61,373 bases of DNA, taken from the NCBI GenBank assembly GCA_037130055.1, contig JBAXTS010000002.1, forward strand, positions 1 through 61,373. The letters run 5' to 3'. The position numbers were made by a program, and so were the translations under genes. Position 1 is the first letter of the stretch. Every line of letters starts with the position of its first letter. Positions 1 through 61,373 of this stretch are shown here, in pieces. Source of the DNA: a bacterium. Its GTDB lineage: Bacteria > Patescibacteriota > Minisyncoccia > Phycocordibacterales > UBA9973. The notes beneath the pieces were generated by a model, which saw only the letters and a program-made list of their open reading frames with translations, had not been told where the DNA came from and made no database searches.

Positions 1-124
1 AAAGGTAAGGAAAATTTTTGGTTTTTGCTCCCGCGACCGCAGGGAGCGGACGAGGTGCGCATCATTGGTCATCAGGATTCAATTCAAAATACATTCGAAC
101 TTTGTTTAACAAACACCGCAATTT

Positions 125-1075
125 TTATTTTGTGTGTATGGTCACGTAGATATCTTCTAGCGCACGAACAGCATCACCAGAGGCGATGTTGTTTTGATGA
201 TAGAGAATATTGGTGCAATCACCAGCAGCCCAGATACCTGGGATTTCAGTCTTTTGAGACCAAGCGTCAATTTTAATTTTACCTATCTCATTTAAGGGGA
301 TTAAACCTTTTACAAAATTAGTATTTGGAATTTGGCCTATTTCTACGAAAACACCAGTTGTTTTAATTTCTTTTTGTTCTCCTGTTTTGCTATCTTTATA
401 GACCAGTCCATCAACAAATTTTTCACCTTTTATTTCTAATATTTCAACACCAGTGATGGCTGACATTTTTGGATTCTTGAGGACTTTTTCAACAGTAATT
501 TCATCTGCACGGTAAGTGTCACTTCTGTTTATTAGAGTTACAGATTTACAGTAGGCGAGTAGCTGAGCAGCTGATTCGAATGCTGCATTGCCTCCACCGA
601 CGACTACGACGTCTTGTCCTTCGTAAAGTGGCCCATCACAAGAAGCACAATAGGTGAGTCCTTTGTGTTCAAGCCTGTCTGCATTTTTTGCTGGGAGTTT
701 TCTTCGGCTACTGCCTGTTGTTATTAGTATCGTTTTAGTTTCAAATTCTTTTCCTGATTCTGTTTTTACTTTAAAACCAGCTTCACTTTTCAAAATTTCT
801 TTTGCTTTTTCACCTTCTTCTAATATTAGGAAGTCGCCTGTGTTTGCTAATACATGCGCTTTGAAGTTCTGCGCAAGGTCATTTCCAGAAATTTCTGGAG
901 TTCCTATCCAGTTGAAAATCTTTTCAGAGACGATACTTTGTCCACCCCACTCTGGGGTAATAAAGAGTGTTTTAAGCCTTTTGCGGGCAGCATAAACAGA
1001 TGCAGCACTACCAGCTGGCCCACCTCCTATAATTACAAGGTCGTAAATAGTATTCATATTTACATTATACACCAT
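125..1075 (-). CDS. trxB: thioredoxin-disulfide reductase-like FAD/NAD(P) oxidoreductase
   Basis: 316-aa ORF with N-terminal GGGPAG FAD motif, redox CASC (CxxC) and a second GGGNAA dinucleotide motif. Confidence 0.85.
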   Translation of the reverse strand: MVYNVNMNTIYDLVIIGGGPAGSAASVYAARKRLKTLFITPEWGGQSIVSEKIFNWIGTPEISGNDLAQNFKAHVLANTGDFLILEEGEKAKEILKSEAGFKVKTESGKEFETKTILITTGSSRRKLPAKNADRLEHKGLTYCASCDGPLYEGQDVVVVGGGNAAFESAAQLLAYCKSVTLINRSDTYRADEITVEKVLKNPKMSAITGVEILEIKGEKFVDGLVYKDSKTGEQKEIKTTGVFVEIGQIPNTNFVKGLIPLNEIGKIKIDAWSQKTEIPGIWAAGDCTNILYHQNNIASGDAVRALEDIYVTIHTK

Positions 1076-1087
1076 ACGTCAATTTTT

Positions 1088-2296
1088 TTACTTTTTATTC
1101 CTTCGGAGGAATGCTGGAACTGCGCTCCAGTCATCGCCGTCGTCTTCTATTATGTCTTCTTTAACTTCCTTTTTGATAGTGCTGTCCATCTTTTTAAGAA
1201 AATCATTATTACTATTGATATTTCCATTTTGGAGACTGTTGTGAATTTCTTTTTTGATAACAACAGGACTTTCGTCTTTAACAAGTGTCGTCTGATTTCC
1301 TCCGATATTTGTTCCACTAAAAAGGCTTTTGCGAGGCGTATCAGCAGGGAAGCTAGTAGCGATTACGGTGACTTTGATTTCTCCCTTCTTTAATTTTTCG
1401 TCGCGTATAGTTCCGAAGATTACTTTTGCATCCTTGTCTATAGATTCAGTAATTATTTTTGCTGCTTCTTGGATTTCGTTGATAGTCAAATCATCGCCAC
1501 CCGAAATTGCAAAGAGCACGCCTTTTGCTCCATGAATTGATACTTCAAGGAGAGGGGAATTGATTGCAGCAAGAGCGGCTTTTTCTGCACGCTTCTCACC
1601 AGAGGCGCTACCTATGCCCATAAGAGCAGAGCCAGCATTTGCCATGACAGCCTTGATGTCAGCAAAGTCAACATTTATGACACCAGGAGTGGTGATAAGG
1701 TCAGAAATGCCTTCTACTGCTTGACGCAATACATCATCACATTTTACGAAAGCGTCTTTAAAATTGGTGTTTTTTTCAGCTAATTGAAGTAATTTATCGT
1801 TTGGAATTATGATAATTGCATCTACTTCCTTTGCAAGTTCCTCGATTCCTTTTTCGGCAATTTTCATTCTGTGATTACCTTCAAAAAAGAATGGCTTCGT
1901 GGTCACAGCGACAGTCAATATTCCTTGCTCCCTCGCTGCGCGTGCCACTATTGGAGCTGCTCCTGTTCCTGTGCCTCCTCCCATACCGCATGCAAGGAAA
2001 ATCATGTCTGCACCTTTGATGACATCTTGAATTTCTGATTTTGTTTCTTCTGCAGCTTTTTTGCCAACCTCAGGATCCATTCCTGCACCAAGACCTTTGG
2101 TCAAATTTTTTCCGATGTGAATTTTTTTCTCAGCAAGAGAGTGGTGTAGATCCTGTGTATCTGTGTTCATGCAGATGAAAGAGACACCCTTGACCTTAGA
2201 ATTTATCATATGGTTCACGGCATTCTTCCCTGACCCTCCAATTCCTATGACCATAATACGGGCAAAGCTTTCTATTTCCTGGTTTACTTTTGGCAT
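1088..2296 (-). CDS. ftsZ: cell division GTPase FtsZ
   Basis: GGGTGTGAAP tubulin signature; C-terminal PAFLRR peptide; lies directly downstream of ftsA. Confidence 0.97.
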   Translation of the reverse strand: MPKVNQEIESFARIMVIGIGGSGKNAVNHMINSKVKGVSFICMNTDTQDLHHSLAEKKIHIGKNLTKGLGAGMDPEVGKKAAEETKSEIQDVIKGADMIFLACGMGGGTGTGAAPIVARAAREQGILTVAVTTKPFFFEGNHRMKIAEKGIEELAKEVDAIIIIPNDKLLQLAEKNTNFKDAFVKCDDVLRQAVEGISDLITTPGVINVDFADIKAVMANAGSALMGIGSASGEKRAEKAALAAINSPLLEVSIHGAKGVLFAISGGDDLTINEIQEAAKIITESIDKDAKVIFGTIRDEKLKKGEIKVTVIATSFPADTPRKSLFSGTNIGGNQTTLVKDESPVVIKKEIHNSLQNGNINSNNDFLKKMDSTIKKEVKEDIIEDDGDDWSAVPAFLRRNKK

Positions 2297-2465
2297 TTTT
2301 TCTTGTCCCGCCGTAGCGAGCTGAGTTAATTTTTAATAAAAAGTTATGAAACCTATATAAACCCTATAATAGCAGAAAACAAAAAAAAGCAAAGTTTTTG
2401 TCTATTTATAGAAAACTGGGTATTATTCTTTTCCTAGAGCTTAGCATCTAGGGCCAGATGTCTAT

Positions 2466-3629
2466 CTACGGCATTAACTGTTTAATGCTTGATTTTATTA
2501 TGTTTTTTAAATCTTTAAGGATGTTTGAGAAGGAACTTTCGTTGTAGTTTCCGTTATACTTGCCAGCGGTTAGCAGCCCCAAGACAGTAAACCAAGAAGA
2601 ATCTCTAAGTTTAGTTTTAGAATTACCGAATATATCGATAGTTCCCAAACTTGAAGGAAGCCTTAGTGTAGATTTCGACAATTCCAACAGCCCAGGAAGA
2701 TTTGCGCCCCCACCCACAAATACAATACCTGCAGGCAGAAGCTCTGATCTTTTTATTTTTTTCAAATTATTCTCAATCGACTCAAAAATATCCAATAGAC
2801 GTGCATCAATTATTTCATCAAGTTTTTTCTTAGAAAATTCCTCAGTAATATTTCCAAGCTTGAAATTTTCTGCTTTTTCTAAAGTAATTTTAAATCCCAA
2901 AGCAATATCATTTGTGATTTCCGATGAACCAATTGAAAAAGTACATGTATATATCATCAAACCATTTTCAAAAACAGAAAGAGAGGTGGTTTGGTCTCCT
3001 ATGTTTACCAATGCCACGCCGACTATCTTTTGCCTTTCTGACAAAGCTATATAATTAACTGCAATTGGCGAAGCGACTACATCTATGGTTTCTACGCCGG
3101 CTTCTGCTACAACGCTGAGCAAATCTTCCAGGTGCTGCATAGAATAAGTAACAAATAGTGCCTTTGCTTCAAGCTTTGTTCCTCGCATGCCTTCTAATCT
3201 GCCTAGTACTTCTTTGCCATCGAGGCGAAAGGAAAGAGGATACATATGTATAATTTTCTTGTTTTCTAGATTTAAATTTTCCTCACAGTCTTGTAGCGCC
3301 TTGTTTATGTCTAGATTGGTTACTTCTCCATCTGCCTTAGAAATAATTGTAGAACCAGAACCAGTCTCTCCTTTTAATGTAGTGCCCGAAAGTGAAACGA
3401 AACCTTTTTTAATTTTTATACCTGAAGTTTTTTCTGCTAGATCTAAGGCTTTTCTTATTGAAATTGCAGCAAGAGCAGAATTCGTTATATAACCATGTCT
3501 TACACCCAACGTTTCAGTTTCACCAACGCCAATAATTTTAGGATATTTTTCTCCTTTTATAAACTCTCCGACCACGACACGAGTCATGGACGATCCCACA
3601 TCTATTCCCACAGAAATATTTTTGATCAT
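2466..3629 (-). CDS. ftsA: cell division protein FtsA
   Basis: Actin-like ATPase N-terminus ISVGIDVGSS; adjacent to ftsZ; start taken at internal ATG 3629 (ORF track start is 3662). Confidence 0.92.
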   Translation of the reverse strand: MIKNISVGIDVGSSMTRVVVGEFIKGEKYPKIIGVGETETLGVRHGYITNSALAAISIRKALDLAEKTSGIKIKKGFVSLSGTTLKGETGSGSTIISKADGEVTNLDINKALQDCEENLNLENKKIIHMYPLSFRLDGKEVLGRLEGMRGTKLEAKALFVTYSMQHLEDLLSVVAEAGVETIDVVASPIAVNYIALSERQKIVGVALVNIGDQTTSLSVFENGLMIYTCTFSIGSSEITNDIALGFKITLEKAENFKLGNITEEFSKKKLDEIIDARLLDIFESIENNLKKIKRSELLPAGIVFVGGGANLPGLLELSKSTLRLPSSLGTIDIFGNSKTKLRDSSWFTVLGLLTAGKYNGNYNESSFSNILKDLKNIIKSSIKQLMP

Positions 3630-3945
3630 ATTTTTCTTCCTTTTTCTCCATTGTACTACCATGTTCCATTCCTTCCAAATGAAGCATCCCGTGGATAACT
3701 AAGAATCCAATAAATTGTTCAAAAGTTCTGCCGAAATTTTTAGCTTCTTTTCTGATTACTGTAGGACATAGAATTATCTCGCCCAAATCTATGCGCAGAG
3801 AAAAAGACAATATGTTTGTAGGCTTATTTATTTTTCTATATTTATTATTTAAGAATTTGGATGTTTTTTCGTCAACATACGCGACAGAAAGGGAATATTT
3901 CTTTCCCAAAATATCATTCTTTATTATAGAAAAATCTTTTTCCAT
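3538..3945 (-). CDS. ybeY: rRNA maturation endoribonuclease YbeY
   Basis: HGMLHLEGMEH zinc-binding motif; size fits the family; the 3' end overlaps the ftsA start. Confidence 0.85.
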   Translation of the reverse strand: MEKDFSIIKNDILGKKYSLSVAYVDEKTSKFLNNKYRKINKPTNILSFSLRIDLGEIILCPTVIRKEAKNFGRTFEQFIGFLVIHGMLHLEGMEHGSTMEKKEEKYDQKYFCGNRCGIVHDSCRGRRVYKRRKIS

Positions 3946-3947
3946 TT

Positions 3948-4181
3948 TTACTTAGTAACCATTTTACCGAGTTTTTTGAGTTTTTCTATTTCTTTTCTTC
4001 TTGTCATTCTCTTTAGAGCGCTTTTCTTTACTTTGAGCTTTGATTCTTTTCTGACGTTATAGCGAGCGCCCTTTACTTTACGGATTATTCCTGATTCTTG
4101 GATTCTTCTAGAGAAACGTCTCAAAATACTCGAATTGTTTTCGTTTGGGTTTTTCTTTACTTCGATTACTGTTTTAGCCAT
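3948..4181 (-). CDS. rpsU: 30S ribosomal protein S21 (tentative)
   Basis: 77-aa very basic protein with an ILRRFSRRIQESGI...K pattern resembling bS21. Confidence 0.7.
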   Translation of the reverse strand: MAKTVIEVKKNPNENNSSILRRFSRRIQESGIIRKVKGARYNVRKESKLKVKKSALKRMTRRKEIEKLKKLGKMVTK

Positions 4182-4246
4182 ATAGATGTAAGGTTATCAT
4201 AAAAAATATTTTTAGCAAGTTATGGTTCGCAAAAACTCTGAATTTA

Positions 4247-4275
4247 TTGACTTTCATGAATAATAATTATAATAT
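4247..4275 (+). promoter_or_regulatory. sigma70-like promoter of greA (TTGACT-N17-TAATAT)
   Basis: The -10 hexamer ends 8 nt before the greA ATG, which implies an essentially leaderless mRNA. Confidence 0.5.
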
Positions 4276-4283
4276 AAACACCT

Positions 4284-4754
4284 ATGAATCAATCAGGAGA
4301 TTATATAACAGAAGAAAAAAGACGTTCGCTTGAAGCAGAACTCAATGATTTAAAAGGTCCAAAAAGAAAAGAAATTTTGGAGAATTTAGAGTATGCCAAG
4401 TCTCTTGGTGATCTATCAGAAAATGCTGAATATCATCAAACTCGGGAAGAACAAGGCAAGCTGGAAGCACGTATCGCTAAAATTGAGCAGATTTTGCTGT
4501 CGTCAGAAGTAGTGAAGGTAGGTGGTGGTGGTGATATTATAGAAATTGGCTCAAAAGTAGCTGTGCAAAAGGAAGGTACCAAAGAAGAAAAAATTTATGT
4601 TATAGTTGGTTCAGAGGAGGCGGACATGCTGAAAGGCAAAATTTCAAACCGCTCTCCTTTTGGTGAAGCACTTTTTGGTAAAAAAAAGGGAGACAAAGTA
4701 TCTTTCAAAACTCCAAATGGTCTAGTCAATTATAAAATCACAAATGTTTCTTAA
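4284..4754 (+). CDS. greA: transcription elongation factor GreA
   Basis: N-terminal coiled coil with GDLSENAEY motif; C-terminal FKBP-like domain; 156 aa. Confidence 0.92.
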   Translation: MNQSGDYITEEKRRSLEAELNDLKGPKRKEILENLEYAKSLGDLSENAEYHQTREEQGKLEARIAKIEQILLSSEVVKVGGGGDIIEIGSKVAVQKEGTKEEKIYVIVGSEEADMLKGKISNRSPFGEALFGKKKGDKVSFKTPNGLVNYKITNVS

Positions 4755-4794
4755 CTTTTGCTTCGCGAGTCAATCGAAGTAAATAAATTGCACA

Positions 4795-6255
4795 ATGTCT
4801 TCAATTGATGAGATTAGGGACGCTCGAATAAAAAAACTTAAGCTCTTACAAAGTAAGGGAATAAATCCATACCCAGCAGAATCAAAAAGAGAGATATCTT
4901 TGAATTTTGCAGTTCTTAATTTTGATGATCTTGAGAAAAACAAAGCTTCCAAATGGATAGCTGGTAGAATCATGTCTATACGTGGGCAGGGTGCTATTGT
5001 ATTTATTACTTTATATGATGGCACAGCCTCATTTCAGGGTTTATTAAAGAAAGATCTCATTGGTGATGAAATATTTAATTTTTGGGCTGAGGTAGTTGAT
5101 ATAGGTGATTTTGTAGAATTAGAAGGAACATTTTTTAAAACAAATCGTGGAGAAAAAACAATCGAGGCAAAGAACTGGCGCATGCTTTCAAAAAGCTTGC
5201 GCCCGCTTCCTGAGAAGTGGCATGGACTCGTTGACGTGGAGGAAAGATTTAGGAAACGATATTTGGATATTTTAATGAATCCAGAACTAAAGGATGTTTT
5301 TGAAAAGAAAGCAAAGTTTTGGGAAGCATTTCGCAATTTTTTGAAGAACGAAAGTTTTCTTGAAGTTGAAACTCCTACAATAGAGGTCACGACAGGTGGG
5401 GCTGAGGCGCGACCATTCAAGACACATCACAACGATTTTGATATTGATGTTTACATGAGAATCTCTGTTGGAGAACTTTGGCAAAAGAGATTGCTCGCTG
5501 CTGGTTTCCCGCGTGTCTTTGAAATTGGTAGAGTCTATCGAAACGAAGGATCCAGCCCAGAACATTTACAAGAATTTACCAACATGGAGTTTTATGCTGC
5601 TTATATGGACTACAAGCAGGGTATTGAGTTTACAGAAAGAATGATAAAAGAAGTCGCTGAGAAAACTTTTGGAAAATTGCAGTTTCAAATTCATGGCCAT
5701 GAAGTGGACCTTTCTACAAAATGGGAGCAAATTGCTTATGTTGATACTATTCAAAAAATGTTAGGCATAGATGTGCTAACTGCCTCTGAGAGAGAAATGA
5801 CTAATAAATTGGATGAACTCGGAGTGAAATATGATGGAAACAACAAAGAGCGTTTGACAGACTCACTTTGGAAGCACTGCAGAAAGCAAATTGTCGGACC
5901 TGTATGGCTCGTTGATATTCCAAAGCTCGTATCGCCACTTTCAAAAGCAAAAACCGATAATCCACTTTTGACAGAGCGCGTTCAGCTTCTTCTCGCTGGT
6001 GCAGAAATAACAAATGGATTTTCTGAGTTGAATGACCCTATTGACCAAGATAGCCGTTTTGAGATTCAGAGGAAATTAATAGAGAAAGGGGATGATGAGG
6101 CCATGATGCCAGACTTAGAATTCGTAGAAATGCTCGAGCATGGCATGCCTCCGGCTTTCGGTTTTGGAATTGGAGAACGTTTGTTTGCATTCCTAATAGA
6201 CAAGCCTATTCGCGAGACTCAACTGTTTCCTTTGATGAGGCCACTCAAAGAATAA
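4795..6255 (+). CDS. lysS: lysine--tRNA ligase (class II)
   Basis: OB-fold N-terminus and class II core with RVYRNEG motif; overall LysRS pattern. Confidence 0.95.
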   Translation: MSSIDEIRDARIKKLKLLQSKGINPYPAESKREISLNFAVLNFDDLEKNKASKWIAGRIMSIRGQGAIVFITLYDGTASFQGLLKKDLIGDEIFNFWAEVVDIGDFVELEGTFFKTNRGEKTIEAKNWRMLSKSLRPLPEKWHGLVDVEERFRKRYLDILMNPELKDVFEKKAKFWEAFRNFLKNESFLEVETPTIEVTTGGAEARPFKTHHNDFDIDVYMRISVGELWQKRLLAAGFPRVFEIGRVYRNEGSSPEHLQEFTNMEFYAAYMDYKQGIEFTERMIKEVAEKTFGKLQFQIHGHEVDLSTKWEQIAYVDTIQKMLGIDVLTASEREMTNKLDELGVKYDGNNKERLTDSLWKHCRKQIVGPVWLVDIPKLVSPLSKAKTDNPLLTERVQLLLAGAEITNGFSELNDPIDQDSRFEIQRKLIEKGDDEAMMPDLEFVEMLEHGMPPAFGFGIGERLFAFLIDKPIRETQLFPLMRPLKE

Positions 6256-6374
6256 ATATAATCTAGAAAATCAACCAAAAGCCATATTTTAATGGTTTTT
6301 TTGTATTTTAATATGGCAAAGTTATCCACATTTATATTTGGCTTTATTGAGTTGTTTGGAATATAATATATCAA

Positions 6375-6389
6375 GTGGGAAAAAGTGGG
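6375..6389 (+). promoter_or_regulatory. two direct GTGGG repeats 10 nt apart (MraZ-box-like) next to a TATAAT at 6362-6367
   Basis: AAGTGGGAAA occurs twice in tandem about 130 nt upstream of mraZ. MraZ proteins are known to bind GTGG-type direct repeats with about 10-nt phasing. Confidence 0.4.
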
Positions 6390-6406
6390 AAATTTTAAGA
6401 AGCGGC

Positions 6407-6501
6407 AGCGACTATAAAATTTCACCACCCTGTTAAATAATTTTTGCAAAGCAAAAATTGCCCAAAAGGCATTTAACAGGGTAAATATTTTTATGTTCGC
6501 T
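6407..6501 (+). repeat. S-element copy 1: palindromic promoter/leader module upstream of mraZ
   Basis: Homologous to the reverse complement of 54121-54218. It has an 11-bp closing stem CCCTGTTAAAT/ATTTAACAGGG around two internal hairpins. Confidence 0.8.
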
Positions 6502-6521
6502 TTACTCACTAAAAATTATTT

Positions 6522-6968
6522 ATGCTCATAGGCGAATACATACACACAATAGATGAGAAGAACAGAGTATCTATGCCAGCAAAATTTCGCAAAGAGCTCG
6601 GCAAGAAAATTATTATTACTCCCGGATTAGATTCTTGTTTGTTTATTTTCACAATCAAAGAATGGGAAAAAGTTAGTAAGAAACTTTCAGATTCCGAGAA
6701 CGATTTATCTTTCTTAAAAGCAGACCAGAGAAGTTTCAATAGATACATGTTCGGAAGGGCAGCTGAGGTAGAGATAGATTCTATTGGCAGAATCTTGATA
6801 CCTGACTTCTTGAAAGACAGAATTGGACTGAAGGACAAGGCAGCGATTATCGGAGTAGAGGATAGAGTAGAAGTTTGGAACGACAAGGTGTGGTCGCAGA
6901 ATCAGGAGGCTGTAGAAAAGCAAGCAGGTGAATTGGCCGAGAAGCTTGGAAATAGCCACAGTTTATAA
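6522..6968 (+). CDS. mraZ: division/cell wall cluster transcriptional regulator MraZ
   Basis: N-terminus ...DEKNRVSMPAKFR and a duplicated SpoVT/AbrB-like half; heads the rsmH-ftsL-ftsI cluster. Confidence 0.93.
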   Translation: MLIGEYIHTIDEKNRVSMPAKFRKELGKKIIITPGLDSCLFIFTIKEWEKVSKKLSDSENDLSFLKADQRSFNRYMFGRAAEVEIDSIGRILIPDFLKDRIGLKDKAAIIGVEDRVEVWNDKVWSQNQEAVEKQAGELAEKLGNSHSL

Positions 6969-6969
6969 G

Positions 6970-7917
6970 ATGACCTCACACACAGACCGAGGGGAGAAGG
7001 AAAGCATCCACAAGACAGTTCTTTTAAATGAAACAATAGATGGTTTGAATTTAAATTCAAAGTCAGTAGTTCTAGATTGCACGTTTGGAGGAGGAGGACA
7101 TTCTCTTGAAGTTTGTAAGAGAAACAAAGACACAAAGATAATCGCAATTGATCAAGATGAGGGTGCCTTCAAGAAAGCCAAAAGCAAACTAAAGGACTTG
7201 AATTGTAATATTTCCTATATCAATACAAATTTCAAGGATTTAAAAAATGCTTTAGAAAAAGAAAACGTGAAAGAAGTAGATGGAATTATATTTGACTTAG
7301 GTTTGAGTTCTGACCAATTAGAAAATTCTGGACGAGGGTTTTCCTTTATGAGGAATGAGCCACTCCTGATGACCATGAAGGAAAATCCTTCGAGAGAAGA
7401 CATTACTGCGAGTGACATTGTAAATACTTGGGAGGAGAAAAATTTAGCTGACATTATTTATGGCTATGGAGAGGAGAGGTATAGCAGAAGAATAGCCAAG
7501 GCGATAGTGGATGCCAGGAAAAAATCCAAAATAGAAAGCACCTTTGATTTAGTAAGGATTATAGAAAGTTCAGTACCGAGAGCATATAGAAGCGGTAAGA
7601 TACATTTTGCCACAAGAACATTTCAAGCATTACGTATAGCAGTTAATGACGAACTAGGAGTATTGCAGCTTGGATTGCAGAGCGGATTTGAGAAATTAAG
7701 GATCGGAGGAAGAATGTCAGTCATAAGTTTCCATAGTTTGGAGGATAGGATTACAAAGAAATTTTATTCCGCCAAAGGCGGATCCGCCTCAGGCGGAAAA
7801 GAAAATAGAGTTGCAAAAATTATTACAAAAAAACCGATTAGAGCAAGTTTAGAAGAAGTAAAAAATAACCCGAGATCACGAAGTGCCAAATTAAGAGTAT
7901 TAGAAAAAACAGCATGA
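6970..7917 (+). CDS. rsmH: 16S rRNA (cytosine1402-N4)-methyltransferase RsmH
   Basis: SAM methyltransferase family pattern; conserved position after mraZ; start set at ATG 6970, just after the mraZ stop. Confidence 0.92.
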   Translation: MTSHTDRGEKESIHKTVLLNETIDGLNLNSKSVVLDCTFGGGGHSLEVCKRNKDTKIIAIDQDEGAFKKAKSKLKDLNCNISYINTNFKDLKNALEKENVKEVDGIIFDLGLSSDQLENSGRGFSFMRNEPLLMTMKENPSREDITASDIVNTWEEKNLADIIYGYGEERYSRRIAKAIVDARKKSKIESTFDLVRIIESSVPRAYRSGKIHFATRTFQALRIAVNDELGVLQLGLQSGFEKLRIGGRMSVISFHSLEDRITKKFYSAKGGSASGGKENRVAKIITKKPIRASLEEVKNNPRSRSAKLRVLEKTA

Positions 7918-8279
7918 AACAAGCAAGTCTAAAATTGAAAATGAGCATACAGAATGTAAATATTATTGATAATAATATTGAAGTTCAAAAAATTATTTTG
8001 AGGACCATGCTTTTGATAATAGCCACGTTGGCAATATTCTATGTTCTTATTTTAGGAAATATGGTTTTCAATATTACACAAAGAAAGGTTTTAGAAAAGG
8101 AGGCACTTGTTCTTTCTAGTGAAGTTGGAAATTTGGAACTTTCTTATTTATCTATATCTAACAAGGTTGATTTGACTCTTTCATCGTCTATGGGATTCAA
8201 GGAAACTCGCGCTAGTTTTGCGACTCGCAAATCTCTTAGCAGTATAGGCAGTTTGAGCTCGAACAACAATGAAATATAG
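7914..8279 (+). CDS. FtsL-like single-pass membrane protein
   Basis: One transmembrane helix plus a coiled-coil segment; lies between rsmH and ftsI. Confidence 0.55.
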   Translation: MKQASLKLKMSIQNVNIIDNNIEVQKIILRTMLLIIATLAIFYVLILGNMVFNITQRKVLEKEALVLSSEVGNLELSYLSISNKVDLTLSSSMGFKETRASFATRKSLSSIGSLSSNNNEI

Positions 8280-9984
8280 TTTTCTTATTAGATCTAGGGT
8301 CGTTCTATTTTTCGTAATGACCTTTGCATTTATTCTAGTGAGTAAATTATTTTATGTCCAAGTCGTGAATGGTAGAATTTATGCAGAAGCAGCTGATCAT
8401 CAGTATGTGACACCCTCGAGTGACATATACGAACGTGGTACTGTATATTTCGAGCGCAAAGATGGTGAACTTGTTTCTGCGGCTACGCAGACGACAGGAT
8501 TCAAGGTTGCTATCGTTTCAGTAAAAATTATCGATGGAGAATATACATACAATGAACTATCAAAAATTATAAGTCTTGACCATGATGATTTTATATCAAA
8601 AGTAGAAAAGAAGAACGATCCATATGAAGAAATAGTTAATCATCTTTCCAAAGGAGAAGCAGACGCGATCTCTATATTAAAATTACCTGGTGTAAGTATT
8701 TTTAAAGAAAAATGGCGTTTTTATCCTGGGGGAAGTTTGGCTTCACACACACTTGGTATTGTTGGTTACAAGGGCGACGAGCTTGGTGGGCGCTATGGAC
8801 TCGAAAGACAATATGAAAGCTTGCTTACTAGAAATGTCGATAATCCATATGTGAATTTCTTTGCTGAAGTATTTTCCAATTTACATAAAACATTTTTTGA
8901 GAATCAGGTTCCAGAGGGAGATATTGTGACGACAATAGAACCACAAGTTCAAAGCTTTTTGGAGAAAAAACTAGTTGAAGTAAAAGATAAATATCAAATT
9001 GACTCCATTGGTGGAATTATAATGAATCCCATAGATGGATCTATTTATGCGCTAAGTGTAAAACCAGATTTTAATCCAAATGATTTTTCACAAATAGACA
9101 AGGTTTCTACTTTTTCCAATCCTTTAGTAGAAAATGTTCTTGAATTTGGTTCTGTCGTTAAGCCTTTAGTGATGGCGGCCGCGCTTGATGTGGGAGCTGT
9201 ATCTGCAAATACAACATACAACGATAAAGGTTCTGTAATAGTAGAAAATAAAGAAATATTTAATTTTGATAAAAAAGGAAGAGGCCCAGGAACAAGCATG
9301 CAAGAGGTATTGAATCAATCATTGAATACCGGTATGGTTTTTGTTGAGCAGAAGCTTGGCAAAGAAAGACTTCGTGACTATTTGCTTTCCTATGGCATAA
9401 AAAACAAAACAGGAATTGATCTACCAAACGAAACCTCCGGACTTGTTTCTAATATAGTAAATAGCCCTCGTGAGATTGAATATGCTAATGCTGCCTTTGG
9501 ACAAGGAATAGCATTGACCCCTGTTGAATTAATTCGAGCACTAGCTTCTCTTGCAAATGGAGGAAATTTGGTTGTTCCACATGTGGTAAAGGAAATTAAA
9601 TATAATGATGGTACTACAAAAGAGATGACTTATCCAACAACTCCGACAAAGATATCAAAATCAACCTCAGAGGAAATAACTCGCATGCTTGTAACTGTGA
9701 TGGACAAAGCAATCAAAGGTGGATTGGGAAAGATTGATCGTTTTAGTGTCGCAGTAAAAACAGGAACTGCGCAAGTTGCAGATAATACAAACGGAGGATA
9801 TTATACAGACAGGCATACGCATTCCTTTTTTGGTTATTTCCCGGCCTATAATCCAAAGTTTATAATTTTTCTTTATGCAGTAAACCCAAAAGGTGTGCCA
9901 TATGCAGCGACAACGTGGACTGACCCTTTTTTGGAAATTACCAAATTTTTATTAAATTATTATGAAGTTGCGCCAGATAGATGA
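8269..9984 (+). CDS. ftsI: penicillin-binding protein 2/FtsI-type transpeptidase
   Basis: SVVK, SLN and KTGTA active-site motifs; N-terminal membrane anchor. Confidence 0.9.
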   Translation: MKYSFLIRSRVVLFFVMTFAFILVSKLFYVQVVNGRIYAEAADHQYVTPSSDIYERGTVYFERKDGELVSAATQTTGFKVAIVSVKIIDGEYTYNELSKIISLDHDDFISKVEKKNDPYEEIVNHLSKGEADAISILKLPGVSIFKEKWRFYPGGSLASHTLGIVGYKGDELGGRYGLERQYESLLTRNVDNPYVNFFAEVFSNLHKTFFENQVPEGDIVTTIEPQVQSFLEKKLVEVKDKYQIDSIGGIIMNPIDGSIYALSVKPDFNPNDFSQIDKVSTFSNPLVENVLEFGSVVKPLVMAAALDVGAVSANTTYNDKGSVIVENKEIFNFDKKGRGPGTSMQEVLNQSLNTGMVFVEQKLGKERLRDYLLSYGIKNKTGIDLPNETSGLVSNIVNSPREIEYANAAFGQGIALTPVELIRALASLANGGNLVVPHVVKEIKYNDGTTKEMTYPTTPTKISKSTSEEITRMLVTVMDKAIKGGLGKIDRFSVAVKTGTAQVADNTNGGYYTDRHTHSFFGYFPAYNPKFIIFLYAVNPKGVPYAATTWTDPFLEITKFLLNYYEVAPDR

Positions 9985-10013
9985 TTTGGTTATGAATTAC
10001 TAATTAAATTAAC

Positions 10014-11318
10014 ATGCATATATTTTTTAAAAATACTGTATCATATATATTAAAAACCGAATCACGATTGGTACTTTGGAAATATAAACCAAAAGTTATC
10101 GCTATTACTGGTTCTGTCGGAAAGACATCCACAAAAGATGCTGTTTATGCTGTGCTTTCAAAAGTTGCATATGTTCGTAAGAGTGAAAAAAGTTTTAATA
10201 GTGAGATAGGTATTCCACTTACGATCCTGGGATGTCCAAATGGTTGGAATAATCCATTCGTCTGGACAGTGAACATACTGAAGGGCTTTTGGTTAATTTT
10301 ATGGCCACACAAATACCCAAAATGGCTAGTACTTGAGGTGGGGATTGGCAAGCCAAATGATATGTATGAGGTAGCTTCTTGGCTTATGACTGATGCAGTT
10401 ATCATGACTGCGATAGGAGATACCCCTTCACATATTGAATTTTTCAAATCGCGCAAACATCTCATCGAAGAAAAGAGCCAACTAATAAAGACCTTGAGAA
10501 AAGATGGAATTTTGGTTTTAAACGCAGACGATGAGGCAGTTTTTGAGATGAAATCAATTACAAAAAATCTCACAATTACTTACGGATTCAAGGACGAAGT
10601 TGATATAAAGGTATCCAGTGATAATATTTTTTATAATGAAAAAAATGAACCAGAAGGAATAATATTTAGAATAGACAATGATGGGAAGAGCTTGCCTGTT
10701 GTAATAGAAGGAGTGTTTGGAAGAAACCATGTTTATGCATCTTTGGCTGCGCTTGCTCTTTCTTTTGGTTTGAAACTCAATATGATAAATGCAGTTCAGT
10801 CACTGAAGAATTATGATGTTCCTCCTGGGCGGATGCGCCTTTTAAAAGGAATTAGAGATAGCCTTATTATTGATGATACATATAATTCTTCTCCATTTGC
10901 ATGCGAGTCAGCATTAAAAACACTGGGTGAAATAAAATCCAAAGAAAATGATAGCAGAAAGATAGCGATCCTAGGCGACATGCTTGAATTAGGTAAGCAT
11001 ACTATTGAGGCGCACAACAACATAGGTCATATAGCAAAAGAAAATTCTGATGTTCTTGTGGCTGTGGGGCCAAGAGCAAAGACGATCAAGGAAGGTGCGA
11101 TAGAAGCAGGCATGCAAGAAGATAAAATTTTTGAGTTTTCAAATTCTCATGAAGCAGGAGTATTTATAAAAACATATATAAGAAAAAATGACTTGGTTTT
11201 GGTCAAAGGTTCACAGGGAATGAGAATGGAAAGAGTCTCTGGAATGATAATTCTAGACCAAAAAAATAAAAGTAGATTGCTTGTCAGACAGGATGTTGAG
11301 TGGCTCTGCAAGAAATAA
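10014..11318 (+). CDS. murF: Mur ligase, probable UDP-MurNAc-tripeptide--D-Ala-D-Ala ligase
   Basis: GSVGKTSTK ATP-binding loop; Mur ligase middle and C-terminal pattern; position after ftsI. Confidence 0.8.
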   Translation: MHIFFKNTVSYILKTESRLVLWKYKPKVIAITGSVGKTSTKDAVYAVLSKVAYVRKSEKSFNSEIGIPLTILGCPNGWNNPFVWTVNILKGFWLILWPHKYPKWLVLEVGIGKPNDMYEVASWLMTDAVIMTAIGDTPSHIEFFKSRKHLIEEKSQLIKTLRKDGILVLNADDEAVFEMKSITKNLTITYGFKDEVDIKVSSDNIFYNEKNEPEGIIFRIDNDGKSLPVVIEGVFGRNHVYASLAALALSFGLKLNMINAVQSLKNYDVPPGRMRLLKGIRDSLIIDDTYNSSPFACESALKTLGEIKSKENDSRKIAILGDMLELGKHTIEAHNNIGHIAKENSDVLVAVGPRAKTIKEGAIEAGMQEDKIFEFSNSHEAGVFIKTYIRKNDLVLVKGSQGMRMERVSGMIILDQKNKSRLLVRQDVEWLCKK

Positions 11319-11321
11319 CAC

Positions 11322-11567
11322 TCAAATTTCTCCAAAAATTTTTTTAATCCACTTTTCAATCTTTATTGTTGCAGAGTGAAGGTGCGGGTATTTCTGTGTA
11401 TATTTTTCTATTAGGGTTCGGGTTTCTGGAAATGAGAAAGACAAAAGAAAGAATCCAATAAACAAAAATAATATTCCTTGCAAAATTGGCAGAACAAGGC
11501 CAATTAGACCAAGTAATATAGAAATGACTGCTATCACTATAATTAATGCTCTCTTTATTCTTTTCAT
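11322..11567 (-). CDS. small two-helix membrane protein (YbaN/DUF454-like, tentative)
   Basis: 81 aa; hydrophobic LLGLIGLVLPIL... segment. Confidence 0.5.
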   Translation of the reverse strand: MKRIKRALIIVIAVISILLGLIGLVLPILQGILFLFIGFFLLSFSFPETRTLIEKYTQKYPHLHSATIKIEKWIKKIFGEI

Positions 11568-11655
11568 AAAGAAAGTATAACTTTAATTGATTGTAAAATC
11601 TAATACTGAGAGATTCCTTCACAGAATGTTCATATATATGATTTAAAATACAACA

Positions 11656-12117
11656 ATGCAAAAAAATTCAAAAATGATATATATAGTAATTATTATTTTT
11701 ATTATTGTTTTATGTGTGTGGATATATATATCAAACAATATGAGTACTGAACAGAACCCAAAGAATAACCCCGGTGTTTCAGCAATCCAAAATTCACAAG
11801 CTGGAAGCCAACTCTTTTCAAGTTCTCAGTTTGCACAAAATGCATATTTAATTTCTACACCTACTTACGATGCAACAGTAAATAAAGCATTGAGCGGCTT
11901 CAGTGTTGCTCGAACAGTACTCTCTGATGGTTCTACCCAATATGTACTAAATGCTACAAATCCAGAATACCAAACCCAGACATATACTGTGAACACCGGG
12001 GAGAAACTATATTTTATAGAGAGGAATCTGTCTGATGATAGTGTAAATGAAGACAAGTTCATTGGAGACGACACTGCTGTATTAGTTGATGCAGGGGGCT
12101 ACATAATCAAACAATAA
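11656..12117 (+). CDS. hypothetical secreted/membrane-anchored protein
   Basis: 153-aa ORF with an N-terminal hydrophobic helix and host-like AT-rich composition. Confidence 0.55.
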   Translation: MQKNSKMIYIVIIIFIIVLCVWIYISNNMSTEQNPKNNPGVSAIQNSQAGSQLFSSSQFAQNAYLISTPTYDATVNKALSGFSVARTVLSDGSTQYVLNATNPEYQTQTYTVNTGEKLYFIERNLSDDSVNEDKFIGDDTAVLVDAGGYIIKQ

Positions 12118-12131
12118 GCAATCGCACTTTC

Positions 12132-12162
12132 TTTGTGACCCTAATTATACGGAATTGGAACC
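12132..12162 (-). repeat. degenerate copy of tRNA-Glu 3' end (T-arm plus acceptor), P1
   Basis: The minus strand reads GGTTCCAATTCCGTATAATTAGGGTCACA, versus GGTTCGATTCCCGGTAGGGTCACA in the tRNA. Confidence 0.7.
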
Positions 12163-12203
12163 AGATTTTTAATCAAATAAAAAGTTTTTAAGAATCTTAT
12201 TCC

Positions 12204-12232
12204 TTGACAAATTTGTTTTTTTATATTTAAAT
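12204..12232 (+). promoter_or_regulatory. candidate promoter of cassette A (TTGACA-N17-TTAAAT)
   Basis: Consensus -35 hexamer and an AT-rich -10 candidate about 40 nt upstream of the GAGGAGGG Shine-Dalgarno. Confidence 0.4.
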
Positions 12233-12274
12233 TGTTATAGGAAACGTTCATCTGTATCACTAGAGGAGGGCCTC

Positions 12275-12547
12275 ATGGCCATCACGCACAACAGCTACTA
12301 CGAAGGAAGAGTGCAGTCACTCGGGTTCACGGACGGAAACGGCAAAGACGCCACTGTCGGCGTTCTGGAGCCGGGTATTTACAAGTTCGGACGTGCGGAA
12401 CGACGCGAAATAATCATCGTGCTCCATGGGACCATCTTCGCCAAAGGCCAGATCTTGGCGATCCACGACACAATCTGTTTCGAGGTAGGAGAAGAGGTTG
12501 AAGTTGAGGTTCGCGAAACGGCCGCCTATGGCTGCGTCTACTTCTAG
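12275..12547 (+). CDS. ppnP: PpnP/YaiE-family (DUF1255 cupin) pyrimidine/purine nucleoside phosphorylase-like protein
   Basis: NSYYEGRVQSLGF...ATVGVLEPGIYKF...AAYGCVYF aligns by eye with E. coli PpnP. Strong Shine-Dalgarno GAGGAGGG. About 55% G+C by hand count. Confidence 0.8.
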   Translation: MAITHNSYYEGRVQSLGFTDGNGKDATVGVLEPGIYKFGRAERREIIIVLHGTIFAKGQILAIHDTICFEVGEEVEVEVRETAAYGCVYF

Positions 12548-12575
12548 TTTGTGGGACGTTTTTCCTGCATCATAC

Positions 12576-12626
12576 GCCGTTCCCACCAGTCAACTGAAAA
12601 GGCCGACTGGAGGAACGGCTTTTTCT
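12576..12626 (+). terminator. rho-independent terminator of cassette A
   Basis: GCCGTTCC...GGAACGGC stem followed by TTTTTC; homologous to the terminator at 13331-13386. Confidence 0.7.
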
Positions 12627-12811
12627 ATTTCAATATAAAAAATAGTTGAACGCTTTGCGTACAATGTTTATGTGAGCCACAATAATTTGCTTTTCGACAA
12701 AAGCAAATTTTCCAGCCCCGGACTCAGCTATTTTTTCTACTAAAAAAATATGCTTCCGTCTTCACAAAAGCGAAAAAGACTAGAGCAGTCTAGTCTTTTT
12801 GAATTCGCGCT

Positions 12812-12842
12812 TTTGTGACCTTAATTATACGGAATTGGAACC
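12812..12842 (-). repeat. degenerate copy of tRNA-Glu 3' end, P2
   Basis: Differs from P1 at a single position (12821 T versus 12141 C). Confidence 0.7.
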
Positions 12843-12917
12843 GGGTTGTATGTCAAGTAAGGGGATTTGAGCAGTTTTTAAGCTAGGGGAAATAATTTTC
12901 ATGATAGTTTTTATGTA

Positions 12918-12946
12918 TTGACATTTAATATTGAATATGCTATAAT
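12918..12946 (+). promoter_or_regulatory. consensus sigma70 promoter of cassette B (TTGACA-N17-TATAAT)
   Basis: Both hexamers match the consensus perfectly, with a 17-nt spacer. Confidence 0.65.
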
Positions 12947-13058
12947 ATAAGGTATGTTCTTTAAAAGTGCTCTGGAAAGTGAAATGTAGAGGAGTATTTA
13001 GATTCGTCTTTAATTCACTTTTCAGAGCAAATGCGTTTATTTTCGAAGGAGAAGGAAG

Positions 13059-13322
13059 ATGTCAGAAGATTTGAGCAACGTTGAAGTTGAAGTGTTCACG
13101 TACCGTTCTGTGGTCGTCACTGAGCGGTTCCTCTTCTTGCCGAGGACGTTGTTGGATCAACTGGAAGAGGCCTTGGCCAAGAAGGCGGGGAAGAGACCGG
13201 ATAACCACACGGCCTACAAGCTCACGTGTCGGAACGGTCTGGGTGGCGAGAGCGTCACCTACATCGCGTTCAGCGACAACCTGGCTTCGTTCGGTCTCTC
13301 AATCGAGAAAACGCCCTGGTAA
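13059..13322 (+). CDS. hypothetical 87-aa protein (cassette B cargo)
   Basis: GC-rich ORF with Shine-Dalgarno AAGGAG 7 nt upstream; its own promoter and terminator; no family recognised. Confidence 0.65.
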   Translation: MSEDLSNVEVEVFTYRSVVVTERFLFLPRTLLDQLEEALAKKAGKRPDNHTAYKLTCRNGLGGESVTYIAFSDNLASFGLSIEKTPW

Positions 13323-13330
13323 TATCATCA

Positions 13331-13386
13331 GCCGTTCCGTCAGTTCGCGCAAACGAAAAAGCCGAACTGGAGGAACGGCTTTTTCT
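13331..13386 (+). terminator. rho-independent terminator of cassette B
   Basis: GCCGTTCC...GGAACGGC plus TTTTTC. It shares the 26-nt string ACTGGAGGAACGGCTTTTTCTATTT with cassette A. Confidence 0.7.
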
Positions 13387-13583
13387 ATTTTTATTTTTTA
13401 AAAAAAGTTGGATGCTTCGCATTCTATATTTACGTGGTCACAAGTTACTAAATTTTTTACTTCTTAAAATCGTAAAAAATGTAAGTACTTGCCGACCCCG
13501 GCTCGGCTATTTTTGTACTCAAAAATTATGCCTGCGCCTTCACAAATCACTTGCAAATAAAGCAGTTTATTTGCTTTGTGTGA

Positions 13584-13607
13584 TTTGTGACCCTACGCGG
13601 AAACGCG
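13584..13607 (-). repeat. degenerate copy of tRNA-Glu 3' end, P3 (miniaturised T-arm)
   Basis: The minus strand reads CGCGTTTCCGCGTAGGGTCACAAA, versus CGGGTTCGATTCCCGGTAGGGTCACA in the tRNA. Confidence 0.55.
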
Positions 13608-13755
13608 AGTACGCTTTCGGTCACAAATAATTTTTTGCTAAAAATTTTCGCTACCCCGCCTCGGACTCGTCAGTCCTGCGGCCTTCGATTCTCTCCGTAA
13701 GGAGATCACTAGCGATATAAAAATAACCCACTGATGTGGATTATTTTTGATCGTG

Positions 13756-13827
13756 TGACCCTACCGGGAATCGAACCCGAATTTAATCCTTGAGAAGGAT
13801 CCGTCCTAACCGTTAGACGATAGGGCC
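13756..13827 (-). tRNA. tRNA-Glu (anticodon CUC)
   Basis: Hand-folded cloverleaf: acceptor GGCCCUA/UAGGGUC, anticodon loop UUCUCAA, T-loop TTCGATT, 4-nt variable loop. Confidence 0.9.
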
Positions 13828-13909
13828 GTCAACAGGGGCATATCAATAATGCGATATGCCCAATAGAAAAAATATAGCATTTTTTCTTGGAAAATCAAAA
13901 ATAATTTTT

Positions 13910-14959
13910 TTAGTCTTCAATTTTAGGTTTTTCTACTTCAAGTAGCGAGAGTTCTGGAGAAGTTCCAGCTATGCGTAGGACATCTTTATCTATTTTTTTT
14001 AGTTCCTTATTTGATGCATTGTAATGGTTTACCACAGTACCTAGCGCGTTCCCGAGTTTATTGTGATATTCGTCATAGGATTTCAAATGCTTACCTAGGT
14101 CTTCTACTTTTTTTATTATTTCTTTTGCGGATTCTTCTATTTTAAGTGCTTTGAGTCCTTGGAGGACAGTTTGTAAATAGGCTAGAAAAGAAGTAGGAGA
14201 GGTGATTATAACTTTATATTTTCCTGCTGCACGTTGTATAAGGTTTTCATTCTCTTCAGTTGTTGATGCTCCGACTTTATTTGTAAGCAAGTCATAATAA
14301 ATAGCTTCGTGAGGGATAAACATAAATGCAAAATCTGTGGTGCCTTTTGTTGGATGGATATATTTTGCTGTTTCTGTAATTCTATTTTTAAGATCATTAA
14401 CAAAAACTGTTTCTAATCTTTTCTTTTCTGTTGCATCTCGTTCCTCAACCATTTTATTATAATTTTCTAGGGAGAATTTTGAATCAATTGGGATTATTTT
14501 ATCTTTTACAAAGACTACTGCATCTACGATAGTTCCATCAGGAAAAGGGTATTGCATTTGGTAGCTTCCAGGAGGTAAGACATTTTTTAAAACTGTTTCC
14601 AAATAATATTCTCCGAGTATGCCGCGTTGTTTTGGATTTTTTAAAATATTTTCCAGGCTCTGTAGTTGGTCTGCAAAAGAAATGACTTGTTTGTTTGTCT
14701 CATCGAGTCGTGTGAGTCGCTCTGTGACATCACGTATAATTTTATTAGATTCACTAGAGTGAAATCTTAAACTCTCGTTGACTTGTTTATGGCTTTCTCC
14801 TATTTTATTGTCCACTGTTCTAGAGAGCTCGTTTATTTGAGTTAGAATCAAGCCTAGACCTGTGTCATTCTTTTTTTCATCCTTCCTCTTGTTAAATATA
14901 AAATAAGCAGTGAAACCTCCAACCACGAGACCTATAAATATTCCAAAAATATTTTCCAT
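13910..14959 (-). CDS. rmuC: DNA recombination protein RmuC
   Basis: N-terminal transmembrane helix, long coiled coil, and a C-terminal RmuC nuclease-like region (…VDAVV…IPIDSKF…). Confidence 0.88.
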   Translation of the reverse strand: MENIFGIFIGLVVGGFTAYFIFNKRKDEKKNDTGLGLILTQINELSRTVDNKIGESHKQVNESLRFHSSESNKIIRDVTERLTRLDETNKQVISFADQLQSLENILKNPKQRGILGEYYLETVLKNVLPPGSYQMQYPFPDGTIVDAVVFVKDKIIPIDSKFSLENYNKMVEERDATEKKRLETVFVNDLKNRITETAKYIHPTKGTTDFAFMFIPHEAIYYDLLTNKVGASTTEENENLIQRAAGKYKVIITSPTSFLAYLQTVLQGLKALKIEESAKEIIKKVEDLGKHLKSYDEYHNKLGNALGTVVNHYNASNKELKKIDKDVLRIAGTSPELSLLEVEKPKIED

Positions 14960-15002
14960 TCTAATATTTTAACACCTTTATTTTGTAAAGAGAAATTTCT
15001 GA

Positions 15003-15045
15003 ATAAAAGAGAAAGCCACCGTAAAAGCTAGGCTTTCCCGGTGGC
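15003..15045 (-). terminator. terminator of GC islet C
   Basis: GCCACCG...CGGTGGC stem followed on the minus strand by TTTCTCTTTT. Confidence 0.55.
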
Positions 15046-15047
15046 GA

Positions 15048-15308
15048 TTATGACGATTGTTCTGGTGTTGCTTCTAGCCAGAACACATGTGGCAGGAGAA
15101 TGTCCTGGAGCACGACGACCTCATTCGAAATGAGCTTGCAATTCATCCAGTTTTTGAGCGAGCCGTCACTTATTCGTAGCCCGTCCGGGATGCGCAAGCT
15201 TTCCAGAAACTCTCCAGATGATGAGAATACACGACCTCGTGTAACCCGGTTCGACTCCAGAGATATCTCAAATGAAATTCTCTGGTTAGCTCTTAGGTTG
15301 TTGAACAT
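15048..15308 (-). CDS. hypothetical 86-aa protein (islet C, distal gene)
   Basis: GC-rich ORF with GGAG 8 nt upstream of the ATG; followed by a terminator. Confidence 0.55.
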   Translation of the reverse strand: MFNNLRANQRISFEISLESNRVTRGRVFSSSGEFLESLRIPDGLRISDGSLKNWMNCKLISNEVVVLQDILLPHVFWLEATPEQSS

Positions 15309-15366
15309 GTTACTCCAAATTGTGGGCGGAGCTCTATGAGACGACCTCCGCCCACAGGTGCCGAAT

Positions 15367-15621
15367 CTAACACCTTTCGACGACTCCGAAGGTGTATCCG
15401 CTCCTACTCATCGATACCACAGCAAGCGGCTTGCCAGAATGAACAGCAAGGCCGAGCAAATATGCTCGCATCTCGTCTCCAGGGGCGAGGTCCTGGGGGA
15501 CCTTCAGCTGCTCGATGGGCTCCCTATCTGGCGTTATGGCGAGATGTACACCAGGGAAGACGAACGCTGTGAGCACACCACTTTGCTGCATAAACATCAC
15601 GAGTTGGTTTTTCCCAATCAT
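15367..15621 (-). CDS. hypothetical 84-aa protein (islet C, proximal gene)
   Basis: GC-rich ORF; Shine-Dalgarno GGGAGGAG 3 nt upstream of the ATG; promoter-like hexamers upstream. Confidence 0.6.
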   Translation of the reverse strand: MIGKNQLVMFMQQSGVLTAFVFPGVHLAITPDREPIEQLKVPQDLAPGDEMRAYLLGLAVHSGKPLAVVSMSRSGYTFGVVERC

Positions 15622-15668
15622 CGGCTCCTCCCAAAAAACGAAGCATAAAAGAACACCTAGTAGCTATA

Positions 15669-15696
15669 ATTATGCAAAAATAAGTTTCTAAGTCAA
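15669..15696 (-). promoter_or_regulatory. candidate promoter of islet C (TTGACT-N16-CATAAT)
   Basis: Hexamers read on the minus strand, immediately downstream of the exonuclease stop codon. Confidence 0.45.
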
Positions 15697-15700
15697 TAAG

Positions 15701-16417
15701 TTATTTTTTGAGATGGTGTTTTAGAGTAAAGATCCAATCTTCATCGATTTGGTCGCTTTCGAGCTTTTGTGCTAGTAGCCACTCCAAATATCCACGGTCT
15801 GTTTTTGAAACGTCTTCAATTTTCTTTCCGAGATGTTTTCCAAAATTAAACGAACGTAGGAGTGATGGGTGTGAAGAAATTTCTATCATTTTTTCTATAG
15901 TTGCGTCTTCGCTCAAATTCTCCTCCTTTATTAATTTATTTTTAAGTCTTTCAAAAAGTTTTTCTAAAACCAAAACATCTCCCATTGCATCATGTGCAGT
16001 TGCTTCTATCTCTATATCCAAATAGTATCGCAAGTACTGTAGATTATATCTATCTATTTTTCCTTCCTGGTCTAAGTGTCTTGCAACACGAAGAGTGCAA
16101 ATGAATTTGCTTGGATTTATCCCTTCTTTATTCATAATCATTAAATCAAAAGGGGCATTGTGTGCTACGACAACAGAATTCTCGTCTTCGAAAAGTTTTT
16201 TAATTTTTATTGAATCAGCACTTCCTTTGAACGTAGGCTTGTCAGCTATCATCTTGTTTGTGATGTGATGCACGGCAGAAGCTTCTGGTGGAATTCTCAT
16301 TTCTGGTTTATAAAGACCTGTAAAAGTCTCATCGCCAGTTTTGTAGGCTATTTGAACAAGAAAATCCTTTTCTGTGTTGCCTGTTGTTTCTGTATCAAAA
16401 AATATAAGTTTAGACAT
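15701..16417 (-). CDS. DEDDh 3'-5' exonuclease (DnaQ/epsilon-like) with C-terminal DUF3820-like tail
   Basis: Exo motifs FFDTETTG, HNAPFD and HDAMGD; C-terminal FGKHLGKKIEDV...GYLEWL. Confidence 0.85.
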   Translation of the reverse strand: MSKLIFFDTETTGNTEKDFLVQIAYKTGDETFTGLYKPEMRIPPEASAVHHITNKMIADKPTFKGSADSIKIKKLFEDENSVVVAHNAPFDLMIMNKEGINPSKFICTLRVARHLDQEGKIDRYNLQYLRYYLDIEIEATAHDAMGDVLVLEKLFERLKNKLIKEENLSEDATIEKMIEISSHPSLLRSFNFGKHLGKKIEDVSKTDRGYLEWLLAQKLESDQIDEDWIFTLKHHLKK

Positions 16418-16455
16418 AGTGCTATTTTAACACATTTTTGATATAATTTATATAT

Positions 16456-16905
16456 ATGTTGCACGAACAAATAAAAAATAATATTAAGGAATCAATGAAA
16501 GCTGGCGACAAGGTTCGCCTGGAGGTCATGAGGGGCTTAGTTGCCGCTTTTACAAATGAGCTAGTTTCAAAAAGTAGAACTCCGCAAGAAATGTTGACAG
16601 ATGATGAGGCTTTGTCCGTCATTACAAAACTTTCCAAACAGAGAAAGGACTCTATCGAGCAATTCAAGAAGGGCAATAGAGAAGATTTGGTAAAAGAAGA
16701 GCAAGCTCAGCTTGCAATTCTTGAAAGCTATTTACCCAAGTTGATGGAAAGGAGCGAAGTTGAAAAAATAGCACAAGCCAAAAAAGATGAATTAGCTATC
16801 ACAGATGCTACCAAGAAGGGAATGCTCATGTCAGCCCTGATGAAGGACCTCAAAGGCAAAGCAGATGGAATGATGGTGAAGGAAGTTGTGGATTCCTTAT
16901 TTTAA
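16456..16905 (+). CDS. GatB/YqeY domain protein
   Basis: 149 aa; the ...IKESMKAGDKVRLEVMRGL... pattern is typical of YqeY. Confidence 0.85.
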   Translation: MLHEQIKNNIKESMKAGDKVRLEVMRGLVAAFTNELVSKSRTPQEMLTDDEALSVITKLSKQRKDSIEQFKKGNREDLVKEEQAQLAILESYLPKLMERSEVEKIAQAKKDELAITDATKKGMLMSALMKDLKGKADGMMVKEVVDSLF

Positions 16906-16914
16906 TTTCTATTT

Positions 16915-17523
16915 ATGCATACAATCAATCTCTTAACTAGCCTTGTTGAACATTATCAGGTTTTAGCTTATGCAATAATTTATATTGGGGTACTCTTTGA
17001 GGGAGAATTTTTTATAATTTCTACAGGAATTCTTACTCACCTTGGAGCACTAAATTTTTACTGCGCGTTGTTTTTTGTTTTGCTCGGTGGACTATCAAAA
17101 ACATTGATTGGCTACCGGCTTGGTGAATTCTTGTTCAGAAAGTTCAATCATCACAGATTCTTTACATATATTCAAAAGAGAGTTTATACCATAGTTCCAA
17201 GATTTAAGGAAAACCCATTTTGGTCTGTATTTGCGTCAAAATTTATTATTGGTGCGAACAATATTGTAATAATATTTTCTGGTTTTGAGAGGATTGATTA
17301 TAGGAAATATTTGAAAGCTGAGCTTTCTGCGACGGTGATATGGGCTCCTGTGCTACTATCGTTAGGTTACTTTTTCAGTTATACTGCACTTCGTGTCAGT
17401 CGTGAGATATGGAGATTTTTGATGGTTATTATGGTTTTGTTTATTATATTCGTTCTTTTTGATAAATTAGTAAGCTGGCTTTATGAGTTATTTGAAGAAT
17501 TTTACAATGGAAAAAATGAATAA
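16915..17523 (+). CDS. DedA/VTT-family membrane protein
   Basis: Multi-pass membrane protein with a DedA-like pattern; 202 aa. Confidence 0.75.
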   Translation: MHTINLLTSLVEHYQVLAYAIIYIGVLFEGEFFIISTGILTHLGALNFYCALFFVLLGGLSKTLIGYRLGEFLFRKFNHHRFFTYIQKRVYTIVPRFKENPFWSVFASKFIIGANNIVIIFSGFERIDYRKYLKAELSATVIWAPVLLSLGYFFSYTALRVSREIWRFLMVIMVLFIIFVLFDKLVSWLYELFEEFYNGKNE

Positions 17524-18445
17524 ATTAATTACACACAATGGTTCCTTTCACGCAGATGATGTTTTTGCTTGTGCGACCCTATGTCTATATTTGGAGAAGA
17601 ATAATGAAAAGTTTGAGATTATTCGCACGAGGGACGAGCACATTATAAAAACAGGAGATTACATTTTTGATATTGGAGGTATTTATGACGAATCTAAAAA
17701 CCTTTTTGACCATCATCAAATAGGAGGCGCCGGCAGGAGAAAAAATAATATTGAATATGCCGCTTTTGGCCTAGTTTGGAAAAAATTTGGTAAAATACTA
17801 ACTGGCTCCGAAGAGTTGTCAGATTTTATAGATAATAGGCTTAGTGCCCCCGTTGACGCATTTGACAACGGTTTTGATTTAGTAGAAAACAAATATGAGA
17901 CTACTCCGTATTATATACAACATTTTTTGATCTCTATGCGACCTACTTGGAGAGAAGAAGAAGAAAACCTAAACACAAGTGATCTTGCATATCGTGACCA
18001 AACAAAATCAAAGGATGGAATGTTCCTTAAATCTGTTGAAATTGCAAAAATAATTTTGTCTAGAGAAATTATTCAGGTACAGCATGCTCTCTTGGCAGAA
18101 GAGTCAGTCGTTTCAATATACAATAAAACTGAAGATAAAAGAATTATAGTTTTGGACAAGAATTATCCTAGTGAATATATTTTAAATAATTTTTCTGAAC
18201 CAGTTTTTATTATATATCCTAGGGTGTCTGATAATACCTGGGGCGCCAAGGCAGTAAATGAAAATCCAAAAACTTTTATTAACAGAAAAAATTTTCCAAA
18301 ACTGTGGGCAGGATTAAAGAATGAGGAGTTGGCAAATGTCACAGGAGTGGCTGATGCCATTTTTTGTCATCGTGGACTTTTTTTAACTGTAGCAAAATCT
18401 AAAGAAGGAGCTATTCAATTGGCTCAATTAGCGTTAAGTAGCTAA
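17507..18445 (+). CDS. MYG1/UPF0160 family metal-dependent hydrolase
   Basis: ITHNGSFHADD and FDHHQ motifs; start set at ATG 17507. Confidence 0.85.
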   Translation: MEKMNKLITHNGSFHADDVFACATLCLYLEKNNEKFEIIRTRDEHIIKTGDYIFDIGGIYDESKNLFDHHQIGGAGRRKNNIEYAAFGLVWKKFGKILTGSEELSDFIDNRLSAPVDAFDNGFDLVENKYETTPYYIQHFLISMRPTWREEEENLNTSDLAYRDQTKSKDGMFLKSVEIAKIILSREIIQVQHALLAEESVVSIYNKTEDKRIIVLDKNYPSEYILNNFSEPVFIIYPRVSDNTWGAKAVNENPKTFINRKNFPKLWAGLKNEELANVTGVADAIFCHRGLFLTVAKSKEGAIQLAQLALSS

Positions 18446-18466
18446 AAAATGTTAGTATAAAGCTAA

Positions 18467-18492
18467 TGCCTAGTGCCTAGTGCCTAGTGCCT
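18467..18492. repeat. heptanucleotide tandem repeat (TGCCTAG x3 plus a partial unit)
   Basis: Read directly; ends 8 nt before the obg ATG. Confidence 0.9.
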
Positions 18493-18499
18493 TATATAT

Positions 18500-19513
18500 A
18501 TGGCATTTATTGATGAAATGAAAATAACAGCTGAGGCAGGACGCGGTGGAGACGGCGTTGTGCGTTGGCGACAAGAAAAATTTACACCAAAGGGCGGACC
18601 TTCAGGAGGTGATGCTGGCCGTGGTGGTGATTTTTATATTTTAGCAGTGCGTGATATACATATACTTTCAAAATACAAAGCCAAGAAAAGTTTTGCTGCT
18701 GGACGCGGAGAAGACGGCAGTAATAAAAGTTTGCATGGCAAAAATGGTGATGACTTTTTTTTAGAATTACCCGTAGGCTCAATTGTGACAAACCTAGGAA
18801 CAGAAGAAACATGGCAGCTAACCGACGAGGGACAGAAAATAATGTTACTGAAGGGCGGTTATGGTGGCTTTGGAAATGAGCATTTCAAAAGTTCTGTAAA
18901 CACTACTCCGATGGAATCACGCCCAGGGCAAGATGGAGAGAAAGGGAATTTTAAAATAGAATTAGAGCTTTTCGCAGACATTGGCTTGATAGGTTTGCCA
19001 AATGCTGGCAAATCGTCTTTATTAAATGCGCTTACAAATGCTGATGCAAAAGTGGGTGATTATGCATTTACTACACTTGATCCCAACCTTGGTGATTTTT
19101 ATGGACACATTATTGCTGATATTCCTGGAGTTATAGAGGGAGCTTCAGAAGGCAAAGGACTAGGGGTAAAATTCTTGCGACATATTAAACGCACAAAGAT
19201 GCTCGCACATCTTGTATCTTTTGAGAATTTGAAATCAACTAGTCCAGCAGGAATGATTAAAGCTTATAAAGAGATTCGTAAAGAATTAACAAAATATGAT
19301 AAAAATCTTGGCTTGAGTGGAGATGGCCTAGCAGAGAAGAAAGAAATTGTAGTCCTTACAAAGACTGATGTAATAGAAGACACAAAGTTGGTTGCTAAGG
19401 TAGTGAAGGAATTTGAAAAGTTAGATGTAAAAGTTTTTTCACTTACTCTTTATGATGACAAAACTGTAAAGAAGTTTAGAGATGAATTAGTAAAAATATT
19501 AAAAAAGAAATAA
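18500..19513 (+). CDS. obg: GTPase Obg
   Basis: Glycine-rich Obg fold (GGDGG, GGPSGGDGGRGG) plus G-domain GLPNAGKSS. Confidence 0.95.
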   Translation: MAFIDEMKITAEAGRGGDGVVRWRQEKFTPKGGPSGGDAGRGGDFYILAVRDIHILSKYKAKKSFAAGRGEDGSNKSLHGKNGDDFFLELPVGSIVTNLGTEETWQLTDEGQKIMLLKGGYGGFGNEHFKSSVNTTPMESRPGQDGEKGNFKIELELFADIGLIGLPNAGKSSLLNALTNADAKVGDYAFTTLDPNLGDFYGHIIADIPGVIEGASEGKGLGVKFLRHIKRTKMLAHLVSFENLKSTSPAGMIKAYKEIRKELTKYDKNLGLSGDGLAEKKEIVVLTKTDVIEDTKLVAKVVKEFEKLDVKVFSLTLYDDKTVKKFRDELVKILKKK

Positions 19514-19528
19514 ATTTTTGTTTGGAAA

Positions 19529-20959
19529 ATGACTAATAAATATTATCCGACAATTGGGCTAGAAATACACGCAGAGCTAAAAACACAGACAAAGATGTTT
19601 TGCGCATGCAAGAATGACCCCGACGAAGAAAAGCCAAATCTAAATATTTGTCCTGTGTGCATGGCGCATCCAGGGGCGTTGCCCGTTATTAATAAAAAGG
19701 CAATAGAGAATGTAATTAAAGTAGGACTTGCCTTAGATGGAAAGATTGCTGACTTTACAGAGTTTGATAGGAAAAATTATTTTTACCCAGATATTCCAAA
19801 AGGGTATCAAATTTCTCAGTATAAATATCCAATAGTATCGGGAGGGCGTTTGGCTGATATGGATGTTACTCGCGTGCACTTGGAGGAAGACACAGCAAAT
19901 AACAAGCATGACCGAGGAGATTTCTCTCTGGTTGATTTCAATCGAGCGGGTGTGCCACTCATGGAGCTCGTCACCGAGCCTCACACATTTGAAAATTCTG
20001 AGGAAACAGCAAAGAAAGCATCAAGATTTGCAAAGGAGTTTCAGCTTGTACTTTGGTACTTGGGAGTGTCTGAAGCGAATATGGAAAAAGGAGAGATGCG
20101 AGTAGAAGCAAACATTTCTGTTTCAACAGATCCAAAGAAACTTGGTATAAAAGTAGAAGTTAAAAATTTAAATTCCTTCCGTAGTGTTGAGAGGGCTATA
20201 AAATATGAAGTGGACAGGATGACAGCTCTTCTCGAAGAAGGTAAAGGAGACGAAATCATTCAGGAGACGCGTGGGTGGGATGAAAGCAAACAGAAAACAT
20301 TTTCTCAGAGAAAAAAGGAGGGAAGCGCGGACTACAGATATTTTCCCGACCCAGACTTACCCAAGCTCAAGCTTCACGAGGCTTTTCATTTAGAGAAGAT
20401 GAAGCAGGATTTACCTGAATTGCCAGAAGCTAAACGTGCTAGATATAAAAAAGATTTTGGTGTTAAGGATGAAGATATAGAGGTATATATAAATGACTTG
20501 GTTCTAAGTACATGGTTTGAAAAAGTTTCTGATATTTTGAAAGATGAAAATAAAATTAAAATAGCATCAAATTACACTGTCTCAGACTTTTTGGGTATTA
20601 GAAAATCAAATGAGAATGTCAAGCTTCCAAGCGCTGATAATTTTTCTGAATTAATAAACTTAGTTACAGAAAACAAAATTTCCTCTCGTGCGGCAAAAGA
20701 CATTTTGGCAATGATTGTGATAAATGATGAGTCGCCACTAAAAATAGCAACAGAGAAAAATTTATTACAAAGTAATGATGCAGAGGCACTAAAGGAAATT
20801 GCAGAGAAAATAATAAATATTAATCCCAAGGTTGTAGCTGATTATCGTGGTGGCAAAGAAGTTGCGATCATGTCTCTGGTGGGTCAAATTATGAAGGAAA
20901 CAAAAGGAAGTGCTAATCCAGGGGTAGCAAAACAATTACTAATAGACTTACTTAAATAG
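19529..20959 (+). CDS. gatB: Asp/Glu-tRNA amidotransferase subunit B
   Basis: Typical GatB N-terminus (IGLEIHAEL...MFC) and C-terminal YqeY-like tail. Confidence 0.95.
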   Translation: MTNKYYPTIGLEIHAELKTQTKMFCACKNDPDEEKPNLNICPVCMAHPGALPVINKKAIENVIKVGLALDGKIADFTEFDRKNYFYPDIPKGYQISQYKYPIVSGGRLADMDVTRVHLEEDTANNKHDRGDFSLVDFNRAGVPLMELVTEPHTFENSEETAKKASRFAKEFQLVLWYLGVSEANMEKGEMRVEANISVSTDPKKLGIKVEVKNLNSFRSVERAIKYEVDRMTALLEEGKGDEIIQETRGWDESKQKTFSQRKKEGSADYRYFPDPDLPKLKLHEAFHLEKMKQDLPELPEAKRARYKKDFGVKDEDIEVYINDLVLSTWFEKVSDILKDENKIKIASNYTVSDFLGIRKSNENVKLPSADNFSELINLVTENKISSRAAKDILAMIVINDESPLKIATEKNLLQSNDAEALKEIAEKIININPKVVADYRGGKEVAIMSLVGQIMKETKGSANPGVAKQLLIDLLK

Positions 20960-21025
20960 CAATTTACTCGCCAGGAATTATATGTACATGTTATAATTAT
21001 ATTGTTTAATAATTAAAATTTTTGA

Positions 21026-22027
21026 ATGATGAATAAAGACAAACTTATAGAAATAGTTGCTCGACTAACAAAAACACCAAAAGGAATTTTGGCTATAGAT
21101 GAGAGCGTTGCTACATGCAATAAACGTTTTGAAAAGCTGGGTATTCCACAAACTGAAGAAAAACGCAGAGAGTACAGAGAGCTTTTGATAACAGCGCCAA
21201 ATATTGAAAAATATGTTTCAGGATATATTTTTTTTGATGAAACTATTAGAGAGTACGCAAAAGACAGTAAAAGTCTGACTTCGAAATTACAATTTAAAGG
21301 AATAGATATTGGTATAAAAGTTGACCAAGGCCTAGTTGATTTTCCATTACACCCAAACGAGAAAATTTCACAAGGGTTAGATGTATTGTCTAATAGGCTT
21401 AAAGAATACAAAAAAATGGGTGTTACTTTCGCAAAATGGCGTGTTGTTTATAATATTGGGGAAAATAGTCCGTCAGAAGATTGTATAAAAGAAAACACAA
21501 CGACATTATTAAAATATGCATTAATATGCCAAGGGTTAGATATAGTTCCTATTATTGAACCAGAAGTTTTAATGGATGGTGACCATAGTATTGAGAAATG
21601 CTATGAGGTTATGGCACACAACTTTGATGTACTTTTTTTTGAATTACAAAATTTTGGTATTTTTATTCCTGGGCTTATTCTAAAAACTGGTATGGTTCTT
21701 CCAGGAAAAGATGCCCCGGCGTCTTCTCCCGAGGAGGTTGCTCGTATGACGCTCAAATGTTTGAGAGAGCATGTGCCTGCGCACATTGGGGGTATAGTTT
21801 TCCTCTCTGGAGGACAGAGTGAAGAAGATGCAATAATGAATCTGAATACTATGCATAAAGAAAGTCCTCTTCTTTGGCCTTTAACTTTTTCATACAGTCG
21901 TGCAATCCAAAACAGAGTACTCGAGTTCTGGGCTAGAAATTCCTCAGGCACTGCCGAGGCCCAAGCATTGTTGCTTCTAATTGCCAAAAATAATAGTGAT
22001 GCCTCTGTCGGGCAGTATATAAAATAA
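21026..22027 (+). CDS. fba: class I fructose-bisphosphate aldolase
   Basis: ILAIDES...KRF pattern and length typical of class I FBA. Confidence 0.82.
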   Translation: MMNKDKLIEIVARLTKTPKGILAIDESVATCNKRFEKLGIPQTEEKRREYRELLITAPNIEKYVSGYIFFDETIREYAKDSKSLTSKLQFKGIDIGIKVDQGLVDFPLHPNEKISQGLDVLSNRLKEYKKMGVTFAKWRVVYNIGENSPSEDCIKENTTTLLKYALICQGLDIVPIIEPEVLMDGDHSIEKCYEVMAHNFDVLFFELQNFGIFIPGLILKTGMVLPGKDAPASSPEEVARMTLKCLREHVPAHIGGIVFLSGGQSEEDAIMNLNTMHKESPLLWPLTFSYSRAIQNRVLEFWARNSSGTAEAQALLLLIAKNNSDASVGQYIK

Positions 22028-23812
22028 ATGAAAGAAGAAATACAAAATTTTTTTAAAGGAGATATTGATGATAGCGAGGCGACACTCGTGAAATATTCTC
22101 ATGACGCGAGTTTACTTGAGGTTCGACCTCGGGCAGTATATTTTCCAAAAGACGCTGAAGATGTAAAAAATTTAGTGAAATGGGTAAAAGAAAACAAAAT
22201 AAACAATTCGAATTCTGAGCAAGGAGGTGCAAATTTATCTATTACTCCGAGATGCGCGGGGACAGATATGTCTGGTGGGGCAATTGGAGAATCAATAATT
22301 CTAGATTTTAGTAAATATATGAATCGACTTGTGGGTGGGCCATTACCAACGGATAACCTTATCCCGGGGCGCAAGAAGACAGTTTCTAATGACTATTCTA
22401 GTGTTTATCCACTATTACCTTCATATATTACCGTAGAACCAGGTATGTTTTATAGAGATTTTGAGGAAATAACTTTAAGTAAAGGTTTGATCTTGCCTTG
22501 TTACACAGCATCGAAGAGTTTGAACGCTATGGGAGGAATGTATGGTAATGATTCTGCAGGAGAAAGAACATTAAAATATGGCAAAATGGAGGACTATGTT
22601 TTATCATCCAAGGTTGTCTTTGCTGATGGCAACGAATATTTAGTTAAGTCGCTTTCAAAGGAAGAGCTCGAAGCAAAAATTTCTCAAGGTGACTACGAAG
22701 GAAATGTTTATAAAAATATTTATGAACTAATAATTAAAAATGAAGAAGAGATAAAACAAGCGAAGCCACGTGTATCCAAAAACTCTGCAGGATATTATAT
22801 TTGGAATGTTTTAAATCGCGACAGGGTTGCAACAGAATTTTTTGACCTGAATAAACTTCTAGTGGGCTCGCAGGGAACACTTGGCATAACTACAGAGATG
22901 ACATTGAAATTAATTCCTGAGAATAAGCACTCGAAGCTTGTTGCAATATTTCTGAAGGATAAGGATATGGGGTCGCTTGGTCGTCTAGTGGACGAGCTTT
23001 TGACATTAAATCCTGAAACACTTGAAACCTATGATGACAAGACGATGAAGTTGGCGGTGAAGTTTTTCCCAGATTTTCTTAAAAACAAAGGGTTTATTGG
23101 AATGTTCAAATTTCTATGGAGCTTTTTGCCGGAGGCATTTATTATGCTCACAAGTGGATTTCCAAATTTGATTATTCTGGTTGAGTTTGCTGGTAATGAT
23201 GAAAATGATGTAAATGAGAAATGTATTAAGTTAGTCAAAAAAATAAGAGATTTTAAGTTAAATGTTCATATTACAAAGTCAGAAGCAGAAGCAAACAAGT
23301 ATTGGGACATACGAAGAGAAAGTTTTGCATTGCTTCGAAAGCATGTAAAGGGAATGCGCACGGCTCCATTTATAGATGACATCATTGTGCGTCCAGAGTT
23401 TCTACCCAAATTTATTCCGGAGTTAAATAATATTCTGAACAAATATAAACTAACATTTACACTTGCAGGACATGTGGGAGATGGTAATTTTCATATTATT
23501 CCACTTATGGATTTCAAGCGTCCAGATACTGCAAAAATAATAATGGAGCTCGGAGAAAAAGTTTATGACCTTGTGATAAAATATCATGGCTCCATAACTG
23601 CTGAACACAACGATGGTATTATTAGAACTCCGTATTTACAAAAAATGTATGGAGATAGAATTGTTTCAATTTTTAAGGAAATAAAGGAAATTTTTGATCC
23701 CAAAAATATTTTTAACCCAGGCAAGAAAGTACCAACCGAAAAATTAGGTGGTACAAAGGAATACATCGCAAGTCATATAGCTGTTGAGCACAAAGCCACT
23801 CATAAAGTTTAA
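22028..23812 (+). CDS. FAD-linked oxidase (GlcD/D-lactate dehydrogenase-like)
   Basis: PCMH-type FAD-binding N-terminal region and a C-terminal oxidase domain ending ...FDPKNIFNPGK. Confidence 0.8.
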   Translation: MKEEIQNFFKGDIDDSEATLVKYSHDASLLEVRPRAVYFPKDAEDVKNLVKWVKENKINNSNSEQGGANLSITPRCAGTDMSGGAIGESIILDFSKYMNRLVGGPLPTDNLIPGRKKTVSNDYSSVYPLLPSYITVEPGMFYRDFEEITLSKGLILPCYTASKSLNAMGGMYGNDSAGERTLKYGKMEDYVLSSKVVFADGNEYLVKSLSKEELEAKISQGDYEGNVYKNIYELIIKNEEEIKQAKPRVSKNSAGYYIWNVLNRDRVATEFFDLNKLLVGSQGTLGITTEMTLKLIPENKHSKLVAIFLKDKDMGSLGRLVDELLTLNPETLETYDDKTMKLAVKFFPDFLKNKGFIGMFKFLWSFLPEAFIMLTSGFPNLIILVEFAGNDENDVNEKCIKLVKKIRDFKLNVHITKSEAEANKYWDIRRESFALLRKHVKGMRTAPFIDDIIVRPEFLPKFIPELNNILNKYKLTFTLAGHVGDGNFHIIPLMDFKRPDTAKIIMELGEKVYDLVIKYHGSITAEHNDGIIRTPYLQKMYGDRIVSIFKEIKEIFDPKNIFNPGKKVPTEKLGGTKEYIASHIAVEHKATHKV

Positions 23813-23882
23813 TTAATTGCCCAGTTTATAGTTTTGAGGGATTTAGAGTTGCTTTTTAATCATTTTTATATATACTATCTCT

Positions 23883-24551
23883 ATGTTTATAATCAAAGCT
23901 AAAAATAGAGAAACAAATGTTAAACTAGATACTTTAAGAAAAGGGGGAGAAATTCCGGCTGTATTTTATGGTGCAGGAAAAGAATCAACTTCTATTTCGG
24001 TTTCGATTGTTGAATTTAAGAAAGTTTGGCGTGAAGCAGGAGAGTCTTCTGCTGTTAAAATTGGAATGCTAAAAGGTGATATTGATGTTCTTATTCATGA
24101 TGTTCAGGTTGATCCTGTGACAAGTGAGCCCATACACGTGGACTTCTTGGCTATCGATATGAAAAAGAAAATCCATGTCAAAGTCCCTCTTGAGTTCATT
24201 GGTATATCAAATGCAGTGAAGAGCGGAATTGGAAACCTTGTAAAGGTTGTTCACGAAATTGAAATTGTCGCTCTTCCAGCTGATCTTCCACACAATCTTG
24301 TTGTTGATATTTCATCACTTGAGACCTTGGAAAACCAGATTTTCGTTTCCGATATCAAATTGCCTACTGGAGTTACTGCTATTACACATGGTACTGAAGT
24401 TGTTGCTTCTATTATTGCTCAAGTTGAGGAGAAAGAAGAAGTAGCAGCCCCTGTTGACCTATCTGCTATCGAGGTGGAGAAGAAGGGCAAGAAAGATGAA
24501 GAAGGTGTAGAAGGTGCACCTACAACTGAGGAAAAAGCAGAGAAAAAATAG
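23883..24551 (+). CDS. rplY: 50S ribosomal protein L25/Ctc
   Basis: LRKGGEIPAVFYG N-terminus; acidic/lysine-rich C-terminal tail. Confidence 0.85.
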   Translation: MFIIKAKNRETNVKLDTLRKGGEIPAVFYGAGKESTSISVSIVEFKKVWREAGESSAVKIGMLKGDIDVLIHDVQVDPVTSEPIHVDFLAIDMKKKIHVKVPLEFIGISNAVKSGIGNLVKVVHEIEIVALPADLPHNLVVDISSLETLENQIFVSDIKLPTGVTAITHGTEVVASIIAQVEEKEEVAAPVDLSAIEVEKKGKKDEEGVEGAPTTEEKAEKK

Positions 24552-24586
24552 AAAAATTTATACTAAAATATGTTATAATAAAAACT

Positions 24587-25933
24587 ATGGTAAAGAAAGC
24601 CGTAGTTTTTATTTTTTTAGGCGCAGTTCTGATGTTTTCATCCTTTCGCGTACCAACCGCCACTGCAGTTTTTGACTGTTTGACTCTGAATGTCGCTTCT
24701 AGCCAGCCTGACAAGGATTACTGTAGAAGTGAGCTTACTCAAATAGAGGCAGAATACGCGTCATTGGTAAAACAACTGGAGAGTCAGAATAAACAAAGTA
24801 CTAACTATGCCTCCGAAGTTAAGAAACTCACACTTCAAATCAATGCATTAAAAGCAAAAATAAAAGCTCGCGGGCTCGTTATTGCGCAGTTGAAGGTAAA
24901 TATCGCAGAAAAAGTAAGTACTATCCAGACTTTATCTAGCAAGATTGAGCGTGAACATGAATCATTGGCGCAGTTGCTTCGTAATACAAACGAGTTTGAC
25001 GAAGAAAATTTAGTGCACCTGGTCCTTTCTGATAATTCTATTTCAAATTTTTACAGTGATATGGAGTCTTATTCTTCAATCAAACAAGCAATCAAAAGCT
25101 CGGTTGATGTAATTAACGGTGTAAAAACGCAAACTGAAGTTGCAAAGCAGGATCTAGAAAAAAAACAAAATGCTGAGATTGACGCAAAAGCAGAGTTAGA
25201 AAATGCACAAAAAACTGTAGCGAAAACCGAGGCTAACCAGAAACAGCTTTTAGCTATTTCAAAGAACAAAGAAGCAGAGTTCCAGAAGCTTGCTGCAGAA
25301 AAAAAAGTTAGGGCAGACAAGATTCGCAATGCCTTGTTTCAGTTGCGTGATACAAAAGCAATTCCCTTTGGTACTGCTCTCAAGTATGCGCAGGAAGCTG
25401 AAGTCAAGACTGGTGTGCGTCCGGCATTCTTGCTAGCAATTATTACGCAGGAAACAAACTTGGGTGCCAATATCGGTACTTGCAATCGTCCTACCGATCC
25501 ACCATCAAAGAGTTGGAAGGCTGTAATGAAACCAGACCGTGACCAAGCGCCATTTGAACGTATAACTACAGCATTAGGACTCAATCCATATTCTATGCCG
25601 GTGTCGTGCCCATGGAACGGTGGCTGGGGTGGAGCTATAGGCCCTTCTCAGTTTATTCCTTCAACATGGGAACTTTATGCCAAGAAGATTGCAGCTGCCT
25701 TGAATATTGTAGGTATGGCAAACCCATGGGACCCAGAACATGCATTTATGGCTTCGTCTATTTATCTCGGAGAGCTCGGCGCTGATAATGGCGGATTTAC
25801 GGCCGAGAGAACTGCAGCACTAAAGTATTATGCTGGTAGTAATTGGAACAAGAAAGCAAATGCCTTTTATGGTGATGGAGTTATGAAGAAAGCTACAAGC
25901 ATACAGGCAGACATGGATTTGCTTTCAAGCTAA
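24587..25933 (+). CDS. secreted coiled-coil protein with C-terminal lytic transglycosylase-like domain
   Basis: Signal-like N-terminus, about 230 aa of coiled coil, then ...LLAIITQETNLG...GPSQFIPSTW, typical of SLT/MltB-type domains. Confidence 0.7.
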   Translation: MVKKAVVFIFLGAVLMFSSFRVPTATAVFDCLTLNVASSQPDKDYCRSELTQIEAEYASLVKQLESQNKQSTNYASEVKKLTLQINALKAKIKARGLVIAQLKVNIAEKVSTIQTLSSKIEREHESLAQLLRNTNEFDEENLVHLVLSDNSISNFYSDMESYSSIKQAIKSSVDVINGVKTQTEVAKQDLEKKQNAEIDAKAELENAQKTVAKTEANQKQLLAISKNKEAEFQKLAAEKKVRADKIRNALFQLRDTKAIPFGTALKYAQEAEVKTGVRPAFLLAIITQETNLGANIGTCNRPTDPPSKSWKAVMKPDRDQAPFERITTALGLNPYSMPVSCPWNGGWGGAIGPSQFIPSTWELYAKKIAAALNIVGMANPWDPEHAFMASSIYLGELGADNGGFTAERTAALKYYAGSNWNKKANAFYGDGVMKKATSIQADMDLLSS

Positions 25934-25956
25934 AGTTGTGATAACATTTCGGAGCA

Positions 25957-26175
25957 ATGAAAAAAGATATACATCCAAAATATGATTTAAAAACAAAGGC
26001 AACCTGCGCGTGCGGGGCGGTTTTTGAAGTTGGCTCAACAATGCCTGAAATAAAAATGGAAATCTGCAGTCAGTGTCACCCATTCTATACTGGAAATGAA
26101 AAGATCATGGACACCGCTGGACGCGTAGAAAGATTCAAGAAACGAGCTGCTGCTACTGTAAAAGCTAAAAAATAA
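25957..26175 (+). CDS. rpmE: 50S ribosomal protein L31
   Basis: MKKDIHPKY, CxC...[10 protein letters not shown]. Confidence 0.93.
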
Positions 26176-26182
26176 TCTAAAT

Positions 26183-26334
26183 TCTTTCTTGGCACGACTT
26201 TTTATAAAGCAATCTATCTGGCAAAGCTTTGCCAGCGAACTGCTCGTCGCTCAAGAAAATAATAAATGGAATACCATTTTTATTTTCTAAGCTTCTGCGC
26301 AAGGCTTTCTAAAAAGTGCGCCTGCGACAAATTT
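26183..26334 (+). repeat. R-element copy 1 (about 150-bp palindromic MITE-like repeat)
   Basis: Homologous to the reverse complements of 35256-35380 and 58391-58494; has terminal inverted repeats ACTTTTTATAAAGC/GCTTTCTAAAAAGT. Confidence 0.8.
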
Positions 26335-26350
26335 ATGTTATTTTATTTAT

Positions 26351-27322
26351 ATGACTCTAGATTTAGAAGAATTAAAGAAGGATCACAATACGAGCTATTT
26401 GGCTGGTATTTTAGAGCGCTTGAATCGTGAGGAAGCTGAAGTGCGAGAGATGCTTGCAAGTGATGAAAGTTTACATGAGATGGCAGCCAAGGAACTTAAA
26501 TTTATTCAAGAAGAAAGAGATAGAGTAGAAGGGCAGGTTCAAGATATTTTAAATAAGGATAAAGAAGCAGATGAATTTCCAAACGAGATAGTCCTCGAGG
26601 TGCGAGCTGGAGCTGGTGGAGATGAGGCATCTCTCTTTGCTTGGGAGCTGGCGCATATGTATGAGAAGTTCTCGGAAGCAGAAGGCTGGCAATGGAAAGT
26701 AAATTATGAATCAAAGAGTGATTTGAATGGCTACAAAGAAGCTAGTTTTGAAATAAAAGGAAAAGATGTTTTCAAGAAATTAAGATATGAGACAGGGGTG
26801 CATAGAGTGCAACGAATTCCAGCAACAGAAAAGAATGGCCGAGTGCACACATCTACTGCATCTGTCGCAGTATTGCCAATAAGAAAAAAAGTTAATTTTA
26901 TAATAAATCCTGCAGATTTTGATATGGAATATTCTCGTTCAGGTGGTAAGGGTGGACAAAATGTAAATAAAGTTGAGACTGCTGTCCGTATTATTCACAT
27001 ACCTACTGGGCTCGATGTCCGTTCTACTAACGAAAGAAGTCAGCTTGCAAACCGTGAGAAAGCGATGATGATTTTGACTGCGAAACTTCAGCAATTAGAA
27101 GAAGAAAAAGAAGCAGCAAAACATGCTGGTATAAGAAAAGGGCAAATTGGTTCTGGGGACCGCTCAGAAAAAATTCGCACCTATAACTATTCTCAAGACC
27201 GTGTGACCGACCACCGTATCAAAAAATCCTGGCATAATTTACCAAAAATTCTAGAAGGAGGTATCGGTCCTATAATAGATGACATAGAATCTGGCGCAGT
27301 GGGGGACGAAGAAGAAGATTAA
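26351..27322 (+). CDS. prfA: peptide chain release factor 1
   Basis: GGQ motif (SGGKGGQNVNKVETAVR) and the RF1-type PAT tripeptide (QRIPATE). Confidence 0.92.
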   Translation: MTLDLEELKKDHNTSYLAGILERLNREEAEVREMLASDESLHEMAAKELKFIQEERDRVEGQVQDILNKDKEADEFPNEIVLEVRAGAGGDEASLFAWELAHMYEKFSEAEGWQWKVNYESKSDLNGYKEASFEIKGKDVFKKLRYETGVHRVQRIPATEKNGRVHTSTASVAVLPIRKKVNFIINPADFDMEYSRSGGKGGQNVNKVETAVRIIHIPTGLDVRSTNERSQLANREKAMMILTAKLQQLEEEKEAAKHAGIRKGQIGSGDRSEKIRTYNYSQDRVTDHRIKKSWHNLPKILEGGIGPIIDDIESGAVGDEEED

Positions 27323-27350
27323 AGACGGAAGCAAGGCTTCCGTCTTTAAT
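27321..27350 (+). terminator. prfA terminator
   Basis: AAGACGGAAGC/GCTTCCGTCTT stem followed by a T-rich tail. Confidence 0.6.
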
Positions 27351-27383
27351 CTTTGGGTCTTATTTTATATTGAATTTTTTTTC

Positions 27384-27412
27384 TTGATATATTATCTTTT
27401 CTAATGTAATCT
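27384..27412 (+). promoter_or_regulatory. weak candidate promoter of islet D (TTGATA-N17-TAATCT)
   Basis: Hexamers read by eye; the match to consensus is only moderate. Confidence 0.3.
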
Positions 27413-27456
27413 TTTGTTGAGCCAGTTCCTGATGTAAACAATCTGGGGGTGACACC

Positions 27457-27684
27457 ATGGCAAAGAGCGCATCTATCGGTCGTTGCTACGGATGTTCGAT
27501 GGAGATAGTTCGGCTCGCATGGAGAGAGAACCGTCGCACTATTGTAATATCATGCCCGAAGTGTGACCGGGAGATAGAGATCGATCTTGAATGCATGATC
27601 GACGCACTAGGAGAAGCAGGACATCCCGACTTTCGCATTCCAAAGGGGAAGATTGCTTCCCAGGAACCAGAAATGGTCTCATGA
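27457..27684 (+). CDS. hypothetical 75-aa zinc-ribbon protein (islet D gene 1)
   Basis: CYGC...CPKC four-cysteine pattern; Shine-Dalgarno GGGGGTG; GC-rich. Confidence 0.6.
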   Translation: MAKSASIGRCYGCSMEIVRLAWRENRRTIVISCPKCDREIEIDLECMIDALGEAGHPDFRIPKGKIASQEPEMVS

Positions 27685-27929
27685 TGAAGGGGGGGTACAA
27701 GATGGAAGACAGTCGTAGGGGTGAGATTGCTGTGTCTATAATCAAGTACCTCATGCGTAAGCATGGGGTAGAGCTGTCTCAGAACAACATGAGACAGATG
27801 GGCATAGTAGCCAAGGAGACCGGCATCCCGGTAGCCGAGATCAGAGAATTTGTCCAGCCGCTCCTCGAGGAGATGCTGGCCGAGTTCTTCTTCAAGCAGC
27901 CCTCCCTTTTCATTCCAGTGAAAAGGTAG
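27681..27929 (+). CDS. hypothetical protein (islet D gene 2; alternative start 27702)
   Basis: ATGA start/stop overlap with gene 1; a G7 run at 27689-27695 could instead serve as the Shine-Dalgarno for ATG 27702; a terminator follows. Confidence 0.55.
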   Translation: MMKGGYKMEDSRRGEIAVSIIKYLMRKHGVELSQNNMRQMGIVAKETGIPVAEIREFVQPLLEEMLAEFFFKQPSLFIPVKR

Positions 27930-27939
27930 GCGACCAAAG

Positions 27940-27983
27940 GGTCGGAACAGGGCAACACGCCCTCTTCCGACCATTTCTTATTT
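27940..27983 (+). terminator. terminator of islet D
   Basis: GGTCGGAA...TTCCGACC stem followed by ATTTCTTATTT. Confidence 0.6.
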
Positions 27984-28047
27984 AATATAAATTATTGTGT
28001 ATCGTTTTGCATTTAGTTTTATATATAGTATTTCCACACACCGATTT

Positions 28048-28076
28048 TTGACTTTCAATAGGTGTTAGGCTATACT
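28048..28076 (+). promoter_or_regulatory. promoter of the RRM protein gene (TTGACT-N17-TATACT)
   Basis: Good hexamers with a 17-nt spacer; leaves a leader of about 85 nt. Confidence 0.55.
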
Positions 28077-28167
28077 TTTAGTGTAGTTTCTCACCTAGCG
28101 AAAAGAGTTTCTACGTTTTATTAAGTAGTTTTTTGTCCTTTTTAGGAAAAAAGGAAGAAGTAATAGT

Positions 28168-28491
28168 ATGGCTACAAAGCTATATGTAGGGGGGCTCCCT
28201 TACAGTACACAAGAGGATGCTCTCAAAGAGCTCTTTGCACAGGCAGGGTCAGTAGTATCCGCTGTGATTATCATGGACAAAATGTCTGGTCGTTCAAAAG
28301 GTTTTGGATTCGTAGAAATGGATAGTGCTGATGCAGCTGCAAAAGCTATCTCTATGTTCAATGAACAAGAATTTGAAGGACGCAAACTTACAGTCAACGA
28401 GGCTAGACCTATGGAAGCTCGCCCACCAAGAACTGGCGGCAATGACCGAGGTGGTTACGGTGGCAATGGAGGTGGACGCCGAGAATACTAA
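28168..28491 (+). CDS. RRM-type glycine-rich RNA-binding protein
   Basis: RNP2 LYVGGL, RNP1 KGFGFVEM, and a C-terminal RGG/GYGG tail. Confidence 0.9.
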   Translation: MATKLYVGGLPYSTQEDALKELFAQAGSVVSAVIIMDKMSGRSKGFGFVEMDSADAAAKAISMFNEQEFEGRKLTVNEARPMEARPPRTGGNDRGGYGGNGGGRREY

Positions 28492-28518
28492 TTTAAATTC
28501 GTATCTCAAAAACAATTG

Positions 28519-28550
28519 CCCTGTCACTCGCGAGTGGTAGGGTTTTTGTT
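28519..28550 (+). terminator. terminator of the RRM protein gene
   Basis: CCCTGTCACTCG/CGAGTGGTAGGG stem followed by TTTTTG. Confidence 0.7.
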
Positions 28551-28603
28551 TGCTCAAATTATTTTTTTCTGTTATATTTCTTATGTTGTTTTAAATAATT
28601 TCT

Positions 28604-28640
28604 GAGCCTGTAGTTAAGTATAGGACGCTACGGGGATGAT
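28604..28640 (+). pseudogene. degenerate copy of the tRNA-Ile 5' half (copy 1)
   Basis: GAGCCTGTAGTTAAGTATAGGACGCT versus the tRNA GAGCGTGTAGTTCAGTGGTAGAACGCT. Confidence 0.5.
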
Positions 28641-28658
28641 ATTGTAAAATATGGTTTC

Positions 28659-28709
28659 GAGCGTGTAGTTCAGTCCCGGCGTGGCCGGATAAAGTCCGAA
28701 CGCTGTTTA
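28659..28709 (+). pseudogene. degenerate copy of the tRNA-Ile 5' half with a GC hairpin replacing the D-loop (copy 2)
   Basis: GAGCGTGTAGTTCAGT, then CCCGGCGTGGCCGGATAAAGTCC, then GAACGCTGT; no anticodon arm or T arm follows. Confidence 0.5.
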
Positions 28710-28744
28710 TGAATCGAGTTGTTATTGTTTAATGTTATTTGTAC

Positions 28745-28816
28745 GAGCGTGTAGTTCAGTGGTAGAACGCTGTCCTGATAAGACAGAGGCCGATGGTTCG
28801 ATCCCATCCACGCTCA
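28745..28816 (+). tRNA. tRNA-Ile (anticodon GAU)
   Basis: Hand-folded: acceptor GAGCGTG/CACGCTC, anticodon loop CTGATAA, T-loop TTCGATC. Confidence 0.9.
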
Positions 28817-28817
28817 C

Positions 28818-29093
28818 ATGGAAAATGACAAACAAAGTTCAAAGAACTCTAGTCCTTGGTGGAAGCCTGGAATGCAGATACTTAGTGAGGTTTCTACGTG
28901 GATAGTTGTACCTATTGTGCTAGCGCTAATATTTGGTAAGATGCTAGATATACGCTTTGGAACAAAGCCTGTTATTTTTCTTTGTTTTGCTGTATTTGGG
29001 TTTCTGGTGACTTGTTTTGGAATTTATAGAACAACAAAATCTTATATAAAGAAATTACAGGAGGGAGAGAATAAGAATACAAATAGAAATTAA
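28818..29093 (+). CDS. AtpZ/AtpI-like small membrane protein preceding atpB
   Basis: 91 aa with two hydrophobic helices; lies at the head of the atp operon; the ATG is 2 nt after the tRNA-Ile end. Confidence 0.6.
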   Translation: MENDKQSSKNSSPWWKPGMQILSEVSTWIVVPIVLALIFGKMLDIRFGTKPVIFLCFAVFGFLVTCFGIYRTTKSYIKKLQEGENKNTNRN

Positions 29094-29104
29094 TATTTAA
29101 TAAT

Positions 29105-30010
29105 ATGGCTACACAAACAGAAAAGGAAATAGTAAAAGAATTAACTACTCTGGATGGGGCTGCGCCAACCGGTGAAATCTCCCACGAAGTTACATTGTTT
29201 GCCGAGCCAGTTTATCATTTTGAAAATTTTACTCTTACAAATGCACTATTTACTAGTTATATAGTTGTTGCAGTAATTATAATTTTAGCAATAGCGATAC
29301 GAACAAAACTCAAAGAAATTCCTGGAAAGTTGCAGAATACATTTGAAATAGTAATAGAGGAAGGACTCAGTCTTTGTGATCAAGTAACAAACAACAGAGC
29401 CCTCTCCATGAAAATTTTCCCAATAGCTATTTCTGTTTTTTTCTTTATTTTAATAAATAATTGGTTTGGCATTTTGCCTTTAGGGGGTTTTGGTCTTGTA
29501 GAACAAGGTGAACATGGGTTGGCGTTTATCCCATTTATTCGCGGAGGTACTGCTGACATTAATACAACTATTGCCCTTGCTGCTATGGCTGTTCTGGGGG
29601 CAAATCTTTTCGGTGTGTTTTCCATAGGTTTATGGAAAACTTTTAATAAATATGTTAATCTAAAAGTGCTCGGAGGAATATTTACCAAAATTCGTCATGA
29701 GCCAACGACTATAATCGTTGCACCTATTACGTTCTTTGTTGGTTTGATTGAAATTGTCGGTGAATTCGCAAAGGTTGCTTCGCTTTCCTTCCGTCTTTTT
29801 GGAAACGTTTTTGCTGGAGAAGTTCTCTTGGCATCTATGGCAGCTTTGGTCGCATATGTAGTTCCTATTCCGTTTCTTTTCTTAGAATTATTGGTAGGAG
29901 TCATTCAGGCCCTGATCTTTTCAATCTTGCTTGTTGTTTACTTCACGATAGGAGCGACAGATCATGACGAGCACGAGGAACACCATGAACATGAAAGTCT
30001 GGGGGGTTGA
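29105..30010 (+). CDS. atpB: F0 ATP synthase subunit a
   Basis: Polytopic protein with the conserved LSFRLFGN motif; His/Glu-rich C-terminal tail. Confidence 0.93.
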   Translation: MATQTEKEIVKELTTLDGAAPTGEISHEVTLFAEPVYHFENFTLTNALFTSYIVVAVIIILAIAIRTKLKEIPGKLQNTFEIVIEEGLSLCDQVTNNRALSMKIFPIAISVFFFILINNWFGILPLGGFGLVEQGEHGLAFIPFIRGGTADINTTIALAAMAVLGANLFGVFSIGLWKTFNKYVNLKVLGGIFTKIRHEPTTIIVAPITFFVGLIEIVGEFAKVASLSFRLFGNVFAGEVLLASMAALVAYVVPIPFLFLELLVGVIQALIFSILLVVYFTIGATDHDEHEEHHEHESLGG

Positions 30011-30061
30011 GTTTTCTGCCAAAGGCAAATCAGCCTAGGGCTGAAAATTATTAAAAATTAG

Positions 30062-30304
<243 letters not shown>

Positions 30305-30315
30305 CCATTTTAATT

Positions 30316-30406
30316 CCGCCTCTCCTTCACAAGGAGAGGGTTGGGGTGAGGTGAATTATAATTAAGCACCCCCTCTCATTCTCCCCCTTGTTAAGGGGGA
30401 GAGGAA
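30316..30406. repeat. two inverted copies of the GC-rich palindromic G-element (G1a 30316-30352, G1b 30367-30406)
   Basis: CCTCTCCTTcacAAGGAGAGGgtTGGGGTGAGG, and the reverse-oriented CTCCCCCTTgttAAGGGGGAG with flanking CACCCCCTCTC. Confidence 0.8.
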
Positions 30407-30426
30407 TAAATACAAATATAAACCCC

Positions 30427-30918
30427 ATGGAATCAATTATTTCTACATTTCACATAGACTGGAAAATTATTATTGCTCAAGCAATCAACTTTGGTGTTGT
30501 GTTTGTTGTCTTGTATATCTTTGCTCTCAAACCACTTTCTAAGTTAATGGCAGAGCGAAGTGAAAAGATAGCAAAAGGAATTGATGATGCCAAAGCAAAT
30601 GCGCTTATTTTGGAGAAGACACACGTAGAGTATGAAAGTGCTCTTCTCAAAGCTAAAAATGAAGCTAATAAAATTTTTCAGGAAAGTAAAAAGGAAGCAG
30701 AAAATACAAAAGTATTAATGCTCGAAGACACAAAGAAGGAAGTAGCTAAAACAATCGAAAATGGCAAGAAAATTTTAGAGGCAGAAAAAGTTAAAATGGT
30801 TGAAGAAGCAAAGAAGGAAATAGTTGATCTTACGATGAAGGCAACAGAAAAATTACTTGGTGGCAAGGTAAATGAATCATATAATGAAAAAACTGCCAAA
30901 GAGTTAGGTAATATATAG
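30427..30918 (+). CDS. atpF: F0 ATP synthase subunit b
   Basis: N-terminal transmembrane helix plus a long charged helix. Start set at ATG 30427, because the track start 30388 lies inside the repeat. Confidence 0.85.
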   Translation: MESIISTFHIDWKIIIAQAINFGVVFVVLYIFALKPLSKLMAERSEKIAKGIDDAKANALILEKTHVEYESALLKAKNEANKIFQESKKEAENTKVLMLEDTKKEVAKTIENGKKILEAEKVKMVEEAKKEIVDLTMKATEKLLGGKVNESYNEKTAKELGNI

Positions 30919-30930
30919 TATTTTTTACAA

Positions 30931-31341
30931 ATGGCAACATTAACAAACAATGACATAGCTCGAGCAATATATTTGTCATCAAAGGACAAAAACCACGTCG
31001 AGCAGTCTATATTTTTTAAAAGAGTAATTCAATTTTTAGATCGAAAGCGATTGCTGTCAAAAACAAAAGACATACTTTTTAGTTTAGATAAAATTATAAA
31101 TGAAGAAGAAGGCAGGGTAGTAGCCAGGGTAACGAGCAAGGGAGAATTAAGCGAGAAGATAAAGAAAGAACTCGAGCACATACTAGCAAAACGTTACGGA
31201 GCAAAAGAGATAAGTATAGTTTCAAATTTTGATGAAAAATTATTAGGGGGATTCAAGATAGAGGTAAATGATGAAGTTATAGATTTAACACTTAAAAATA
31301 AAATTGAGAAATTACAAGAATATTTAACAAAGAGTATATGA
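30931..31341 (+). CDS. atpH: F1 ATP synthase subunit delta (short form)
   Basis: Lies between atpF and atpA; C-terminal [15 protein letters not shown] pattern. Confidence 0.72.
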
Positions 31342-32837
31342 GCACAAACCACATAGTAGAAAATTTAAAAAAAGAAATAGAGAATTTTTCAGCTCAGATT
31401 AAAGTTGAAAAGGTGGGCAAGGTTTTGGAAGTTTTTGACGGTATTGCAAAAGTTTCAGGACTTTCTGATATCAAATCTTCCGAAATGGTTACTTTCCCCG
31501 GAGGAGAAACTGGTGTGGCTCTAAACCTCGAAGAAGATACTGTGGGTGTTATTATTCTTGGAGATTTTTCCAAAGTTAAAGAGGGAGATGCAGTTACTGC
31601 AACTGGAAAAATTCTTGAAATTCCTGTTTCTGATACTATTTTAGGTCGTGTTGTTAATGCTATTGGTGTCCCTATTGATGGCAAGGGTGCCCTTAAGGCA
31701 GAAAAAACTTATCCTATCGAGAAAGTTGCTCCCGGAGTTATCACCCGTCTTTCTGTGGATCAGCCACTTTCTACTGGTATCAAGGTTATCGATGCGATTA
31801 TTCCAATAGGCCGCGGGCAGCGTGAGCTTATCATCGGAGACCGCCAAACAGGCAAAACCGCAATAGCAATCGATACTATTCTTAACCAAAAGGGACAAAA
31901 TATGATTTGTGTTTACGTTTCTATTGGTCAAAAGGATTCTAAGCTTAGAAAAATTGAAGCTCGTCTGGAAAACGGTGGAGCGATGGCATACACAGTGATA
32001 GTTTCTGCGGGAGCATCCGAGGCAGCTTCTCTTTCTTATATTGCACCTTATACCGGAGTATCTATTGCAGAATATTTTATGGATCAAGGAAAAGACGTTT
32101 TGATTATTTATGATGACCTTTCCAAACACGCTGTAGCGTATCGTGAAATTTCTCTTCTGTTGCGTCGTCCTCCGGGCCGTGAGGCTTATCCTGGCGACGT
32201 TTTCTATTTGCACTCTCGTTTACTCGAACGCGCTTGCCGAAGAAATACACAATACGGCGGAGGTTCAATAACAGCATTGCCTATTATTGAAACTCAAGCA
32301 GGCGACGTGTCCGCTTATATTCCAACGAACGTTATTTCTATTACAGATGGACAGATTTTCTTGGAAACAGATTTATTTTACAAAGGTATTCGTCCAGCAG
32401 TAAACGTCGGCCTTTCTGTCTCTCGTGTCGGTGCTACTGCTCAGATCAAGGCTATGAAGAAAGTCGCAGGTACTTTGAAACTTGACCTGGCCCAATTCCG
32501 TGAGCTTGAGGCTTTTGCTCAATTCGGTTCTGACCTTGATGATGCTACCAAGCGTCAGCTAGAACGTGGTAAAAGAGCTATTGAAGTTTTGAAGCAGTTG
32601 CAATACGCTCCGGTAAAGATTGAGCATCAGGTTGTTACTCTTTATGCACTTACAAAAGGTTTTATGGATGATGTTGCAATAGATAGAATCAAGGAGTTTG
32701 AGCAAGGACTTATAGAATATATTGAACGCAATGCAAAGGTTTTTTACAAACAAGTTGCTGAGAAAAAAATGTGGGATGAGAAAGGGGAGGAGGAATTAAA
32801 AAAAGTGCTGGAAGATTTTAAAAAGAATTTTAGCTAG
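31338..32837 (+). CDS. atpA: F1 ATP synthase subunit alpha
   Basis: Walker A GDRQTGKT; alpha-type signature region. Confidence 0.97.
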
Positions 32838-32865
32838 AACCTAGAAGCTATAACCTAGAACCTAA
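32831..32865. repeat. degenerate heptanucleotide tandem repeat (AACCTAG-like, about 5 units)
   Basis: TAGCTAG AACCTAG AAGCTAT AACCTAG AACCTAA; ends 5 nt before the atpG ATG. Confidence 0.8.
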
Positions 32866-32870
32866 TTATT

Positions 32871-33794
32871 ATGGCCGGAACCAAAGAAATTAAAAGAAGA
32901 ATAAAAAGCGTAAAGAATACAAAGAAAATCACAAAAGCGATGGAGCTTGTTTCTGCTTCCAAAATGAAGCGCGCTGTTTCTTCCACCTTGGCTTCTCGCC
33001 TATATGCTGGCTACTCTTGGGAGATACTTACATCTATAGCAAAAAATTTAGATGAATCTACTCATCCACTTTTTATTCAGCGTGACAAGAAGGGTGGGAA
33101 GGAAAATATTTTAGTTGTTTTAATTACTTCAAATCGTGGTCTGTGTGGAGCATATAATGCCCAGGTTATCAAAAGGGTGATTTCTTTACTCAAAACAACA
33201 AATGAAAATATTAATTTCGATTTTATTACAGTTGGGAAAAAGGGCGATGTTGCAATTAGACGTTTAGACAAAAATGTTATTGCAAGTTTCACGGATCTAC
33301 CAGACAATATATCTCTTTCAGACATACTTCCAATATCAAAATTATTGATTGATGAATATAGTGCGGAGCGTTATGATAAGGTTTTAATAGCTTACACCGA
33401 TTTTATTTCGGCTTTAACTCAAAAGCCAAATATTAAACAAGTATTACCAATTTCTAAAACTGATTTAAAGGAATTGATAGAAGAGATTAACCCCACCCTT
33501 CGCCCTCCCCTTAATAAGGGGAGGGTTGGGGAGGGGTCTAGAATAGACTATCTATTCGAAGGAGATTTCAATACACTTATATCATCACTTGCCGAGAAAC
33601 TCACGAGAATGCAAATATACCAGATGCTTCTCGAGTCTAACGCTTCAGAACAATCTTCACGCATGGTAGCCATGAAGAATGCAAGCGAGGCTTCCGGAGA
33701 GATGATTGATGATTTGACGCTAATGTTCAACAAAGCAAGGCAGGCAAACATTACGAGAGAGATATCAGAAATAAGTGCGGGAATGGCGTCGGTC

Positions 33795-33800
<6 letters not shown>
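32871..33800 (+). CDS. atpG: F1 ATP synthase subunit gamma (with an in-frame repeat insertion)
   Basis: N-terminal IKRRIKSVKNTKKITKAMELVSASK and C-terminal ITREISEI pattern. Confidence 0.93.
33491..33536 (+). repeat. G-element copy inside the atpG coding sequence
   Basis: CCCTCCCCTTaatAAGGGGAGGGttGGGGAGGGG, translated in frame as ...PTLRPPLNKGRVGEG... Confidence 0.8.
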
Positions 33801-35243
<1,443 letters not shown>

Positions 35244-35255
35244 TTTTTTGAAATA

Positions 35256-35380
35256 GTTCTTAAGAAAAGCCTTTCGCAGGAGCTTAGAAAATTAATGAGG
35301 TATTCCGATTATAATTTTCTTGAGCGACGAGAAGTTCGCTAGCAAAGCTTTGCTAGATAGATTGCTTTTTGAGAGAAGCT
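35256..35380 (-). repeat. R-element copy 2
   Basis: Its reverse complement aligns with 26192-26320; the side hairpin CTAGCAAAGCTTTGCTAG covaries with CTGGCAAAGCTTTGCCAG. Confidence 0.8.
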
Positions 35381-35407
35381 ATTTTAAAAAACTAAGCAAA
35401 TAAATTT

Positions 35408-35857
35408 ATGTCAACAAAACAATTAAAACTTAAAATAGTCACACCGGAGCGATTAGTCTTGGAAGAGATGGTTGACCAAGTGAGTCTGCCGACTACTCTT
35501 GGAGAGATTACTGTGTTGCCAGAGCATGTTCCATTAATAACTGGGCTCGCGTCTGGTGATGTTGTTGCCTTAGTAAATGGTGAACATGTGCCGATGGCTG
35601 TAGTCGGTGGTTTCGTAGAAGTAAGACAGAATGAAAAAGGGGAAACAGAAGTGGCTGTATTGGCAGATTTTGCAGAACATCTCTTAGAGCTTTCTGATGA
35701 AAAGATTGAGAAAGCAAAAGCTCGCTCAGAAGAATTGAAGAAATTGATGGAAAATAAAGAACACGTGGACTTTGAACATTTCGAAGCGGAACTCGAACGC
35801 TCCCTCACTCGAGTGAAGATTGCAGATAAGTGGCGAGTTAGAAAATATAGAAAATAA
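35408..35857 (+). CDS. atpC: F1 ATP synthase subunit epsilon
   Basis: L(K)IVTPE... N-terminal beta-sandwich pattern; last gene of the atp operon. Confidence 0.9.
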   Translation: MSTKQLKLKIVTPERLVLEEMVDQVSLPTTLGEITVLPEHVPLITGLASGDVVALVNGEHVPMAVVGGFVEVRQNEKGETEVAVLADFAEHLLELSDEKIEKAKARSEELKKLMENKEHVDFEHFEAELERSLTRVKIADKWRVRKYRK

Positions 35858-35885
35858 TACGTTCGACAAGCTCAGTATAAAAATT

Positions 35886-36608
35886 ATGTCAAAATTTTAT
35901 GTAGTGGCGACGCCTATTGGGAATATGGGAGATATAACTCTTCGAGCAATTGAGACGTTGAAGAGCGTGGATTTGATATTGTGCGAGGACACTCGTATGA
36001 CGAAGAGGCTTTTGGATAAATATGCTATTAGCAAGCCAACTATGAGCTACCATGCACAGAGCAAACTCGCAAAGACAGATAAAATTTTTGAATTATTGGA
36101 GGAAGGGAAGAACCTTGCTTTAGTATCAGACGCAGGCACACCCGGAATTTCTGATCCAGGAGCATTACTTGTATCACAAATTAAAGAAAGATTTAACCTT
36201 TCCCCTTCGCCCCTCTCCTTAACAAGGAGAGGGGCTGGGGGTGAGGTCAGTGTTGAGGTAGTCCCTATTCCGGGCCCCACTGCTTTGATTACTGCTTTGT
36301 CTGGTTCTGGACTGCCTACACATGAATTTACATTTCTTGGATTTTTACCACACAAAAAGGGGAGAGAGACCTTATTTAAAGAAATAGCACAATCCAAAAG
36401 GACTGTGGTGTTTTATGAATCCCCACACAGAATTTTAAAAACACTAGAATCACTTGTAAAATTTTGTCCAAATAAAAAGGTTTGTGTTGCTCGTGAGTTA
36501 ACGAAAATTTATGAAGAATTTAAAACTGGAACACCCGCAGAAGTTCTGGAATATTTTAATAAAAATAAAGATAAAGTAAGAGGGGAGTTTACAGTAATTG
36601 TCGCCTAA
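35886..36608 (+). CDS. rsmI: 16S rRNA 2'-O-ribose C1402 methyltransferase RsmI (with an in-frame repeat insertion)
   Basis: FYVVATPIGNMGDITLRA, DAGTPGISDPG and PIPGPTA motifs; start set at ATG 35886. Confidence 0.9.
   Translation: MSKFYVVATPIGNMGDITLRAIETLKSVDLILCEDTRMTKRLLDKYAISKPTMSYHAQSKLAKTDKIFELLEEGKNLALVSDAGTPGISDPGALLVSQIKERFNLSPSPLSLTRRGAGGEVSVEVVPIPGPTALITALSGSGLPTHEFTFLGFLPHKKGRETLFKEIAQSKRTVVFYESPHRILKTLESLVKFCPNKKVCVARELTKIYEEFKTGTPAEVLEYFNKNKDKVRGEFTVIVA
36197..36246 (+). repeat. G-element copy inside the rsmI coding sequence
   Basis: CCCCTCTCCTTaacAAGGAGAGGGGctGGGGGTGAGG, translated in frame as ...LSPSPLSLTRRGAGGEV... Confidence 0.8.
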
Positions 36609-36662
36609 AATTAAAAAGCTCCGGAGGGACGCACGACAGGTATTTCCTGTGTGCGCCCTTCT
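36607..36662 (-). terminator. terminator of GC islet E
   Basis: Minus strand GGGCGCACACAGG-AAATA-CCTGTCGTGCGTCCC, then ...GCTTTTTAATTTT. Confidence 0.5.
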
Positions 36663-36697
36663 CGGATGATGTGTGTGGTGAGCGCGCGTTGCGCTCG

Positions 36698-36847
36698 TTA
36701 CTTCTCGATATGGGACGCCTTCTCGGGGTCGGTATCCCAGAGAGTTCCGGCGTCTGCGTCGGGAAATGGTGCCGGTTTGGTTGGAGTGTGTGGATAGTTG
36801 GCCGGGATGATGGTCATGCAGATAGGCTCTGCTGTCTCGATCGTCAT
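36698..36847 (-). CDS. hypothetical 49-aa proline-rich protein (islet E gene 2)
   Basis: Its ATG overlaps the gene 1 stop codon (TGATG); GC-rich; short, so uncertain. Confidence 0.4.
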   Translation of the reverse strand: MTIETAEPICMTIIPANYPHTPTKPAPFPDADAGTLWDTDPEKASHIEK

Positions 36848-37092
36848 CACGTTTGATTCCGCGCCTTCGTGCGGCACCGCCAATCTTTCATCGTTATTGC
36901 ACACGATGCCTCCTCGATGATGCTAACTTCGACGATGACTTGACCTTGGGAGTCGCGCAAACCCCACCCTGGTTTTGTCGAAAGAGCTTGCTTCGCCACT
37001 TCGAATGTGGCCTCGAGACGCTCCGGGTACTGTTCCTCCATTGTGAATGCCATTTCAGGCACAAACGGTGGTACAAGGTAGTACACTGCCAT
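36847..37092 (-). CDS. hypothetical 81-aa protein (islet E gene 1)
   Basis: AAAGGAGG Shine-Dalgarno 8 nt upstream of ATG 37092; promoter upstream; no family recognised. Confidence 0.6.
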   Translation of the reverse strand: MAVYYLVPPFVPEMAFTMEEQYPERLEATFEVAKQALSTKPGWGLRDSQGQVIVEVSIIEEASCAITMKDWRCRTKARNQT

Positions 37093-37113
37093 GGCTTCGC
37101 CTCCTTTCATTTA

Positions 37114-37142
37114 AAATATAAGCGATATAAATATTATGTCAA
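37114..37142 (-). promoter_or_regulatory. promoter of islet E (TTGACA-N17-ATATTT)
   Basis: Read on the minus strand; the -35 hexamer abuts the priA stop codon. Confidence 0.5.
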
Positions 37143-37144
37143 AT

Positions 37145-39079
37145 CTATAATAAGTCCTCAGGGTCAACAAAGATTTCAAAAGAAGGTGGAAGAGAAATTA
37201 GTTTCGAAAATAGATTTTCATCAACAGAAGAGCTAGTTGTTATCTCTGGCAATGACCATCTTTTTGTCTCAATTTTTATTAATGCATTAGTTACATATTT
37301 ACTTTTTAATTTTGTAACAAAACCACTAAATATTTCTGGTGAATATTCTTTAAACATCTCATATAAATTTTTCTTTGCATTTATTGTTTCATTTTTATTA
37401 CCTAAATATGTAATTTTGATAAAACGCTTAAATGGTGGATAATCCATATTTTTTCTGTCTTTGAGTTCCTCTCGTATAAACGATAATAGATTTTCTGACC
37501 TAATTGCTTCTATTATATTATCGTTTTCATTTTTTGTTTGGATGATTAGTTTTTCACTTGTATTTTGAATAATTGAAAGAATGATTTGAATTATTTTTTC
37601 ACTCATTTTAAAGCTTGGAATGCTCCAAAGTGAATCAAATGAAGCAATGATTGAGAGTGGTATTTTGTTATTTAGATAGAAAAAACTCATTTCAGTTCCA
37701 ACAAGGATTGAACCAGGATTATCATAGTACTCCTGAATTATTTTGAAGGCCGCACTCGCGGTCTTAACAGAATCTTTGTCAAATTTAAAAATCTTTGTAT
37801 TTGGAAAAATCTTATTTAAATATTCAAAAACTGTATCAGTTCCTACCCCAAGAGGTATCAAATTCCAACTCCCACAGTGCTCACATGTAGTATCCCCATC
37901 GATTTCTCTTTCGCACTTATTGCAAACAAAAACTTTCTTTTTCTCTTGGTGAGATGAGTATAGAACCAGTGGTGCTCCACATCTATCACAGCTCACAGTC
38001 TTGTTGCAATCTCGGCAGATAGTCATAGTTGCGAGGCCTTTTCTTAAAGTAAAAATAAAAGTATTATTTTTCATTTCTATCGCTTTTTGTATTTCAAATA
38101 TGCATTCATCCTCTAAAATCTTAAATTCCTTATTTTTCTTTTGAATATTAATATCACCATCGAAACTTATTCTGTATTGCATGGTGTGCATAGGGATTAG
38201 TCCATCTATGTCTTGTCTTGCGATACTTTCATATCGTAGAAAAGTATCACCGAGTATAAATTTTGCGTTTATTTTAGAAGCAAAAAGTTCAGCGAAGAAC
38301 CGAAGATCAAAATGTGGCCTCTGTATCATTTTATATACAGTTGAATATTCATGTTCTAGGATGATTGTTCCTAGATCATGTCGAGGAATACATAAAAACG
38401 GCGCAGTTCCTATTATCAATACTGGGTGTGGAGTAGAGACTATTTGCTCAAACTTATGGATGATTTTTTTTGAGGTATGTGTGCCATGGATTGAAATAGT
38501 AAATTGCTCGATACCTTTGGAGAGAGCTTCCTCAAAAATCTTTATATCATGCTCTGTAGGTAAAACAATAAATACGGATTTCTTTTGGGCAAATGAGCCA
38601 CGTATTAGGGTCTTATATGCAGAGACACGATCCACGAATGGTGCTTGAAAAAGTAGTTTCTCTGATTTAATATTTTTAGAAATATTTATTTTATCCTCTT
38701 GAAGTCTTGGGTCGTTTTTTCTAAAAATCTTAGCAATAGCATCATAGTTTTCTCGTAGTGGTGCTGGGATCAGCGAGGTTATTCCATTGTTTTTACTTCC
38801 AGCAAAATATTTGCTAGTCTCAATAGCTGCGTCAAAATATTCTTTTAGAAATACAGAGCTTTCTTTTACTTCGCTTATTTTTTTAATATTAAATGGCATA
38901 TCCTTTATGCTAGATTTTGTATTACTAACATCTATAGAAGAAATGACTAGTCCTAAAACTTTCTTGTTACGGAGTGGTGCTGTCACGATACTGCCATTTT
39001 GTATATCTTTCGCAGTAAAATAGGTAAGGTCTTCTTGCCAAGCACCTTTCTTAAGAGGGATTATTGTCACAATTTTCAT
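37145..39079 (-). CDS. priA: PriA-like primosomal protein N' with degenerate ATPase motifs
   Basis: PriA N-terminal 3'-DNA-binding-domain pattern and a Cys-rich zinc region (CRDC...CDRC...CNKC...CEHC). The Walker A and DEEH positions are not conserved. Confidence 0.8.
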   Translation of the reverse strand: MKIVTIIPLKKGAWQEDLTYFTAKDIQNGSIVTAPLRNKKVLGLVISSIDVSNTKSSIKDMPFNIKKISEVKESSVFLKEYFDAAIETSKYFAGSKNNGITSLIPAPLRENYDAIAKIFRKNDPRLQEDKINISKNIKSEKLLFQAPFVDRVSAYKTLIRGSFAQKKSVFIVLPTEHDIKIFEEALSKGIEQFTISIHGTHTSKKIIHKFEQIVSTPHPVLIIGTAPFLCIPRHDLGTIILEHEYSTVYKMIQRPHFDLRFFAELFASKINAKFILGDTFLRYESIARQDIDGLIPMHTMQYRISFDGDINIQKKNKEFKILEDECIFEIQKAIEMKNNTFIFTLRKGLATMTICRDCNKTVSCDRCGAPLVLYSSHQEKKKVFVCNKCEREIDGDTTCEHCGSWNLIPLGVGTDTVFEYLNKIFPNTKIFKFDKDSVKTASAAFKIIQEYYDNPGSILVGTEMSFFYLNNKIPLSIIASFDSLWSIPSFKMSEKIIQIILSIIQNTSEKLIIQTKNENDNIIEAIRSENLLSFIREELKDRKNMDYPPFKRFIKITYLGNKNETINAKKNLYEMFKEYSPEIFSGFVTKLKSKYVTNALIKIETKRWSLPEITTSSSVDENLFSKLISLPPSFEIFVDPEDLL

Positions 39080-39164
39080 GTCATTTATTCTAGCACAAAT
39101 CTTCTTTTATTTTGTATTTATATTATTCTTGATTTAATCAAGGCGCGGATGTATATTACTCTGT

Positions 39165-40178
39165 ATGGGAATTTTTTCTAAAAAAATCGGAATCGACTTG
39201 GGGACAGCAAACACCTTGGTTTTTCTACCTGGAAAAGGAATTGTTCTAAATGAGCCTTCTGTGGTAGCTGTTTCCGAACAAGATAATAGAATTCTGGCGA
39301 TTGGATTTGAAGCGAAAGATATGATAGGCAAAACTCCCGGCAATATAATCACTTACTGTCCAATGAAAGATGGTGTGATAGCAGACTATCGCGTGACAGA
39401 AGCAATGCTTAGATATTTTATTGGCAAGGCTATGGGTAGGTTCAACTTGTTTAAGCCAGATGTTATGGTTTCTGTTCCGGCTGGAGTTACAAGCACAGAG
39501 AGACGAGCAGTGATAGAGGCTGCAATACGTGCAGGCGCAAAAAATGCTTATGTTGTAAAAGAACCCATCTTGGCAGCAATTGGAGCTGGCATTCCAATTT
39601 ATGAATCCAAGGGTTACATGGTTGTCGATATCGGTGGTGGAACTACAGATGTTGCTGTTATTTCACTTGGTGGAATAGTCGCCTCTACTTCAGTAAAATG
39701 TGCAGGAAATAAAATTGATGCAGCGATAGCTGACTATATTAAAAAAACTTTTAATCTTGCCATAGGAGATAGAACAGCAGAAGAGGTAAAAATTAAAATT
39801 GGGGCTGCTGTACTTCTAGAGGAAGAACTACGAGTAACAATTAAAGGTAGAGATTTTATTCAAGGACTACCTAGAAGTGCACAAGTAGGAACTAATGAAA
39901 TTGTTCGTGCAATTGATGTAGAATTGAAACAAATAATTAAAGCGATTAAGGATGTACTACAAGAAACTCCCCCCGAGCTAGCATCTGATATTATTGATCA
40001 CGGTATAATCATGACTGGTGGTTCATCTCAGCTTCGCAATCTCACTGATTTGGTTTATAGAAAAACAGGGGTAAAAGCATCAATGGCGGAGGATCCATTG
40101 TTCTGCGTAGTAAAAGGCACCGGAATAGCGCTTGATCATTTGGATGTTTACAAGAAAACAGTTTTAAGTAAGAAGTAG
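39165..40178 (+). CDS. mreB: rod shape-determining protein MreB
   Basis: IGIDLGTANTLV and DIGGGTTDVAV actin-fold motifs. Confidence 0.95.
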   Translation: MGIFSKKIGIDLGTANTLVFLPGKGIVLNEPSVVAVSEQDNRILAIGFEAKDMIGKTPGNIITYCPMKDGVIADYRVTEAMLRYFIGKAMGRFNLFKPDVMVSVPAGVTSTERRAVIEAAIRAGAKNAYVVKEPILAAIGAGIPIYESKGYMVVDIGGGTTDVAVISLGGIVASTSVKCAGNKIDAAIADYIKKTFNLAIGDRTAEEVKIKIGAAVLLEEELRVTIKGRDFIQGLPRSAQVGTNEIVRAIDVELKQIIKAIKDVLQETPPELASDIIDHGIIMTGGSSQLRNLTDLVYRKTGVKASMAEDPLFCVVKGTGIALDHLDVYKKTVLSKK

Positions 40179-40238
40179 GCAACTAGGCGCTAGGCTCTAG
40201 TAAACTAGCTAAAGTCTAATGCTCAAAGCCTAAAGCCT
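40176..40238. repeat. degenerate heptanucleotide tandem repeat (about 9 units, ending AAAGCCT AAAGCCT)
   Basis: 7-nt periodicity read directly; it abuts the holB ATG. Confidence 0.7.
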
Positions 40239-40964
40239 ATGATGTCCAAACATTTAGATAAAAATAGTTTGCACCACGCATATCTCATAGAGGGTAGTCG
40301 GGATGAAATTACCCAGGAAGTTATTTCTTTTCTTAAAGATATTGGAATAAATACAGAAGGCAGTTCTGATTTTATAAATATTAGTCTAGATTCATTTAAA
40401 ATTGAAGATGCTCGCAATTTAAAATCATTTAGCAGTGAAAAGAGTTATACCTCAAATAAAAAAATATTTATTATTTCCGTAAACAATTTTTTACTTGAGG
40501 CACAGAATAGTCTGCTAAAAATGTTCGAGGAGCCAATAGAAAACACACATTTCTTTATTATAATGCCAGACCTCAATGGTCTTTTAAAAACTTTTGTTTC
40601 TAGATTTTATTTAATTTCCTTAAAATCAGACGCTGGAAATAAAAATAGCAACGACGAGGCCGAAATATTTATTTCATTATTGCACAAAGACAGAATTGAT
40701 TTTATAAAAAAATTACTTAAAGAAGAAGATGTTGAGGACGATGAAGGGAACAAAATTCTTGCACTGGAATCATCTCGTTCGAAAGCTTTACAATTTCTAG
40801 ACTCTCTAGAGGTTGTATTGCACAACAGACTACCGAGCGATAATTCGAGTGTAATGATTTTTGAGCATATATTTAAAATACGTGAGTTTTTGCGTATGCC
40901 AGGTAGTTCTACCAAGAGCTTGATGGAGTCAATCGTCTTCGTGATTCCAGGTTTTTCAAAATAA
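40239..40964 (+). CDS. holB: DNA polymerase III delta'-like clamp-loader subunit
   Basis: LHHAYLIEG N-terminus and AAA+-like fold pattern without a P-loop lysine. Confidence 0.65.
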   Translation: MMSKHLDKNSLHHAYLIEGSRDEITQEVISFLKDIGINTEGSSDFINISLDSFKIEDARNLKSFSSEKSYTSNKKIFIISVNNFLLEAQNSLLKMFEEPIENTHFFIIMPDLNGLLKTFVSRFYLISLKSDAGNKNSNDEAEIFISLLHKDRIDFIKKLLKEEDVEDDEGNKILALESSRSKALQFLDSLEVVLHNRLPSDNSSVMIFEHIFKIREFLRMPGSSTKSLMESIVFVIPGFSK

Positions 40965-40989
40965 TTTTTACATGCTATAATAAATAAAT

Positions 40990-41541
40990 ATGCAATACAA
41001 TTTTTCAAATTTTAAAATAGCGTTAAAAAAGGTTGAAGATTTTTTGAGTAAGGAATATACCCAGCTTAATATCGGCAGAGCTTCTCCAATGGTTCTAGAC
41101 GGTGTATCAGTAGAATCCTATGGTTCATATTTGCCACTTAAGAACGTGGCTTCTATCTCAATAGAGGATTCAAAGACATTACGTATTGCTCCTTGGGACA
41201 AAAGTCAGGTTAAGGGAATAGAAAAAGCTATATTAGTATCAAATTTAGGATTATCTGTTGCAACTGATGATTTGGGAATAAGGGTTATTTTTCCGCAGTT
41301 GACTACCGAAACTAGGCAGACTCTAGTAAAAGTGTTGAAGGAGAAGCTAGAAGAGCAGAGGATCACTGTGCGTCGTGAGCGAGAAGTTATTTTTCGCGAT
41401 ATGGAGGCTAAGGAAAAAGAAAGCATCATGACCGAAGATGAAATGTTCCGCGCTAAAGAAGAATTACAGAAAATAATAACTGAAACAAATAATAACCTAG
41501 AGGCGGTTTTTGAGAAGAAAGAAAAGGAGGTAATGGGGTAG
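40990..41541 (+). CDS. frr: ribosome recycling factor
   Basis: Typical RRF pattern (...IRVIFPQLTTETRQTLVK...). Confidence 0.95.
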   Translation: MQYNFSNFKIALKKVEDFLSKEYTQLNIGRASPMVLDGVSVESYGSYLPLKNVASISIEDSKTLRIAPWDKSQVKGIEKAILVSNLGLSVATDDLGIRVIFPQLTTETRQTLVKVLKEKLEEQRITVRREREVIFRDMEAKEKESIMTEDEMFRAKEELQKIITETNNNLEAVFEKKEKEVMG

Positions 41542-41546
41542 AAAAC

Positions 41547-41577
41547 AATTACGAATTATTAATTACGAATTACGAAT
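41547..41577. repeat. heptanucleotide tandem repeat AATTACG (same unit as 33795-33843)
   Basis: AATTACG AATTATT AATTACG AATTACG; it abuts the TTG start of rseP. Confidence 0.9.
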
Positions 41578-42744
41578 TTGAGCATATTTATTTTCATTGT
41601 AATACTGTTGGTTTTAGTCTTAGTTCATGAAGCGGGGCATTTTTTTGCTGCGAAGAGATTTGGAATACGAGTTGATGAATTTGGTTTTGGATTTCCTCCA
41701 AAGTTATTTGGTTTTAAAAAAGGTGAGACAGAATACACAATCAATCTTCTGCCATTAGGTGGTTTTGTTAAGATTTATGGAGAAAATATTGAGGAAGCTG
41801 ATTTTGTAGAAGTAGGTTTTCTTGATAAAAAAGATGATAACACTATAATAAACGAATCTTCTAGAAGCCTAGCCTATAAACCAAAATGGCAACAAGCCAT
41901 TGTTCTTTTTGCTGGGGTTCTTGCGAATTTTATTTTGGCCTGGATTTTATTTTCCTTCGGATTTATGTCGGGACTTCCAACTTCAGTAGGAAGCGAAAGA
42001 GCTGGCTATGCACTTTCTGATATTAATCTAGTTGTTGTTTCTGTCTTGGCGAAATCTCCTGCAGAAAATGCTGGATTAAAAATTGGTGATAAAATAGTTG
42101 AAATTTCTATACCGAGTTCTTCTAATTCGAATGATTATCTAAAGGCTCCAAATCCTGATCAATTAAAAAATTATATTATAAGTCACGCATCTGTAGTAAC
42201 AGAGAGGAATCCAATATCGATAAGTTATATTCGTGGTAACATGCAGGTAACTAGTGTGCCTGTTGTTCCGCAGAGGAATAACACAAATACAGTACCTACT
42301 ATTGGAATATCTATGGATATGATTGGGATAGCGAGATTGCCATTTTTTGTGGCACTTTGGGAAGGAATGAAGTTAGACCTATCAATGACCAAAAACACTG
42401 TCGTAGGGCTGTATGCGCTTGTTTCTGAGGGTATTATGGGGAAAGGTAGCTTTGCTTCTGTTACAGGACCTGTAGGAATGGTAAGTATTGTGGGTGATGC
42501 ATACCAGTTTGGCTTTGTTTATCTTCTTTCCTTTGCTGCACTTATTTCAATAAACCTTGCAATCATAAACTTACTTCCATTTCCAGCCCTTGATGGAGGC
42601 AGACTTTTCTTCTTATTTATAGAAAAAATAAAGGGTTCACGAATTAATCCAAAAATTACAAATACAGCAAACATGGTTGGTTTTGGTCTTCTTATTTTCC
42701 TCATGCTTATCGTTACATATCACGATGTCGTGAAGTTGTTTTAG
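41578..42744 (+). CDS. rseP: M50 site-2 protease RseP-like
   Basis: HEAGHF zinc motif, PDZ-like middle region, C-terminal LPFPALDGG motif; TTG start as given in the ORF track. Confidence 0.85.
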   Translation: MSIFIFIVILLVLVLVHEAGHFFAAKRFGIRVDEFGFGFPPKLFGFKKGETEYTINLLPLGGFVKIYGENIEEADFVEVGFLDKKDDNTIINESSRSLAYKPKWQQAIVLFAGVLANFILAWILFSFGFMSGLPTSVGSERAGYALSDINLVVVSVLAKSPAENAGLKIGDKIVEISIPSSSNSNDYLKAPNPDQLKNYIISHASVVTERNPISISYIRGNMQVTSVPVVPQRNNTNTVPTIGISMDMIGIARLPFFVALWEGMKLDLSMTKNTVVGLYALVSEGIMGKGSFASVTGPVGMVSIVGDAYQFGFVYLLSFAALISINLAIINLLPFPALDGGRLFFLFIEKIKGSRINPKITNTANMVGFGLLIFLMLIVTYHDVVKLF

Positions 42745-42769
42745 TCTAAAATTAGTTTATACTCTAAAA

Positions 42770-43750
42770 ATGCAAAAGAAAACCGCTGGTAAAAAACTAA
42801 AGATAGGAGTACTTTTTGGAGGTAAATCAGCTGAGCACGAGGTTTCTTTGCAATCTGCAAAAAATGTTATTAATGCACTAGATAAATCAAAATATTTAAT
42901 AACACCTATCAAAATTAACAAGGATGGAAAGTTTAAATTTGATGAACTGAAAAAATTTGATGTGGTTTTTCCTGTTATGCATGGGCCTTTCGGCGAGGAT
43001 GGCAGCATGCAGGGCTTGCTTAAGCTCGCTGGTGTTCCGTTTGTTGGCCCAAGTGTTCTTGGTTCAGCAGTTGGGATGGATAAGGATGTGATGAAGAGGC
43101 TCTTTCGAGATGCAGGTATTCCTATTGGGAAATTTATAACTCTTAGTGCCGGTGAAAAGAAATCGTTTAGTGAAATTAAAAAAACCTTAGGACTTCCTGT
43201 GTTCGTCAAGCCAGCTAATTTAGGTTCATCTGTTGGTATTAGTAAGGTTAGAAATGAAAATGAGTTGAACGCCGCTTTAAAAAATGCATTTCAATATGAC
43301 ACAAAGATTGTTATAGAGGAAAATATTGCCGGTCAGGAGATAGAGTGTTCTGTTTTGGGTAATGAAAATCCAGTTGCCTCTGTTCCAGGAGAAATTATTG
43401 CAAATCAAGAATTTTATTCATATAATGCTAAATATATCGATGCAGGATATGAGGTTGTTATTCCTGCAAAAATTTCTAGTAATAAAGCTAACGAAATACA
43501 AAAAATCGCAATAAAAGTATTTAAGGTTTTGTGCTGTGAAGGAATGGGACGCGTGGATGTATTTTTGAAAAAAAATGGTGAAGTAATAGTGAATGAAATT
43601 AATACTATTCCTGGATTTACTGCAATTAGTATGTATCCGAAACTCTGGGAAGCGAGTGGAATGCCACTGCCGAAACTTTTGGATAGATTAGTAAGCCTTG
43701 CGATAGAAAGATTTCAAAGAGAGCAGAAATTAAAAACTACTGTTAAATAG
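42770..43750 (+). CDS. ddl: D-alanine--D-alanine ligase
   Basis: ATP-grasp fold with GGKSAEHEVS N-terminus and EINTIPGFT C-terminal motif. Confidence 0.93.
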   Translation: MQKKTAGKKLKIGVLFGGKSAEHEVSLQSAKNVINALDKSKYLITPIKINKDGKFKFDELKKFDVVFPVMHGPFGEDGSMQGLLKLAGVPFVGPSVLGSAVGMDKDVMKRLFRDAGIPIGKFITLSAGEKKSFSEIKKTLGLPVFVKPANLGSSVGISKVRNENELNAALKNAFQYDTKIVIEENIAGQEIECSVLGNENPVASVPGEIIANQEFYSYNAKYIDAGYEVVIPAKISSNKANEIQKIAIKVFKVLCCEGMGRVDVFLKKNGEVIVNEINTIPGFTAISMYPKLWEASGMPLPKLLDRLVSLAIERFQREQKLKTTVK

Positions 43751-43755
43751 ATACT

Positions 43756-44892
43756 GTGAAAAAAACATTACCGCTATCATATATTGAACTTTCCAAAAAT
43801 AATTTAGTTCACAATATTAAACAATTCAGAAATCTTGCAAAAGCAGGTACGAAGTTTTCTGTTGCAATAAAGGGGAATGCGTATGGTCATGGCCAAAACG
43901 AAATTGCAAAGATTCTTGAGCCACACGTAGATTATTTTCAAGTAGATAGTATTGAGGAGCTCAGATTATTGCGCAAAACAAGCAAGAAGAAAACATTTGT
44001 TCTAGGCTACATACAAAAATCTGAATTATCAGAAGCAATAAAATTGGGTTGTATTTTATCAGTTTTTTCTATCAAGCAATTATTAAGAATCTCTGCTATC
44101 GCAAAAACCTTTAATATAATTCAGGAAGTACACATACCAGTGGACGCATATCTAGGAAGAGAAGGTTTTTTATTAAATGAATTACCAGAAGTTCTAAATG
44201 AAATAAAAAAGTCCAAATCTATAAAATTTACAGGAATGTATGCTCACTTCGCAAACATTGAAGATACTGCAAGTTTTTCTCATGCAGAAAAGCAAATTAA
44301 AGAGTATGAAAAAGCACAGGAATTGGCAAAAGAATTTGGTTTCAAAAATTTACAAACTCACATCTCTGCTACTTCTGGTCTTTTGGTTTATGAAAAAGAA
44401 AAAGGAATACACCCGCTTGTTCGTTTGGGTATAGGGGTATATGGTTTGTGGCCATCATCTCATTTGAAAACTTGGTATAAGGACAATATCGAACTTAAGC
44501 CGGTTCTCACATGGAAAACAAAAATTGCTCAAATTAAAATTTTACCTAAAGATAGTACTATTGGTTACGGATTAACTTACAAGACAAAGAGAGAAACAAA
44601 AATTGCCATTATTCCACAAGGTTATGCAGATGGTCTTGATAGAGGATTTTCCAATAATGGCGAAATGCTTGTTAGGGGGACAAGATGTAAGGTTTTAGGT
44701 AGAGTAATGATGAATATGAGTGTAATTGATGTAAGTCATTTAAAAAAAGTTAATGCAGAAGATAGCGTCATAATATTGGGCAAGCAAGGTAACGAAGAAA
44801 TAACAGCAGAGGATATGGCAAAGAGAATTGGAACTATTAATTATGAAATCGTCACACGTATTAACCCATTATTGGGTAGGATAGTTGTTTAG
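43756..44892 (+). CDS. alr: alanine racemase
   Basis: PLP lysine context VAIKGNAYGHG; follows ddl; GTG start. Confidence 0.92.
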   Translation: MKKTLPLSYIELSKNNLVHNIKQFRNLAKAGTKFSVAIKGNAYGHGQNEIAKILEPHVDYFQVDSIEELRLLRKTSKKKTFVLGYIQKSELSEAIKLGCILSVFSIKQLLRISAIAKTFNIIQEVHIPVDAYLGREGFLLNELPEVLNEIKKSKSIKFTGMYAHFANIEDTASFSHAEKQIKEYEKAQELAKEFGFKNLQTHISATSGLLVYEKEKGIHPLVRLGIGVYGLWPSSHLKTWYKDNIELKPVLTWKTKIAQIKILPKDSTIGYGLTYKTKRETKIAIIPQGYADGLDRGFSNNGEMLVRGTRCKVLGRVMMNMSVIDVSHLKKVNAEDSVIILGKQGNEEITAEDMAKRIGTINYEIVTRINPLLGRIVV

Positions 44893-44938
44893 GCTTCTTT
44901 TCCTTGCGTTTTTTAGCTTTTTATACTAATCTATATAC

Positions 44939-45097
44939 ATGTCACAAGATAGACTTATAAAACTTGCTTGCGGAACTTGCAAGCACATAAATTACTGGTC
45001 CAGCAAAAATAAGAAACTCGTCACTAAAAAGATAGAGCTTAAAAAATTCTGCAAATGGTGCCGAAAGCAGACTAAGCATAAAGAGATCAAGAAATAG
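44939..45097 (+). CDS. rpmG: 50S ribosomal protein L33
   Basis: 52-aa ORF absent from the track: MSQDRLIKLACGTCKHINYWSSKNKK...KKFCKWCRKQTKHKEIKK (CxxC...CxxC). Confidence 0.85.
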   Translation: MSQDRLIKLACGTCKHINYWSSKNKKLVTKKIELKKFCKWCRKQTKHKEIKK

Positions 45098-45129
45098 ATT
45101 TTCTTCTTATTTATGCTACACTAAAGACG

Positions 45130-45156
45130 ACCCTATAAGGGTTGTTTTGGTTTTTT
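45130..45156 (+). terminator. rpmG terminator
   Basis: ACCCT-ATA-AGGGT followed by TGTTTTGGTTTTTT. Confidence 0.55.
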
Positions 45157-45227
45157 GGGCCTATAGTTCAGCGGTAGAATTCTCGTCTCCAAAACGAGCG
45201 ACTGAGGTTCAAATCCTCATGGGCCCG
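45157..45227 (+). tRNA. tRNA-Trp (anticodon CCA)
   Basis: Hand-folded: acceptor GGGCCTA/TGGGCCC, anticodon loop CTCCAAA, T-loop TTCAAAT. Confidence 0.9.
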
Positions 45228-45242
45228 CAGTTATAACAATAT

Positions 45243-45914
45243 ATGCAAAAAAATTATAAATATTTGAGTATTATAAGTGTTTTCTTTGTTTCAGTACTGC
45301 TCATTTCAAACGTAGCTTCAACAAAAATAGTAGATTTGAAATATTTTGTATTTGATGGAGGAACATTGCTTTTTCCTCTCTCTTATATATTTGGAGATAT
45401 TTTGACAGAAGTTTATGGATATAAAAGGTCCAGAGGTGTGATATGGCTCGGTTTTTTTATGGCACTGCTTATGTCGGTTGTTTTCATTATTGTGGGGAAG
45501 CTTCCACCAGCATCAGATTGGCATAATCAAACAGCATATGACGCTATTCTAGGGCTAACACCGAGGATAGTAATAGCCAGTTTGATTGCGTATTTTTTTG
45601 GAGAATTTTCTAATTCTTTTATTTTAGCTAAAATGAAAATGTGGACAAAAGGTAAGTGGCTTTGGACACGAACAATTGGCTCTACTGTGGTTGGAGAGTT
45701 GGTAGATAGTATGTTGTTTATTTTGATAGCTTTTACTGGTATATTGCCAAGTTCATTGCTCTTTACACTGATAATTTCAAATTACATATTCAAAACAGCA
45801 GTAGAAATACTGTTTACGCCAGTAACATATAAAGTAGTAAAATTTTTAAAACTTAAAGAAGAGGAGGATTATTACGACAAAGATACCAATTTTAATCCGT
45901 TTGCTGTAAAATAA
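45243..45914 (+). CDS. yhhQ: queuosine precursor transporter (YhhQ/DUF165 family)
   Basis: ISNVASTKIV...GGTLLFPLSYIFGDILTEVYGY signature. Confidence 0.85.
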   Translation: MQKNYKYLSIISVFFVSVLLISNVASTKIVDLKYFVFDGGTLLFPLSYIFGDILTEVYGYKRSRGVIWLGFFMALLMSVVFIIVGKLPPASDWHNQTAYDAILGLTPRIVIASLIAYFFGEFSNSFILAKMKMWTKGKWLWTRTIGSTVVGELVDSMLFILIAFTGILPSSLLFTLIISNYIFKTAVEILFTPVTYKVVKFLKLKEEEDYYDKDTNFNPFAVK

Positions 45915-45924
45915 TTTCATAAAA

Positions 45925-45964
45925 AAGCATAATTTTACCTCAGCTTGATCTCATCAAACTGAGG
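45925..45964 (-). terminator. candidate terminator of islet F
   Basis: Minus strand CCTCAGTTTGAT-GAG-ATCAAGCTGAGG followed by TAAAATTATGCTTTTTT. Confidence 0.4.
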
Positions 45965-46028
45965 AATCGTGGTGATATATTTCTACCCGCCGAAACGTTA
46001 TCGGCGGGGGTTCTATTAATACCAATTG

Positions 46029-46511
46029 CTAAAATTTTAGCACCATTGGTGTCTTGTTGCCCCAGCGATTCAGAGACCTTACATGAAGGTGAACCTCGTT
46101 GCTTACTCCACCTTCCTTCTCGTGTTCAAGATAAAGAACCGACCATTTCGAAGAGACTGATACATACCCGAGGATGAGCTGTATCTCTCTCTTGCCTTCT
46201 GGAATTTCCAGAAGTGAAAAGTCTTCTTTACCCAAATAAGCAAGAATAGCGCAGATTCTTCTTGTGTCTGGGCTTTTGCTGATGTCGAGAAATAGTGATT
46301 CCGTGATTATCTTGTCTGTGTTGCTGCCTGTGTGTGTCTGAAATACTTTACAGTCAAGATGATCCACATAATATTTTTCTCCTGCTGTCTCGATTAGTTT
46401 ACGGAAATCACGGTCAACCCTAACCACTCTTCCATCAAAGAAAGATTCTGGGTTAGTGTAACCTGAAGCACGACTGATCGAAAATCTTTTGACCAGGGTT
46501 GGTAAGCTCAT
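46029..46511 (-). CDS. hypothetical 160-aa protein (islet F)
   Basis: Visibly more GC-rich than its neighbours; GGAG 8 nt upstream of the ATG; no family recognised. Confidence 0.65.
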   Translation of the reverse strand: MSLPTLVKRFSISRASGYTNPESFFDGRVVRVDRDFRKLIETAGEKYYVDHLDCKVFQTHTGSNTDKIITESLFLDISKSPDTRRICAILAYLGKEDFSLLEIPEGKREIQLILGYVSVSSKWSVLYLEHEKEGGVSNEVHLHVRSLNRWGNKTPMVLKF

Positions 46512-46531
46512 TGTTCAACTCCAATTCATAA

Positions 46532-46539
46532 GGGGGGGG
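46532..46539. repeat. G8/C8 homopolymer in the 5' region of the islet F gene
   Basis: Read directly; 21-28 nt upstream of the ATG on the coding strand. Confidence 0.9.
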
Positions 46540-46605
46540 TAGGGTTACCTGTGTTGTTGTGAATAGCAAAATCTCACGTAATTCTATATATTGAAAGTGA
46601 AGATA

Positions 46606-47463
46606 TCATGAAACATATTTAATGAGAGGAATAATATTATTTAAATTATTCTTTGGGTCTGCATCCAGCCATTTGATGCTCTTATCTCTTTTAAACCAAG
46701 TCATCTGACGTTTTGCATATTTTATAGTTTCTAATATTACTTTTTTTGGAGTGGGCTCATTGTATTCAAAGCCAAATTCTTTTAGTCGTTTGTCTGATAC
46801 ACCATTCTTTTTTAATTTTTTAATTTCATTTAATAATCCCATTTTAAACATTTTTTTGACTCTTCTTTCTACTTTCTTTTTTAATAAATCTTCCGGCAAA
46901 TATAACCCAATTTTTATAAATTTATATTTAGGTTTAACTTCAATAATCTTTGGGACTTTTCCTAAAGCCTTGGCTATCTCTATAGCTCTAATTAGTCTTA
47001 CTTTGTTATTTTTATCTATACTCTTGGCGCGAGAGGAGTCCATTTTTTTTAATACTTTAAAAAGCTCTGCTTCTGATTTTGTGGATAAAATTTTCCGAAG
47101 TTTATTATTTGGCGGAACCTCAGGAAAAACAACGCCTTTAGTTATGGCGTCAATGTAAAATCCAGTACCACCACAAATAATGGGTATTTTTTGTTTATTA
47201 ACAATCTCTGATATCGCAGAGTTTGTTAGCTTTTGATATTCAGTTACAGAAAATTTATGCTTTGGATTTGCGACATCAATAAGGTGGTGAGGCACACCAT
47301 GCATTTCTTTCTTAGATATTTTTCCTGTTCCAATATCAAGACCTTTGTAAACTTGCCTCGAATCAGCAGAAATTATTTCGCCATTTATTTTCTTGGCGAT
47401 TTTTACAGCTAAAGCACTTTTTCCAGTAGCTGTTTGTCCTAAAATTACAATTACTTTTTGCAT
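46606..47463 (-). CDS. miaA: tRNA dimethylallyltransferase
   Basis: P-loop GQTATGKS and DSRQVYKGLDIGT motif. Confidence 0.93.
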   Translation of the reverse strand: MQKVIVILGQTATGKSALAVKIAKKINGEIISADSRQVYKGLDIGTGKISKKEMHGVPHHLIDVANPKHKFSVTEYQKLTNSAISEIVNKQKIPIICGGTGFYIDAITKGVVFPEVPPNNKLRKILSTKSEAELFKVLKKMDSSRAKSIDKNNKVRLIRAIEIAKALGKVPKIIEVKPKYKFIKIGLYLPEDLLKKKVERRVKKMFKMGLLNEIKKLKKNGVSDKRLKEFGFEYNEPTPKKVILETIKYAKRQMTWFKRDKSIKWLDADPKNNLNNIIPLIKYVS

Positions 47464-48983
47464 TACTTCAGTATTTTAATATCAGCGCCAATAGAATTCA
47501 AGCGTTCGGCAATTTCTTCGTATCCTCTAAATATCATATAGACATTTCGAAGGACAGATGTGCCGGGAGCTCCGAGCATAGAAATGAGTATTACCATAGA
47601 GGGTCGGAGAGCTGGAGGGCATACTACTTGCGCAGCCTTGAGAGGTGTTCCTCCTTGTATATATACTCTATGTGGGTCAGCCAAGGTAATGTTTGCTCCG
47701 AACCTATTCAGTTCTGTAAAATAGATAGCTCTGTTCTCATAGACCCAATCATGAATCATTGTTTGACCACTGGCTTTGATTGCGATAGGAACAAAGAATG
47801 GCAAGTTGTCAATATTTATCCCAGGGTATGGATTGGAATGAATTTTATCCGCTAGAGCTCTCAGTTTACTTGGAAATATTTCTATGTCTGCAAGCTTGGT
47901 GCGGTTGTTGTATGAATGGTACTTTTTAAGGATTTTAAATTTTAGATTCATTCTTTTTAACTTTTCTAGTTCAAGAGAAAGAAAATCAATTGGGCACCTG
48001 GTTATCGTAAGTCTTGAGTCAGTAACAATACATGCAGATATGAACATCATTGATTCTATTGGATCTTCACTATTCCAATATTCAATATTTTTATTTATAT
48101 CCTTAACTCCATGCACTATAAGTGTCGAAGAACCAATACCTTCAATTTTTACCCCAAGTGCCTCGAGGAAGAAGCATATTTCCTGTACCATATAATTTGC
48201 ACTGGCAAATGATATAGTCGTCACTCCATCAATTAACGCAGCAGCAGTAAGAATATTTTCGCAGGCAGTATCACCTGATTCGTACATTACGATTTCAGCT
48301 GGTTTTAGTTTAGTAGTGCTTATTCTATAATCGTCTGAAGTGGTTTTTATCTTAATACCGAGCTCTTCTAGTGCGTAAGTATGAGCCGCTATAGTACGTT
48401 TTCCTAGATTGCATCCTTGAGCGTGAGGAAGAGAAAATGAAGTCAAGTGGTGAATCAACGGACCAATAAGCATCACCACCGAACGGGTTTTTACAGCAGA
48501 AGAGACATTAATATTTTGTAGCTTGAATTGTTTTGGTGGAGTAAGTGCTACAGTGTTTTGACTTTGCCATTTTACTTGTACCCCTATACTTTCGAGAATC
48601 TCTATAACTCTATTAACTTCTTCTATGCGCGCAATTCCGTGAAGTGTTGTAATTCCTTTGTTTAGAAGGGAAGCACACAATAATCCAACAGATCCGTTCT
48701 TTGAGAAATTTGTTTTGATGCTCCCGCTTAGTTTTTTTCCACCATTAACCTGAAAATCAATTGAATCATTTATGCAAACGAGTTTGTGTTCTAGAATACT
48801 GCTTATTTTTGATAATAATTCTGTGGTGAAATTTTGTTCACCCTTTTCCATACGGGGCACAGAGCTTTGAGAAGTGCCGAGCTCTTTTGCGAATTCTTCC
48901 TGCGTTAACCCACGACGTTCACGTAACTCTTTAATAAAAAAACCTATTTTTTGTTGTTCTGTTTCTTTTATATTTTTTGACAT
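47463..48983 (-). CDS. murA: XRE-type HTH domain fused to UDP-GlcNAc 1-carboxyvinyltransferase (MurA)
   Basis: N-terminal IKELRERRGLTQEEFAKELGTSQSSVPRMEKG, then the MurA/EPSP-synthase fold (LSGSI...SKNG, GC at the catalytic Cys position, C-terminal RGYEEIAERLNSIGADI). Confidence 0.85.
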   Translation of the reverse strand: MSKNIKETEQQKIGFFIKELRERRGLTQEEFAKELGTSQSSVPRMEKGEQNFTTELLSKISSILEHKLVCINDSIDFQVNGGKKLSGSIKTNFSKNGSVGLLCASLLNKGITTLHGIARIEEVNRVIEILESIGVQVKWQSQNTVALTPPKQFKLQNINVSSAVKTRSVVMLIGPLIHHLTSFSLPHAQGCNLGKRTIAAHTYALEELGIKIKTTSDDYRISTTKLKPAEIVMYESGDTACENILTAAALIDGVTTISFASANYMVQEICFFLEALGVKIEGIGSSTLIVHGVKDINKNIEYWNSEDPIESMMFISACIVTDSRLTITRCPIDFLSLELEKLKRMNLKFKILKKYHSYNNRTKLADIEIFPSKLRALADKIHSNPYPGINIDNLPFFVPIAIKASGQTMIHDWVYENRAIYFTELNRFGANITLADPHRVYIQGGTPLKAAQVVCPPALRPSMVILISMLGAPGTSVLRNVYMIFRGYEEIAERLNSIGADIKILK

Positions 48984-49029
48984 AAGAATAGTATATCTCA
49001 TATATGAGATAATGCAAGTGTGCAAATAG

Positions 49030-49113
49030 TGCCCGGGGAGAGAATCGAACTCTCATGTTGTTGCCAACAATAGATTTTGAGTCTATCGCGTCTACCAATT
49101 CCGCCACCCGGGC
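49030..49113 (-). tRNA. tRNA-Leu (anticodon CAA), type II
   Basis: Hand-folded: acceptor GCCCGGG/CCCGGGC, anticodon loop CTCAAAA, long variable arm TGTTGGCAACAACAT. Confidence 0.9.
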
Positions 49114-49159
49114 ATCTTTCAAAACATTAAGTTTTGAATCCTGATAAATCAGGACCGCT

Positions 49160-49228
49160 GCCCGGGTGTCGGCCTCCTCGCTTTGCTCGGATGAAAACCA
49201 AAGCAGTTTGGTTTTCATCCACCCGGGC
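49160..49228. other. GC-rich nested hairpin built on a copy of the tRNA-Leu acceptor sequence
   Basis: GCCCGGGTG...CACCCGGGC closing stem around a perfect 14-bp hairpin GGATGAAAACCAAA-GCAG-TTTGGTTTTCATCC. Confidence 0.5.
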
Positions 49229-49301
49229 AATGCACACATTCTACACAAGTTTATACTTGAAATCAATTTAATAATTTTTATGAATATGTTACAATCAAAT
49301 A

Positions 49302-50336
49302 ATGTCGAACATTTATTCCAATTCAATATTCTGGATTGACACAGATAAAATTAAGCCAAACCCTTTTCAGCCAAGGCGCGATTTTGATGAGGCTCGTTTG
49401 CAGGATCTGGCTGACTCTATCAAGCAATATGGCGTGCTTCAGCCACTTACAGTTTCTAGGGTTGAAGTAGAGAAAGAAGGAGGAGAGGGCATTTTGACCG
49501 AATATGAGCTCATTGCTGGAGAACGCAGACTTAGAGCTACGAAGCTCGCTGGCGTATCTCAGGTTCCAGTAATTATTCGTACTGGGGATACAGCAATTAT
49601 GAAGCTTGAGCTTGCAATTATTGAAAATTTACAAAGAGAAGATCTAAATGTAGTAGATAGAGCTCGTGCTTTTTTCCGCCTTGCAAGTGAATTTAAGTTC
49701 ACACATAATGAAATCGCCAAAAAAATGGGACGCAGCAGGGAATATGTTTCAAACTCTCTACGCATACTAGGATTACCAGAGGAAATTCTAAACGCATTAT
49801 CAGAAGGCAAAATTACAGAAGGACATACTAGGCCGATATTAATGTTAGCAGACCACCCAGAGGAACAATTGGTATTATTCAAAGAAATTGTTTATAAGAA
49901 AATAACTGTTCGCGAAGCCGAAAGGTTGGCAAGAAAGATTGCGTATGATCGTGTTCGCAAGAAAGAATTCATGCCTGATCCAGAAATTACAGAGCTAGAG
50001 GAGGAGTTTCAAGAAAAACTCGGGACTAGAGTACACATAGACAGAAAGGAGTTGGGCGGACAAATTAAAATTGACTTTTTTTCAACAGAAGACCTGCGAA
50101 CTATTCTAGACTTAATACAAAAAGGAAGTATAGAAAAAAAGCCAGCAGAAATGATGGAAAACTATATTGCACAAAATATCCCTCAAGAGATCAAGTCTGT
50201 AATAGAAAATTTACCCGAGGATACGAGCATCAATGCAGTTGAAACAGCCCTAGATACGCCAATTGACGATAGAACAAAAGAAGAAGCCCAAAAAGACGAA
50301 ACTGATTTGTATAATATCTCAAGTTTTAGTATTTAG
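49302..50336 (+). CDS. parB: ParB/Spo0J chromosome partitioning protein
   Basis: ParB N-terminal box (LIAGERRLRA), an HTH, and an acidic C-terminal tail. Confidence 0.9.
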   Translation: MSNIYSNSIFWIDTDKIKPNPFQPRRDFDEARLQDLADSIKQYGVLQPLTVSRVEVEKEGGEGILTEYELIAGERRLRATKLAGVSQVPVIIRTGDTAIMKLELAIIENLQREDLNVVDRARAFFRLASEFKFTHNEIAKKMGRSREYVSNSLRILGLPEEILNALSEGKITEGHTRPILMLADHPEEQLVLFKEIVYKKITVREAERLARKIAYDRVRKKEFMPDPEITELEEEFQEKLGTRVHIDRKELGGQIKIDFFSTEDLRTILDLIQKGSIEKKPAEMMENYIAQNIPQEIKSVIENLPEDTSINAVETALDTPIDDRTKEEAQKDETDLYNISSFSI

Positions 50337-50371
50337 TATATGGAGATAGCAAAAATAACATAACCAGAGTC

Positions 50372-51841
50372 CTAGCTACGACCGAATGAATTTAGCCTAG
50401 AAAGAAGAGTGTTTTTCTCCATATATGATTTAATGTGTTTTTTTGCAATTGTTGTTTTTACTCGTTCTAGCCACTTCTCTGATGGCTTAGAATTTTTTTT
50501 GGTTATTATTTCTACGATATCTCCATTCTTTAGTTTTGTAAAAATTGGACACATATTCCCATTTACCTTTGCTGCAGAGGTGTGTTCACCAATATCAGAA
50601 TGTATAGAGTATGCAAAATCAATCGGGCAAGAATCCTCTGGTAAGTCGATGACATCTCCTTTTGGAGTAAAAACGAAAATACGATAATTAAAAAAATCGG
50701 TTTTGAGGTGGTCGATAAAAGTCTTTGGGTTGTCCGGATTATAATTCAATTCCTTTAGCTCTTCGATCCATTTGAATTTGCTTTTGTCATCTTTTGCCTT
50801 TTTGTCACCGTGTTCTTTGTATGCGAAATGAGCAGCAATACCATATGCAGCCTCCGCGTGCATTTTCTTGGTTCTGATTTGAACTTCGGCAGCACCACCA
50901 AGACCTGTAAGTATGGTGGTGTGTATTGATTGATAGCCGTTTGGTTTTGGAACCGCAATATAATCTTTGATTCTTCCAGGCAATGGATTCCAGATAGAGT
51001 GGACGATACCAAGAACTCTATAACATTCCTCGACAGTATCAACAACCACACGAAGAGCAACGATATCATAAATCTTCTCAATATCCATATCGTAGCGCAA
51101 GAGTTTTTTGTAAAGACTATATTTGTGCTTTAATCTAAAACTAATCTCAACCAATTTTACTTTATTCTTCTTTAGTTCCTTTTTTAATTCTCCACTAACT
51201 TCTCTTAGATTACCCTCATAGATATTCATTCTATCTTTGATCATTTCTTCGGTCTTGAGAAACTCTTTTGGATAAGCATAAGGAAATGCAGCGTCCTCGA
51301 TTTCACCTTTTAATTTTCCCATACCGAGACGGTTTGCGAGTGGTGCATAAACCTCAATTGATTCGATGGCAATTCTTTCTCTTTTGTCTTCTCGTACGTG
51401 TTTTAGCGTTCTCAAATTATGGAGTCTATCGGCAAATTTTATAATCACCACTCGTAGATCATTTGCCATAGCAATGAAAAATTTGCGCAAACTTTCCACG
51501 TGTCTTTCATGTCCTCTATATTTCAAGGTTCCGAGCTTAGTAACCCCTTTAATTAAAAATACAATATCATCACCAAATATTTTTTGAATTTCTTCTTCCT
51601 TGACTTGTGTGTCTTCTAGTACATCATGAAGCAATCCAGCGGCTATGGTTTGTACATCCATGCCTTGTTTTGCAAGAATTTTTGCTGTTTCTACGGGGTG
51701 AATAAAATATGGCTCACCACTCATTCTTTTTTGCCCTTCGTGAGATTTCTCGGAAAATATATATGCTTTGCTGAGTAATTCAGTATCATTTTTGTTCAGT
51801 CCGCCGTCTATTAGGTCAATTATTTCCTTTATATTTGACAT
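50372..51841 (-). CDS. bifunctional (p)ppGpp synthetase/hydrolase (RelA/SpoT homologue)
   Basis: HD domain (HPVE...LLHDVLEDT), synthetase region (RVKD-like YIAVPKPNGYQSIHT) and a TGS domain. Confidence 0.9.
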   Translation of the reverse strand: MSNIKEIIDLIDGGLNKNDTELLSKAYIFSEKSHEGQKRMSGEPYFIHPVETAKILAKQGMDVQTIAAGLLHDVLEDTQVKEEEIQKIFGDDIVFLIKGVTKLGTLKYRGHERHVESLRKFFIAMANDLRVVIIKFADRLHNLRTLKHVREDKRERIAIESIEVYAPLANRLGMGKLKGEIEDAAFPYAYPKEFLKTEEMIKDRMNIYEGNLREVSGELKKELKKNKVKLVEISFRLKHKYSLYKKLLRYDMDIEKIYDIVALRVVVDTVEECYRVLGIVHSIWNPLPGRIKDYIAVPKPNGYQSIHTTILTGLGGAAEVQIRTKKMHAEAAYGIAAHFAYKEHGDKKAKDDKSKFKWIEELKELNYNPDNPKTFIDHLKTDFFNYRIFVFTPKGDVIDLPEDSCPIDFAYSIHSDIGEHTSAAKVNGNMCPIFTKLKNGDIVEIITKKNSKPSEKWLERVKTTIAKKHIKSYMEKNTLLSRLNSFGRS

Positions 51842-51883
51842 AAAATGAGTATATCACCTATAACTAAAATAAAAAAATACTAA

Positions 51884-54100
51884 TTATGCTTCAATTTTTG
51901 GTATTTTGTGTGGATTGTGGTTAGGACACGCTTTGTTGCTGCAACGTTCAGGAATTGTTTTTGTGCCTTCCATCATTAGACTGCCGCACTCCTTACAAAT
52001 ATTTCCTGTAGGCTTTGCTTTTATTGCAAATTTGCAGTCTGGATAATTTGAGCATGAATAGAAAATACCAAACCTACCACGTCGTTCGGAAATATCTCCC
52101 TTCTTGCATATAGGGCAAATTACACCTGTTCTTTTTCTAGCTTCTTCTGCTTCATCTTTTTTAATAAATTTACATTTTGGATATCTTGAACATGATATAA
52201 AAGTTCCCGTACCATCTCGTCTTTGTTTGATGACAAGTTTTCCTCCTCCTGATTTTCCCTTTTTTTCTCCACATAAAGGACACATCTCACCAGTTTCCTC
52301 GGGACCCTTCAACTCCGTGCCATCGAGCATGAGAGCACCATCACAATCAGGATATTTAGAACAAGAATAAAATTTACCACCACGTGAAAGCTTAATAATC
52401 ATTGAACTGCCACATTTTGGGCATTTAATATTTTCTGGTGCATCTCCCAAGTTTGTTGCTTTCTCGAGTTTTTCTTTTGTTTTTACTTCTTTAGAAAAGG
52501 GGATATAAAAATCTCTCAAGGTTTTTTCGTATTCACTTTCGCCACGAGAAATTTCATCCAACTTATCTTCCATCCCAGCAGTAAATGTATCCGAAATATA
52601 ATTTGCAAAATGAGCTTCGAGAAAATCAGAAACAACCTCGCCTACATCTGTAGGGAACAGAGTTTTGTTTTCTTTTTTTACATAACCACGATCTTCGATC
52701 GTCCTCATTATCGATGCATAAGTAGAAGGTCTCCCTATGCCTCGACTCTCTAGCTCTTTGACGAGACCTGCTTCAGAATATCTACCAGGAGGTAATGTAA
52801 ATTTTTCTTCACTTATTAAATTAAGTAATTTAAGTTTTTCACCTTCTTTACATATAGGAAGCTCTACATCATCACCACGTGCACCGACATCAACGGCAAG
52901 CCATCCTGGGAAAAGTAGACGAGAACCCACTACTCCAAAGTTCGGCAGGTCTTCATGTCCTTCTATCACTGCAGTTATTTTTGTTTTTAGTAATTTTGCA
53001 TCAGTCATTTGGGATGATACTGCGCGTTCCCATATGAGACGATAAAGTCTGCTTTGATCATCATTGCCTGCTTGTAGTTTTTCTATATGAGTGGGACGAA
53101 TAGCTTCATGTGCTTCTTGAGCATTTTTTGATTTAGTTTTATATATATGTGCCTCAGCATAGTTGTCACCATACTCCTTCTTGATAAAAGAAAGAATCTG
53201 ACCCTGAGCAACAGTAGATAGATTTGTACTATCGGTTCTCATGTATGTTATATGTCCAGCCTCATAGAGCTTCTGTGCTATTTGCATAGTGCGCGATGGA
53301 GAGTATCCAAGACGCGAGCTAGCAGTTTGTTGTAAAGTAGAAGTAGTAAATGGTGCGCGCGGGGTACGTTTTTGTTCACTTTCTTTTATACCACTTACAA
53401 CCCAGATTCCAGACTTTCCTAATTCTAATATTTTTGATACGAGTTTTTCGTCTCTTGGTTCCTCACTGCATTCCAATGTTATTTTATCTTTCTTTTCAGT
53501 ATCAAATAATCCTAGTATCTTCCAATATTTTTCTGGAACAAATGCTCGAATTTCACGCTCACGTTCCATTATTATACGAAGCGCAGGGGACTGAACACGG
53601 CCAGCAGAGAGTCCATATCTAACTTTCTTCCAGATAAGGCCACTCAAGTCATACCCTACGAGCCTATCCAATACTCTACGCGCCTCTTGTGCCTTACGGA
53701 GTGCAGTATCAATTTGTCTTGGGTGCTTAATAGCTTCTGTCACTGCATCTTTTGTAATTTCATAGAAAGTCACACGCTCTATAGGCGCCTTAACTTTTTT
53801 GTCTTCATTTAATAGTGTTTCAATATGCCAAGCGATAGCTTCGCCTTCACGGTCGGGGTCTGTTGCTAAAAGTATTTCGCTCGCTTTTTCTGCGAGTCCT
53901 TGAAGCTCATGAACAATTTTTTCTTTACCCTTTGATATTTCGTAATGAGGTATAAAACCACCTTCTATATCGATAGCTTGTTTGTTTGATTTAGGTAAAT
54001 CACGAATATGACCCACCGAAGCGCGTACAGTAAAAGCACCCTCGAGATATTTCTCGATTGTTTTTGCCTTAGATGGTGATTCCACAATTAATAATTTCAT
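51884..54100 (-). CDS. topA: DNA topoisomerase I
   Basis: Toprim N-terminus (LIVESPSKAKTI), catalytic region (YITYMRTDS), and multiple C-terminal CxxC zinc ribbons. Confidence 0.97.
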   Translation of the reverse strand: MKLLIVESPSKAKTIEKYLEGAFTVRASVGHIRDLPKSNKQAIDIEGGFIPHYEISKGKEKIVHELQGLAEKASEILLATDPDREGEAIAWHIETLLNEDKKVKAPIERVTFYEITKDAVTEAIKHPRQIDTALRKAQEARRVLDRLVGYDLSGLIWKKVRYGLSAGRVQSPALRIIMEREREIRAFVPEKYWKILGLFDTEKKDKITLECSEEPRDEKLVSKILELGKSGIWVVSGIKESEQKRTPRAPFTTSTLQQTASSRLGYSPSRTMQIAQKLYEAGHITYMRTDSTNLSTVAQGQILSFIKKEYGDNYAEAHIYKTKSKNAQEAHEAIRPTHIEKLQAGNDDQSRLYRLIWERAVSSQMTDAKLLKTKITAVIEGHEDLPNFGVVGSRLLFPGWLAVDVGARGDDVELPICKEGEKLKLLNLISEEKFTLPPGRYSEAGLVKELESRGIGRPSTYASIMRTIEDRGYVKKENKTLFPTDVGEVVSDFLEAHFANYISDTFTAGMEDKLDEISRGESEYEKTLRDFYIPFSKEVKTKEKLEKATNLGDAPENIKCPKCGSSMIIKLSRGGKFYSCSKYPDCDGALMLDGTELKGPEETGEMCPLCGEKKGKSGGGKLVIKQRRDGTGTFISCSRYPKCKFIKKDEAEEARKRTGVICPICKKGDISERRGRFGIFYSCSNYPDCKFAIKAKPTGNICKECGSLMMEGTKTIPERCSNKACPNHNPHKIPKIEA

Positions 54101-54120
54101 GGCTGATTTTTAAGGAGTTT

Positions 54121-54218
54121 AGCGACTATAAAAATCGACACCCTGTTAAATGCCCTTTGGGCAATTTTTGCTTCGCAAAAATTATTTAACAGGGTAAGAA
54201 AATTATACTCACTTCGCT
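54121..54218 (-). repeat. S-element copy 2: palindromic promoter/leader module upstream of topA
   Basis: The minus strand is homologous to 6407-6501, and the homology continues to the start codon. A TATAAT lies just upstream of the structured core. Confidence 0.8.
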
Positions 54219-54267
54219 CGTTAATTTACTTAGTATTACACGAAAGTTATTTTTTTAGCAACTTTTT

Positions 54268-55143
54268 TTAAAAACTAGCTCGTATCTCTCCCATTTCTTC
54301 TTTGATTAATCCTTTTATTTCCATTACAGATAGAGTCGCATTTGCTTCTCCGGTCGGCATTTTCATTTTACGAATTAATTCATCACGCTCTAGTGGCTCG
54401 GTAAGCATTTTGAGTACTGTTTTTTCTTGCGGTAAAGCATCTTCAAAAAGACTTATTTGTTTACTCTCCTTATCTACCTTAAAGCCAAGTGCTTCGAGAA
54501 TATCATCACTGCAAGTTATAGGAGTAGCACCATTTTTTATGAGTCTATTCGTTCCTTTTGAAAAATCAGAATTTATTGGTCCAGGCACAGCCAATACATC
54601 TCTATTATAGTCTAGAGCCATACGTGCTGTAATTAGAGTGCCAGATTTTTCTTGTGCCTCTATTATAAGTGACGCCTTGGAAATTCCAGCGACTAGACGA
54701 TTGCGCATAGGAAAAGTATAGTAAGCGGCTTTTGTTTCTGGTTCAAACTCAGATATCAAGCATCCACCACTAGCAATAATTCTTCTCATCAATTTCATGT
54801 TTGGGTTATATGATAGAGACGTATCAGATATACCAGATCCTGGAAAAGCTACAGCAAGAAGCCCCGCATCAAGTGCTGCTTCGTGAGATAATGCATCGAT
54901 ACCCATGGCTAGACCAGAAACTATAGCTATAGGATATCCTTTTAATCCAGAAATTAATTTACGGACAACATCCTTTCCATAGGTGGTAGCTTTTCTGGAA
55001 CCAACTACTGCAAGATATATTGTGTCTTCTGGTGGCAGCACTCCCCATAGATAAAGTTTTTTAGGTGGCTGAGGTATTTCTAGTAAATCTTGGGGTATGT
55101 CATTTTCTACTAAAACTTTTAAATTATATTTCACACTTTTCAT
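54268..55143 (-). CDS. dprA: DNA processing protein DprA
   Basis: Rossmann-like DprA core (VVGSRKAT.YG...SGLAMGID...H); start set at ATG 55143. Confidence 0.9.
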   Translation of the reverse strand: MKSVKYNLKVLVENDIPQDLLEIPQPPKKLYLWGVLPPEDTIYLAVVGSRKATTYGKDVVRKLISGLKGYPIAIVSGLAMGIDALSHEAALDAGLLAVAFPGSGISDTSLSYNPNMKLMRRIIASGGCLISEFEPETKAAYYTFPMRNRLVAGISKASLIIEAQEKSGTLITARMALDYNRDVLAVPGPINSDFSKGTNRLIKNGATPITCSDDILEALGFKVDKESKQISLFEDALPQEKTVLKMLTEPLERDELIRKMKMPTGEANATLSVMEIKGLIKEEMGEIRASF

Positions 55144-55171
55144 TATAACAACAATAATATATAATACGAAT

Positions 55172-56482
55172 ATGTTAGATATTAAATTCATCCGTGAAAA
55201 TAAGGATATTGTTCAAGCAGGAGCAAAGAAAAAGCTCGTGGATGTTGATATTGAAAAATTACTCATATTAGACGATGAACGCCTCAAATTTCTCAAAGAG
55301 GTGGAAGAGCTAAGAGCTGAGGTGAATAAAGTTTCAAATGATATTGCTCGTAATCAGGATTCTGCACTCAAGATGCAGTTAATCAAGGAGATGAGTATTG
55401 TAAAAGAAGAGATAAAAACAAAAGAGGAAAAATTAAAGACAACAATGGAAGAGTGGCAGAAGCTAATGCTAAGAATACCAAATATCCCTTCCGTAGATAC
55501 TCCAGAGGGTTTAAATGAAACCGGCAATCAAATAATTAGAAGCTGGGGAGAAAAGCCACAGTTCTCTTTCGTACCGAAGGAACATTATGAACTAGGAAAA
55601 ATACTCGGAATAATCGACACCGAAACTGCAGCAGAAGTTTCTGGCTCAAGATATTCATATCTGAAGGGTGACTTAGTCATAATGCAGTTTGCTTTAATAC
55701 AAACCTGCCTAGAAATTTTAACCAATGAAGAGGTTTTAAAAAAAATAGCGGCAGATGCAAATATTTTGATAACAGCTTCAAAGTTTCTACCTGTGATTCC
55801 ACCAGTTTTTATCAGGCCTCTTGTGCAGGTAAAAATGGCTAGATATATGAAGCCGGAAGAGCATTATATGTTTCCTAATGATGATCTAATGTTAATAGGA
55901 AGCGCCGAACATACTTTGGGCTCAATGCATATGAATAAAATTTTTGATGAAAAAGATTTGCCTATTCGATATGCGGGATATTCAACAGCGTTTCGTAGAG
56001 AGGCGGGAGCTGCTGGAAAGGATACAAACGGAATATTGCGCCAACATCAGTTTGATAAGTTGGAAATGGAAGTATTTTCATTACCAGAAAATTCTATTCA
56101 AGAGCAAAATTTTCTCGTAGCAATCCAAGAACATATTTTAAAGACTTTAATGTTGCCATATCAGGTTGTCTTTGTCTGCACTGGTGACATGGGGTTTCCA
56201 GATAGTAGACAGATGGACATAGAGACATGGATGCCAGGTCAAAATAAATATAGAGAGACTCACAGTTCTGATTTTACTGGGGGGTTTCAATCTCGTCGTT
56301 TGAATACTAGAGTAAGGAGAAGTGATGGAAAGATTGAACACGTTCACATGAATGATGCTACTGTGGTGGCACTCGGGCGTACGCTCGTCGCAATTATTGA
56401 AAACTTTCAACAAGCAGATGGTTCAATAAAAATCCCAGAAGCTCTTAGAAAATATATGGGCAACAGGGAGTTTATTAAGTAG
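55172..56482 (+). CDS. serS: serine--tRNA ligase
   Basis: MLDIKFIREN N-terminal coiled coil and a class II core; start set at ATG 55172. Confidence 0.95.
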   Translation: MLDIKFIRENKDIVQAGAKKKLVDVDIEKLLILDDERLKFLKEVEELRAEVNKVSNDIARNQDSALKMQLIKEMSIVKEEIKTKEEKLKTTMEEWQKLMLRIPNIPSVDTPEGLNETGNQIIRSWGEKPQFSFVPKEHYELGKILGIIDTETAAEVSGSRYSYLKGDLVIMQFALIQTCLEILTNEEVLKKIAADANILITASKFLPVIPPVFIRPLVQVKMARYMKPEEHYMFPNDDLMLIGSAEHTLGSMHMNKIFDEKDLPIRYAGYSTAFRREAGAAGKDTNGILRQHQFDKLEMEVFSLPENSIQEQNFLVAIQEHILKTLMLPYQVVFVCTGDMGFPDSRQMDIETWMPGQNKYRETHSSDFTGGFQSRRLNTRVRRSDGKIEHVHMNDATVVALGRTLVAIIENFQQADGSIKIPEALRKYMGNREFIK

Positions 56483-56513
56483 AGGATCCATAATGGGTTA
56501 AATAGTAAATTAA

Positions 56514-57398
56514 ATGCAAAAATATAATGTTCTAAACTCTCCTCGCCTTATAGAACTAAAGAAACGTAGACAAAAAGCTTTTGTAAATAAAATTCTAATA
56601 TTTCTTTTTCTACTTATCACTATTCTTGTATTCTTGGCATATTTATCTAGGCTGGAGAGTCTAAATATTGTTGGTGTAGAAATAACTGGCAATAGAGTTA
56701 TAGACGCCAGTGCAATCAAAACAGAAGTCGAAAACAAGATTTCTGGAAAATACCTATGGGTTTTTCCGAAAACGAATATTTTGCTTTATCCTACAAACGA
56801 TATTAAAAATAATCTTCTTAATAAATTCAAGAGACTTAAAAATATAGTTTTATCAATCAAAAGCAACAAAAATTTATTAATATCAGTAACCGAACGAAAC
56901 GCTCTATATACATGGTGCGGAGTCAACCCTCCAGAGCAGGAAAACACTATCAACCAAAAATGTTATTTTACAGACGAAGATGGTTATATTTTTGACGAGG
57001 CTCCTTACTTTTCTGGTGATGTTTATTTCAAATTTTATGGGGCAATAAATTATATTAATTCTAGCTTCACAGAAAGTCCTCTGGGTTTATATTTTTATAA
57101 ACAAAATTTTGCTCAGTTTGCTGCTTTGCATGATGTTCTCGTGGGTCTAAAATTAAAACCAGTTGCATTACACATCACAAATAATAATGTGGTAGAAGTT
57201 TTATTAGAAAAAACATCTTTATCAAAGACTGAGCCGAAACTAATATTAAATGTTGATTCGAGTTTTGAGAGTGCTGCCGAAAACTTAGAGGCAGCACTGA
57301 CGGCAGAGCCACTCAAAACTGATTTTAAAAATAAATATTCTACACTTGAATACATTGATTTACGGTTCGGAAATAAGGTATATTACAAATTCAAATGA
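56514..57398 (+). CDS. FtsQ/DivIB-like POTRA-domain protein
   Basis: N-terminal transmembrane helix followed by a POTRA-like I.GVEI.GN..I....I pattern. Confidence 0.62.
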   Translation: MQKYNVLNSPRLIELKKRRQKAFVNKILIFLFLLITILVFLAYLSRLESLNIVGVEITGNRVIDASAIKTEVENKISGKYLWVFPKTNILLYPTNDIKNNLLNKFKRLKNIVLSIKSNKNLLISVTERNALYTWCGVNPPEQENTINQKCYFTDEDGYIFDEAPYFSGDVYFKFYGAINYINSSFTESPLGLYFYKQNFAQFAALHDVLVGLKLKPVALHITNNNVVEVLLEKTSLSKTEPKLILNVDSSFESAAENLEAALTAEPLKTDFKNKYSTLEYIDLRFGNKVYYKFK

Positions 57399-58390
57399 AT
57401 TTCTGGCAAAAACTAAATAAACCATTTTTCTGCCTTGCTCCAATGTCTGATGTTACAGATATTGCTTTTCGTTTTATATTAGCGAAGTACAGCAAAGATA
57501 GAGAAAACAAGGATAAAGTGGTCTTTTGGACTGAGTTTGTTGCCGCGGATGGACTTTGTAACAAGCTTGCTAAAAAGAAACTTACACATATATTAAAATT
57601 CTCCGAACGAGAAAGACCAATTGTCGCACAGGTTTTCGGCGCTAATCCTGAAAATATGAAGAAAGCTTGTCAGTATATTGCGAGTCTTGGTTTTGATGGG
57701 ATAGACATAAACATGGGTTGTCCAGACAAGTCAGTGGTTGCTCAAGGTGCAGGTTCGGCATTAATAAAAACTCCGGAACTCGCAAGGAAAATTATTCAGG
57801 CTGCTCATTCGGGGATAGAGGCTGCAGGGTTACATATTCCTGTATCTGTTAAGACAAGAGTTGGTTTCAATAAGGAAGATATTGATAACTGGATATGGGA
57901 ATTATTAAAAGAAGATATTGCTGCTCTCACTATTCATTTGCGGACAACAAAAGAATTATCACTTGTTCCTGCGCACTGGGATTATATAGAAAAAATTAAA
58001 AAGGTTATTAAAAAAAGTGGCAAAGATGTTTTGCTCATAGGAAACGGAGACATAGGTGACTTAAAAGATGCAGAAGAAAAAGCATTGAAGTATGGATGTG
58101 ATGGTGTCATGATAGGCCGTGGTGTGTTTGGTAACCCATGGTATTTTTCTTCGAAGGGGAACAAGGAAGTAACGACAGAAGAAAAGCTGAAGATTTTGAT
58201 CGAACACACACAAATTTTTGATAAAGAACTCTCCGTGCCAAAACACAAAAATTTTGCAACAATGAAAAAACATTTCAAAGCGTACGTGAATGATTTTTCT
58301 GGAGCAAAAGAACTCAGAGTGAAATTAATGGAAACCGAAAACGCTATACAGGTAGAAAAAATTATAAATGCTTTTTTGAGGAATAAATAA
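57395..58390 (+). CDS. tRNA-dihydrouridine synthase
   Basis: LAPMSDVTD..FR, the INMGCP catalytic Cys region, and a TIM-barrel Dus pattern. Confidence 0.9.
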   Translation: MNFWQKLNKPFFCLAPMSDVTDIAFRFILAKYSKDRENKDKVVFWTEFVAADGLCNKLAKKKLTHILKFSERERPIVAQVFGANPENMKKACQYIASLGFDGIDINMGCPDKSVVAQGAGSALIKTPELARKIIQAAHSGIEAAGLHIPVSVKTRVGFNKEDIDNWIWELLKEDIAALTIHLRTTKELSLVPAHWDYIEKIKKVIKKSGKDVLLIGNGDIGDLKDAEEKALKYGCDGVMIGRGVFGNPWYFSSKGNKEVTTEEKLKILIEHTQIFDKELSVPKHKNFATMKKHFKAYVNDFSGAKELRVKLMETENAIQVEKIINAFLRNK

Positions 58391-58494
58391 AAATTTGTCG
58401 CAGGCGTACTTTTTAGAATGCCTTGCGACCAGCTCTCGAGCCGAGCAGTTCGCTGGGCTAGTAGGCCCAGATAGATTGTATTATAAAAAGTATG
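58391..58494 (-). repeat. R-element copy 3 (short variant)
   Basis: Its reverse complement aligns with both ends of R1; the central AT-rich arm is replaced by GCTCGAGAGC; side hairpin CTGGGCCTACTAGCCCAG. Confidence 0.75.
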
Positions 58495-58527
58495 CCAAGA
58501 AAGAATTTTTATGATAAAATACTTTTT

Positions 58528-59568
58528 ATGCATGATTTAGCTTTATACAGGAAATATCGACCTAGTAAATTCAAGGAAGTTTTAGGTCAGGACCATATAG
58601 TAAGTGTACTTGAGAGCTCTGTGGAGACCAACAAGGTCTCTCATGCGTATCTCTTTGTTGGCTCACGTGGCACAGGTAAAACTTCCGTGGCTAGAATATT
58701 TGCGACAAACATTGGCGTATCAGTAAATGACCTATACGAAATAGACGCTGCTTCAAATAGAGGAATCGAAGACATGAAAGAACTACGTGATGGTGTTCGC
58801 GTTTTGCCTTTCAATTCAAAATACAAGGTTTATATCATAGACGAGGTGCACATGCTTTCCAAAGATGCTTGGGGCGCATTATTAAAGACATTGGAAGAGC
58901 CTCCAAAACATGTAATATTTATTCTTGCTACCACAGAGCTCCATAAAGTACCTGAGACAATTATTTCTCGTTGCCAAGTTTTTACATTTAAGAAGGCTTC
59001 TGATTCTGTTTGCAAGAAAATGCTGGTTGATGTTGCTAATAAAGAAGGTTTTGAATTAGATGCTGGCTCTGCAGAATTACTAGCAATTTTGGCCGACGGT
59101 TCATATAGAGATGCATTAGGTGAACTGCAAAAGGTTTTGAATTTTAGTAAAAATAAAAAAATTAAAAGAGAAGACATTGAGAAAATAACAGGCACACCAA
59201 AAACAACTTTAATAAATAATTTTATTTCTGCTATAGCCGAAAAAGATTTAGAAAAGGGAATCATGTCTGTAAAAACAGCATCAAACGCAAATCTTGATAT
59301 CAAACTATATTTCAAACTCATAATTCAGAAGTTTCGCATGGGTATAATTTTGCGATACGCTCCAAATTTAAAAAATGAGATGGTGGGGGATTTATCAGAG
59401 AGTGATTTAGAATTCTTGCAACAACTTGTAAAGAATGACAAAGAAGGCATGATTCGCTCAGGCGCATTATCTATCCTCCTTGACGCATATAAAAATATGG
59501 ATAATGCCTTTATATCCGAACTTCCACTTGAGTTAGCATTGGTAAAAATAATATCTCTTGAAAAATAA
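58528..59568 (+). CDS. dnaX: DNA polymerase III subunit gamma/tau (short form)
   Basis: YRKYRP, Walker A GSRGTGKTS, DEVHML. Start set at ATG 58528, because the track ATG 58492 lies inside the R repeat. Confidence 0.9.
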   Translation: MHDLALYRKYRPSKFKEVLGQDHIVSVLESSVETNKVSHAYLFVGSRGTGKTSVARIFATNIGVSVNDLYEIDAASNRGIEDMKELRDGVRVLPFNSKYKVYIIDEVHMLSKDAWGALLKTLEEPPKHVIFILATTELHKVPETIISRCQVFTFKKASDSVCKKMLVDVANKEGFELDAGSAELLAILADGSYRDALGELQKVLNFSKNKKIKREDIEKITGTPKTTLINNFISAIAEKDLEKGIMSVKTASNANLDIKLYFKLIIQKFRMGIILRYAPNLKNEMVGDLSESDLEFLQQLVKNDKEGMIRSGALSILLDAYKNMDNAFISELPLELALVKIISLEK

Positions 59569-59603
59569 ACATTTTTGATGTATCCTATAGTAGTTTACCA
59601 TAT

Positions 59604-59677
59604 TGGGGGATCGTCTAATGGTAGGACCGGAGCCTTTGAAGCTTCTAATTTTGGTTCGAATCCAAGTCCCCCAGCCA
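59604..59677 (+). tRNA. tRNA-Gln (anticodon UUG), CCA encoded
   Basis: Hand-folded: U1-A72 acceptor TGGGGGA/TCCCCCA, anticodon loop CTTTGAA, T-loop TTCGAAT, then GCCA. Confidence 0.9.
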
Positions 59678-61153
59678 AGTTTCAGAATTCGTTTTTTCGC
59701 CAAAATGCGGAGCGTCGCAAAGCGACGCGACGGGGGTTTCCGCCAGAATTCGCCAAGGGTTTTTGAAATCCAAAAGAAGCGAGCGGGACGCGAGGCGGGG
59801 GTTCGAGCCAATCTTTTTAAGAAAATCTCTTTTGGCTTCGAGATTTTCTTCGGAAGCGATAATTATGGCTTGGTTACTGTCTAAAATGAATTGACGAGAA
59901 AGTTCGAGCCAGCGATTGCCTTTTCGTTCAAAATCTTTCAATTTCTCTGAAAAATCAATCTTTTGGTTGAGGAGCTTTTGCTTCTTGCCAATATACTCCT
60001 CGCTCGTAATAGTGCTGTCCAAATGAGCGTCAAGAAGCCTGTCTAGTATCTCCTCAACACTTTTGATTTGATTTTTTAGATTTTGAACGAAAAGGGCGTC
60101 AGAGTGGAAACTGCTCGCTTGTCCTTTTTCGAGTTCAGCGAGCATGAATTCTTTCCACTCGGACGGCAAAGAAACTTTTTTGATAATGTCATTCGCTTGT
60201 GCGGCGAGGAATTCTTCGCGAATATATTTTTGTGTGCAGACACCTTTCTTTTTGGTGCAACGATAATACACATGACCTTTCTGCACTTCGCTTGTGATAC
60301 CACATCCACATTCTTCGCACAAAAATATTCCGCGAAAAACATGCTTGCTAATTCCTCGCTTCATCGGATGAGCGTTCCTCGCCGATACTTCCGCGCACTT
60401 ATCAAAAAGTTTCTTTGAAATCGCTGGCTCGTGCTTTCCTTGGTAAAGTTCTTTATTGAATAAAAACATTCCATAATAAAAAGGATTTTTCAATATCATC
60501 TGCGTGTTTGAAACAGTGAGAACTTTACCATTTTTAGACAGTAAGCCCTTTTGGGCGAGCAAATTCCTTGTATCTTTCAGAGAATAATTTCCAGTAGCGT
60601 AGACTTCGAACATTTTTCTGACGAGGCGAAATCTTTCAACATCGGGAATAATTTTCTTATTCAATTTATCATTCAAATATCCAGTCGGGGCTTGTCCGCT
60701 TTGTTCGCCTCGTCTTACTTTTTGTCGAAGTCCACGCTTCACATTCTCTGAAAGATTATCAACATAGTATTTGCTCTGCCCAAAAGCAATATTTAACATA
60801 AACTTACCTTGTGGCGTAGCGTCGAACCAAAATGTCGGGAATTTTAGCTCTTTAATAATGCCAAGGTCACACAGATAGATTATCTTTCCACCATCAATAC
60901 TGTTTCTCGCCAATCTATCGGGGTGCCAAGCTAAAATTCCTGACGCTTTGCCTTTTTCTATGAGCGAGAGCATATTGTTGAAAATAGGTCTGCCCGGCTC
61001 TTTGGCGGTCTGTGATTCAACGAAAGTTTCAACAATCTCCAACTGCTCTCGCTCGGCAAATTCTTTCAACTCGTCAATCTGCGACTCAATACTCAAAATC
61101 TGACGATCTGGCTCGTCGGTAGATTTACGAGCATATAGAAAGAATTTGTTCAT
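59645..61153 (-). CDS. large serine recombinase (resolvase/invertase N-terminal domain, recombinase domain and zinc ribbon)
   Basis: N-terminal YARKSTDEPDRQILSIESQ (catalytic Ser context), DRLARN, and a Cys cluster CEECGC...YYRC. The C-terminal roughly 55 codons are encoded by IR-L and the tRNA-Gln 3' end. Confidence 0.9.
   Translation of the reverse strand: MNKFFLYARKSTDEPDRQILSIESQIDELKEFAEREQLEIVETFVESQTAKEPGRPIFNNMLSLIEKGKASGILAWHPDRLARNSIDGGKIIYLCDLGIIKELKFPTFWFDATPQGKFMLNIAFGQSKYYVDNLSENVKRGLRQKVRRGEQSGQAPTGYLNDKLNKKIIPDVERFRLVRKMFEVYATGNYSLKDTRNLLAQKGLLSKNGKVLTVSNTQMILKNPFYYGMFLFNKELYQGKHEPAISKKLFDKCAEVSARNAHPMKRGISKHVFRGIFLCEECGCGITSEVQKGHVYYRCTKKKGVCTQKYIREEFLAAQANDIIKKVSLPSEWKEFMLAELEKGQASSFHSDALFVQNLKNQIKSVEEILDRLLDAHLDSTITSEEYIGKKQKLLNQKIDFSEKLKDFERKGNRWLELSRQFILDSNQAIIIASEENLEAKRDFLKKIGSNPRLASRSLLLDFKNPWRILAETPVASLCDAPHFGEKTNSETWLGDLDSNQN
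59672..59803. repeat. inverted repeat, left copy (IR-L)
   Basis: Perfect match to the reverse complement of 61239-61370, checked base by base. It starts in the last 6 nt of tRNA-Gln (CAGCCA) and contains the hairpin GCGTCGC-AAA-GCGACGC. Confidence 0.9.
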
Positions 61154-61238
61154 AGAAAAAGGTTTATGTTAAATATTGATAATTATTCGCTTCCAGATTG
61201 GCTCGCAAAACGAAGTTTTGAATGATGTACTCATCATA

Positions 61239-61370
61239 AACCCCCGCCTCGCGTCCCGCTCGCTTCTTTTGGATTTCAAAAACCCTTGGCGAATTCTGGC
61301 GGAAACCCCCGTCGCGTCGCTTTGCGACGCTCCGCATTTTGGCGAAAAAACGAATTCTGAAACTTGGCTG
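61239..61370. repeat. inverted repeat, right copy (IR-R)
   Basis: Reverse complement of 59672-59803; the window ends 3 nt later. Confidence 0.9.
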
Positions 61371-61373
61371 TGT

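What the first reader, a model, noticed from the sequence alone, without database searches (positions are those of the whole stretch)
12122..13827. Stacked single-gene cassettes at the 3' end of tRNA-Glu: shared backbone, swapped GC-rich cargo, no recombinase in cis
Besides the intact tRNA-Glu (13756-13827, minus strand), three degenerate direct copies of its last 25-30 nt lie at 12132-12162, 12812-12842 and 13584-13607. These copies cover the T-arm plus acceptor, with core TTGTGACC on the plus strand. They cut the region into units of 680 and 772 bp.

Both units have the same architecture:
- a pseudo-tRNA end;
- AGTTTTTAAG (12183 and 12873);
- a TTGACA-type promoter;
- a strong Shine-Dalgarno;
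- one GC-rich ORF;
- a homologous terminator, with GCCGTTCC and the 26-nt string ACTGGAGGAACGGCTTTTTCTATTT shared, while the inner stem differs by compensatory changes (CCAGTC/GACTGG versus CAGTTCG/CGAACTG);
- a roughly 190-nt hairpin-rich tail.

In the tail, the stems covary (TCACAAAAGCG/CGCTTTTGTGA versus TCACAAATCAC/GTGATTTGTGA). The inner hairpins have unrelated stems but the same GCAG loop (12773-12800 and 13553-13574).

The cargo ORFs are unrelated: a PpnP-like cupin in one unit and an unknown 87-aa protein in the other. TTGTGACC also occurs inverted (GGTCACAA at 13436 and 13619), as expected for recombinase-binding arms.

This looks like a tRNA-targeting, integron-cassette-like or miniature-island system that carries one promoter-equipped gene per unit and is mobilised in trans. 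I do not recognise it as a described element type.
Basis: partly seen in the sequence, partly recalled or inferred. Interest (0 to 1): 0.82.

Follow-up and report, generated by a model that had tools for sequence, protein, structure and literature searches.

The report
tRNA-Glu-trailing structured RNA array with inserted genes
The repeats are real, but the shared "backbone" is three tandem copies of an undescribed ~190-nt structured RNA-like element on the opposite strand, each headed by a relic of the tRNA-Glu 3' end, with two unrelated self-contained small genes lodged between the copies.

Summary

**The backbone.** The "hairpin-rich tail" is not scaffolding for the plus-strand ORFs. It is a ~190-nt element whose structure fits only the minus strand, the tRNA-sense strand. 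On 67 sequences, 45 pairs are predicted, 34 of them with compensatory changes. It matches no Rfam family. Homologs lie directly 3' of intact tRNA-Glu(CTC) or tRNA-Glu(TTC) in related Paceibacteria MAGs and in at least 112 metagenome contigs. They are often in tandem and mostly carry no cargo. The window holds three copies (A, B and a divergent C).

**Signs of insertion.** Each copy is preceded by a relic of the tRNA-Glu 3' end. Some relatives have empty sites, with the tRNA 10-18 nt from murF. Junctions combine a conserved arm with a tRNA end that usually matches the local allele. This points to repeated insertion at the tRNA 3' end. No recombinase was found in about 200 loci.

**The cargo.** The two GC-rich genes belong to a separate class. 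Three similar islets sit at tRNA-free sites in the window, and ORF-B homologs stand alone elsewhere.

An integron-like cassette system is not supported. The function of the RNA-like element and the insertion mechanism remain unknown.

The parts
13755..13827 (-). Intact tRNA-Glu(CTC), the anchor of the array. Its last 3 nt (UCA) form the start of helix P1 in tRNA-linked tails.
   Evidence: ARAGORN; Rfam tRNA 58.6 bits. A promoter-like site (TTGATT-16-TATATT) lies upstream at 13898-13871.
13597..13762 (-). Tail C: a divergent third copy of the structured element, directly behind the tRNA. It keeps the core GAAGGCCGCAGG..CCGAGGCGGGGUAGCGAAAA..UUUGUGACC.
   Evidence: Model R1 gives 16.2 bits, E 0.017. 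Partial homologs exist in L116, L098, L128, L183 and L193. A similarly placed unit follows the tRNA in L133 and L146 (similarity by my reading, not scored).
13584..13628 (-). Type-2 junction. It combines a conserved arm (UUUGUGACCGAAAGCGUACUCGCG, 13604-13627) with a displaced tRNA-Glu 3' fragment (UUUCCGCGUAGGGUCA). The fragment has a CCGCG T-stem allele that differs from the current tRNA (CCCGG).
   Evidence: (D11). The same arm joined to a different tRNA end that matches the local tRNA occurs in L077, L133, L146, L155, L086 and L189.
13394..13594 (-). Tail B: a full copy of the ~190-nt structured element (B-type).
   Evidence: R1 gives 178.6 bits, E 5.7e-45. It is 90% identical to the tail directly behind tRNA-Glu in L027. 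Covariation.
13331..13390 (+). Terminator of cassette B: GCCGTTCC...GGAACGGC followed by a T-run. It is homologous to terminator A.
   Evidence: (D4, I1).
13059..13322 (+). ORF B: 87 aa, GC1/2/3 = 0.50/0.40/0.74. It is a real small-protein family of unknown function.
   Evidence: Full HMMER search finds 65 homologs at 35-55% identity. AlphaFold mean pLDDT is 94.4, with no PDB fold match. No Pfam or PHROG hit.
12918..13029 (+). Cassette B promoter (TTGACA-17-TATAAT, 12918-12946) and a 26-nt-arm hairpin in the 5' UTR (12968-13029).
   Evidence: 12/12 match; I2.
12812..12882 (-). Type-1 junction: a decayed tRNA-Glu 3' half (GGUUCCAAUUCC-GUAUAAUUA-AGGUCA) heading tail A. It contains a TATAAT box about 7 nt before the tail start.
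   Evidence: (D2). The same junction occurs in L004, L014, L027, L028 and L119/L135, and in degenerate form by my reading in L069.
12632..12822 (-). Tail A: a full copy of the structured element (A-type).
   Evidence: R1 gives 186.7 bits, E 4.3e-47. It is 84-92% identical over 99-130-nt blocks to tails in L061, L080, L016 and L076.
12576..12630 (+). Terminator of cassette A.
12275..12547 (+). ORF A: 90 aa, PpnP-family cupin, GC1/2/3 = 0.58/0.37/0.68.
   Evidence: Pfam PF06865 at 1.7e-13. The word-indexed search returned only one other homolog, at 44% identity, in a PRA-CH/HIT operon.
12204..12233 (+). Cassette A promoter-like site (TTGACA-18-TAAATT).
   Evidence: 10/12 match.
12132..12192 (-). 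Outer type-1 junction: a decayed tRNA-Glu 3' half with no tail behind it. It marks the distal boundary of the array, and its TATAAT lies at 12144-12149.
   Evidence: Alignment to the tRNA scores 32, with 0/2000 shuffles as high. Minus-strand promoter-like site at 12172-12144. In L027 the homologous junction sits where the tRNA 3' end sits in the empty-site relative L007.

Best explanation
Window 12132-13827 is a tandem array on the minus strand: tRNA-Glu(CTC), then tail C, junction, tail B, junction, tail A, and an outer junction.

**The tail.** It is a ~190-nt, multi-helix structured element that belongs to a large, undescribed family. Family members trail tRNA-Glu genes in Paceibacteria (Nomurabacteria and relatives). 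It most likely acts as an RNA, either co-transcribed with the tRNA or driven by the TATAAT box in the type-1 junction.

**The junctions.** Each junction is a relic of the tRNA-Glu 3' end.

**How the array arose (inferred).** The array most likely grew by repeated insertion of tail-bearing units at the tRNA 3' end. This resembles tandem accretion of integrase-less elements, with any recombinase supplied in trans. Local duplication and gene conversion then modified it.

**The two plus-strand genes.** They are separate, self-contained units, each with its own promoter, Shine-Dalgarno sequence, ORF and terminator. They lie convergent to the tails in the spacers between a tail and the next junction. 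They belong to a genome-wide class of GC-rich small-gene islets and are not tied to the tail.

**Shown:** the structure, strand, family distribution, junction anatomy, empty sites, and the independence of the cargo.
**Inferred:** RNA rather than single-stranded DNA, the insertion mechanism, and the function.
For: - **Structure and strand.** 67 sequences give 45 pairs, 34 with compensatory changes. 97.3% of cells are paired against 79.6% in shuffles. The covariation score is 0.524 against 0.198 (0/500 shuffles as high), and slid controls give 0.05-0.13. G-U pairs at columns 139/211, 143/208 and 144/207 fit only the tRNA-sense strand.
- **Not a known family.** No Rfam family matches.
- **Copies in the window.** The model finds exactly three, all on the minus strand.
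- **Family distribution.** In the metagenome loci, 36 tails directly follow tRNA-Glu(CTC), 31 follow tRNA-Glu(TTC), and one each follows tRNA-Arg and tRNA-Ala genes ending in AGGGTC(C)A. 26 loci hold two or more tails. Of neighbouring tail pairs, 35 are co-oriented and 2 are opposed.
- **Independent gene.** Some copies stand alone behind promoter-like sequence, with a TATAAT at the same distance as in the type-1 junction.
- **Insertion signature.**
  - The tRNA-to-murF gap is 10-18 nt in L073 and L007, but holds tail plus junction in L027, which has an identical tRNA.
  - A repeat of the local tRNA's last 12-19 nt lies just past the tail in about 10 of 67 loci. No upstream control reached the top score band (0 of 60, against 5 of 67 downstream).
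  - A conserved arm is joined to a tRNA end that matches the local allele in most loci.
- **Cargo is independent.** It has no homolog in about 200 loci. Three further islets occur at tRNA-free sites. ORF-B homologs stand alone between other genes, with their own promoter and terminator.
- **Not a chimera.** The Logan contigs agree with the window.
Against: - No integrase or transposase was found in the window or in about 200 loci. No tail was found in IMG/VR. The insertion mechanism therefore has no identified enzyme.
- The type-1 junctions of different species share the same derived changes, including the GTATAATTA insertion. That fits inheritance or copying of one old relic better than independent integrations.
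- Near-identical neighbouring tails in L133 show that local duplication also occurs.
- The displaced fragment at 13584-13607 carries a different T-stem allele from the present tRNA, and L182 also mismatches its local tRNA. These cases need extra steps to explain.
- Expression of the tail was not tested. Structure in single-stranded DNA cannot be excluded.
- Cassettes A and B share a homologous terminator and sit at equivalent positions. This is unexplained if they arrived independently.
Confidence: 0.6

Rival explanations
1. Purely local evolution. An ancestral tRNA-Glu plus small-RNA operon was tandemly duplicated in place. The redundant tRNA copies decayed to the junctions, the paralogous tails (A, B, C) diverged and exchanged segments by gene conversion, and unrelated genes later landed in the spacers. 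No site-specific insertion of tail units occurred.
For: - Type-1 junctions share identical derived changes across species.
- The order B then A recurs in the window, L061, L014 and L145.
- Neighbouring near-identical tails occur in L133.
- P1, P2 and P3 types combine in mosaic fashion across the 67-sequence alignment.
- No recombinase was found.
- In-place duplication gives allele-matched repeats by construction.
Against: - Tails follow four different tRNA genes in different contexts, and their presence is patchy: 13-15 of 80 related species at this locus.
- Empty sites have the tRNA abutting murF.
- Single tails followed by a tRNA-end repeat and then unrelated DNA (L077, L085, L168, L182) would need a precise secondary deletion each time.
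- A conserved non-tRNA arm sits to the left of the repeats.
Confidence: 0.22
2. Each unit (pseudo-tRNA end, promoter, one gene, terminator and tail) is one mobile, integron-cassette-like element. It targets tRNA-Glu and is mobilised in trans, with the tail and terminator serving as its recombination backbone.
For: - Two units share the same architecture and a homologous terminator.
- Variable genes lie between tail and junction in L014, L028 and L069, and between the tRNA and the junction in L004, which has no detected tail.
- Genes lie between successive tails in L104, L178 and L191. A GC-rich small ORF lies right behind the tail in L023.
- Structure on the strand opposite the cargo is what integron attC sites show (from established knowledge of attC bottom-strand folding, not tested here).
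Against: - Most tails carry no cargo.
- The cassette parts have no homolog in about 200 loci.
- Cargo orientation and composition are inconsistent elsewhere.
- The same gene-unit type occurs without tails.
- The tail is a 190-nt, multi-branch, sequence-conserved element, sometimes with its own promoter-like sequence. It is not a single imperfect hairpin.
- No IntI-like gene was found.
Confidence: 0.12
3. Decayed remnants of ordinary integrase-bearing genomic islands or prophages at a tRNA hotspot. In this reading, tails and cargo are leftovers with no function of their own.
For: - The anatomy of a regenerated tRNA plus displaced fragments is the classical one (PMC4383910). Tandem islands bounded by 20-bp ssrA repeats, with a conserved flanking motif, are known in Dehalococcoides (PMC3146451).
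- The tRNA-Glu to murF gap varies from 10 nt to more than 4.5 kb, whether or not a tail is present.
- L051 has a 299-aa tyrosine recombinase 115 nt after tRNA-Glu.
Against: - The tail is conserved at 80-92% between species and shows pervasive compensatory change. It is under selection, not decaying.
- No island genes are shared between species at this site.
- No tail occurs in 2.9 million viral contigs.
- The L051 recombinase has no tRNA-end repeat downstream and may be a housekeeping Xer recombinase.
Confidence: 0.05

Closest known systems
tRNA/tmRNA-gene-integrating genomic islands, tandem accretion and cis-mobilizable elements (CIMEs), for example the Dehalococcoides ssrA islands
   Same: - A regenerated target gene sits at one end and displaced 3' fragments act as direct repeats at unit boundaries.
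- Several units are stacked behind one target gene.
- A conserved non-target motif lies just upstream of each repeat, which places the insertion point in the T-loop or 3' region.
- Some units lack recombination genes.
- Sources: PMC4383910, PMC3146451, PMC5704250. Shown here.
   Different: - Units here are 0.2-0.8 kb rather than kilobases to tens of kilobases.
- No integration module was seen in about 200 loci.
- Every unit carries a conserved structured RNA-like element.
- One junction type is a shared, conserved relic with a promoter-like box rather than a fresh displaced fragment.
Integron gene-cassette arrays (attC sites)
   Same: - A repeated structured element alternates with unrelated, often orphan, small genes.
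- The structure is specific to one strand, opposite to the cargo.
- No recombinase lies inside the units.
   Different: - There is no intI, attI or Pc.
- The repeat is a ~190-nt, four-to-five-helix element with conserved junction sequences, not a 57-141-nt imperfect hairpin.
- It mostly occurs without cargo and directly behind tRNAs.
- The cargo genes have their own promoters and terminators.
tRNA-linked small RNAs (3' external transcribed spacer RNAs such as 3'ETS-leuZ; tRNA-punctuated ncRNAs such as MALAT1-mascRNA)
   Same: The element is encoded immediately 3' of a tRNA on the same strand, so tRNA 3' processing would define its 5' end. This is a positional inference.
   Different: - It is much larger and more structured.
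- It is multi-copy, in arrays with tRNA relics.
- It also occurs alone behind promoter-like sequence.
- Expression and processing were not tested.
Morons (self-contained promoter-gene-terminator units of deviant composition in prophages)
   Same: Cassettes A and B and three other islets each have their own promoter-like site, a strong Shine-Dalgarno sequence, one or two small ORFs, a terminator, and about 51-53% GC in a 37% GC genome.
   Different: They lie in the chromosome between core genes or between RNA-element copies, not inside a prophage. They have no useful PHROG match (one weak hit to a family of unknown function).

Membership tests
tRNA-gene-integrating genomic island (Islander-type definition) | Intact, regenerated target tRNA at one end | tested here: met
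   tRNA-Glu(CTC) at 13755-13827.
tRNA-gene-integrating genomic island (Islander-type definition) | Displaced fragment: a direct repeat of the tRNA 3' part at the far end | tested here: met
   Three relics, at 12132, 12812 and 13584. The same pattern occurs in relatives.
tRNA-gene-integrating genomic island (Islander-type definition) | Integrase gene inside the island | tested here: not met
   Pfam on window and cargo ORFs. jackhmmer seeded with XerD over 2512 ORFs, including the window, found only L051. Pfam on 148 neighbour cluster representatives showed no recombinase among the 25 families listed of 135. Sensitivity to remote integrases is limited.
tRNA-gene-integrating genomic island (Islander-type definition) | Empty target site in relatives | tested here: met
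   The tRNA-Glu to murF gap is 10 nt in L073, 18 nt in L007, 56 nt in L041 and 71 nt in L078.
tRNA-gene-integrating genomic island (Islander-type definition) | Excision to a circular form with a restored attB | not testable with these tools
   No reads are available. Logan contig breaks at 13582 and 13781 are only a hint.
Cis-mobilizable element / tandem accretion | Units flanked by att-like repeats but lacking integration genes, stacked with internal att sites | tested here: met
Cis-mobilizable element / tandem accretion | A cognate integrase-bearing element of the same site specificity | tested here: inconclusive
   None was found in about 2 Mb of related loci or in IMG/VR. Whole genomes were not available.
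Integron cassette array | IntI integrase with attI and the Pc promoter next to the array | tested here: not met
   No tyrosine recombinase was found in the 61-kb window. The array neighbours are rmuC and a 153-aa protein of unknown function.
Integron cassette array | attC: a single imperfect inverted repeat of 57-141 nt at the 3' end of each cassette | tested here: not met
   The repeated element is about 190 nt with 8 helices and 3 branch points. The only hairpin next to each ORF is a terminator followed by a T-run.
Integron cassette array | The repeat occurs only as a cassette boundary | tested here: not met
   69 of 151 tail hits lie directly behind intact tRNAs, and many arrays carry no genes.
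Any Rfam 15 RNA family | Match at or near the family's gathering score | tested here: not met
   Only tRNA reached threshold. The best other scores were 17-29 bits against gathering scores of 39-100.
tRNA 3'-trailer-derived small RNA | Encoded in the tRNA 3' trailer on the same strand | tested here: met
   The tail starts at the last 3 nt of the tRNA in 73 of 121 5'-complete copies.
tRNA 3'-trailer-derived small RNA | Co-transcription with, and release from, the tRNA precursor | not testable with these tools
   No transcriptome data are available.
Moron-like autonomous gene unit | Own promoter and terminator, with deviant base composition | tested here: met
Moron-like autonomous gene unit | Located inside a prophage | tested here: not met
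   The neighbours are core genes or the RNA-element array. There is no useful PHROG match.

The most novel reading that the evidence does not exclude
The ~190-nt tail, as RNA or as folded single-stranded DNA, may be the core of an undescribed class of miniature insertion modules that encode no recombinase. In this reading, the modules home to the 3' end of tRNA genes ending in AGGGTC(C)A in Paceibacteria and duplicate the last 12-45 nt of the target. They stack in tandem and create a landing pad where unrelated small genes accumulate.
Probability: 0.25. Interest if true: 0.82.

Novelty: new variant of a known kind. Interest (0 to 1): 0.6.

Why it matters
- **A new RNA-like family.** A widespread, strongly covarying ~190-nt structured element matches nothing in Rfam. 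It is present in one to four copies behind tRNA-Glu genes in a large group of ultra-small, uncultivated bacteria. Such RNA classes have often pointed to new biochemistry.
- **An unexplained way of spreading.** The element lies between a tRNA and a repeat of that tRNA's end. Related species have empty sites. It occurs behind four different tRNA genes. No recombinase is in sight. Either a trans-acting enzyme or an unknown insertion route operates in these reduced genomes.
- **A separate pattern of gene gain.** GC-rich small genes with their own promoter and terminator are scattered between core genes of an AT-rich genome. This may show how these bacteria acquire new genes.
- **Annotation.** The gene caller behind the public record called no gene in this 1.8-kb stretch.

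Tried and rejected
- **Assembly chimera: rejected.** Three independent Logan contigs are 100% identical across the junctions.
- **Known RNA family: rejected.** This covers SRP, 6S, RNase P, tmRNA, ribozymes and omega/bridge RNAs. Four Rfam scans found none. ARAGORN found no tmRNA. No TnpB, IscB or IS110-like neighbour turned up.
- **Hammerhead-like CUGACGAG in unit C:** on reading, it is only a GGAC/GUCC hairpin loop.
- **Protein coding in the tail: rejected.** Indels are not in multiples of three, and the substitutions are pair-compensating.
- **Phage origin:** three IMG/VR scans with backbone or tail patterns found nothing.
- **Integrase in cargo or neighbours:** not found. The L051 recombinase lacks a downstream tRNA repeat.
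- **Cargo ORFs as non-coding GC-rich RNA: rejected.** Evidence: the codon-position GC pattern, the Pfam hit, 65 protein homologs and a confident fold.
- **My idea that the 13584-13628 junction is a tRNA-like minihelix processing signal: weakened.** Its 5' strand turned out to be the P3 strand of tail C.
- **Literature:** four full-text searches found no description of this element.


Full report
**1. Observation**

The window is an AT-rich (37% GC) contig, ENA ERZ27300037 k141_188369, from a Candidatus Nomurabacteria / Paceibacteria organism.

tRNA-Glu(CTC) lies at 13755-13827 on the minus strand.

The 30-nt string TTGTGACCYTAATTATACGGAATTGGAACC occurs exactly twice (12133 and 12813), and the 25-nt string ACTGGAGGAACGGCTTTTTCTATTT exactly twice (12606 and 13366). 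For each, 0.00 matches are expected in shuffles. A third tRNA-end copy lies at 13584-13607.

In alignment to the tRNA, the outer copy is significant (0/2000 shuffles) and the 13584 copy is significant at about 1%. The middle copy is significant only through its near-identity to the outer one.

The following were all found as described:
- promoter-like sites (12918-12946, 12/12; 12204-12233, 10/12);
- Shine-Dalgarno sequences;
- two unrelated GC-rich ORFs;
- homologous terminators and homologous tails of about 190 nt.

Independent Logan contigs from SRR7053541 are 100% identical over 9796-12374, 12354-13582 and 13781-15668. The arrangement is therefore not a chimera.

**2. What the tail is**

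BLAST and nhmmer against 80 loci from related GTDB genomes gave an unexpected result. The tail lies immediately 3' of the intact tRNA-Glu in L027, L069, L028, L014, L037, L061, L016, L076, L068 and others, in the tRNA's orientation.

A 13-sequence alignment gave 48 predicted pairs, 35 with compensatory changes.

One metagenome scan with a tail motif returned at least 119 contigs, of which 112 carry the element.

On 67 non-redundant full-length copies:
- RNAalifold predicts 45 pairs, 34 with changes on both sides.
- 97.3% of cells are paired, against 79.6% in shuffles.
- The covariation score is 0.524, against 0.198 in shuffles (0/500 as high) and 0.05-0.13 for slid controls.

Frequent G-U pairs (columns 139/211, 143/208, 144/207) would be C-A mismatches on the other strand. 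The structure therefore belongs to the tRNA-sense strand, which is the window's minus strand and antisense to the two ORFs.

The element has:
- a long first hairpin (P1) with a conserved ACUGCU loop;
- a branched middle domain with conserved GUGAAG and GCYGAGYCSGGG;
- a long P3 hairpin;
- a short GCGAAGC hairpin followed by a U-run.

No Rfam 15 family matches.

A covariance model finds three copies in the window, all on the minus strand: 12632-12822 (186.7 bits), 13394-13594 (178.6 bits) and a divergent one at 13597-13762 (16.2 bits, E 0.017) directly behind the tRNA.

**3. Distribution of the family**

In the metagenome loci, 36 copies directly follow tRNA-Glu(CTC) and 31 follow tRNA-Glu(TTC). 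One follows a tRNA-Arg(GCG) and one a tRNA-Ala(UGC), whose 3' ends read AGGGTCA and AGGGTCCA.

Twenty-six loci hold two to four copies. Neighbouring copies are co-oriented in 35 of 37 cases, often with no gene between them.

About eight copies stand alone behind promoter-like sequence of the form ...TTCGCGCAAAGGATATAAT-TACATCACAAA.

At the rmuC locus, only 13-15 of 80 related species have the element.

No protein family recurs next to it, and it is absent from IMG/VR.

**4. The junctions**

*Type 1.* This junction (window 12132-12192 and 12812-12882) is homologous to tRNA-Glu from the anticodon arm to the 3' end. It carries a GTATAATTA insertion that creates a TATAAT box about 7 nt before the tail start. 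The same sequence, with the same derived changes, occurs in L004, L014, L027, L028 and L119/L135, and in degenerate form by my reading in L069.

In L004, L014, L027 and L028 it bounds a variable region downstream of tRNA-Glu:
- about 20 nt of spacer beyond the tail in L027;
- about 1.2 kb in L004 and L028;
- about 4 kb in L014.

A more degenerate copy plays the same role in L069, distal to one 190-aa gene.

The genes in these regions are unrelated between species, and none is an integrase.

*Type 2.* This junction (window 13584-13628) has a conserved arm (UUUGUGACCGAAAGCGUACUCGCG) followed by the last 15-20 nt of a tRNA-Glu. The arm recurs in L077, L133, L146, L155, L086, L189 and L091. The tRNA part follows the local T-stem allele in L077 (CCCTG) and in L133/L146/L155/L086/L189 (CTCTG). 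It does not match in L182, nor in the window, where it is CCGCG against the present CCCGG.

This is the logic used to place the insertion point of the Dehalococcoides ssrA islands (PMC3146451).

**5. Evidence for insertion**

The distance from tRNA-Glu to murF is 10 nt in L073 and 18 nt in L007. In L027, whose tRNA is identical to that of L007, a tail plus a type-1 junction lie in between. The junction there occupies the place of the tRNA 3' end relative to the murF stop codon.

Across 67 tRNA-adjacent tails, a repeat of the local tRNA's last 12-19 nt lies 190-410 nt downstream in about ten cases. In the top score band (13 or higher) there were 5 of 67 downstream and 0 of 60 upstream controls. 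In L077, L085, L168 and L182 the repeat is followed by unrelated DNA.

Together with the occurrence behind four different tRNA genes, this argues that tail-bearing units were inserted at tRNA 3' ends more than once.

Several facts argue against a simple integrase story:
- No recombinase was found. A jackhmmer search seeded with XerD over 2512 ORFs found only L051, a 299-aa gene next to tRNA-Glu with no downstream repeat. Pfam checks also found none.
- The type-1 relic is shared between species.
- Local duplication is evident in L133.

I therefore favour accretion by an unidentified trans-acting mechanism combined with local duplication and conversion. The closest known kinds are tandem accretion and cis-mobilizable elements (PMC5704250) and displaced-fragment islands (PMC4383910).

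**6. The cargo**

*ORF A* is a PpnP-family cupin. The word-indexed search returned only one other homolog, at 44% identity, in an ordinary operon.

*ORF B* has no close relatives, but a full HMMER search finds 65 homologs of 74-112 aa. Its predicted fold is confident (pLDDT 94.4) and has no PDB match. Codon-position GC supports coding for both ORFs.

ORF-B homologs stand alone between unrelated core genes, or with their own consensus promoter and terminator and no tail nearby.

The window holds three more GC-rich units with their own promoter and terminator, at 15014-15658, 27414-27992 and 36568-37118. All encode orphan proteins and none is near a tail.

The promoters, ORFs and terminators of cassettes A and B have no counterpart in about 200 related loci.

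The cargo class is therefore independent of the tail. The one unexplained link is that cassettes A and B share a homologous terminator and sit at equivalent positions, convergent to the tail.

**7. Verdict**

Repeated units at a tRNA 3' end, other copies elsewhere, empty sites and no recombinase in cis all hold. The model of an integron-like single-gene cassette system with a shared scaffold does not hold.

The most interesting object is the structured element itself and the way it multiplies behind tRNA genes. Its function, and whether it acts as RNA or as folded DNA, are not established.

Noticed in passing
window 15014-15658 (minus strand; ORFs 15367-15621 and 15048-15308): A third GC-rich islet (51% GC) lies between rmuC and an RNase T-like exonuclease. 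It has a TTGACT-17-ATAATT promoter-like site, strong Shine-Dalgarno sequences, two orphan ORFs (84 and 86 aa) and a terminator. There is no tRNA or tail nearby. The Logan contig L003 ends at 15668, right at its edge.
   Followed up: partly
window 27414-27992 (plus strand) and 36568-37118 (minus strand): Two more GC-rich units, each with two small ORFs, their own promoter-like site and a terminator, sit between core genes. All four ORFs lack a confident Pfam or PHROG match. One is a CxxC...CxxC zinc-ribbon-like 75-aa protein.
   Followed up: partly
window 13582/13583 and 13780/13781: The Logan contigs of SRR7053541 break at 13582 and at 13781, bracketing the segment that holds the tRNA 3' part, tail C and the type-2 junction. 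This may reflect strain variation at these boundaries, or simply that no gene was called in the gap. It could not be checked without reads.
   Followed up: no
window 12968-13029: A long hairpin with 26-nt arms (81% complementary) lies in the 5' UTR of ORF B, between its consensus promoter and the Shine-Dalgarno sequence. It may be a regulatory or processing element.
   Followed up: no
L051 8985-9884: A 299-aa tyrosine recombinase gene lies 115 nt downstream of tRNA-Glu(CTC). It is the only such gene found in about 200 loci. No tRNA-end repeat occurs in the next 6 kb, so it may be a housekeeping Xer recombinase.
   Followed up: partly
L012 9073-10194, L016 9039-10205, L026 8144-9187 (all minus strand): A GC-rich gene of 347-388 aa with no Pfam match lies between rmuC and tRNA-Glu in three species (33-70% identical). 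The gap between rmuC and the tRNA is itself highly variable, from 56 nt to several kb, and often GC-rich.
   Followed up: partly
L113 1698-1952; L099 1-167: Tails directly follow a tRNA-Arg(GCG) gene and a tRNA-Ala(UGC) gene whose 3' ends (AGGGTCA and AGGGTCCA) resemble that of tRNA-Glu.
   Followed up: partly
L149 1965-2177 (alignment A3, columns 39-66): One tail carries a 28-nt GC-rich insertion in the apical loop of P1. This suggests that the loop tolerates insertions or is itself a target.
   Followed up: no
Alignment A3 (67 tails): P1, P2c and P3 variants combine in mosaic fashion; for example, L162 has an A-type P1 with a B-type P3, and L182 and L193 show the reverse. This indicates recombination between paralogous copies.
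   Followed up: no
L023 8520-8790: A GC-rich 48-aa ORF with its own promoter-like site, Shine-Dalgarno sequence and terminator lies convergent to, and directly behind, a partly deleted tail. The layout is the same as in the window, but the sequences are unrelated.
   Followed up: partly
window 11656-12117: A 153-aa predicted membrane-anchored protein next to the outer junction has no confident Pfam or PHROG match (only weak, sub-threshold Pfam hits), and no nucleotide-level match in the 80 related loci. It may be part of the variable region.
   Followed up: no

Follow-up and report, generated by a model that had tools for sequence, protein, structure and literature searches.

The window analysed here, a 61,373-nucleotide stretch of a Nomurabacteria (Patescibacteria/CPR) chromosome, has a mean G+C content of 0.373. 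Along its whole length (1..61373) runs a backbone of 55 housekeeping genes without Shine-Dalgarno (SD) sites, among them those for FtsZ, FtsA, MraZ, RsmH, Obg, GatB, L25, L31, a release factor, ATP synthase, MreB, RRF, RelA/SpoT, TopA, DprA and SerS. Six islets with nine small ORFs interrupt it. In 400-nt windows the G+C content peaks at 0.495 (12.2-12.6 kb), 0.492 (13.0-13.4 kb), 0.52 (15.2-15.6 kb), 0.50 (27.6-28.0 kb) and 0.555 (36.6-37.0 kb), and reaches only 0.42 at 46.0-46.4 kb. Two further stretches with a moderately raised G+C content, at 25.4-25.8 kb and 34.2-34.8 kb, fall within conserved backbone genes.

Islets 1 and 2 are on the forward strand and carry one ORF each. In islet 1 (12204..12625), a predicted promoter at 12204-12233 (TTGACA-18-TAAATT, 10/12 in the promoter scan) is followed by the SD sequence GAGGAGGG at 12263-12270, a 90-aa PpnP-family ORF at 12275-12547 starting with ATG, and a predicted terminator at 12576-12625 (hairpin and U-run, hairpin z -5.2). 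The SD has a dG of -12.5, where dG is the duplex energy in kcal/mol with the presumed anti-SD of the 16S rRNA. Islet 2 (12918..13385) has a perfect predicted promoter, TTGACA-17-TATAAT with TG (12918-12946, 12/12), a 5' UTR of about 110 nt with AAGGAG at 13046-13051 (dG -8.8), an 87-aa ORF at 13059-13322 and a terminator predicted by the hairpin scan at 13330-13385.

Islet 3 (14990..15696, reverse strand) contains ORF 3a (15621-15367, 84 aa), preceded by GGGAGGAG at 15632-15625 (dG -10.2), and ORF 3b (15308-15048, 86 aa), preceded by GGAG. Its predicted promoter is at 15696-15669 (TTGACT-16-CATAAT, 10/12) and its predicted terminator hairpin at about 15045-15003. In islet 4 (27364..27985, forward strand), a weak predicted promoter (27364-27393, 9/12 with TG) precedes ORF 4a (27457-27684, 75 aa, zinc-ribbon-like), with GGGGGTG before its start (dG -9.7), and ORF 4b (27702-27929, 75 aa), with GGGGGGG; a predicted terminator hairpin at 27940-27972 and a U-rich tail follow. 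Islet 5 (36609..37144, reverse strand) has a predicted promoter at 37142-37115 (TTGACA-16-TATATT, 11/12), ORF 5a (37092-36847, 81 aa) behind AAAGGAGG (dG -11.6), an overlapping ORF 5b that starts with GTG (36904-36698, 68 aa) behind its own GAGGAGG (dG -11.8), and a predicted terminator at about 36666-36620. Islet 6 (45925..46609, reverse strand) combines a weak predicted promoter (46609-46581, 9/12) with a weak GGAG (dG -5.9), a 160-aa orphan ORF (46511-46029) and two downstream hairpins (46008-45935).

The z scores of the cassette terminator hairpins range from -4.5 to -7.1. All promoters, terminators and transcription starts given here are predicted from consensus sequences, and on this basis each of the six islets constitutes a putative autonomous unit: a -35/-10 promoter of the sigma-70 type would yield a transcript whose 5' UTR of 25-110 nt carries a canonical SD 4-8 nt upstream of the start; one or two small ORFs follow, foreign in their codon usage, and an intrinsic terminator rich in G+C closes the unit. 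High G+C is confined to the ORF and the terminator. In A+T content the promoters and the greater part of each 5' UTR match the host genome, and the G+C borders at the ORFs are sharp.

The codon usage of the ORFs in islets 1-5 lies 5.8-14 standard deviations away from that of the backbone, and their GC3 is 0.49-0.74, compared with 0.30 ± 0.05 (maximum 0.43) for backbone genes. Islets 1 and 2 have GC3 values of 0.68 and 0.74 and codon z scores of -11 and -14. The jump in G+C, put at about 20 points in the earlier note, amounts to 10-19 points for the ORFs and is not uniform. Islet 6 (GC 0.42, GC3 0.42, codon z -2.6) is a marginal member that fits the class weakly. Composition and architecture together support treating the islets as a coherent class set apart from the backbone.

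All nine islet ORFs have an SD of GGAG or better 4-8 nt before the start codon, and every motif that the earlier note quoted for the six islets is present at its start codon. The mean dG of eight islet ORFs (ORF 5b was scored separately) is -9.5 kcal/mol, as opposed to -0.85 for the 55 backbone genes (Mann-Whitney p = 3.5e-6). The backbone mean is weaker even than that of random positions (-1.83); among the window's backbone genes one of 55 reaches -6 or lower and none reaches -8, which bears out the claim that the backbone lacks SD sites. Of the motifs quoted in the earlier note, that of islet 6 is weak.

The absence of SD sites turned out to be an incomplete description of the backbone. Of 1,464 backbone ORFs drawn from 81 Candidatus Nomurabacteria sequences, 23% have a TANNNT box whose end lies exactly 6 nt upstream of the start (chance 2.5%), and in a further 9.6% it lies 7 nt upstream. 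A logo of the 336 ORFs with the box at 6 nt has T at -15 in 75%, G at -14 in 66% and an ATG start in 97%, with a -35 region barely above random. The consensus of this core promoter is an extended -10 box, TGnTAwAAT. In the window, TANNNT ends 5-8 nt before the start codon in 22 of 55 backbone genes, compared with none of eight islet ORFs. An extended -10 box 6 nt before the ATG implies leaderless mRNAs: with no -35 box, the first transcribed base would be the A of the ATG, and such mRNAs would need no SD site. Core genes inside operons would start by overlap or close coupling, likewise without an SD. Hence, the contrast between islets and backbone appears to be one between two expression architectures and not just between presence and absence of an SD.

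A tblastn comparison of the nine islet proteins with 80 syntenic Nomurabacteria loci gave no match for any of them, and close relatives have either no insertion or a different one where islets 3, 4 and 5 sit here. Islet 3 lies between an exonuclease gene (15701-16417) and rmuC (13910-14959), a gap that spans 4-30 bp in half of the 77 relatives compared and is 300-1483 bp long in about 28 of them. The distance from the release-factor gene to the RRM gene, where islet 4 is found, is 156 bp in the relative L085 and 846 bp here. The site of islet 5 measures just about 13 bp in L083 (tblastn, 6858->6871), and L085 has an unrelated G+C-rich ORF of 99 aa there, preceded by a homologous promoter (AGATTTGACATA..TTATA..GAAAGGGG). 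These comparisons demonstrate a presence/absence polymorphism at the three sites, and together with the tblastn result they support the view that the islets are accessory and strain-variable.

Similar loci occur elsewhere in the clade. In 1.47 Mb, 35 of 57 G+C-rich intergenic gaps contain an ORF of 45 aa or more with an SD (6.8 expected from shuffles), with the reservation that ORF calling in the relatives is crude and that an SD is detected in only 20-30% of G+C-rich ORFs. Nearly all the products are singletons.

The explanation that we favor, with a probability of about 0.6, is that this chromosome combines a leaderless core with SD-led, autonomous, strain-variable cassettes, comparable to phage "morons" and drawn from a circulating flexible gene pool. 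The cassettes would occupy intergenic hot spots where close relatives have nothing or other cargo, and the pool would circulate among CPR genomes, possibly by phage, another element or natural transformation. Neither an integrase, a transposase nor a phage gene marks the cassettes, nor does any clear target-site duplication. Their mRNAs would be translated through 30S binding by the predicted SD:anti-SD pairing; if this pairing works, the cassettes would enjoy privileged initiation, because the host's own mRNAs would not compete for the anti-SD. An anti-SD motif is reported for just 48% of the 16S genes of Parcubacteria (PMC9297842), and the islet SD sites could therefore be non-functional donor relics.

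The nature of the islet proteins bears on where the cassettes came from. The islet 1 ORF matches Pfam PF06865 (E = 1.7e-13, above the cut-off) as well as PpnP in the PDB, and is shown by these matches to encode a divergent member of the PpnP nucleoside phosphorylase family. When 5.8 billion protein clusters were searched by word index, its best match was 44% identical, and ORF 3a and the islet 6 ORF had no detectable homologue, for which reason the coding status of these two is assigned solely from their architecture. The AF2 model of the islet 6 protein (pLDDT 38) is not usable, and seven of the nine islet ORFs are without an assigned function. The islet 2 ORF by its homologues belongs to a real, uncharacterised protein family of about 85 aa with 65 representatives, in which Y15, R16, P28, R29, N49, H50 and D73 are conserved.

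The cassette layout of islet 2, from promoter through UTR and SD to terminator, recurs around diverged family members in other contigs. Family members in L166, L169 and L172 are lone genes with a GC3 of 0.75-0.84, and those in L166 and L169 have the same arrangement of promoter, UTR and SD, the SD being weaker (dG -5.4 and -6.3). L172 is a syntenic, more distant relative of the window genome (MurE and PBP 66-67% identical) and carries its family member in the same region from murE to tRNA-Glu. Other contigs with the family present small-genome, partly leaderless gene contexts. Among members that are 35-55% identical, GC3 remains at 0.54-0.84 in genomes of 0.42-0.52 G+C. This persistence is not explained by simple transfer.

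The earlier note had named first, as a hypothesis, a higher-G+C donor, possibly the host of an episymbiont, and second a shared pool of mobile-element or phage genes. With a recent cellular donor, the SD sites and the G+C content would be un-ameliorated features of the transferred sequence. The foreign codon usage and GC3, the strain specificity, the presence in the window of DprA, a natural-transformation protein, and the wide distribution of PpnP as a cellular enzyme would all fit such an origin. However, a sampled recent donor should have left close homologues, and the distant or missing homologues in the word-indexed search make a recent origin in a well-sampled host less likely. Promoters and UTRs resemble the recipient up to the sharp borders of the ORFs. 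Furthermore, the high GC3 and the layout kept across diverged islet 2 members, one of them in syntenic L172, suggest a long-standing trait of a gene pool and not a fresh scar of transfer. We consider such a donor unlikely. Of the "coherent foreign class" in the earlier note, the distinct composition, architecture and accessory status hold; no donor can be identified, there is no sign that a host was the donor, and the high GC3 is kept by diverged members of the islet 2 family.

Islets 1 and 2 are intercalated between copies of a conserved structured element of about 200 nt, which we call CE, next to the tRNA-Glu(CUC) gene (13755-13827, reverse strand) in the region 12630..13827. Two CE copies lie at 13387-13602 and 12630-12845 on the reverse strand, and a third stub at 12132-12165. 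In relatives CE sits directly 3' of tRNA-Glu. Compensatory changes occur in 38 of its 59 predicted pairs, and CE has no match in Rfam. The stretch beside tRNA-Glu is hypervariable, from about 0.1 to about 9 kb among relatives. The association of islets with tRNA genes or fragments noted earlier applies to islets 1 and 2, which directly adjoin them, and not to islets 3-6.

This neighborhood could be read as an attachment site and the islets as remnants or cargo of Nomurabacteria prophages or integrative elements, with phage-style SD signals. Phage "morons", which Juhala and Hendrix are said to have described in 2000, are independent transcription units between conserved genes of lambdoid prophages, and the islets resemble them in having their own promoter, a factor-independent terminator, one or two small genes, a composition unlike that of their neighbors and a presence/absence pattern in collinear genomes. 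ORF 4a also has a weak PHROG match (E = 8e-4). On the other hand, the islets lie between CPR housekeeping genes and not in a prophage, they differ from their surroundings in initiation mode, and neither the window nor the surroundings of any islet has phage genes such as those for an integrase, a capsid or a terminase; the PHROGs search gave nothing significant, and the three islet proteins compared with IMG/VR viral contigs had no relatives there. As in tRNA-linked islands, islets 1 and 2 occupy a hypervariable stretch, but a scan of 30 window proteins found no integrase and a housekeeping backbone, the flanking repeats are copies of a structured RNA-like element and not plain tRNA 3'-end or clear att duplications, and four of six islets are not beside a tRNA. 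An origin in prophages or integrative elements is about as improbable as a host donor.

Somewhat less probable again is that the islets are native, long-resident genes in which selection, for instance for mRNA stability or for expression that is regulated or comes in bursts, maintains the high G+C content, the SD and the 5' UTR. The persistent GC3 of the islet 2 family and its member in L172 are what such genes would show, and SD-led small ORFs are enriched in A+T-rich gaps too (18 of 113, 1.0 expected). Against this stand the lack of any islet gene at syntenic positions in the 80 closer relatives, the empty sites and the one site where the promoter is homologous but the cargo differs.

An artefact is very improbable, be it a chimera in which G+C-rich reads were assembled into an A+T-rich contig or spurious ORFs called in structured non-coding RNA: G+C-rich DNA does hold many spurious ORFs on both strands and three islet ORFs are not recorded as called genes in a public collection, but a second assembly of run SRR7053541 is 100% identical across 12354-13582 (the islet 1/2 junction) and 45016-49065 (including islet 6), independent genomes have analogous cassettes at these sites, PpnP is a real protein, as are the members of the islet 2 family, correctly spaced SDs precede all nine ORFs, and Rfam gave no match in 11.9-15.8 kb at a permissive threshold and only tRNAs window-wide at the gathering threshold.

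The cassettes of our preferred reading also recall those of integrons: short, mostly single ORFs of unassigned function followed by a hairpin, cargo that varies at the same site and, for islets 1 and 2, a tandem arrangement with a repeated structured element in between. Unlike integron cassettes, the islets come without an IntI integrase, attI or Pc promoter, and a separate promoter serves every unit. Their hairpins, with U-runs behind them, look like terminators, no GTTRRRY core sites were seen, and most of the islets stand alone, scattered along the window.

Leaderless transcriptomes are known from Mycobacterium, Streptomyces, Deinococcus and many archaea; the "group C" genomes of GeneMarkS-2 are a further parallel. 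The core genes described here share with them a -10 box at a constant, short spacing upstream of the ATG, the strong preference for ATG and operon-first genes without an SD. In those bacteria the other genes are normally SD-led, whereas here operon-internal core genes also lack an SD and strong SDs in this window are confined to accessory cassettes. In Bacteroidetes initiation is SD-independent and the anti-SD is sequestered (Jha et al. 2021, as cited in PMC9723584), and part of the Parcubacteria is reported to have lost the anti-SD motif (PMC9297842). The likeness to both is a core genome without SDs genome-wide, in which a small minority of genes keeps strong ones; in Bacteroidetes that minority consists of native regulatory cases (rpsU, for example), whereas here it consists of strain-variable cassettes.

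Windowed G+C of the sequence, which is 37.3% overall, placed the peaks where the earlier note had put them: islets 1 to 6 lie at 12204..12625, 12918..13385, 14990..15696, 27364..27985, 36609..37144 and 45925..46609. The Shine-Dalgarno (SD) motifs quoted in that note were likewise all found in front of their start codons. SD strength was scored by pairing the 20 nt upstream of each start with the anti-SD sequence ACCUCCUUA. The mean duplex energy was -9.5 kcal/mol for eight islet ORFs and -0.85 kcal/mol for the 55 backbone genes, i.e. the housekeeping genes around the islets, compared to -1.83 kcal/mol for 2,000 random positions. The difference between islets and backbone is highly significant (Mann-Whitney p = 3.5e-6). 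A single backbone gene of the 55 reaches -6 and none reaches -8, and SD sites are absent even from the genes for FtsZ, L25, L31 and ATP synthase. The ninth islet ORF, 5b (GTG at 36904), carries GAGGAGG 4 nt upstream and scores -11.8.

The compositional part of the claim also withstood examination. GC3 of the ORFs of islets 1-5 is 0.49-0.74 versus 0.30 ± 0.05 for the backbone (maximum 0.43), and their codon usage lies 5.8-14 standard deviations away from the backbone mean. Islet 6 is marginal by every measure (GC 0.42, codon z -2.6, merely GGAG as its SD), and the case for its belonging to the same class is weak. The sequence stems from contig k141_188369 of ENA assembly ERZ27300037. A misassembly is an unlikely source of the islets, since a second assembly, made from run SRR7053541, agrees at 100% identity over the islet 1/2 junction and over islet 6.

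The backbone itself is ordinary housekeeping. Pfam identified thioredoxin reductase, FtsZ, FtsA, MraZ, RsmH, YqeY, Obg, GatB, aldolase, L25, L31, a release factor, the ATP synthase operon, RRF, RseP, RelA/SpoT, TopA, DprA, SerS and Dus; ParB, MurA, MiaA, Alr and Ddl are encoded as well. Backbone genes beyond the 30 scanned against Pfam were identified by synteny or size only. The islets are flanked by ftsZ, rmuC, the release-factor gene, genes of the ATP synthase, rsmI, miaA and others of this kind.

TGnTAnAAT occurs about 6-8 nt ahead of many backbone starts. An extended -10 box (TGnTAwAAT) ending 6-7 nt before the ATG and lacking a -35 element is found at the starts at 4284, 16456, 24587, 40990, 49302 and 58492 and at those of the genes at 13910-14959 (-) and 15701-16417 (-). 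Within the window, a TANNNT box ends 5-8 nt before the start of 22 of 55 backbone genes; of the 32 that have no close same-strand gene upstream, 15 carry it. None of the eight islet ORFs tested has the box at this position. The 23 operon-internal backbone genes overlap or adjoin the upstream gene and are likewise devoid of SD sites. The same spacing recurs across the clade: in 1,464 non-G+C-rich ORFs, taken from the window and from 80 relatives, the end of TANNNT lies exactly 6 nt ahead of the start codon in 23% and 7 nt ahead of it in 9.6%, with a chance expectation of 2.5% per offset. Alignment of the 336 ORFs with the 6-nt spacing gave T at -15 in 75% and G at -14 in 66%, A-rich positions -9 and -8, a -35 region barely above random and ATG as the start codon in 97%.

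The box at this fixed spacing is most simply read as the mark of leaderless mRNAs that are transcribed from extended -10 promoters, with transcription predicted to start at the initiation codon. In -10 spacing, ATG preference and missing SD, the backbone fits the leaderless-mRNA organisation. The extended -10 box 6-7 nt before the ATG, with no -35, would thus imply that leaderless mRNAs are widespread in Candidatus Nomurabacteria. Full-text searching of the literature brought up no account of leaderless initiation in Patescibacteria. The one related publication (PMC9297842) reports that just 48% of 16S genes from Parcubacteria have a detectable anti-SD motif. Neither the window nor any of about 170 other loci contains a 16S rRNA gene, and genes for L1 and L11, sought for uL1 status, were absent from the loci examined. 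Native SD use was considered for a conserved FtsL-like gene, which in five relatives has an SD-like motif, and was set aside: the window orthologue has no such motif and the sample was selected by threshold.

Each islet is predicted to be a complete expression unit. Putative -35/-10 promoters lie upstream of all six in the correct orientation, the best being that of islet 2 (TTGACA-17-TATAAT, 12/12 consensus positions), followed by islet 5 (TTGACA-16-TATATT, 11/12), islets 1 and 3 (10/12 each) and the weaker ones of islets 4 and 6 (9/12 each). Behind the predicted promoter comes a 5' UTR of about 25-110 nt with the SD 4-8 nt ahead of the start, then one ORF (islets 1, 2 and 6) or two (islets 3, 4 and 5), and finally predicted terminator hairpins with z of -4.5 to -7.1. 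In islets 1-5 these lead into a U-rich tract; the two hairpins of islet 6 lack a clear one. The rise in G+C is limited to ORF and terminator, and promoters and UTRs share the A+T-rich composition of the remaining genome. The final 58 nt of ORF 5a are also read, in a different frame, as part of ORF 5b (overlap 36847-36904 (-)), and an alternative ATG start of 5b overlaps the stop codon of 5a (TGATG), so that the two genes of this unit would either overlap or be coupled.

With the RmuC protein as query, metagenome-assembled genomes of Candidatus Nomurabacteria / Paceibacteria yielded 80 loci that are collinear with the window (76-94% protein identity). A tblastn search of these loci with the nine islet proteins found no match, with the flanking genes all found. 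The gap between the exonuclease gene and rmuC, which holds islet 3, is 741 bp here. Among 77 relatives, half have a gap of 4-30 bp and about 28 have one of 300-1483 bp, and several of the larger gaps contain other G+C-rich SD-led ORFs. A few close relatives came from searching metagenomes with AtpA. In one of them, L083, the convergent genes that flank the islet 5 site are about 13 bp apart by tblastn. In another, L085, the same site is occupied by an unrelated 99-aa G+C-rich ORF (BLASTP E = 9), the promoter and leader of which are recognisably homologous (AGATTTGACATA...TTATA...GAAAGGGG); the islet 4 site measures 156 bp in L085 versus 846 bp here. Hence, the sites of islets 3, 4 and 5 are empty or hold other content in relatives.

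In 1.47 Mb of sequence from Nomurabacteria, SD-led ORFs 45 aa or more in length were present in 35 of 57 G+C-rich intergenic gaps, with 6.8 expected from shuffles. A+T-rich gaps were enriched too (18 of 113 versus 1.0 expected). The products of these ORFs are nearly all singletons across the clade. The ORFs of relatives were called by a simple longest-ORF procedure, which in G+C-rich DNA obscures the SD signal; called in this way, only 20-30% of the G+C-rich ORFs score as SD-led.

Only one islet product could be assigned to a known family. Islet 1 encodes a full-length PpnP (DUF1255) pyrimidine/purine nucleoside phosphorylase, matching Pfam PF06865 with 51.1 bits (cut-off 25) over profile positions 2-92 of 92 and PDB PpnP chains with E = 6e-9. 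Its 37.7 bits against the NCBIfam equivalog cut-off of 143 mark it as a divergent member. PpnP would plausibly serve salvage in an organism relying on scavenged nucleosides. A word-indexed search of 5.8 billion clusters gave one match to it, which is 44% identical and whose gene is part of an ordinary hisI-HIT operon in a different organism; the same search found no homologue of ORF 3a or islet 6. The eight other islet ORFs had nothing significant in Pfam, PHROGs (weak matches only), NCBIfam or PADLOC, although ORF 4a, with CxxC...CxxC and weak profile matches, looks like a zinc ribbon. Viral contigs scanned with islets 1, 4b and 6 yielded no relatives, and single-sequence AlphaFold models were too poor to serve as search queries (pLDDT 54 for islet 2 and 38 for islet 6).

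Islet 2 (13059-13322) belongs to a family of about 85 aa with 65 representatives at the 50% clustering level (P0005-P0069), all 74-112 aa long and 35-55% identical, with conserved Y15, R16, P28, R29, N49, H50 and D73 and the motif PYRTA..FL.LPR..LE..LA..AG..DNHT.Y..YI.FSD..FG...W. There was no PDB match in a profile search with the family alignment and no Pfam match among 45 members, and the family 5' UTRs, examined for a conserved structure or riboswitch, gave no consensus pairs. In the contigs examined its members are lone genes between housekeeping genes with GC3 of 0.75-0.84, and the backbone genes there also have -10 boxes abutting the ATG. In contigs L166 and L169 the family gene has a putative promoter of the TTGACA/TATAAT type, a leader of 60-80 nt, a hairpin and a weaker SD site (dG -5.4 and -6.3). 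Contig L172 is collinear with the window, with MurE and PBP proteins that are 66-67% identical; the family member there is located in the corresponding murE to tRNA-Glu region and its called start lacks an SD (dG -2.1).

Compared with known systems, the islets differ from integron cassettes in several respects. No IntI tyrosine recombinase with attI and Pc was found by the islets; their hairpins, as read, lack RYYYAAC / GTTRRRY cores and have U-runs after them; and attC cassettes are promoterless, whereas the islet ORFs each have their own predicted promoter. Nor was an integrase found in the Pfam scan of 30 backbone proteins or in the listed neighbouring genes. The islets resemble phage morons, with their own predicted promoter upstream, their own predicted factor-independent terminator downstream, presence or absence in collinear relatives (islets 3, 4 and 5) and a composition unlike that of their neighbours. 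They differ from morons in lying between cellular housekeeping genes, outside any phage or prophage genome; Pfam and PHROGs searches of the scanned backbone proteins and the islet ORFs found no transposase or phage gene.

The earlier note had regarded the islets as a coherent foreign class, possibly derived from a higher-G+C host. The first part stands in the sense that they are cassettes of the flexible genome, with variable sites and deviant codon usage. The second is unsupported, because no close homologues were found anywhere searched, because the promoters match the composition of the genome that carries them and because long-diverged family members keep both the high GC3 and the cassette layout. 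Therefore, we favour a pool of cassettes that would circulate among CPR genomes. DprA (54268-55191) shows that a transformation route exists. In this cell, recruitment of 30S subunits via the anti-SD would be confined to the cassette mRNAs, and core mRNAs would begin leaderless.

A more far-reaching reading is tentative, and we give it a probability of roughly 0.3. Nomurabacteria, and perhaps many Paceibacteria, would have two-tier translation, in which the inherited core is leaderless and SD-free, and fast-turnover, G+C-rich, mostly orphan mini-cassettes are the main, perhaps the only, clients of SD:anti-SD pairing. If this is true, retention of the anti-SD, or its loss in some Parcubacteria, would follow the traffic of such cassettes. 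The split between core and cassettes makes retention of the anti-SD in CPR ribosomes directly testable. G+C-richness together with an SD could then mark the CPR flexible genome from sequence alone, a simple rule separating flexible from core genes. The CPR/Patescibacteria comprise a large share of bacterial diversity and, to our knowledge, their gene expression is almost unstudied.

In the public gene collection that holds this contig, the ORFs 12275-12547 (PpnP), 15048-15308 and 27702-27929 are missing as called genes. Gene callers adjusted to a backbone that is A+T-rich and leaderless may overlook islet cassettes or misplace their starts, and the split between a leaderless core and SD-led cassettes would account for the mishandling of the islets by standard callers, three uncalled ORFs included.

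Besides the uncharacterised ~85-aa protein family, the analysis yielded a candidate structured RNA. In many relatives (L011, L024, L025, L034, L058 with two copies, L066, L074 and L172) the 3' side of tRNA-Glu(CUC) is directly adjoined by a conserved element of about 200 nt (CE), with about 80-92% nucleotide identity. The two copies in the window, 13387-13602 and 12630-12845 (-), bracket islets 1 and 2, which are intercalated among the tandem copies. The consensus of ten copies has four helices with compensatory double changes in 38 of 59 pairs, and single copies fold at z of about -6. CE has no Rfam match; Rfam found nothing but tRNAs in the whole window at the gathering threshold and in 11.9-15.8 kb (islets 1-3) at a permissive one. 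CE looks like an undescribed structured RNA and might help form a docking site for cassettes. The repeats near islets 1 and 2 had also been considered as tRNA-Glu 3'-end duplications left by serial integration (att sites), a reading that was dropped because they align with relatives as tandem units of CE. The tRNA-Glu neighbourhood carries other variable cargo in relatives: L058 has a GIY-YIG-like small ORF (11866-12090) immediately upstream of the tRNA, and L011 has a ~4-kb A+T-rich island (12575-16650) with DnaJ-domain and secreted proteins, the end of which is a copy of a 47-nt stub found at 12134-12180 of the window.

A second repeat, a G+C-rich palindromic element of about 55 nt (..CCCCTCTCC-TTnAnAA-GGAGAGGGG-yTGGGG-TGAGGT), occurs at 30310-30355, 33490-33540 (inside atpG) and 36200-36250 (inside the rsmI-like gene), as well as in L006, L008, L032, L038, L059 and L072. 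Its core GGAGAGGGG gives rise to false SD-like matches. Within atpG and the rsmI-like gene it is in frame and adds about 15-18 residues, and in this in-frame insertion into conserved genes it resembles the Rickettsia palindromic elements. Tandem ACGAATT heptamers are located directly upstream of two genes, at 33785-33847 before atpD (33888) and at 41544-41592 before the rseP-like gene (41578). Finally, two degenerate copies of a tRNA 5' half (GAGCGTGTAGTTCAGT...) lie at 28600-28740, downstream of the RRM-protein gene and upstream of the intact tRNA-Ile(GAT) at 28745-28817.

Follow-up and report, generated by a model that had tools for sequence, protein, structure and literature searches.

A large serine recombinase gene between perfect inverted repeats at a tRNA-Gln gene: the probable tRNA-proximal module of a small integrative island in Patescibacteria

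Serine-integrase elements, such as those of the Listeria phage A118 (LI integrase), phiC31 and Bxb1, encode a large serine recombinase (LSR) with Resolvase, Recombinase and zinc ribbon domains, and carry a pseudo-palindromic attP beside the integrase gene, with a short core common to attP and attB. A recognition motif lies about 16-23 bp from the attP centre and 5 bp nearer in attB; the structural model by Rutherford et al. (2013) places the motif of the zinc-ribbon domain (ZD) at positions 16-24 in attP and 5 bp nearer the centre in attB, and characterised serine integrases recombine attP with attB only, attL x attP not being permitted (PMC3783163). The locus described here, an LSR gene abutting a tRNA-Gln gene in Patescibacteria (candidate phyla radiation), resembles these elements in its domains, in the att-like site and short core beside the gene, and in the motif spacing, but differs in several respects. 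The island is not phage-borne and spans only 3-10 kb in relatives; its target appears to be the 3' end of a tRNA, with the T-loop as the shifted motif; a second, complete attP-like site is present in inverted orientation; the last 44 integrase codons lie inside an att arm; and similarity to solved LSRs extends over the catalytic domain only. Moreover, whereas the studied integrases use a quasi-symmetric attB, the B' side of the attB reconstructed here is not conserved.

Islands integrated in tRNA genes (Islander/TIGER) and tycheposons share several traits with the present family: an integrase gene abutting the tRNA, restoration of the tRNA 3' end by the element, a far junction marked by a short direct repeat of that end (here seen in relatives), variable cargo with frequent defence genes, and possible tandem insertion. 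An LSR is used by 27 of 937 tycheposons, and such islands are typically driven by tyrosine integrases (PMC4383910). The island considered here differs from them by a duplicated segment of just 4-6 nt.

A serine recombinase gene also lies between inverted repeats in the Hin/Gin/Cin/Pin systems, hin itself being located within the H segment. These enzymes of about 190 aa, with a C-terminal HTH, act on sites of about 26 bp with an enhancer and switch the expression of flanking genes, both orientations being common, whereas here a 502-aa LSR lies between 132-nt arms whose outer ends resemble att half-sites at a tRNA, with one orientation in 76/76 spanning contigs. The shufflon relies on a tyrosine recombinase (Rci) and multiple short sfx repeats, in contrast to the serine recombinase, single arm pair and single gene of this locus. 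In the yeast 2-micron plasmid, the FRT sites of FLP lie within 599-bp inverted repeats that separate two unique segments, one of them encoding the recombinase. The ring that we infer for the present element would likewise consist of two segments between two long identical inverted repeats holding the recombinase target, and in both cases the repeats are far longer than the minimal site. FLP, however, is a tyrosine recombinase that acts on identical sites and serves copy-number amplification, whereas the present enzyme is a serine integrase with apparently differentiated sites; no replication genes are seen, and the element is found integrated. Our literature searches found no description of this recombinase-island family, nor of a double inverted-repeat structure with recombinase and cargo modules each bracketed by inverted arms.

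Repeat, recombinase gene and tRNA in the window

The window, i.e., the whole stretch of 61,373 nt that was analysed, reaches its end within the locus, which comprises the following features.

59604..59677, + strand: tRNA-Gln(UUG) gene (ARAGORN; Rfam tRNA, 55.9 bits)
59645..61153, - strand: LSR gene, 502 aa, reading through IR-L and stopping in the tRNA-Gln antisense
about 59647-59671: putative B half-site of the left junction (attL), formed by the 3' part of the tRNA
59654-59661: T-loop GTTCGAAT of tRNA-Gln, 18 nt from the junction
59672..59677, + strand: core CAGCCA, made up of the two final acceptor-stem nucleotides, the discriminator base and CCA
59672..59803, + strand: IR-L (arm X1), putative P'-type half-site and 3' end of the recombinase gene (codons 451-494), supplying the last 6 nt of the tRNA
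59712..59728: GC-rich hairpin GCGTCGC-AAA-GCGACGC, 40 nt from the junction
61154..61238, - strand: 85 nt preceding the recombinase gene, with its 5' UTR and presumed promoter
61239..61370, - strand: IR-R (arm X2), P' half of a putative internal, inverted, complete attP-like site, with core TGGCTG at 61365-61370
61314-61330: mirror copy of the hairpin, within IR-R
61371..61373, - strand: first 3 nt of the P arm (tgt, the reverse complement of aca), where the contig breaks

The inverted repeat is perfect, as the preliminary description had stated: IR-L and IR-R measure 132 nt each, are 100% complementary and enclose 1435 nt. IR-L does start with the last six nucleotides of tRNA-Gln (CAGCCA, 59672-59677). 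A 48-nt piece of the arm occurs twice in the window, at the two arms only, for a chance expectation of 0, and the tgt that follows IR-R at the end of the window does not extend the repeat. The arms are GC-rich and contain the hairpin that had been noticed, the 200-nt interval 59600-59799 having a GC content of 0.525 versus about 0.28-0.44 in the flanking host DNA; the further remark that the recombinase is more GC-rich than its host holds clearly for the arms and modestly for the gene body (0.34-0.455). RNA folding of the tRNA with IR-L gave nothing beyond the small hairpin (z = -0.35), a promoter and terminator scan of the arms and the upstream 85 nt gave nothing above shuffle expectation, and an Rfam search of the repeat and the distal non-coding block returned tRNAs only, a match to CRISPR-DR20 being dismissed as weak (19.7 bits versus a gathering score of 42).

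The encoded protein has an integrase-type LSR architecture, with Resolvase (PF00239, residues 5-150, E=1.6e-21), Recombinase (PF07508, residues 177-256, 5.9e-14) and Zn_ribbon_recom (PF13408, residues 273-316, 1.1e-07) domains, the last two scoring above the gathering score; it is not a small invertase of about 190 aa with a C-terminal HTH. In an alignment of 18 homologues, R9, S11 and T12 of the catalytic motif YARKSTDE (with Ser11) are invariant, as is the Cys cluster C279/C282/C299/C306, and PDB matches are confined to the N-terminal catalytic domain of LSRs. Codons 451-494 coincide exactly with IR-L, residues 493-494 (WL) are the antisense of CAGCCA, and the last 8 of the 502 residues, together with the stop codon, are the antisense of tRNA-Gln. 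The estimate that IR-L encodes about 45 C-terminal residues was thus close, and, as had also been pointed out, the same protein is encoded in either orientation of the interior. The upstream region 61154-61238 is 94-98% identical at the nucleotide level to those of three relatives (L003, L083 and L093); it presumably contains the promoter, and a simple consensus scan found no sigma-70-like promoter in it.

Relatives in Patescibacteria, P arm and far end

Searches with the LSR returned 7983 proteins at E<=0.001, the best 120 of which are 61-97% identical over the aligned regions. Relatives occur in at least 587 stretches of a species-representative genome collection and in at least 581 metagenome stretches, and a scan of viral contigs for an episomal form gave just 2 real, distant relatives. 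The tRNA-arm-gene-arm layout recurs in about 160 fetched Patescibacteria loci, including mid-contig cases (contigs of 100-775 kb) and one complete genome (L002, L003, L032, L057, L093). Where enough flank is available, the gene is almost always bracketed by a repeat, which measures 50-160 nt (219 nt in L048) and is usually at least 98% identical. In the 74 loci where a tRNA abuts the repeat, it overlaps the outer end by 5-7 nt; the tRNA types found there are Gln, Asn, Ser, Gly, His, Trp, Ala and Asp, and the type follows the recombinase clade. Both arms carry the end that is specific to the target tRNA of the clade, i.e., CAGCCA for Gln, CCGCCA for Ser, GGAGCCA for Asn, GCTCCA for Gly, ACCCCA for His and CTGCCA for Trp. 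All the junctions seen are tRNA 3' ends or P arms, with no copy at a non-tRNA site. Because the shorter repeats of relatives (54-110 nt) retain the outer part only, the outer 50-60 nt or so constitute the conserved portion. The hairpin is conserved as a structure across the family: 22 distinct stem sequences were counted among 48 unique arms, most of which have the start of the stem at 39-42 nt from the boundary, and stems of at least 6 bp are found in 40% of arms versus 4.7% of shuffles.

On the promoter side, the flank is conserved in all clades, and conservation reaches 41-430 nt past the arm. Of the 93 contigs spanning both arms, 65 have this P arm next to the IR-R-type arm and the tRNA next to its counterpart. 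The P arm reads GTTCAGGAGACA, followed by the core CAGCCA, in L003, L005 and L093. A P arm was searched for inside the window and is absent; the terminal 3 nt diverge from the tRNA side and agree with the P arm of close relatives, and the closest relative (L083, 99%) matches the window at 98.3% from its last base inward, then continues into the P arm. Past 61373, the P arm of the window would continue as TGTCTCCTGAAC... / TGTCTCCTGAACAAAATCCGAAC....

The order seen in relatives is promoter-side arm, P arm, non-coding block, cargo module, then an inverted copy of the non-coding block with P arm and core, and finally host DNA. This far-end junction (P arm with 4-6 nt of the core) was found in 17 of the 72 loci with enough flank, about 1.1-7.7 kb beyond the promoter-side arm, in searches covering 3-4 kb of flank per locus and 10 kb in L164. 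The far-end copy of P arm and core is always inverted and 98-100% identical to the internal one, including in L093 (97% identical LSR) and L164, and its core is in direct orientation relative to the tRNA core in all 17. From attL to attR, the islands measure 3-10 kb, bounded by a direct core repeat of 4-6 nt. Conserved host genes lie on the tRNA side, in the order dnaX, tRNA-Gln in 10 loci, and the distal side contains an XRE HTH gene and variable cargo, often restriction-modification or GmrSD defence genes. Near-identical recombinase modules can be accompanied by different cargo, as in L083 versus L093. In L083, no far-end copy was found within 2.7 kb; its neighbouring gene encodes an inositol monophosphatase and could be a host gene.

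In 59 of 74 loci, the tRNA arm has a motif GTTC[GA]A at 18 nt from the boundary, and in 55 of 74 the P arm has it at 23 nt from the junction; the offset of the P arm relative to the tRNA arm is +5 in 65 of 68 loci. At the sequence level, this GTTCGAA spacing matches the published attB/attP geometry, and the motif may be what the ZD reads. In the consensus, the X and P arms are only weakly symmetrical. The inverted site is kept in the Gln, Asn, Ser, Gly, His and Trp clades, with LSRs down to 51-55% identity to that of the window. The distal flank was also considered as a truncated tRNA copy, a reading rejected since its GTTCGAA is 23 nt away from the junction in every clade, instead of 18 nt. 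Four loci matched a pattern with the P arm on both sides; they were rejected as circular forms, the two P flanks being different, and two are weak pattern matches, while the other two (L049 and L077, both in one MAG) fit a tandem array.

A probable integrative island

What the window contains is probably the module nearest the tRNA in a site-specific integrative island of small size (about 3-10 kb), from a family common in Patescibacteria. The analysis recovered neither an unoccupied tRNA site nor a circular junction; the distribution of the family and the structure of its junctions suggest that the island is mobile. The LSR would integrate a circular form of it at the tRNA-Gln 3' end through putative attP x attB recombination, with a crossover at the outer edge of the repeat. 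The core is common to the tRNA junction, to the internal site and, in relatives, to the far-end junction, and the crossover probably lies within its first 4 nt (59672-59675), because of the far-end junctions, where 4-6 nt of core are kept. The tRNA side would then provide a B-type half-site, its ZD motif being the universal T-loop GTTCGAAT, and IR-L a P'-type half-site restoring the last six bases of the tRNA. IR-R would be the P' half of the second complete attP-like site (P arm-core-X), inverted and placed between the recombinase gene and the cargo module, i.e., a small XRE HTH gene and variable genes. By analogy with relatives, the far side of the cargo would consist of the inverted non-coding block, P arm and core joined to host DNA, forming attR. 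With both internal and far-end inverted copies, the excised ring would be made of two modules, as in the 2-micron plasmid, separated by two inverted repeats of about 0.25-0.4 kb containing attP. The copies of each repeat would be kept near-identical by recombination or gene conversion, which would permit occasional module inversion, and the recombinase module would normally be fixed convergent with the tRNA.

A more speculative extension, which we hold to be possible rather than probable, considers these islands as natural 'double-attP' elements, in which the ends of the recombinase module are P'-type and those of the cargo module P-type. The tRNA junction (B arm with any right arm) would still be attB-like, so that, without a directionality factor, the LSR could flip modules, stack islands and swap cargo, and the use of the T-loop as the shifted ZD motif would allow retargeting between tRNAs. 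If so, cargo swap would constitute a natural recombinase-mediated cassette exchange, redistributing defence genes across Patescibacteria, and the family would retarget between tRNAs by changing inner half-site contacts only. The tandem arrays (L049/L077) and the purpose of the internal attP fall outside the canonical rules, because the studied integrases accept attP x attB only. Current directionality rules account neither for an inverted attP inside the element nor for the fact that both pairs of repeats evolve in concert.

How Patescibacteria, with their tiny genomes, acquire genes is poorly understood. The present family, found in hundreds of species-level genomes, offers a sequence-defined vehicle that may move restriction-modification and other accessory genes into tRNA loci. 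It also provides many natural sets of enzyme, attP and attB, in which the attB motif would be the universal T-loop and the 5-bp shift is directly readable, so that rules of site recognition and retargeting can be tested; such sets could yield new integrases for genome engineering.

Orientation of the module and competing readings

The preliminary description had favoured an invertible switch or shufflon over a tRNA-integrated element. Under such a reading, the LSR would flip the 1435-bp interior at appreciable frequency as its main function, e.g., to toggle its own expression or that of a neighbour. What that description had said of the repeat stands, i.e., it is genuine and recombinase-related, with the gene inside it and a protein unchanged by inversion. 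Concerted evolution of the arms is in line with a switch too: arm pairs are 100% identical in 36 of 81 elements (median 99.3%), and arms are closer to each other than to those of any other element in 53 of 72. Because arms are identical within an element and diverged between elements, ongoing recombination or gene conversion between them is required. In six contigs (L007, L091, L096, L019, L024, L113), the tRNA lies on the promoter side, and the broken contigs comprise 20 standard and 6 flipped ones. Assemblies often break at the arms, 61 of 162 loci starting less than 500 nt upstream of the ATG and 51 of 162 ending less than 150 nt after the gene, as mixed orientations would cause; and if the tRNA junction were attB-like, given its unconserved B' side, recombination of attL with the internal attP would give back the same types of site and would be reversible.

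Against this, no contig that covers both arms is flipped where a tRNA can be seen on one side: in all 76 of them, the recombinase is convergent with the tRNA. One further spanning contig has tRNAs on both sides. Coexisting orientations, as expected of invertases, are not seen among these contigs. Each of the flipped contigs ends at the second arm or short of it; they were rejected as proof of inversion, since mis-resolution of the repeat would also produce such contigs. Even with no inversion, an assembly will break at a repeat that exceeds the assembler's k, and assemblies of such genomes break at these loci because two repeats abut. The enzyme is an integrase-type LSR, for whose studied members attL x attP is not a permitted pairing, and the interior consists of the recombinase gene only, with no conserved gene under control and no regulated outward gene evident. 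A single fixed orientation and a direct-repeat att site further right, named beforehand as observations that would speak against a switch, are both seen in relatives (76/76 and 17/72), which are tRNA-integrated islands. A switch as the main function is unlikely, and this reading is only partly supported. Modules have inverted at least on evolutionary time, as indicated by the inverted cargo module in a spanning contig (L020) and by the existence of flipped recombinase contigs (L007/L091, L096, L019, L024). L113 and L048 hint at chromosomal inversions between tRNA isoacceptor genes.

It is less probable still that the internal site is a relic, i.e., a functionless, inherited inverted attP duplication homogenised by host recombination, with one att site that matters. 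Some members cope with its loss or decay: the distal arm is absent in L004 and L001, arm identity falls to 86-93% in several loci, and the inner part of the repeat is dispensable, as the shorter repeats indicate. However, the inverted site is present in every clade, the X arm and the block of non-coding sequence and P arm are each kept as inverted pairs, and the +5 motif spacing of the P arm is retained in 65 of 68 loci. This persistence of site and spacing suggests that the inverted site is under selection.

A transposon-like nature of the 1.7-kb arm-gene-arm unit, with the 132-bp repeats as its termini and the LSR as its transposase, is very improbable. Many homologues do lie on contigs of 1.6-2.4 kb, about the size of the unit, one MAG contains two copies, and the repeats are terminal to the gene, but such short contigs are expected from assembly breaks at repeats. 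The repeats are not the ends of a unit inserted in many targets: a tRNA 3' end always lies on one side and, on the other, the conserved P arm rather than an arbitrary target (65/93), conservation extending 41-430 nt past the arm.

Finally, IR-R is almost certainly not a fold-back or collapsed repeat at a contig end, the artefact that the preliminary description had allowed for. It does lie 3 nt from the window's edge, and neither the exact LSR protein nor its dnaX-like neighbour is on record elsewhere. However, dozens of independent assemblies, made with various assemblers, show this architecture in mid-contig, as does a complete genome; the 1.7 kb of the window recurs at 95-98% identity in L083 and L093, with both arms present in L093; and the terminal three bases match the P arm instead of the tRNA side.

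The inverted repeat and its recombinase gene

The two arms at the end of the window, reported in the preliminary description as perfect 132-bp inverted repeats, were recovered by both sequence reading and a repeat finder (132 nt each, 100% complementary, spacing of 1435 nt). The description had also proposed a search for further arm copies; within the 61-kb window, a 48-nt arm piece occurs at the two arms only, and the chance expectation is none. The locus comprises the following features.

59604-59677, tRNA-Gln(UUG), placed by ARAGORN
59645-61153, minus strand, recombinase gene, the sole long ORF (502 aa), with Resolvase, Recombinase and Zn_ribbon_recom domains
59672-59803, left arm
59712-59728, hairpin GCGTCGC-AAA-GCGACGC of the left arm
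61154-61238, presumed promoter region of the recombinase gene ('promoter' being a label only)
61239-61370, right (promoter-side, or distal) arm
61314-61330, mirror copy of the hairpin in the right arm

The three domains identify the 502-aa protein as a large serine recombinase (LSR). As described previously, the left arm opens with CAGCCA, which the ARAGORN placement confirms as the final six bases of the tRNA-Gln, and it encodes the LSR C-terminus, corresponding exactly to codons 451-494. CAGCCA read antisense gives residues 493-494 (Trp-Leu), and the antisense strand of the tRNA also supplies the final eight codons and the stop. The arms are indeed GC-rich (0.525, versus about 0.28-0.44 in the host DNA around) and each carries the hairpin. 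All factual points of the preliminary description are thus confirmed, the 'promoter' label of 61154-61238 excepted.

Across the family, both arms carry a GC-rich hairpin roughly 40 nt from the junction. Its conservation is structural, with 22 distinct stem sequences and stems of at least 6 bp in 40% of arms versus 4.7% of shuffles; the window hairpin has many compensatory stem variants among its relatives. As it falls in a non-conserved part of the LSR tail, the constraint acts on nucleic acid, not protein, and a bidirectional terminator or insulator between the tRNA and the recombinase is a reasonable guess.

LSR homologues number 7983 proteins at E ≤ 0.001, the best 120 being 61-97% identical over aligned regions, and many lie on 1.6-2.4-kb contigs. 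Their C-termini are conserved through '...GSNPxLA...FKxPWxILAE', then 'WL', and many end in tails such as 'DSNQ...SYH', which are tRNA genes translated antisense. In species-representative genomes, at least 587 stretches were confirmed among the 600 matches listed, almost all in Patescibacteria MAGs; the locus sample (L numbers below) was made of 80 loci from such genomes and 80 from metagenomes. Almost all loci with sufficient flank have the LSR gene enclosed by an inverted repeat (50-160 nt long, or 219 nt in L048; identity usually at least 98%), and a convergent tRNA gene lies at the 3' end of the LSR gene. For example, L002 has perfect 103-nt arms, spaced 1436 nt apart, inside a 318-kb contig, and other loci lie inside long contigs (L003, 157 kb; L093, 264 kb; L057, 775 kb) or in a complete genome (CP174360.1, L032). 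Since the arrangement recurs in such contexts, and L083 and L093 match the terminal 1.7 kb of the window (98.3% and 95.1% nucleotide identity), the possibility raised in the preliminary description, a fold-back or collapsed repeat as the source of the right arm, is ruled out. Viral contigs yielded just two relatives, at 49% identity, and the family is otherwise absent from them; the elements are, therefore, not prophages.

Recombination junction and island architecture

In 74 loci, the final 5-7 nt of the tRNA fall within the repeat, and both arms carry the target tRNA's own ending (Gln CAGCCA, Ser CCGCCA, Asn GGAGCCA, Gly GCTCCA, His ACCCCA, Trp CTGCCA). Target type tracks the recombinase clade, identity to the window LSR being mostly 57-99% for Gln-associated enzymes, 59-62% for Asn and 51-57% for Ser and others. 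Shorter repeats (54-110 nt) retain the outer part. Outside the promoter-side arm, all clades share a flank, '...GGATTTT..GAAAAAAGTTCGGATTT..(about 12 nt)|core', here called the P arm, where the core is the tRNA 3'-end bases at the junction; the last three bases of the window, tgt (reverse complement aca), are its beginning.

The motif GTTC[GA]A, which is the T-loop in the tRNA, lies 18 nt from the junction in 59 of 74 loci, and it recurs in the P arm at 23 nt in 55 of 74. Of 68 loci with the motif found on both sides, 65 show an offset of exactly +5. In a structural study of a Listeria integrase, the zinc-ribbon-domain motif occupies positions 16-24 of the attP half-site and lies 5 bp nearer the centre in attB (PMC3783163), a geometry that the spacing observed here closely fits. 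This match marks the tRNA side as B-type and the distal flank as P-type half-site, with the centre of the site at the outer repeat edge.

The block beside the promoter-side arm, consisting of a non-coding stretch (nc), the P arm and the core, recurs further out in L164 and L093. Among loci whose distal flank reached 900 nt or more, a systematic search found this far-end copy in 17 of 72, inverted in every case, 98-100% identical over a 57-66-nt probe, and retaining 4-6 nt of core before host sequence. Reading in the tRNA orientation gives tRNA(B)-core-X1-[recombinase, toward tRNA]-rc(X2)-core'-rc(P)-rc(nc)-[cargo]-nc-P-core-host, X1 and X2 being the left and right arms. The element is, therefore, an integrated island, with the following sites.

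attL (B|X), at the tRNA, island junction
attR (P|B'), at the island far end, junction with the host
direct repeat of the core, 4-6 nt, at both island ends
complete attP-like site (P|X2), inside the island, inverted

Complete islands span 3.0-9.5 kb, with 1.0-7.3 kb of cargo and an outer repeat of 106-242 nt (92-100% identity). Because some far-end copies hold just the first four core bases, crossover probably occurs within these (59672-59675 in the window). In an excised ring, if formed, the recombinase and cargo modules would be separated by two inverted repeats of about 0.25-0.4 kb, each containing attP. In relatives, the mobile unit extends past the repeat, the island far end lying beyond the promoter-side arm. 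The direct-repeat att site that might have lain further right is present in the same 17 loci, including L093; the window itself ends 3 nt past the right arm. The window thus probably holds the end nearest the tRNA of a small integrative island driven by the LSR, and the repeat would arise from an internal inverted attP.

The non-coding block beyond the P arm is GC-rich, 100-430 nt long, and forms long imperfect hairpins (L021 3300-3737; L093 2590-2740; L003 3520-3740), with loops such as GGGGGTCTGGGGG or CCCCCCACACCCCCC. Sigma-70-like hexamers lie upstream in some loci. The block is common to Asn- and Ser-targeting elements (L021 versus L036, 400 nt at 78%), and an Rfam search with it gave no match.

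Evidence on inversion of the recombinase and cargo modules

The preliminary description read the 1435-bp interior as an invertible switch. An arm nearly always resembles its partner in the same element more closely than it does arms from other elements: for arms of at least 100 nt (n = 81), they are 100% identical in 36 elements and at least 98% in 61 (median 99.3%), and the within-element pair is closer than to any other element in 53 of 72. The outer repeat behaves likewise. Such concerted evolution needs recurrent exchange between arms, which makes inversion physically plausible. In L020 (981-3073), whose contig spans both island ends, the cargo module (XRE HTH gene first) is reversed relative to the other 15-16 complete islands, which is real evidence of a module bracketed by inverted repeats having inverted.

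Inversion of the recombinase module is less well supported. Among contigs spanning both arms with a tRNA, 76 have it at the LSR 3' end, none is flipped, and one (L048) has a tRNA on both sides. Six contigs do show a promoter-side tRNA (L007, L091, L096, L019, L024, L113), but all break at or before the second arm, as repeat-caused misassembly would also produce. A repeat longer than the assembler word size yields mis-joined or truncated contigs without inversion, which accounts for the breaks in the sample, where 61 of 162 loci start less than 500 nt upstream of the gene and 51 of 162 end less than 150 nt after it. Moreover, the serine integrases studied so far recombine attP with attB only, whereas the locus offers attL and attP. 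On the other side, the B' side of the reconstructed attB has no conservation, and in MAG VGJO01 the 3' flank of L049 (5478-5597) equals the distal P flank of L077 (1-121). The pair fits a tandem stack of two islands at one tRNA-Ser and implies a non-canonical pairing (attP with attL or attR). Overall, the preliminary interpretation is partly supported. Measurable inversion of the recombinase segment is possible, if somewhat doubtful, and switching is unlikely to be its main function.

Known systems, cargo and rearranged members

Domain and catalytic-motif tests place the window enzyme among LSRs, its similarity to solved LSR structures being limited to the catalytic domain. The integrative island works like tRNA-integrated genomic islands, which are typically tyrosine-integrase-driven (PMC4383910); among tycheposons, LSR-bearing tRNA elements are a small minority (27 of 937). 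The element is neither a Hin/Gin-type invertase system nor the suggested shufflon, nor a TIR-bounded insertion sequence, a defining feature of each having been tested and found absent. A literature search found no report of an internal inverted attP within a double inverted-repeat layout, the T-loop as a shifted attB motif, concerted evolution of both repeat pairs, or the breadth of this family in Patescibacteria; the 'two attP sites' matches examined were engineering or mechanistic studies, not natural elements.

The neighbours on the tRNA side are conserved host genes; the window shares the order Dus ... dnaX, tRNA-Gln with nine further loci. Distally, a gene for an XRE-type HTH protein of 65-72 aa almost always comes first and is followed by variable genes, most directed away from the recombinase. 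These include restriction-modification genes and methylases (type I HsdM/HsdS, type III Mod, Dam-like and EcoRI-like), nucleases (GmrSD, Mrr, Schlafen), a multicopper oxidase, a Na/Ca exchanger, a radical-SAM/SPASM enzyme, a CAAX protease, and many proteins without a Pfam match. L083 and L093 have near-identical recombinase modules and different cargo, their shared sequence ending about 42 nt into the P arm. A type I R-M genomic island was reported in 2025 in MAG nzgw456, the MAG of L068, without mention of a recombinase, tRNA or repeats (PMC12455944). On the Parcubacteria contig of L164 (14062-16716), two neighbouring genes encode TFIIB-like domains (PF08271 Zn_Ribbon_TF and PF00382 TFIIB), which is unusual for bacteria.

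Several members are decayed or rearranged. L004 (2810-3040) lacks the promoter-side arm; its recombinase arm adjoins 21 nt duplicated from the tRNA-Gln 3' end, followed by about 140 nt of unrelated sequence and an intact tRNA-Gln, which looks like the scar of an earlier insertion. L113 (2712-4537) holds a recombinase pseudogene (stop after 419 aa) with diverged X-type arms, flanked by tRNA-Gln(CUG) at its promoter end and tRNA-Gln(UUG) at its 3' end; recombination of the internal site with a second tRNA-Gln gene, i.e., a chromosomal rearrangement, may explain it. In L002 (4027-7541), the tRNA-Gln and cassette are jointly inverted with respect to the otherwise conserved order Dus...dnaX, tRNA-Gln, the P arm is not recognisable, and the repeat ends 17 nt before a tRNA without encoded CCA. 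The distal site of L008 (about 3790-3830) has its central 19 nt (GTTCAGGAGACA plus CAGCCAA) inverted in place, and an unrelated palindrome, CTCGTGCTAGCACGAG, replaces the outer P arm. Finally, each copy of the 219-nt inverted repeat of L048 (3640-3858 and 5344-5562; 92.7% identical) contains a complete tRNA-Ser(GGA) gene, one to either side of the recombinase.
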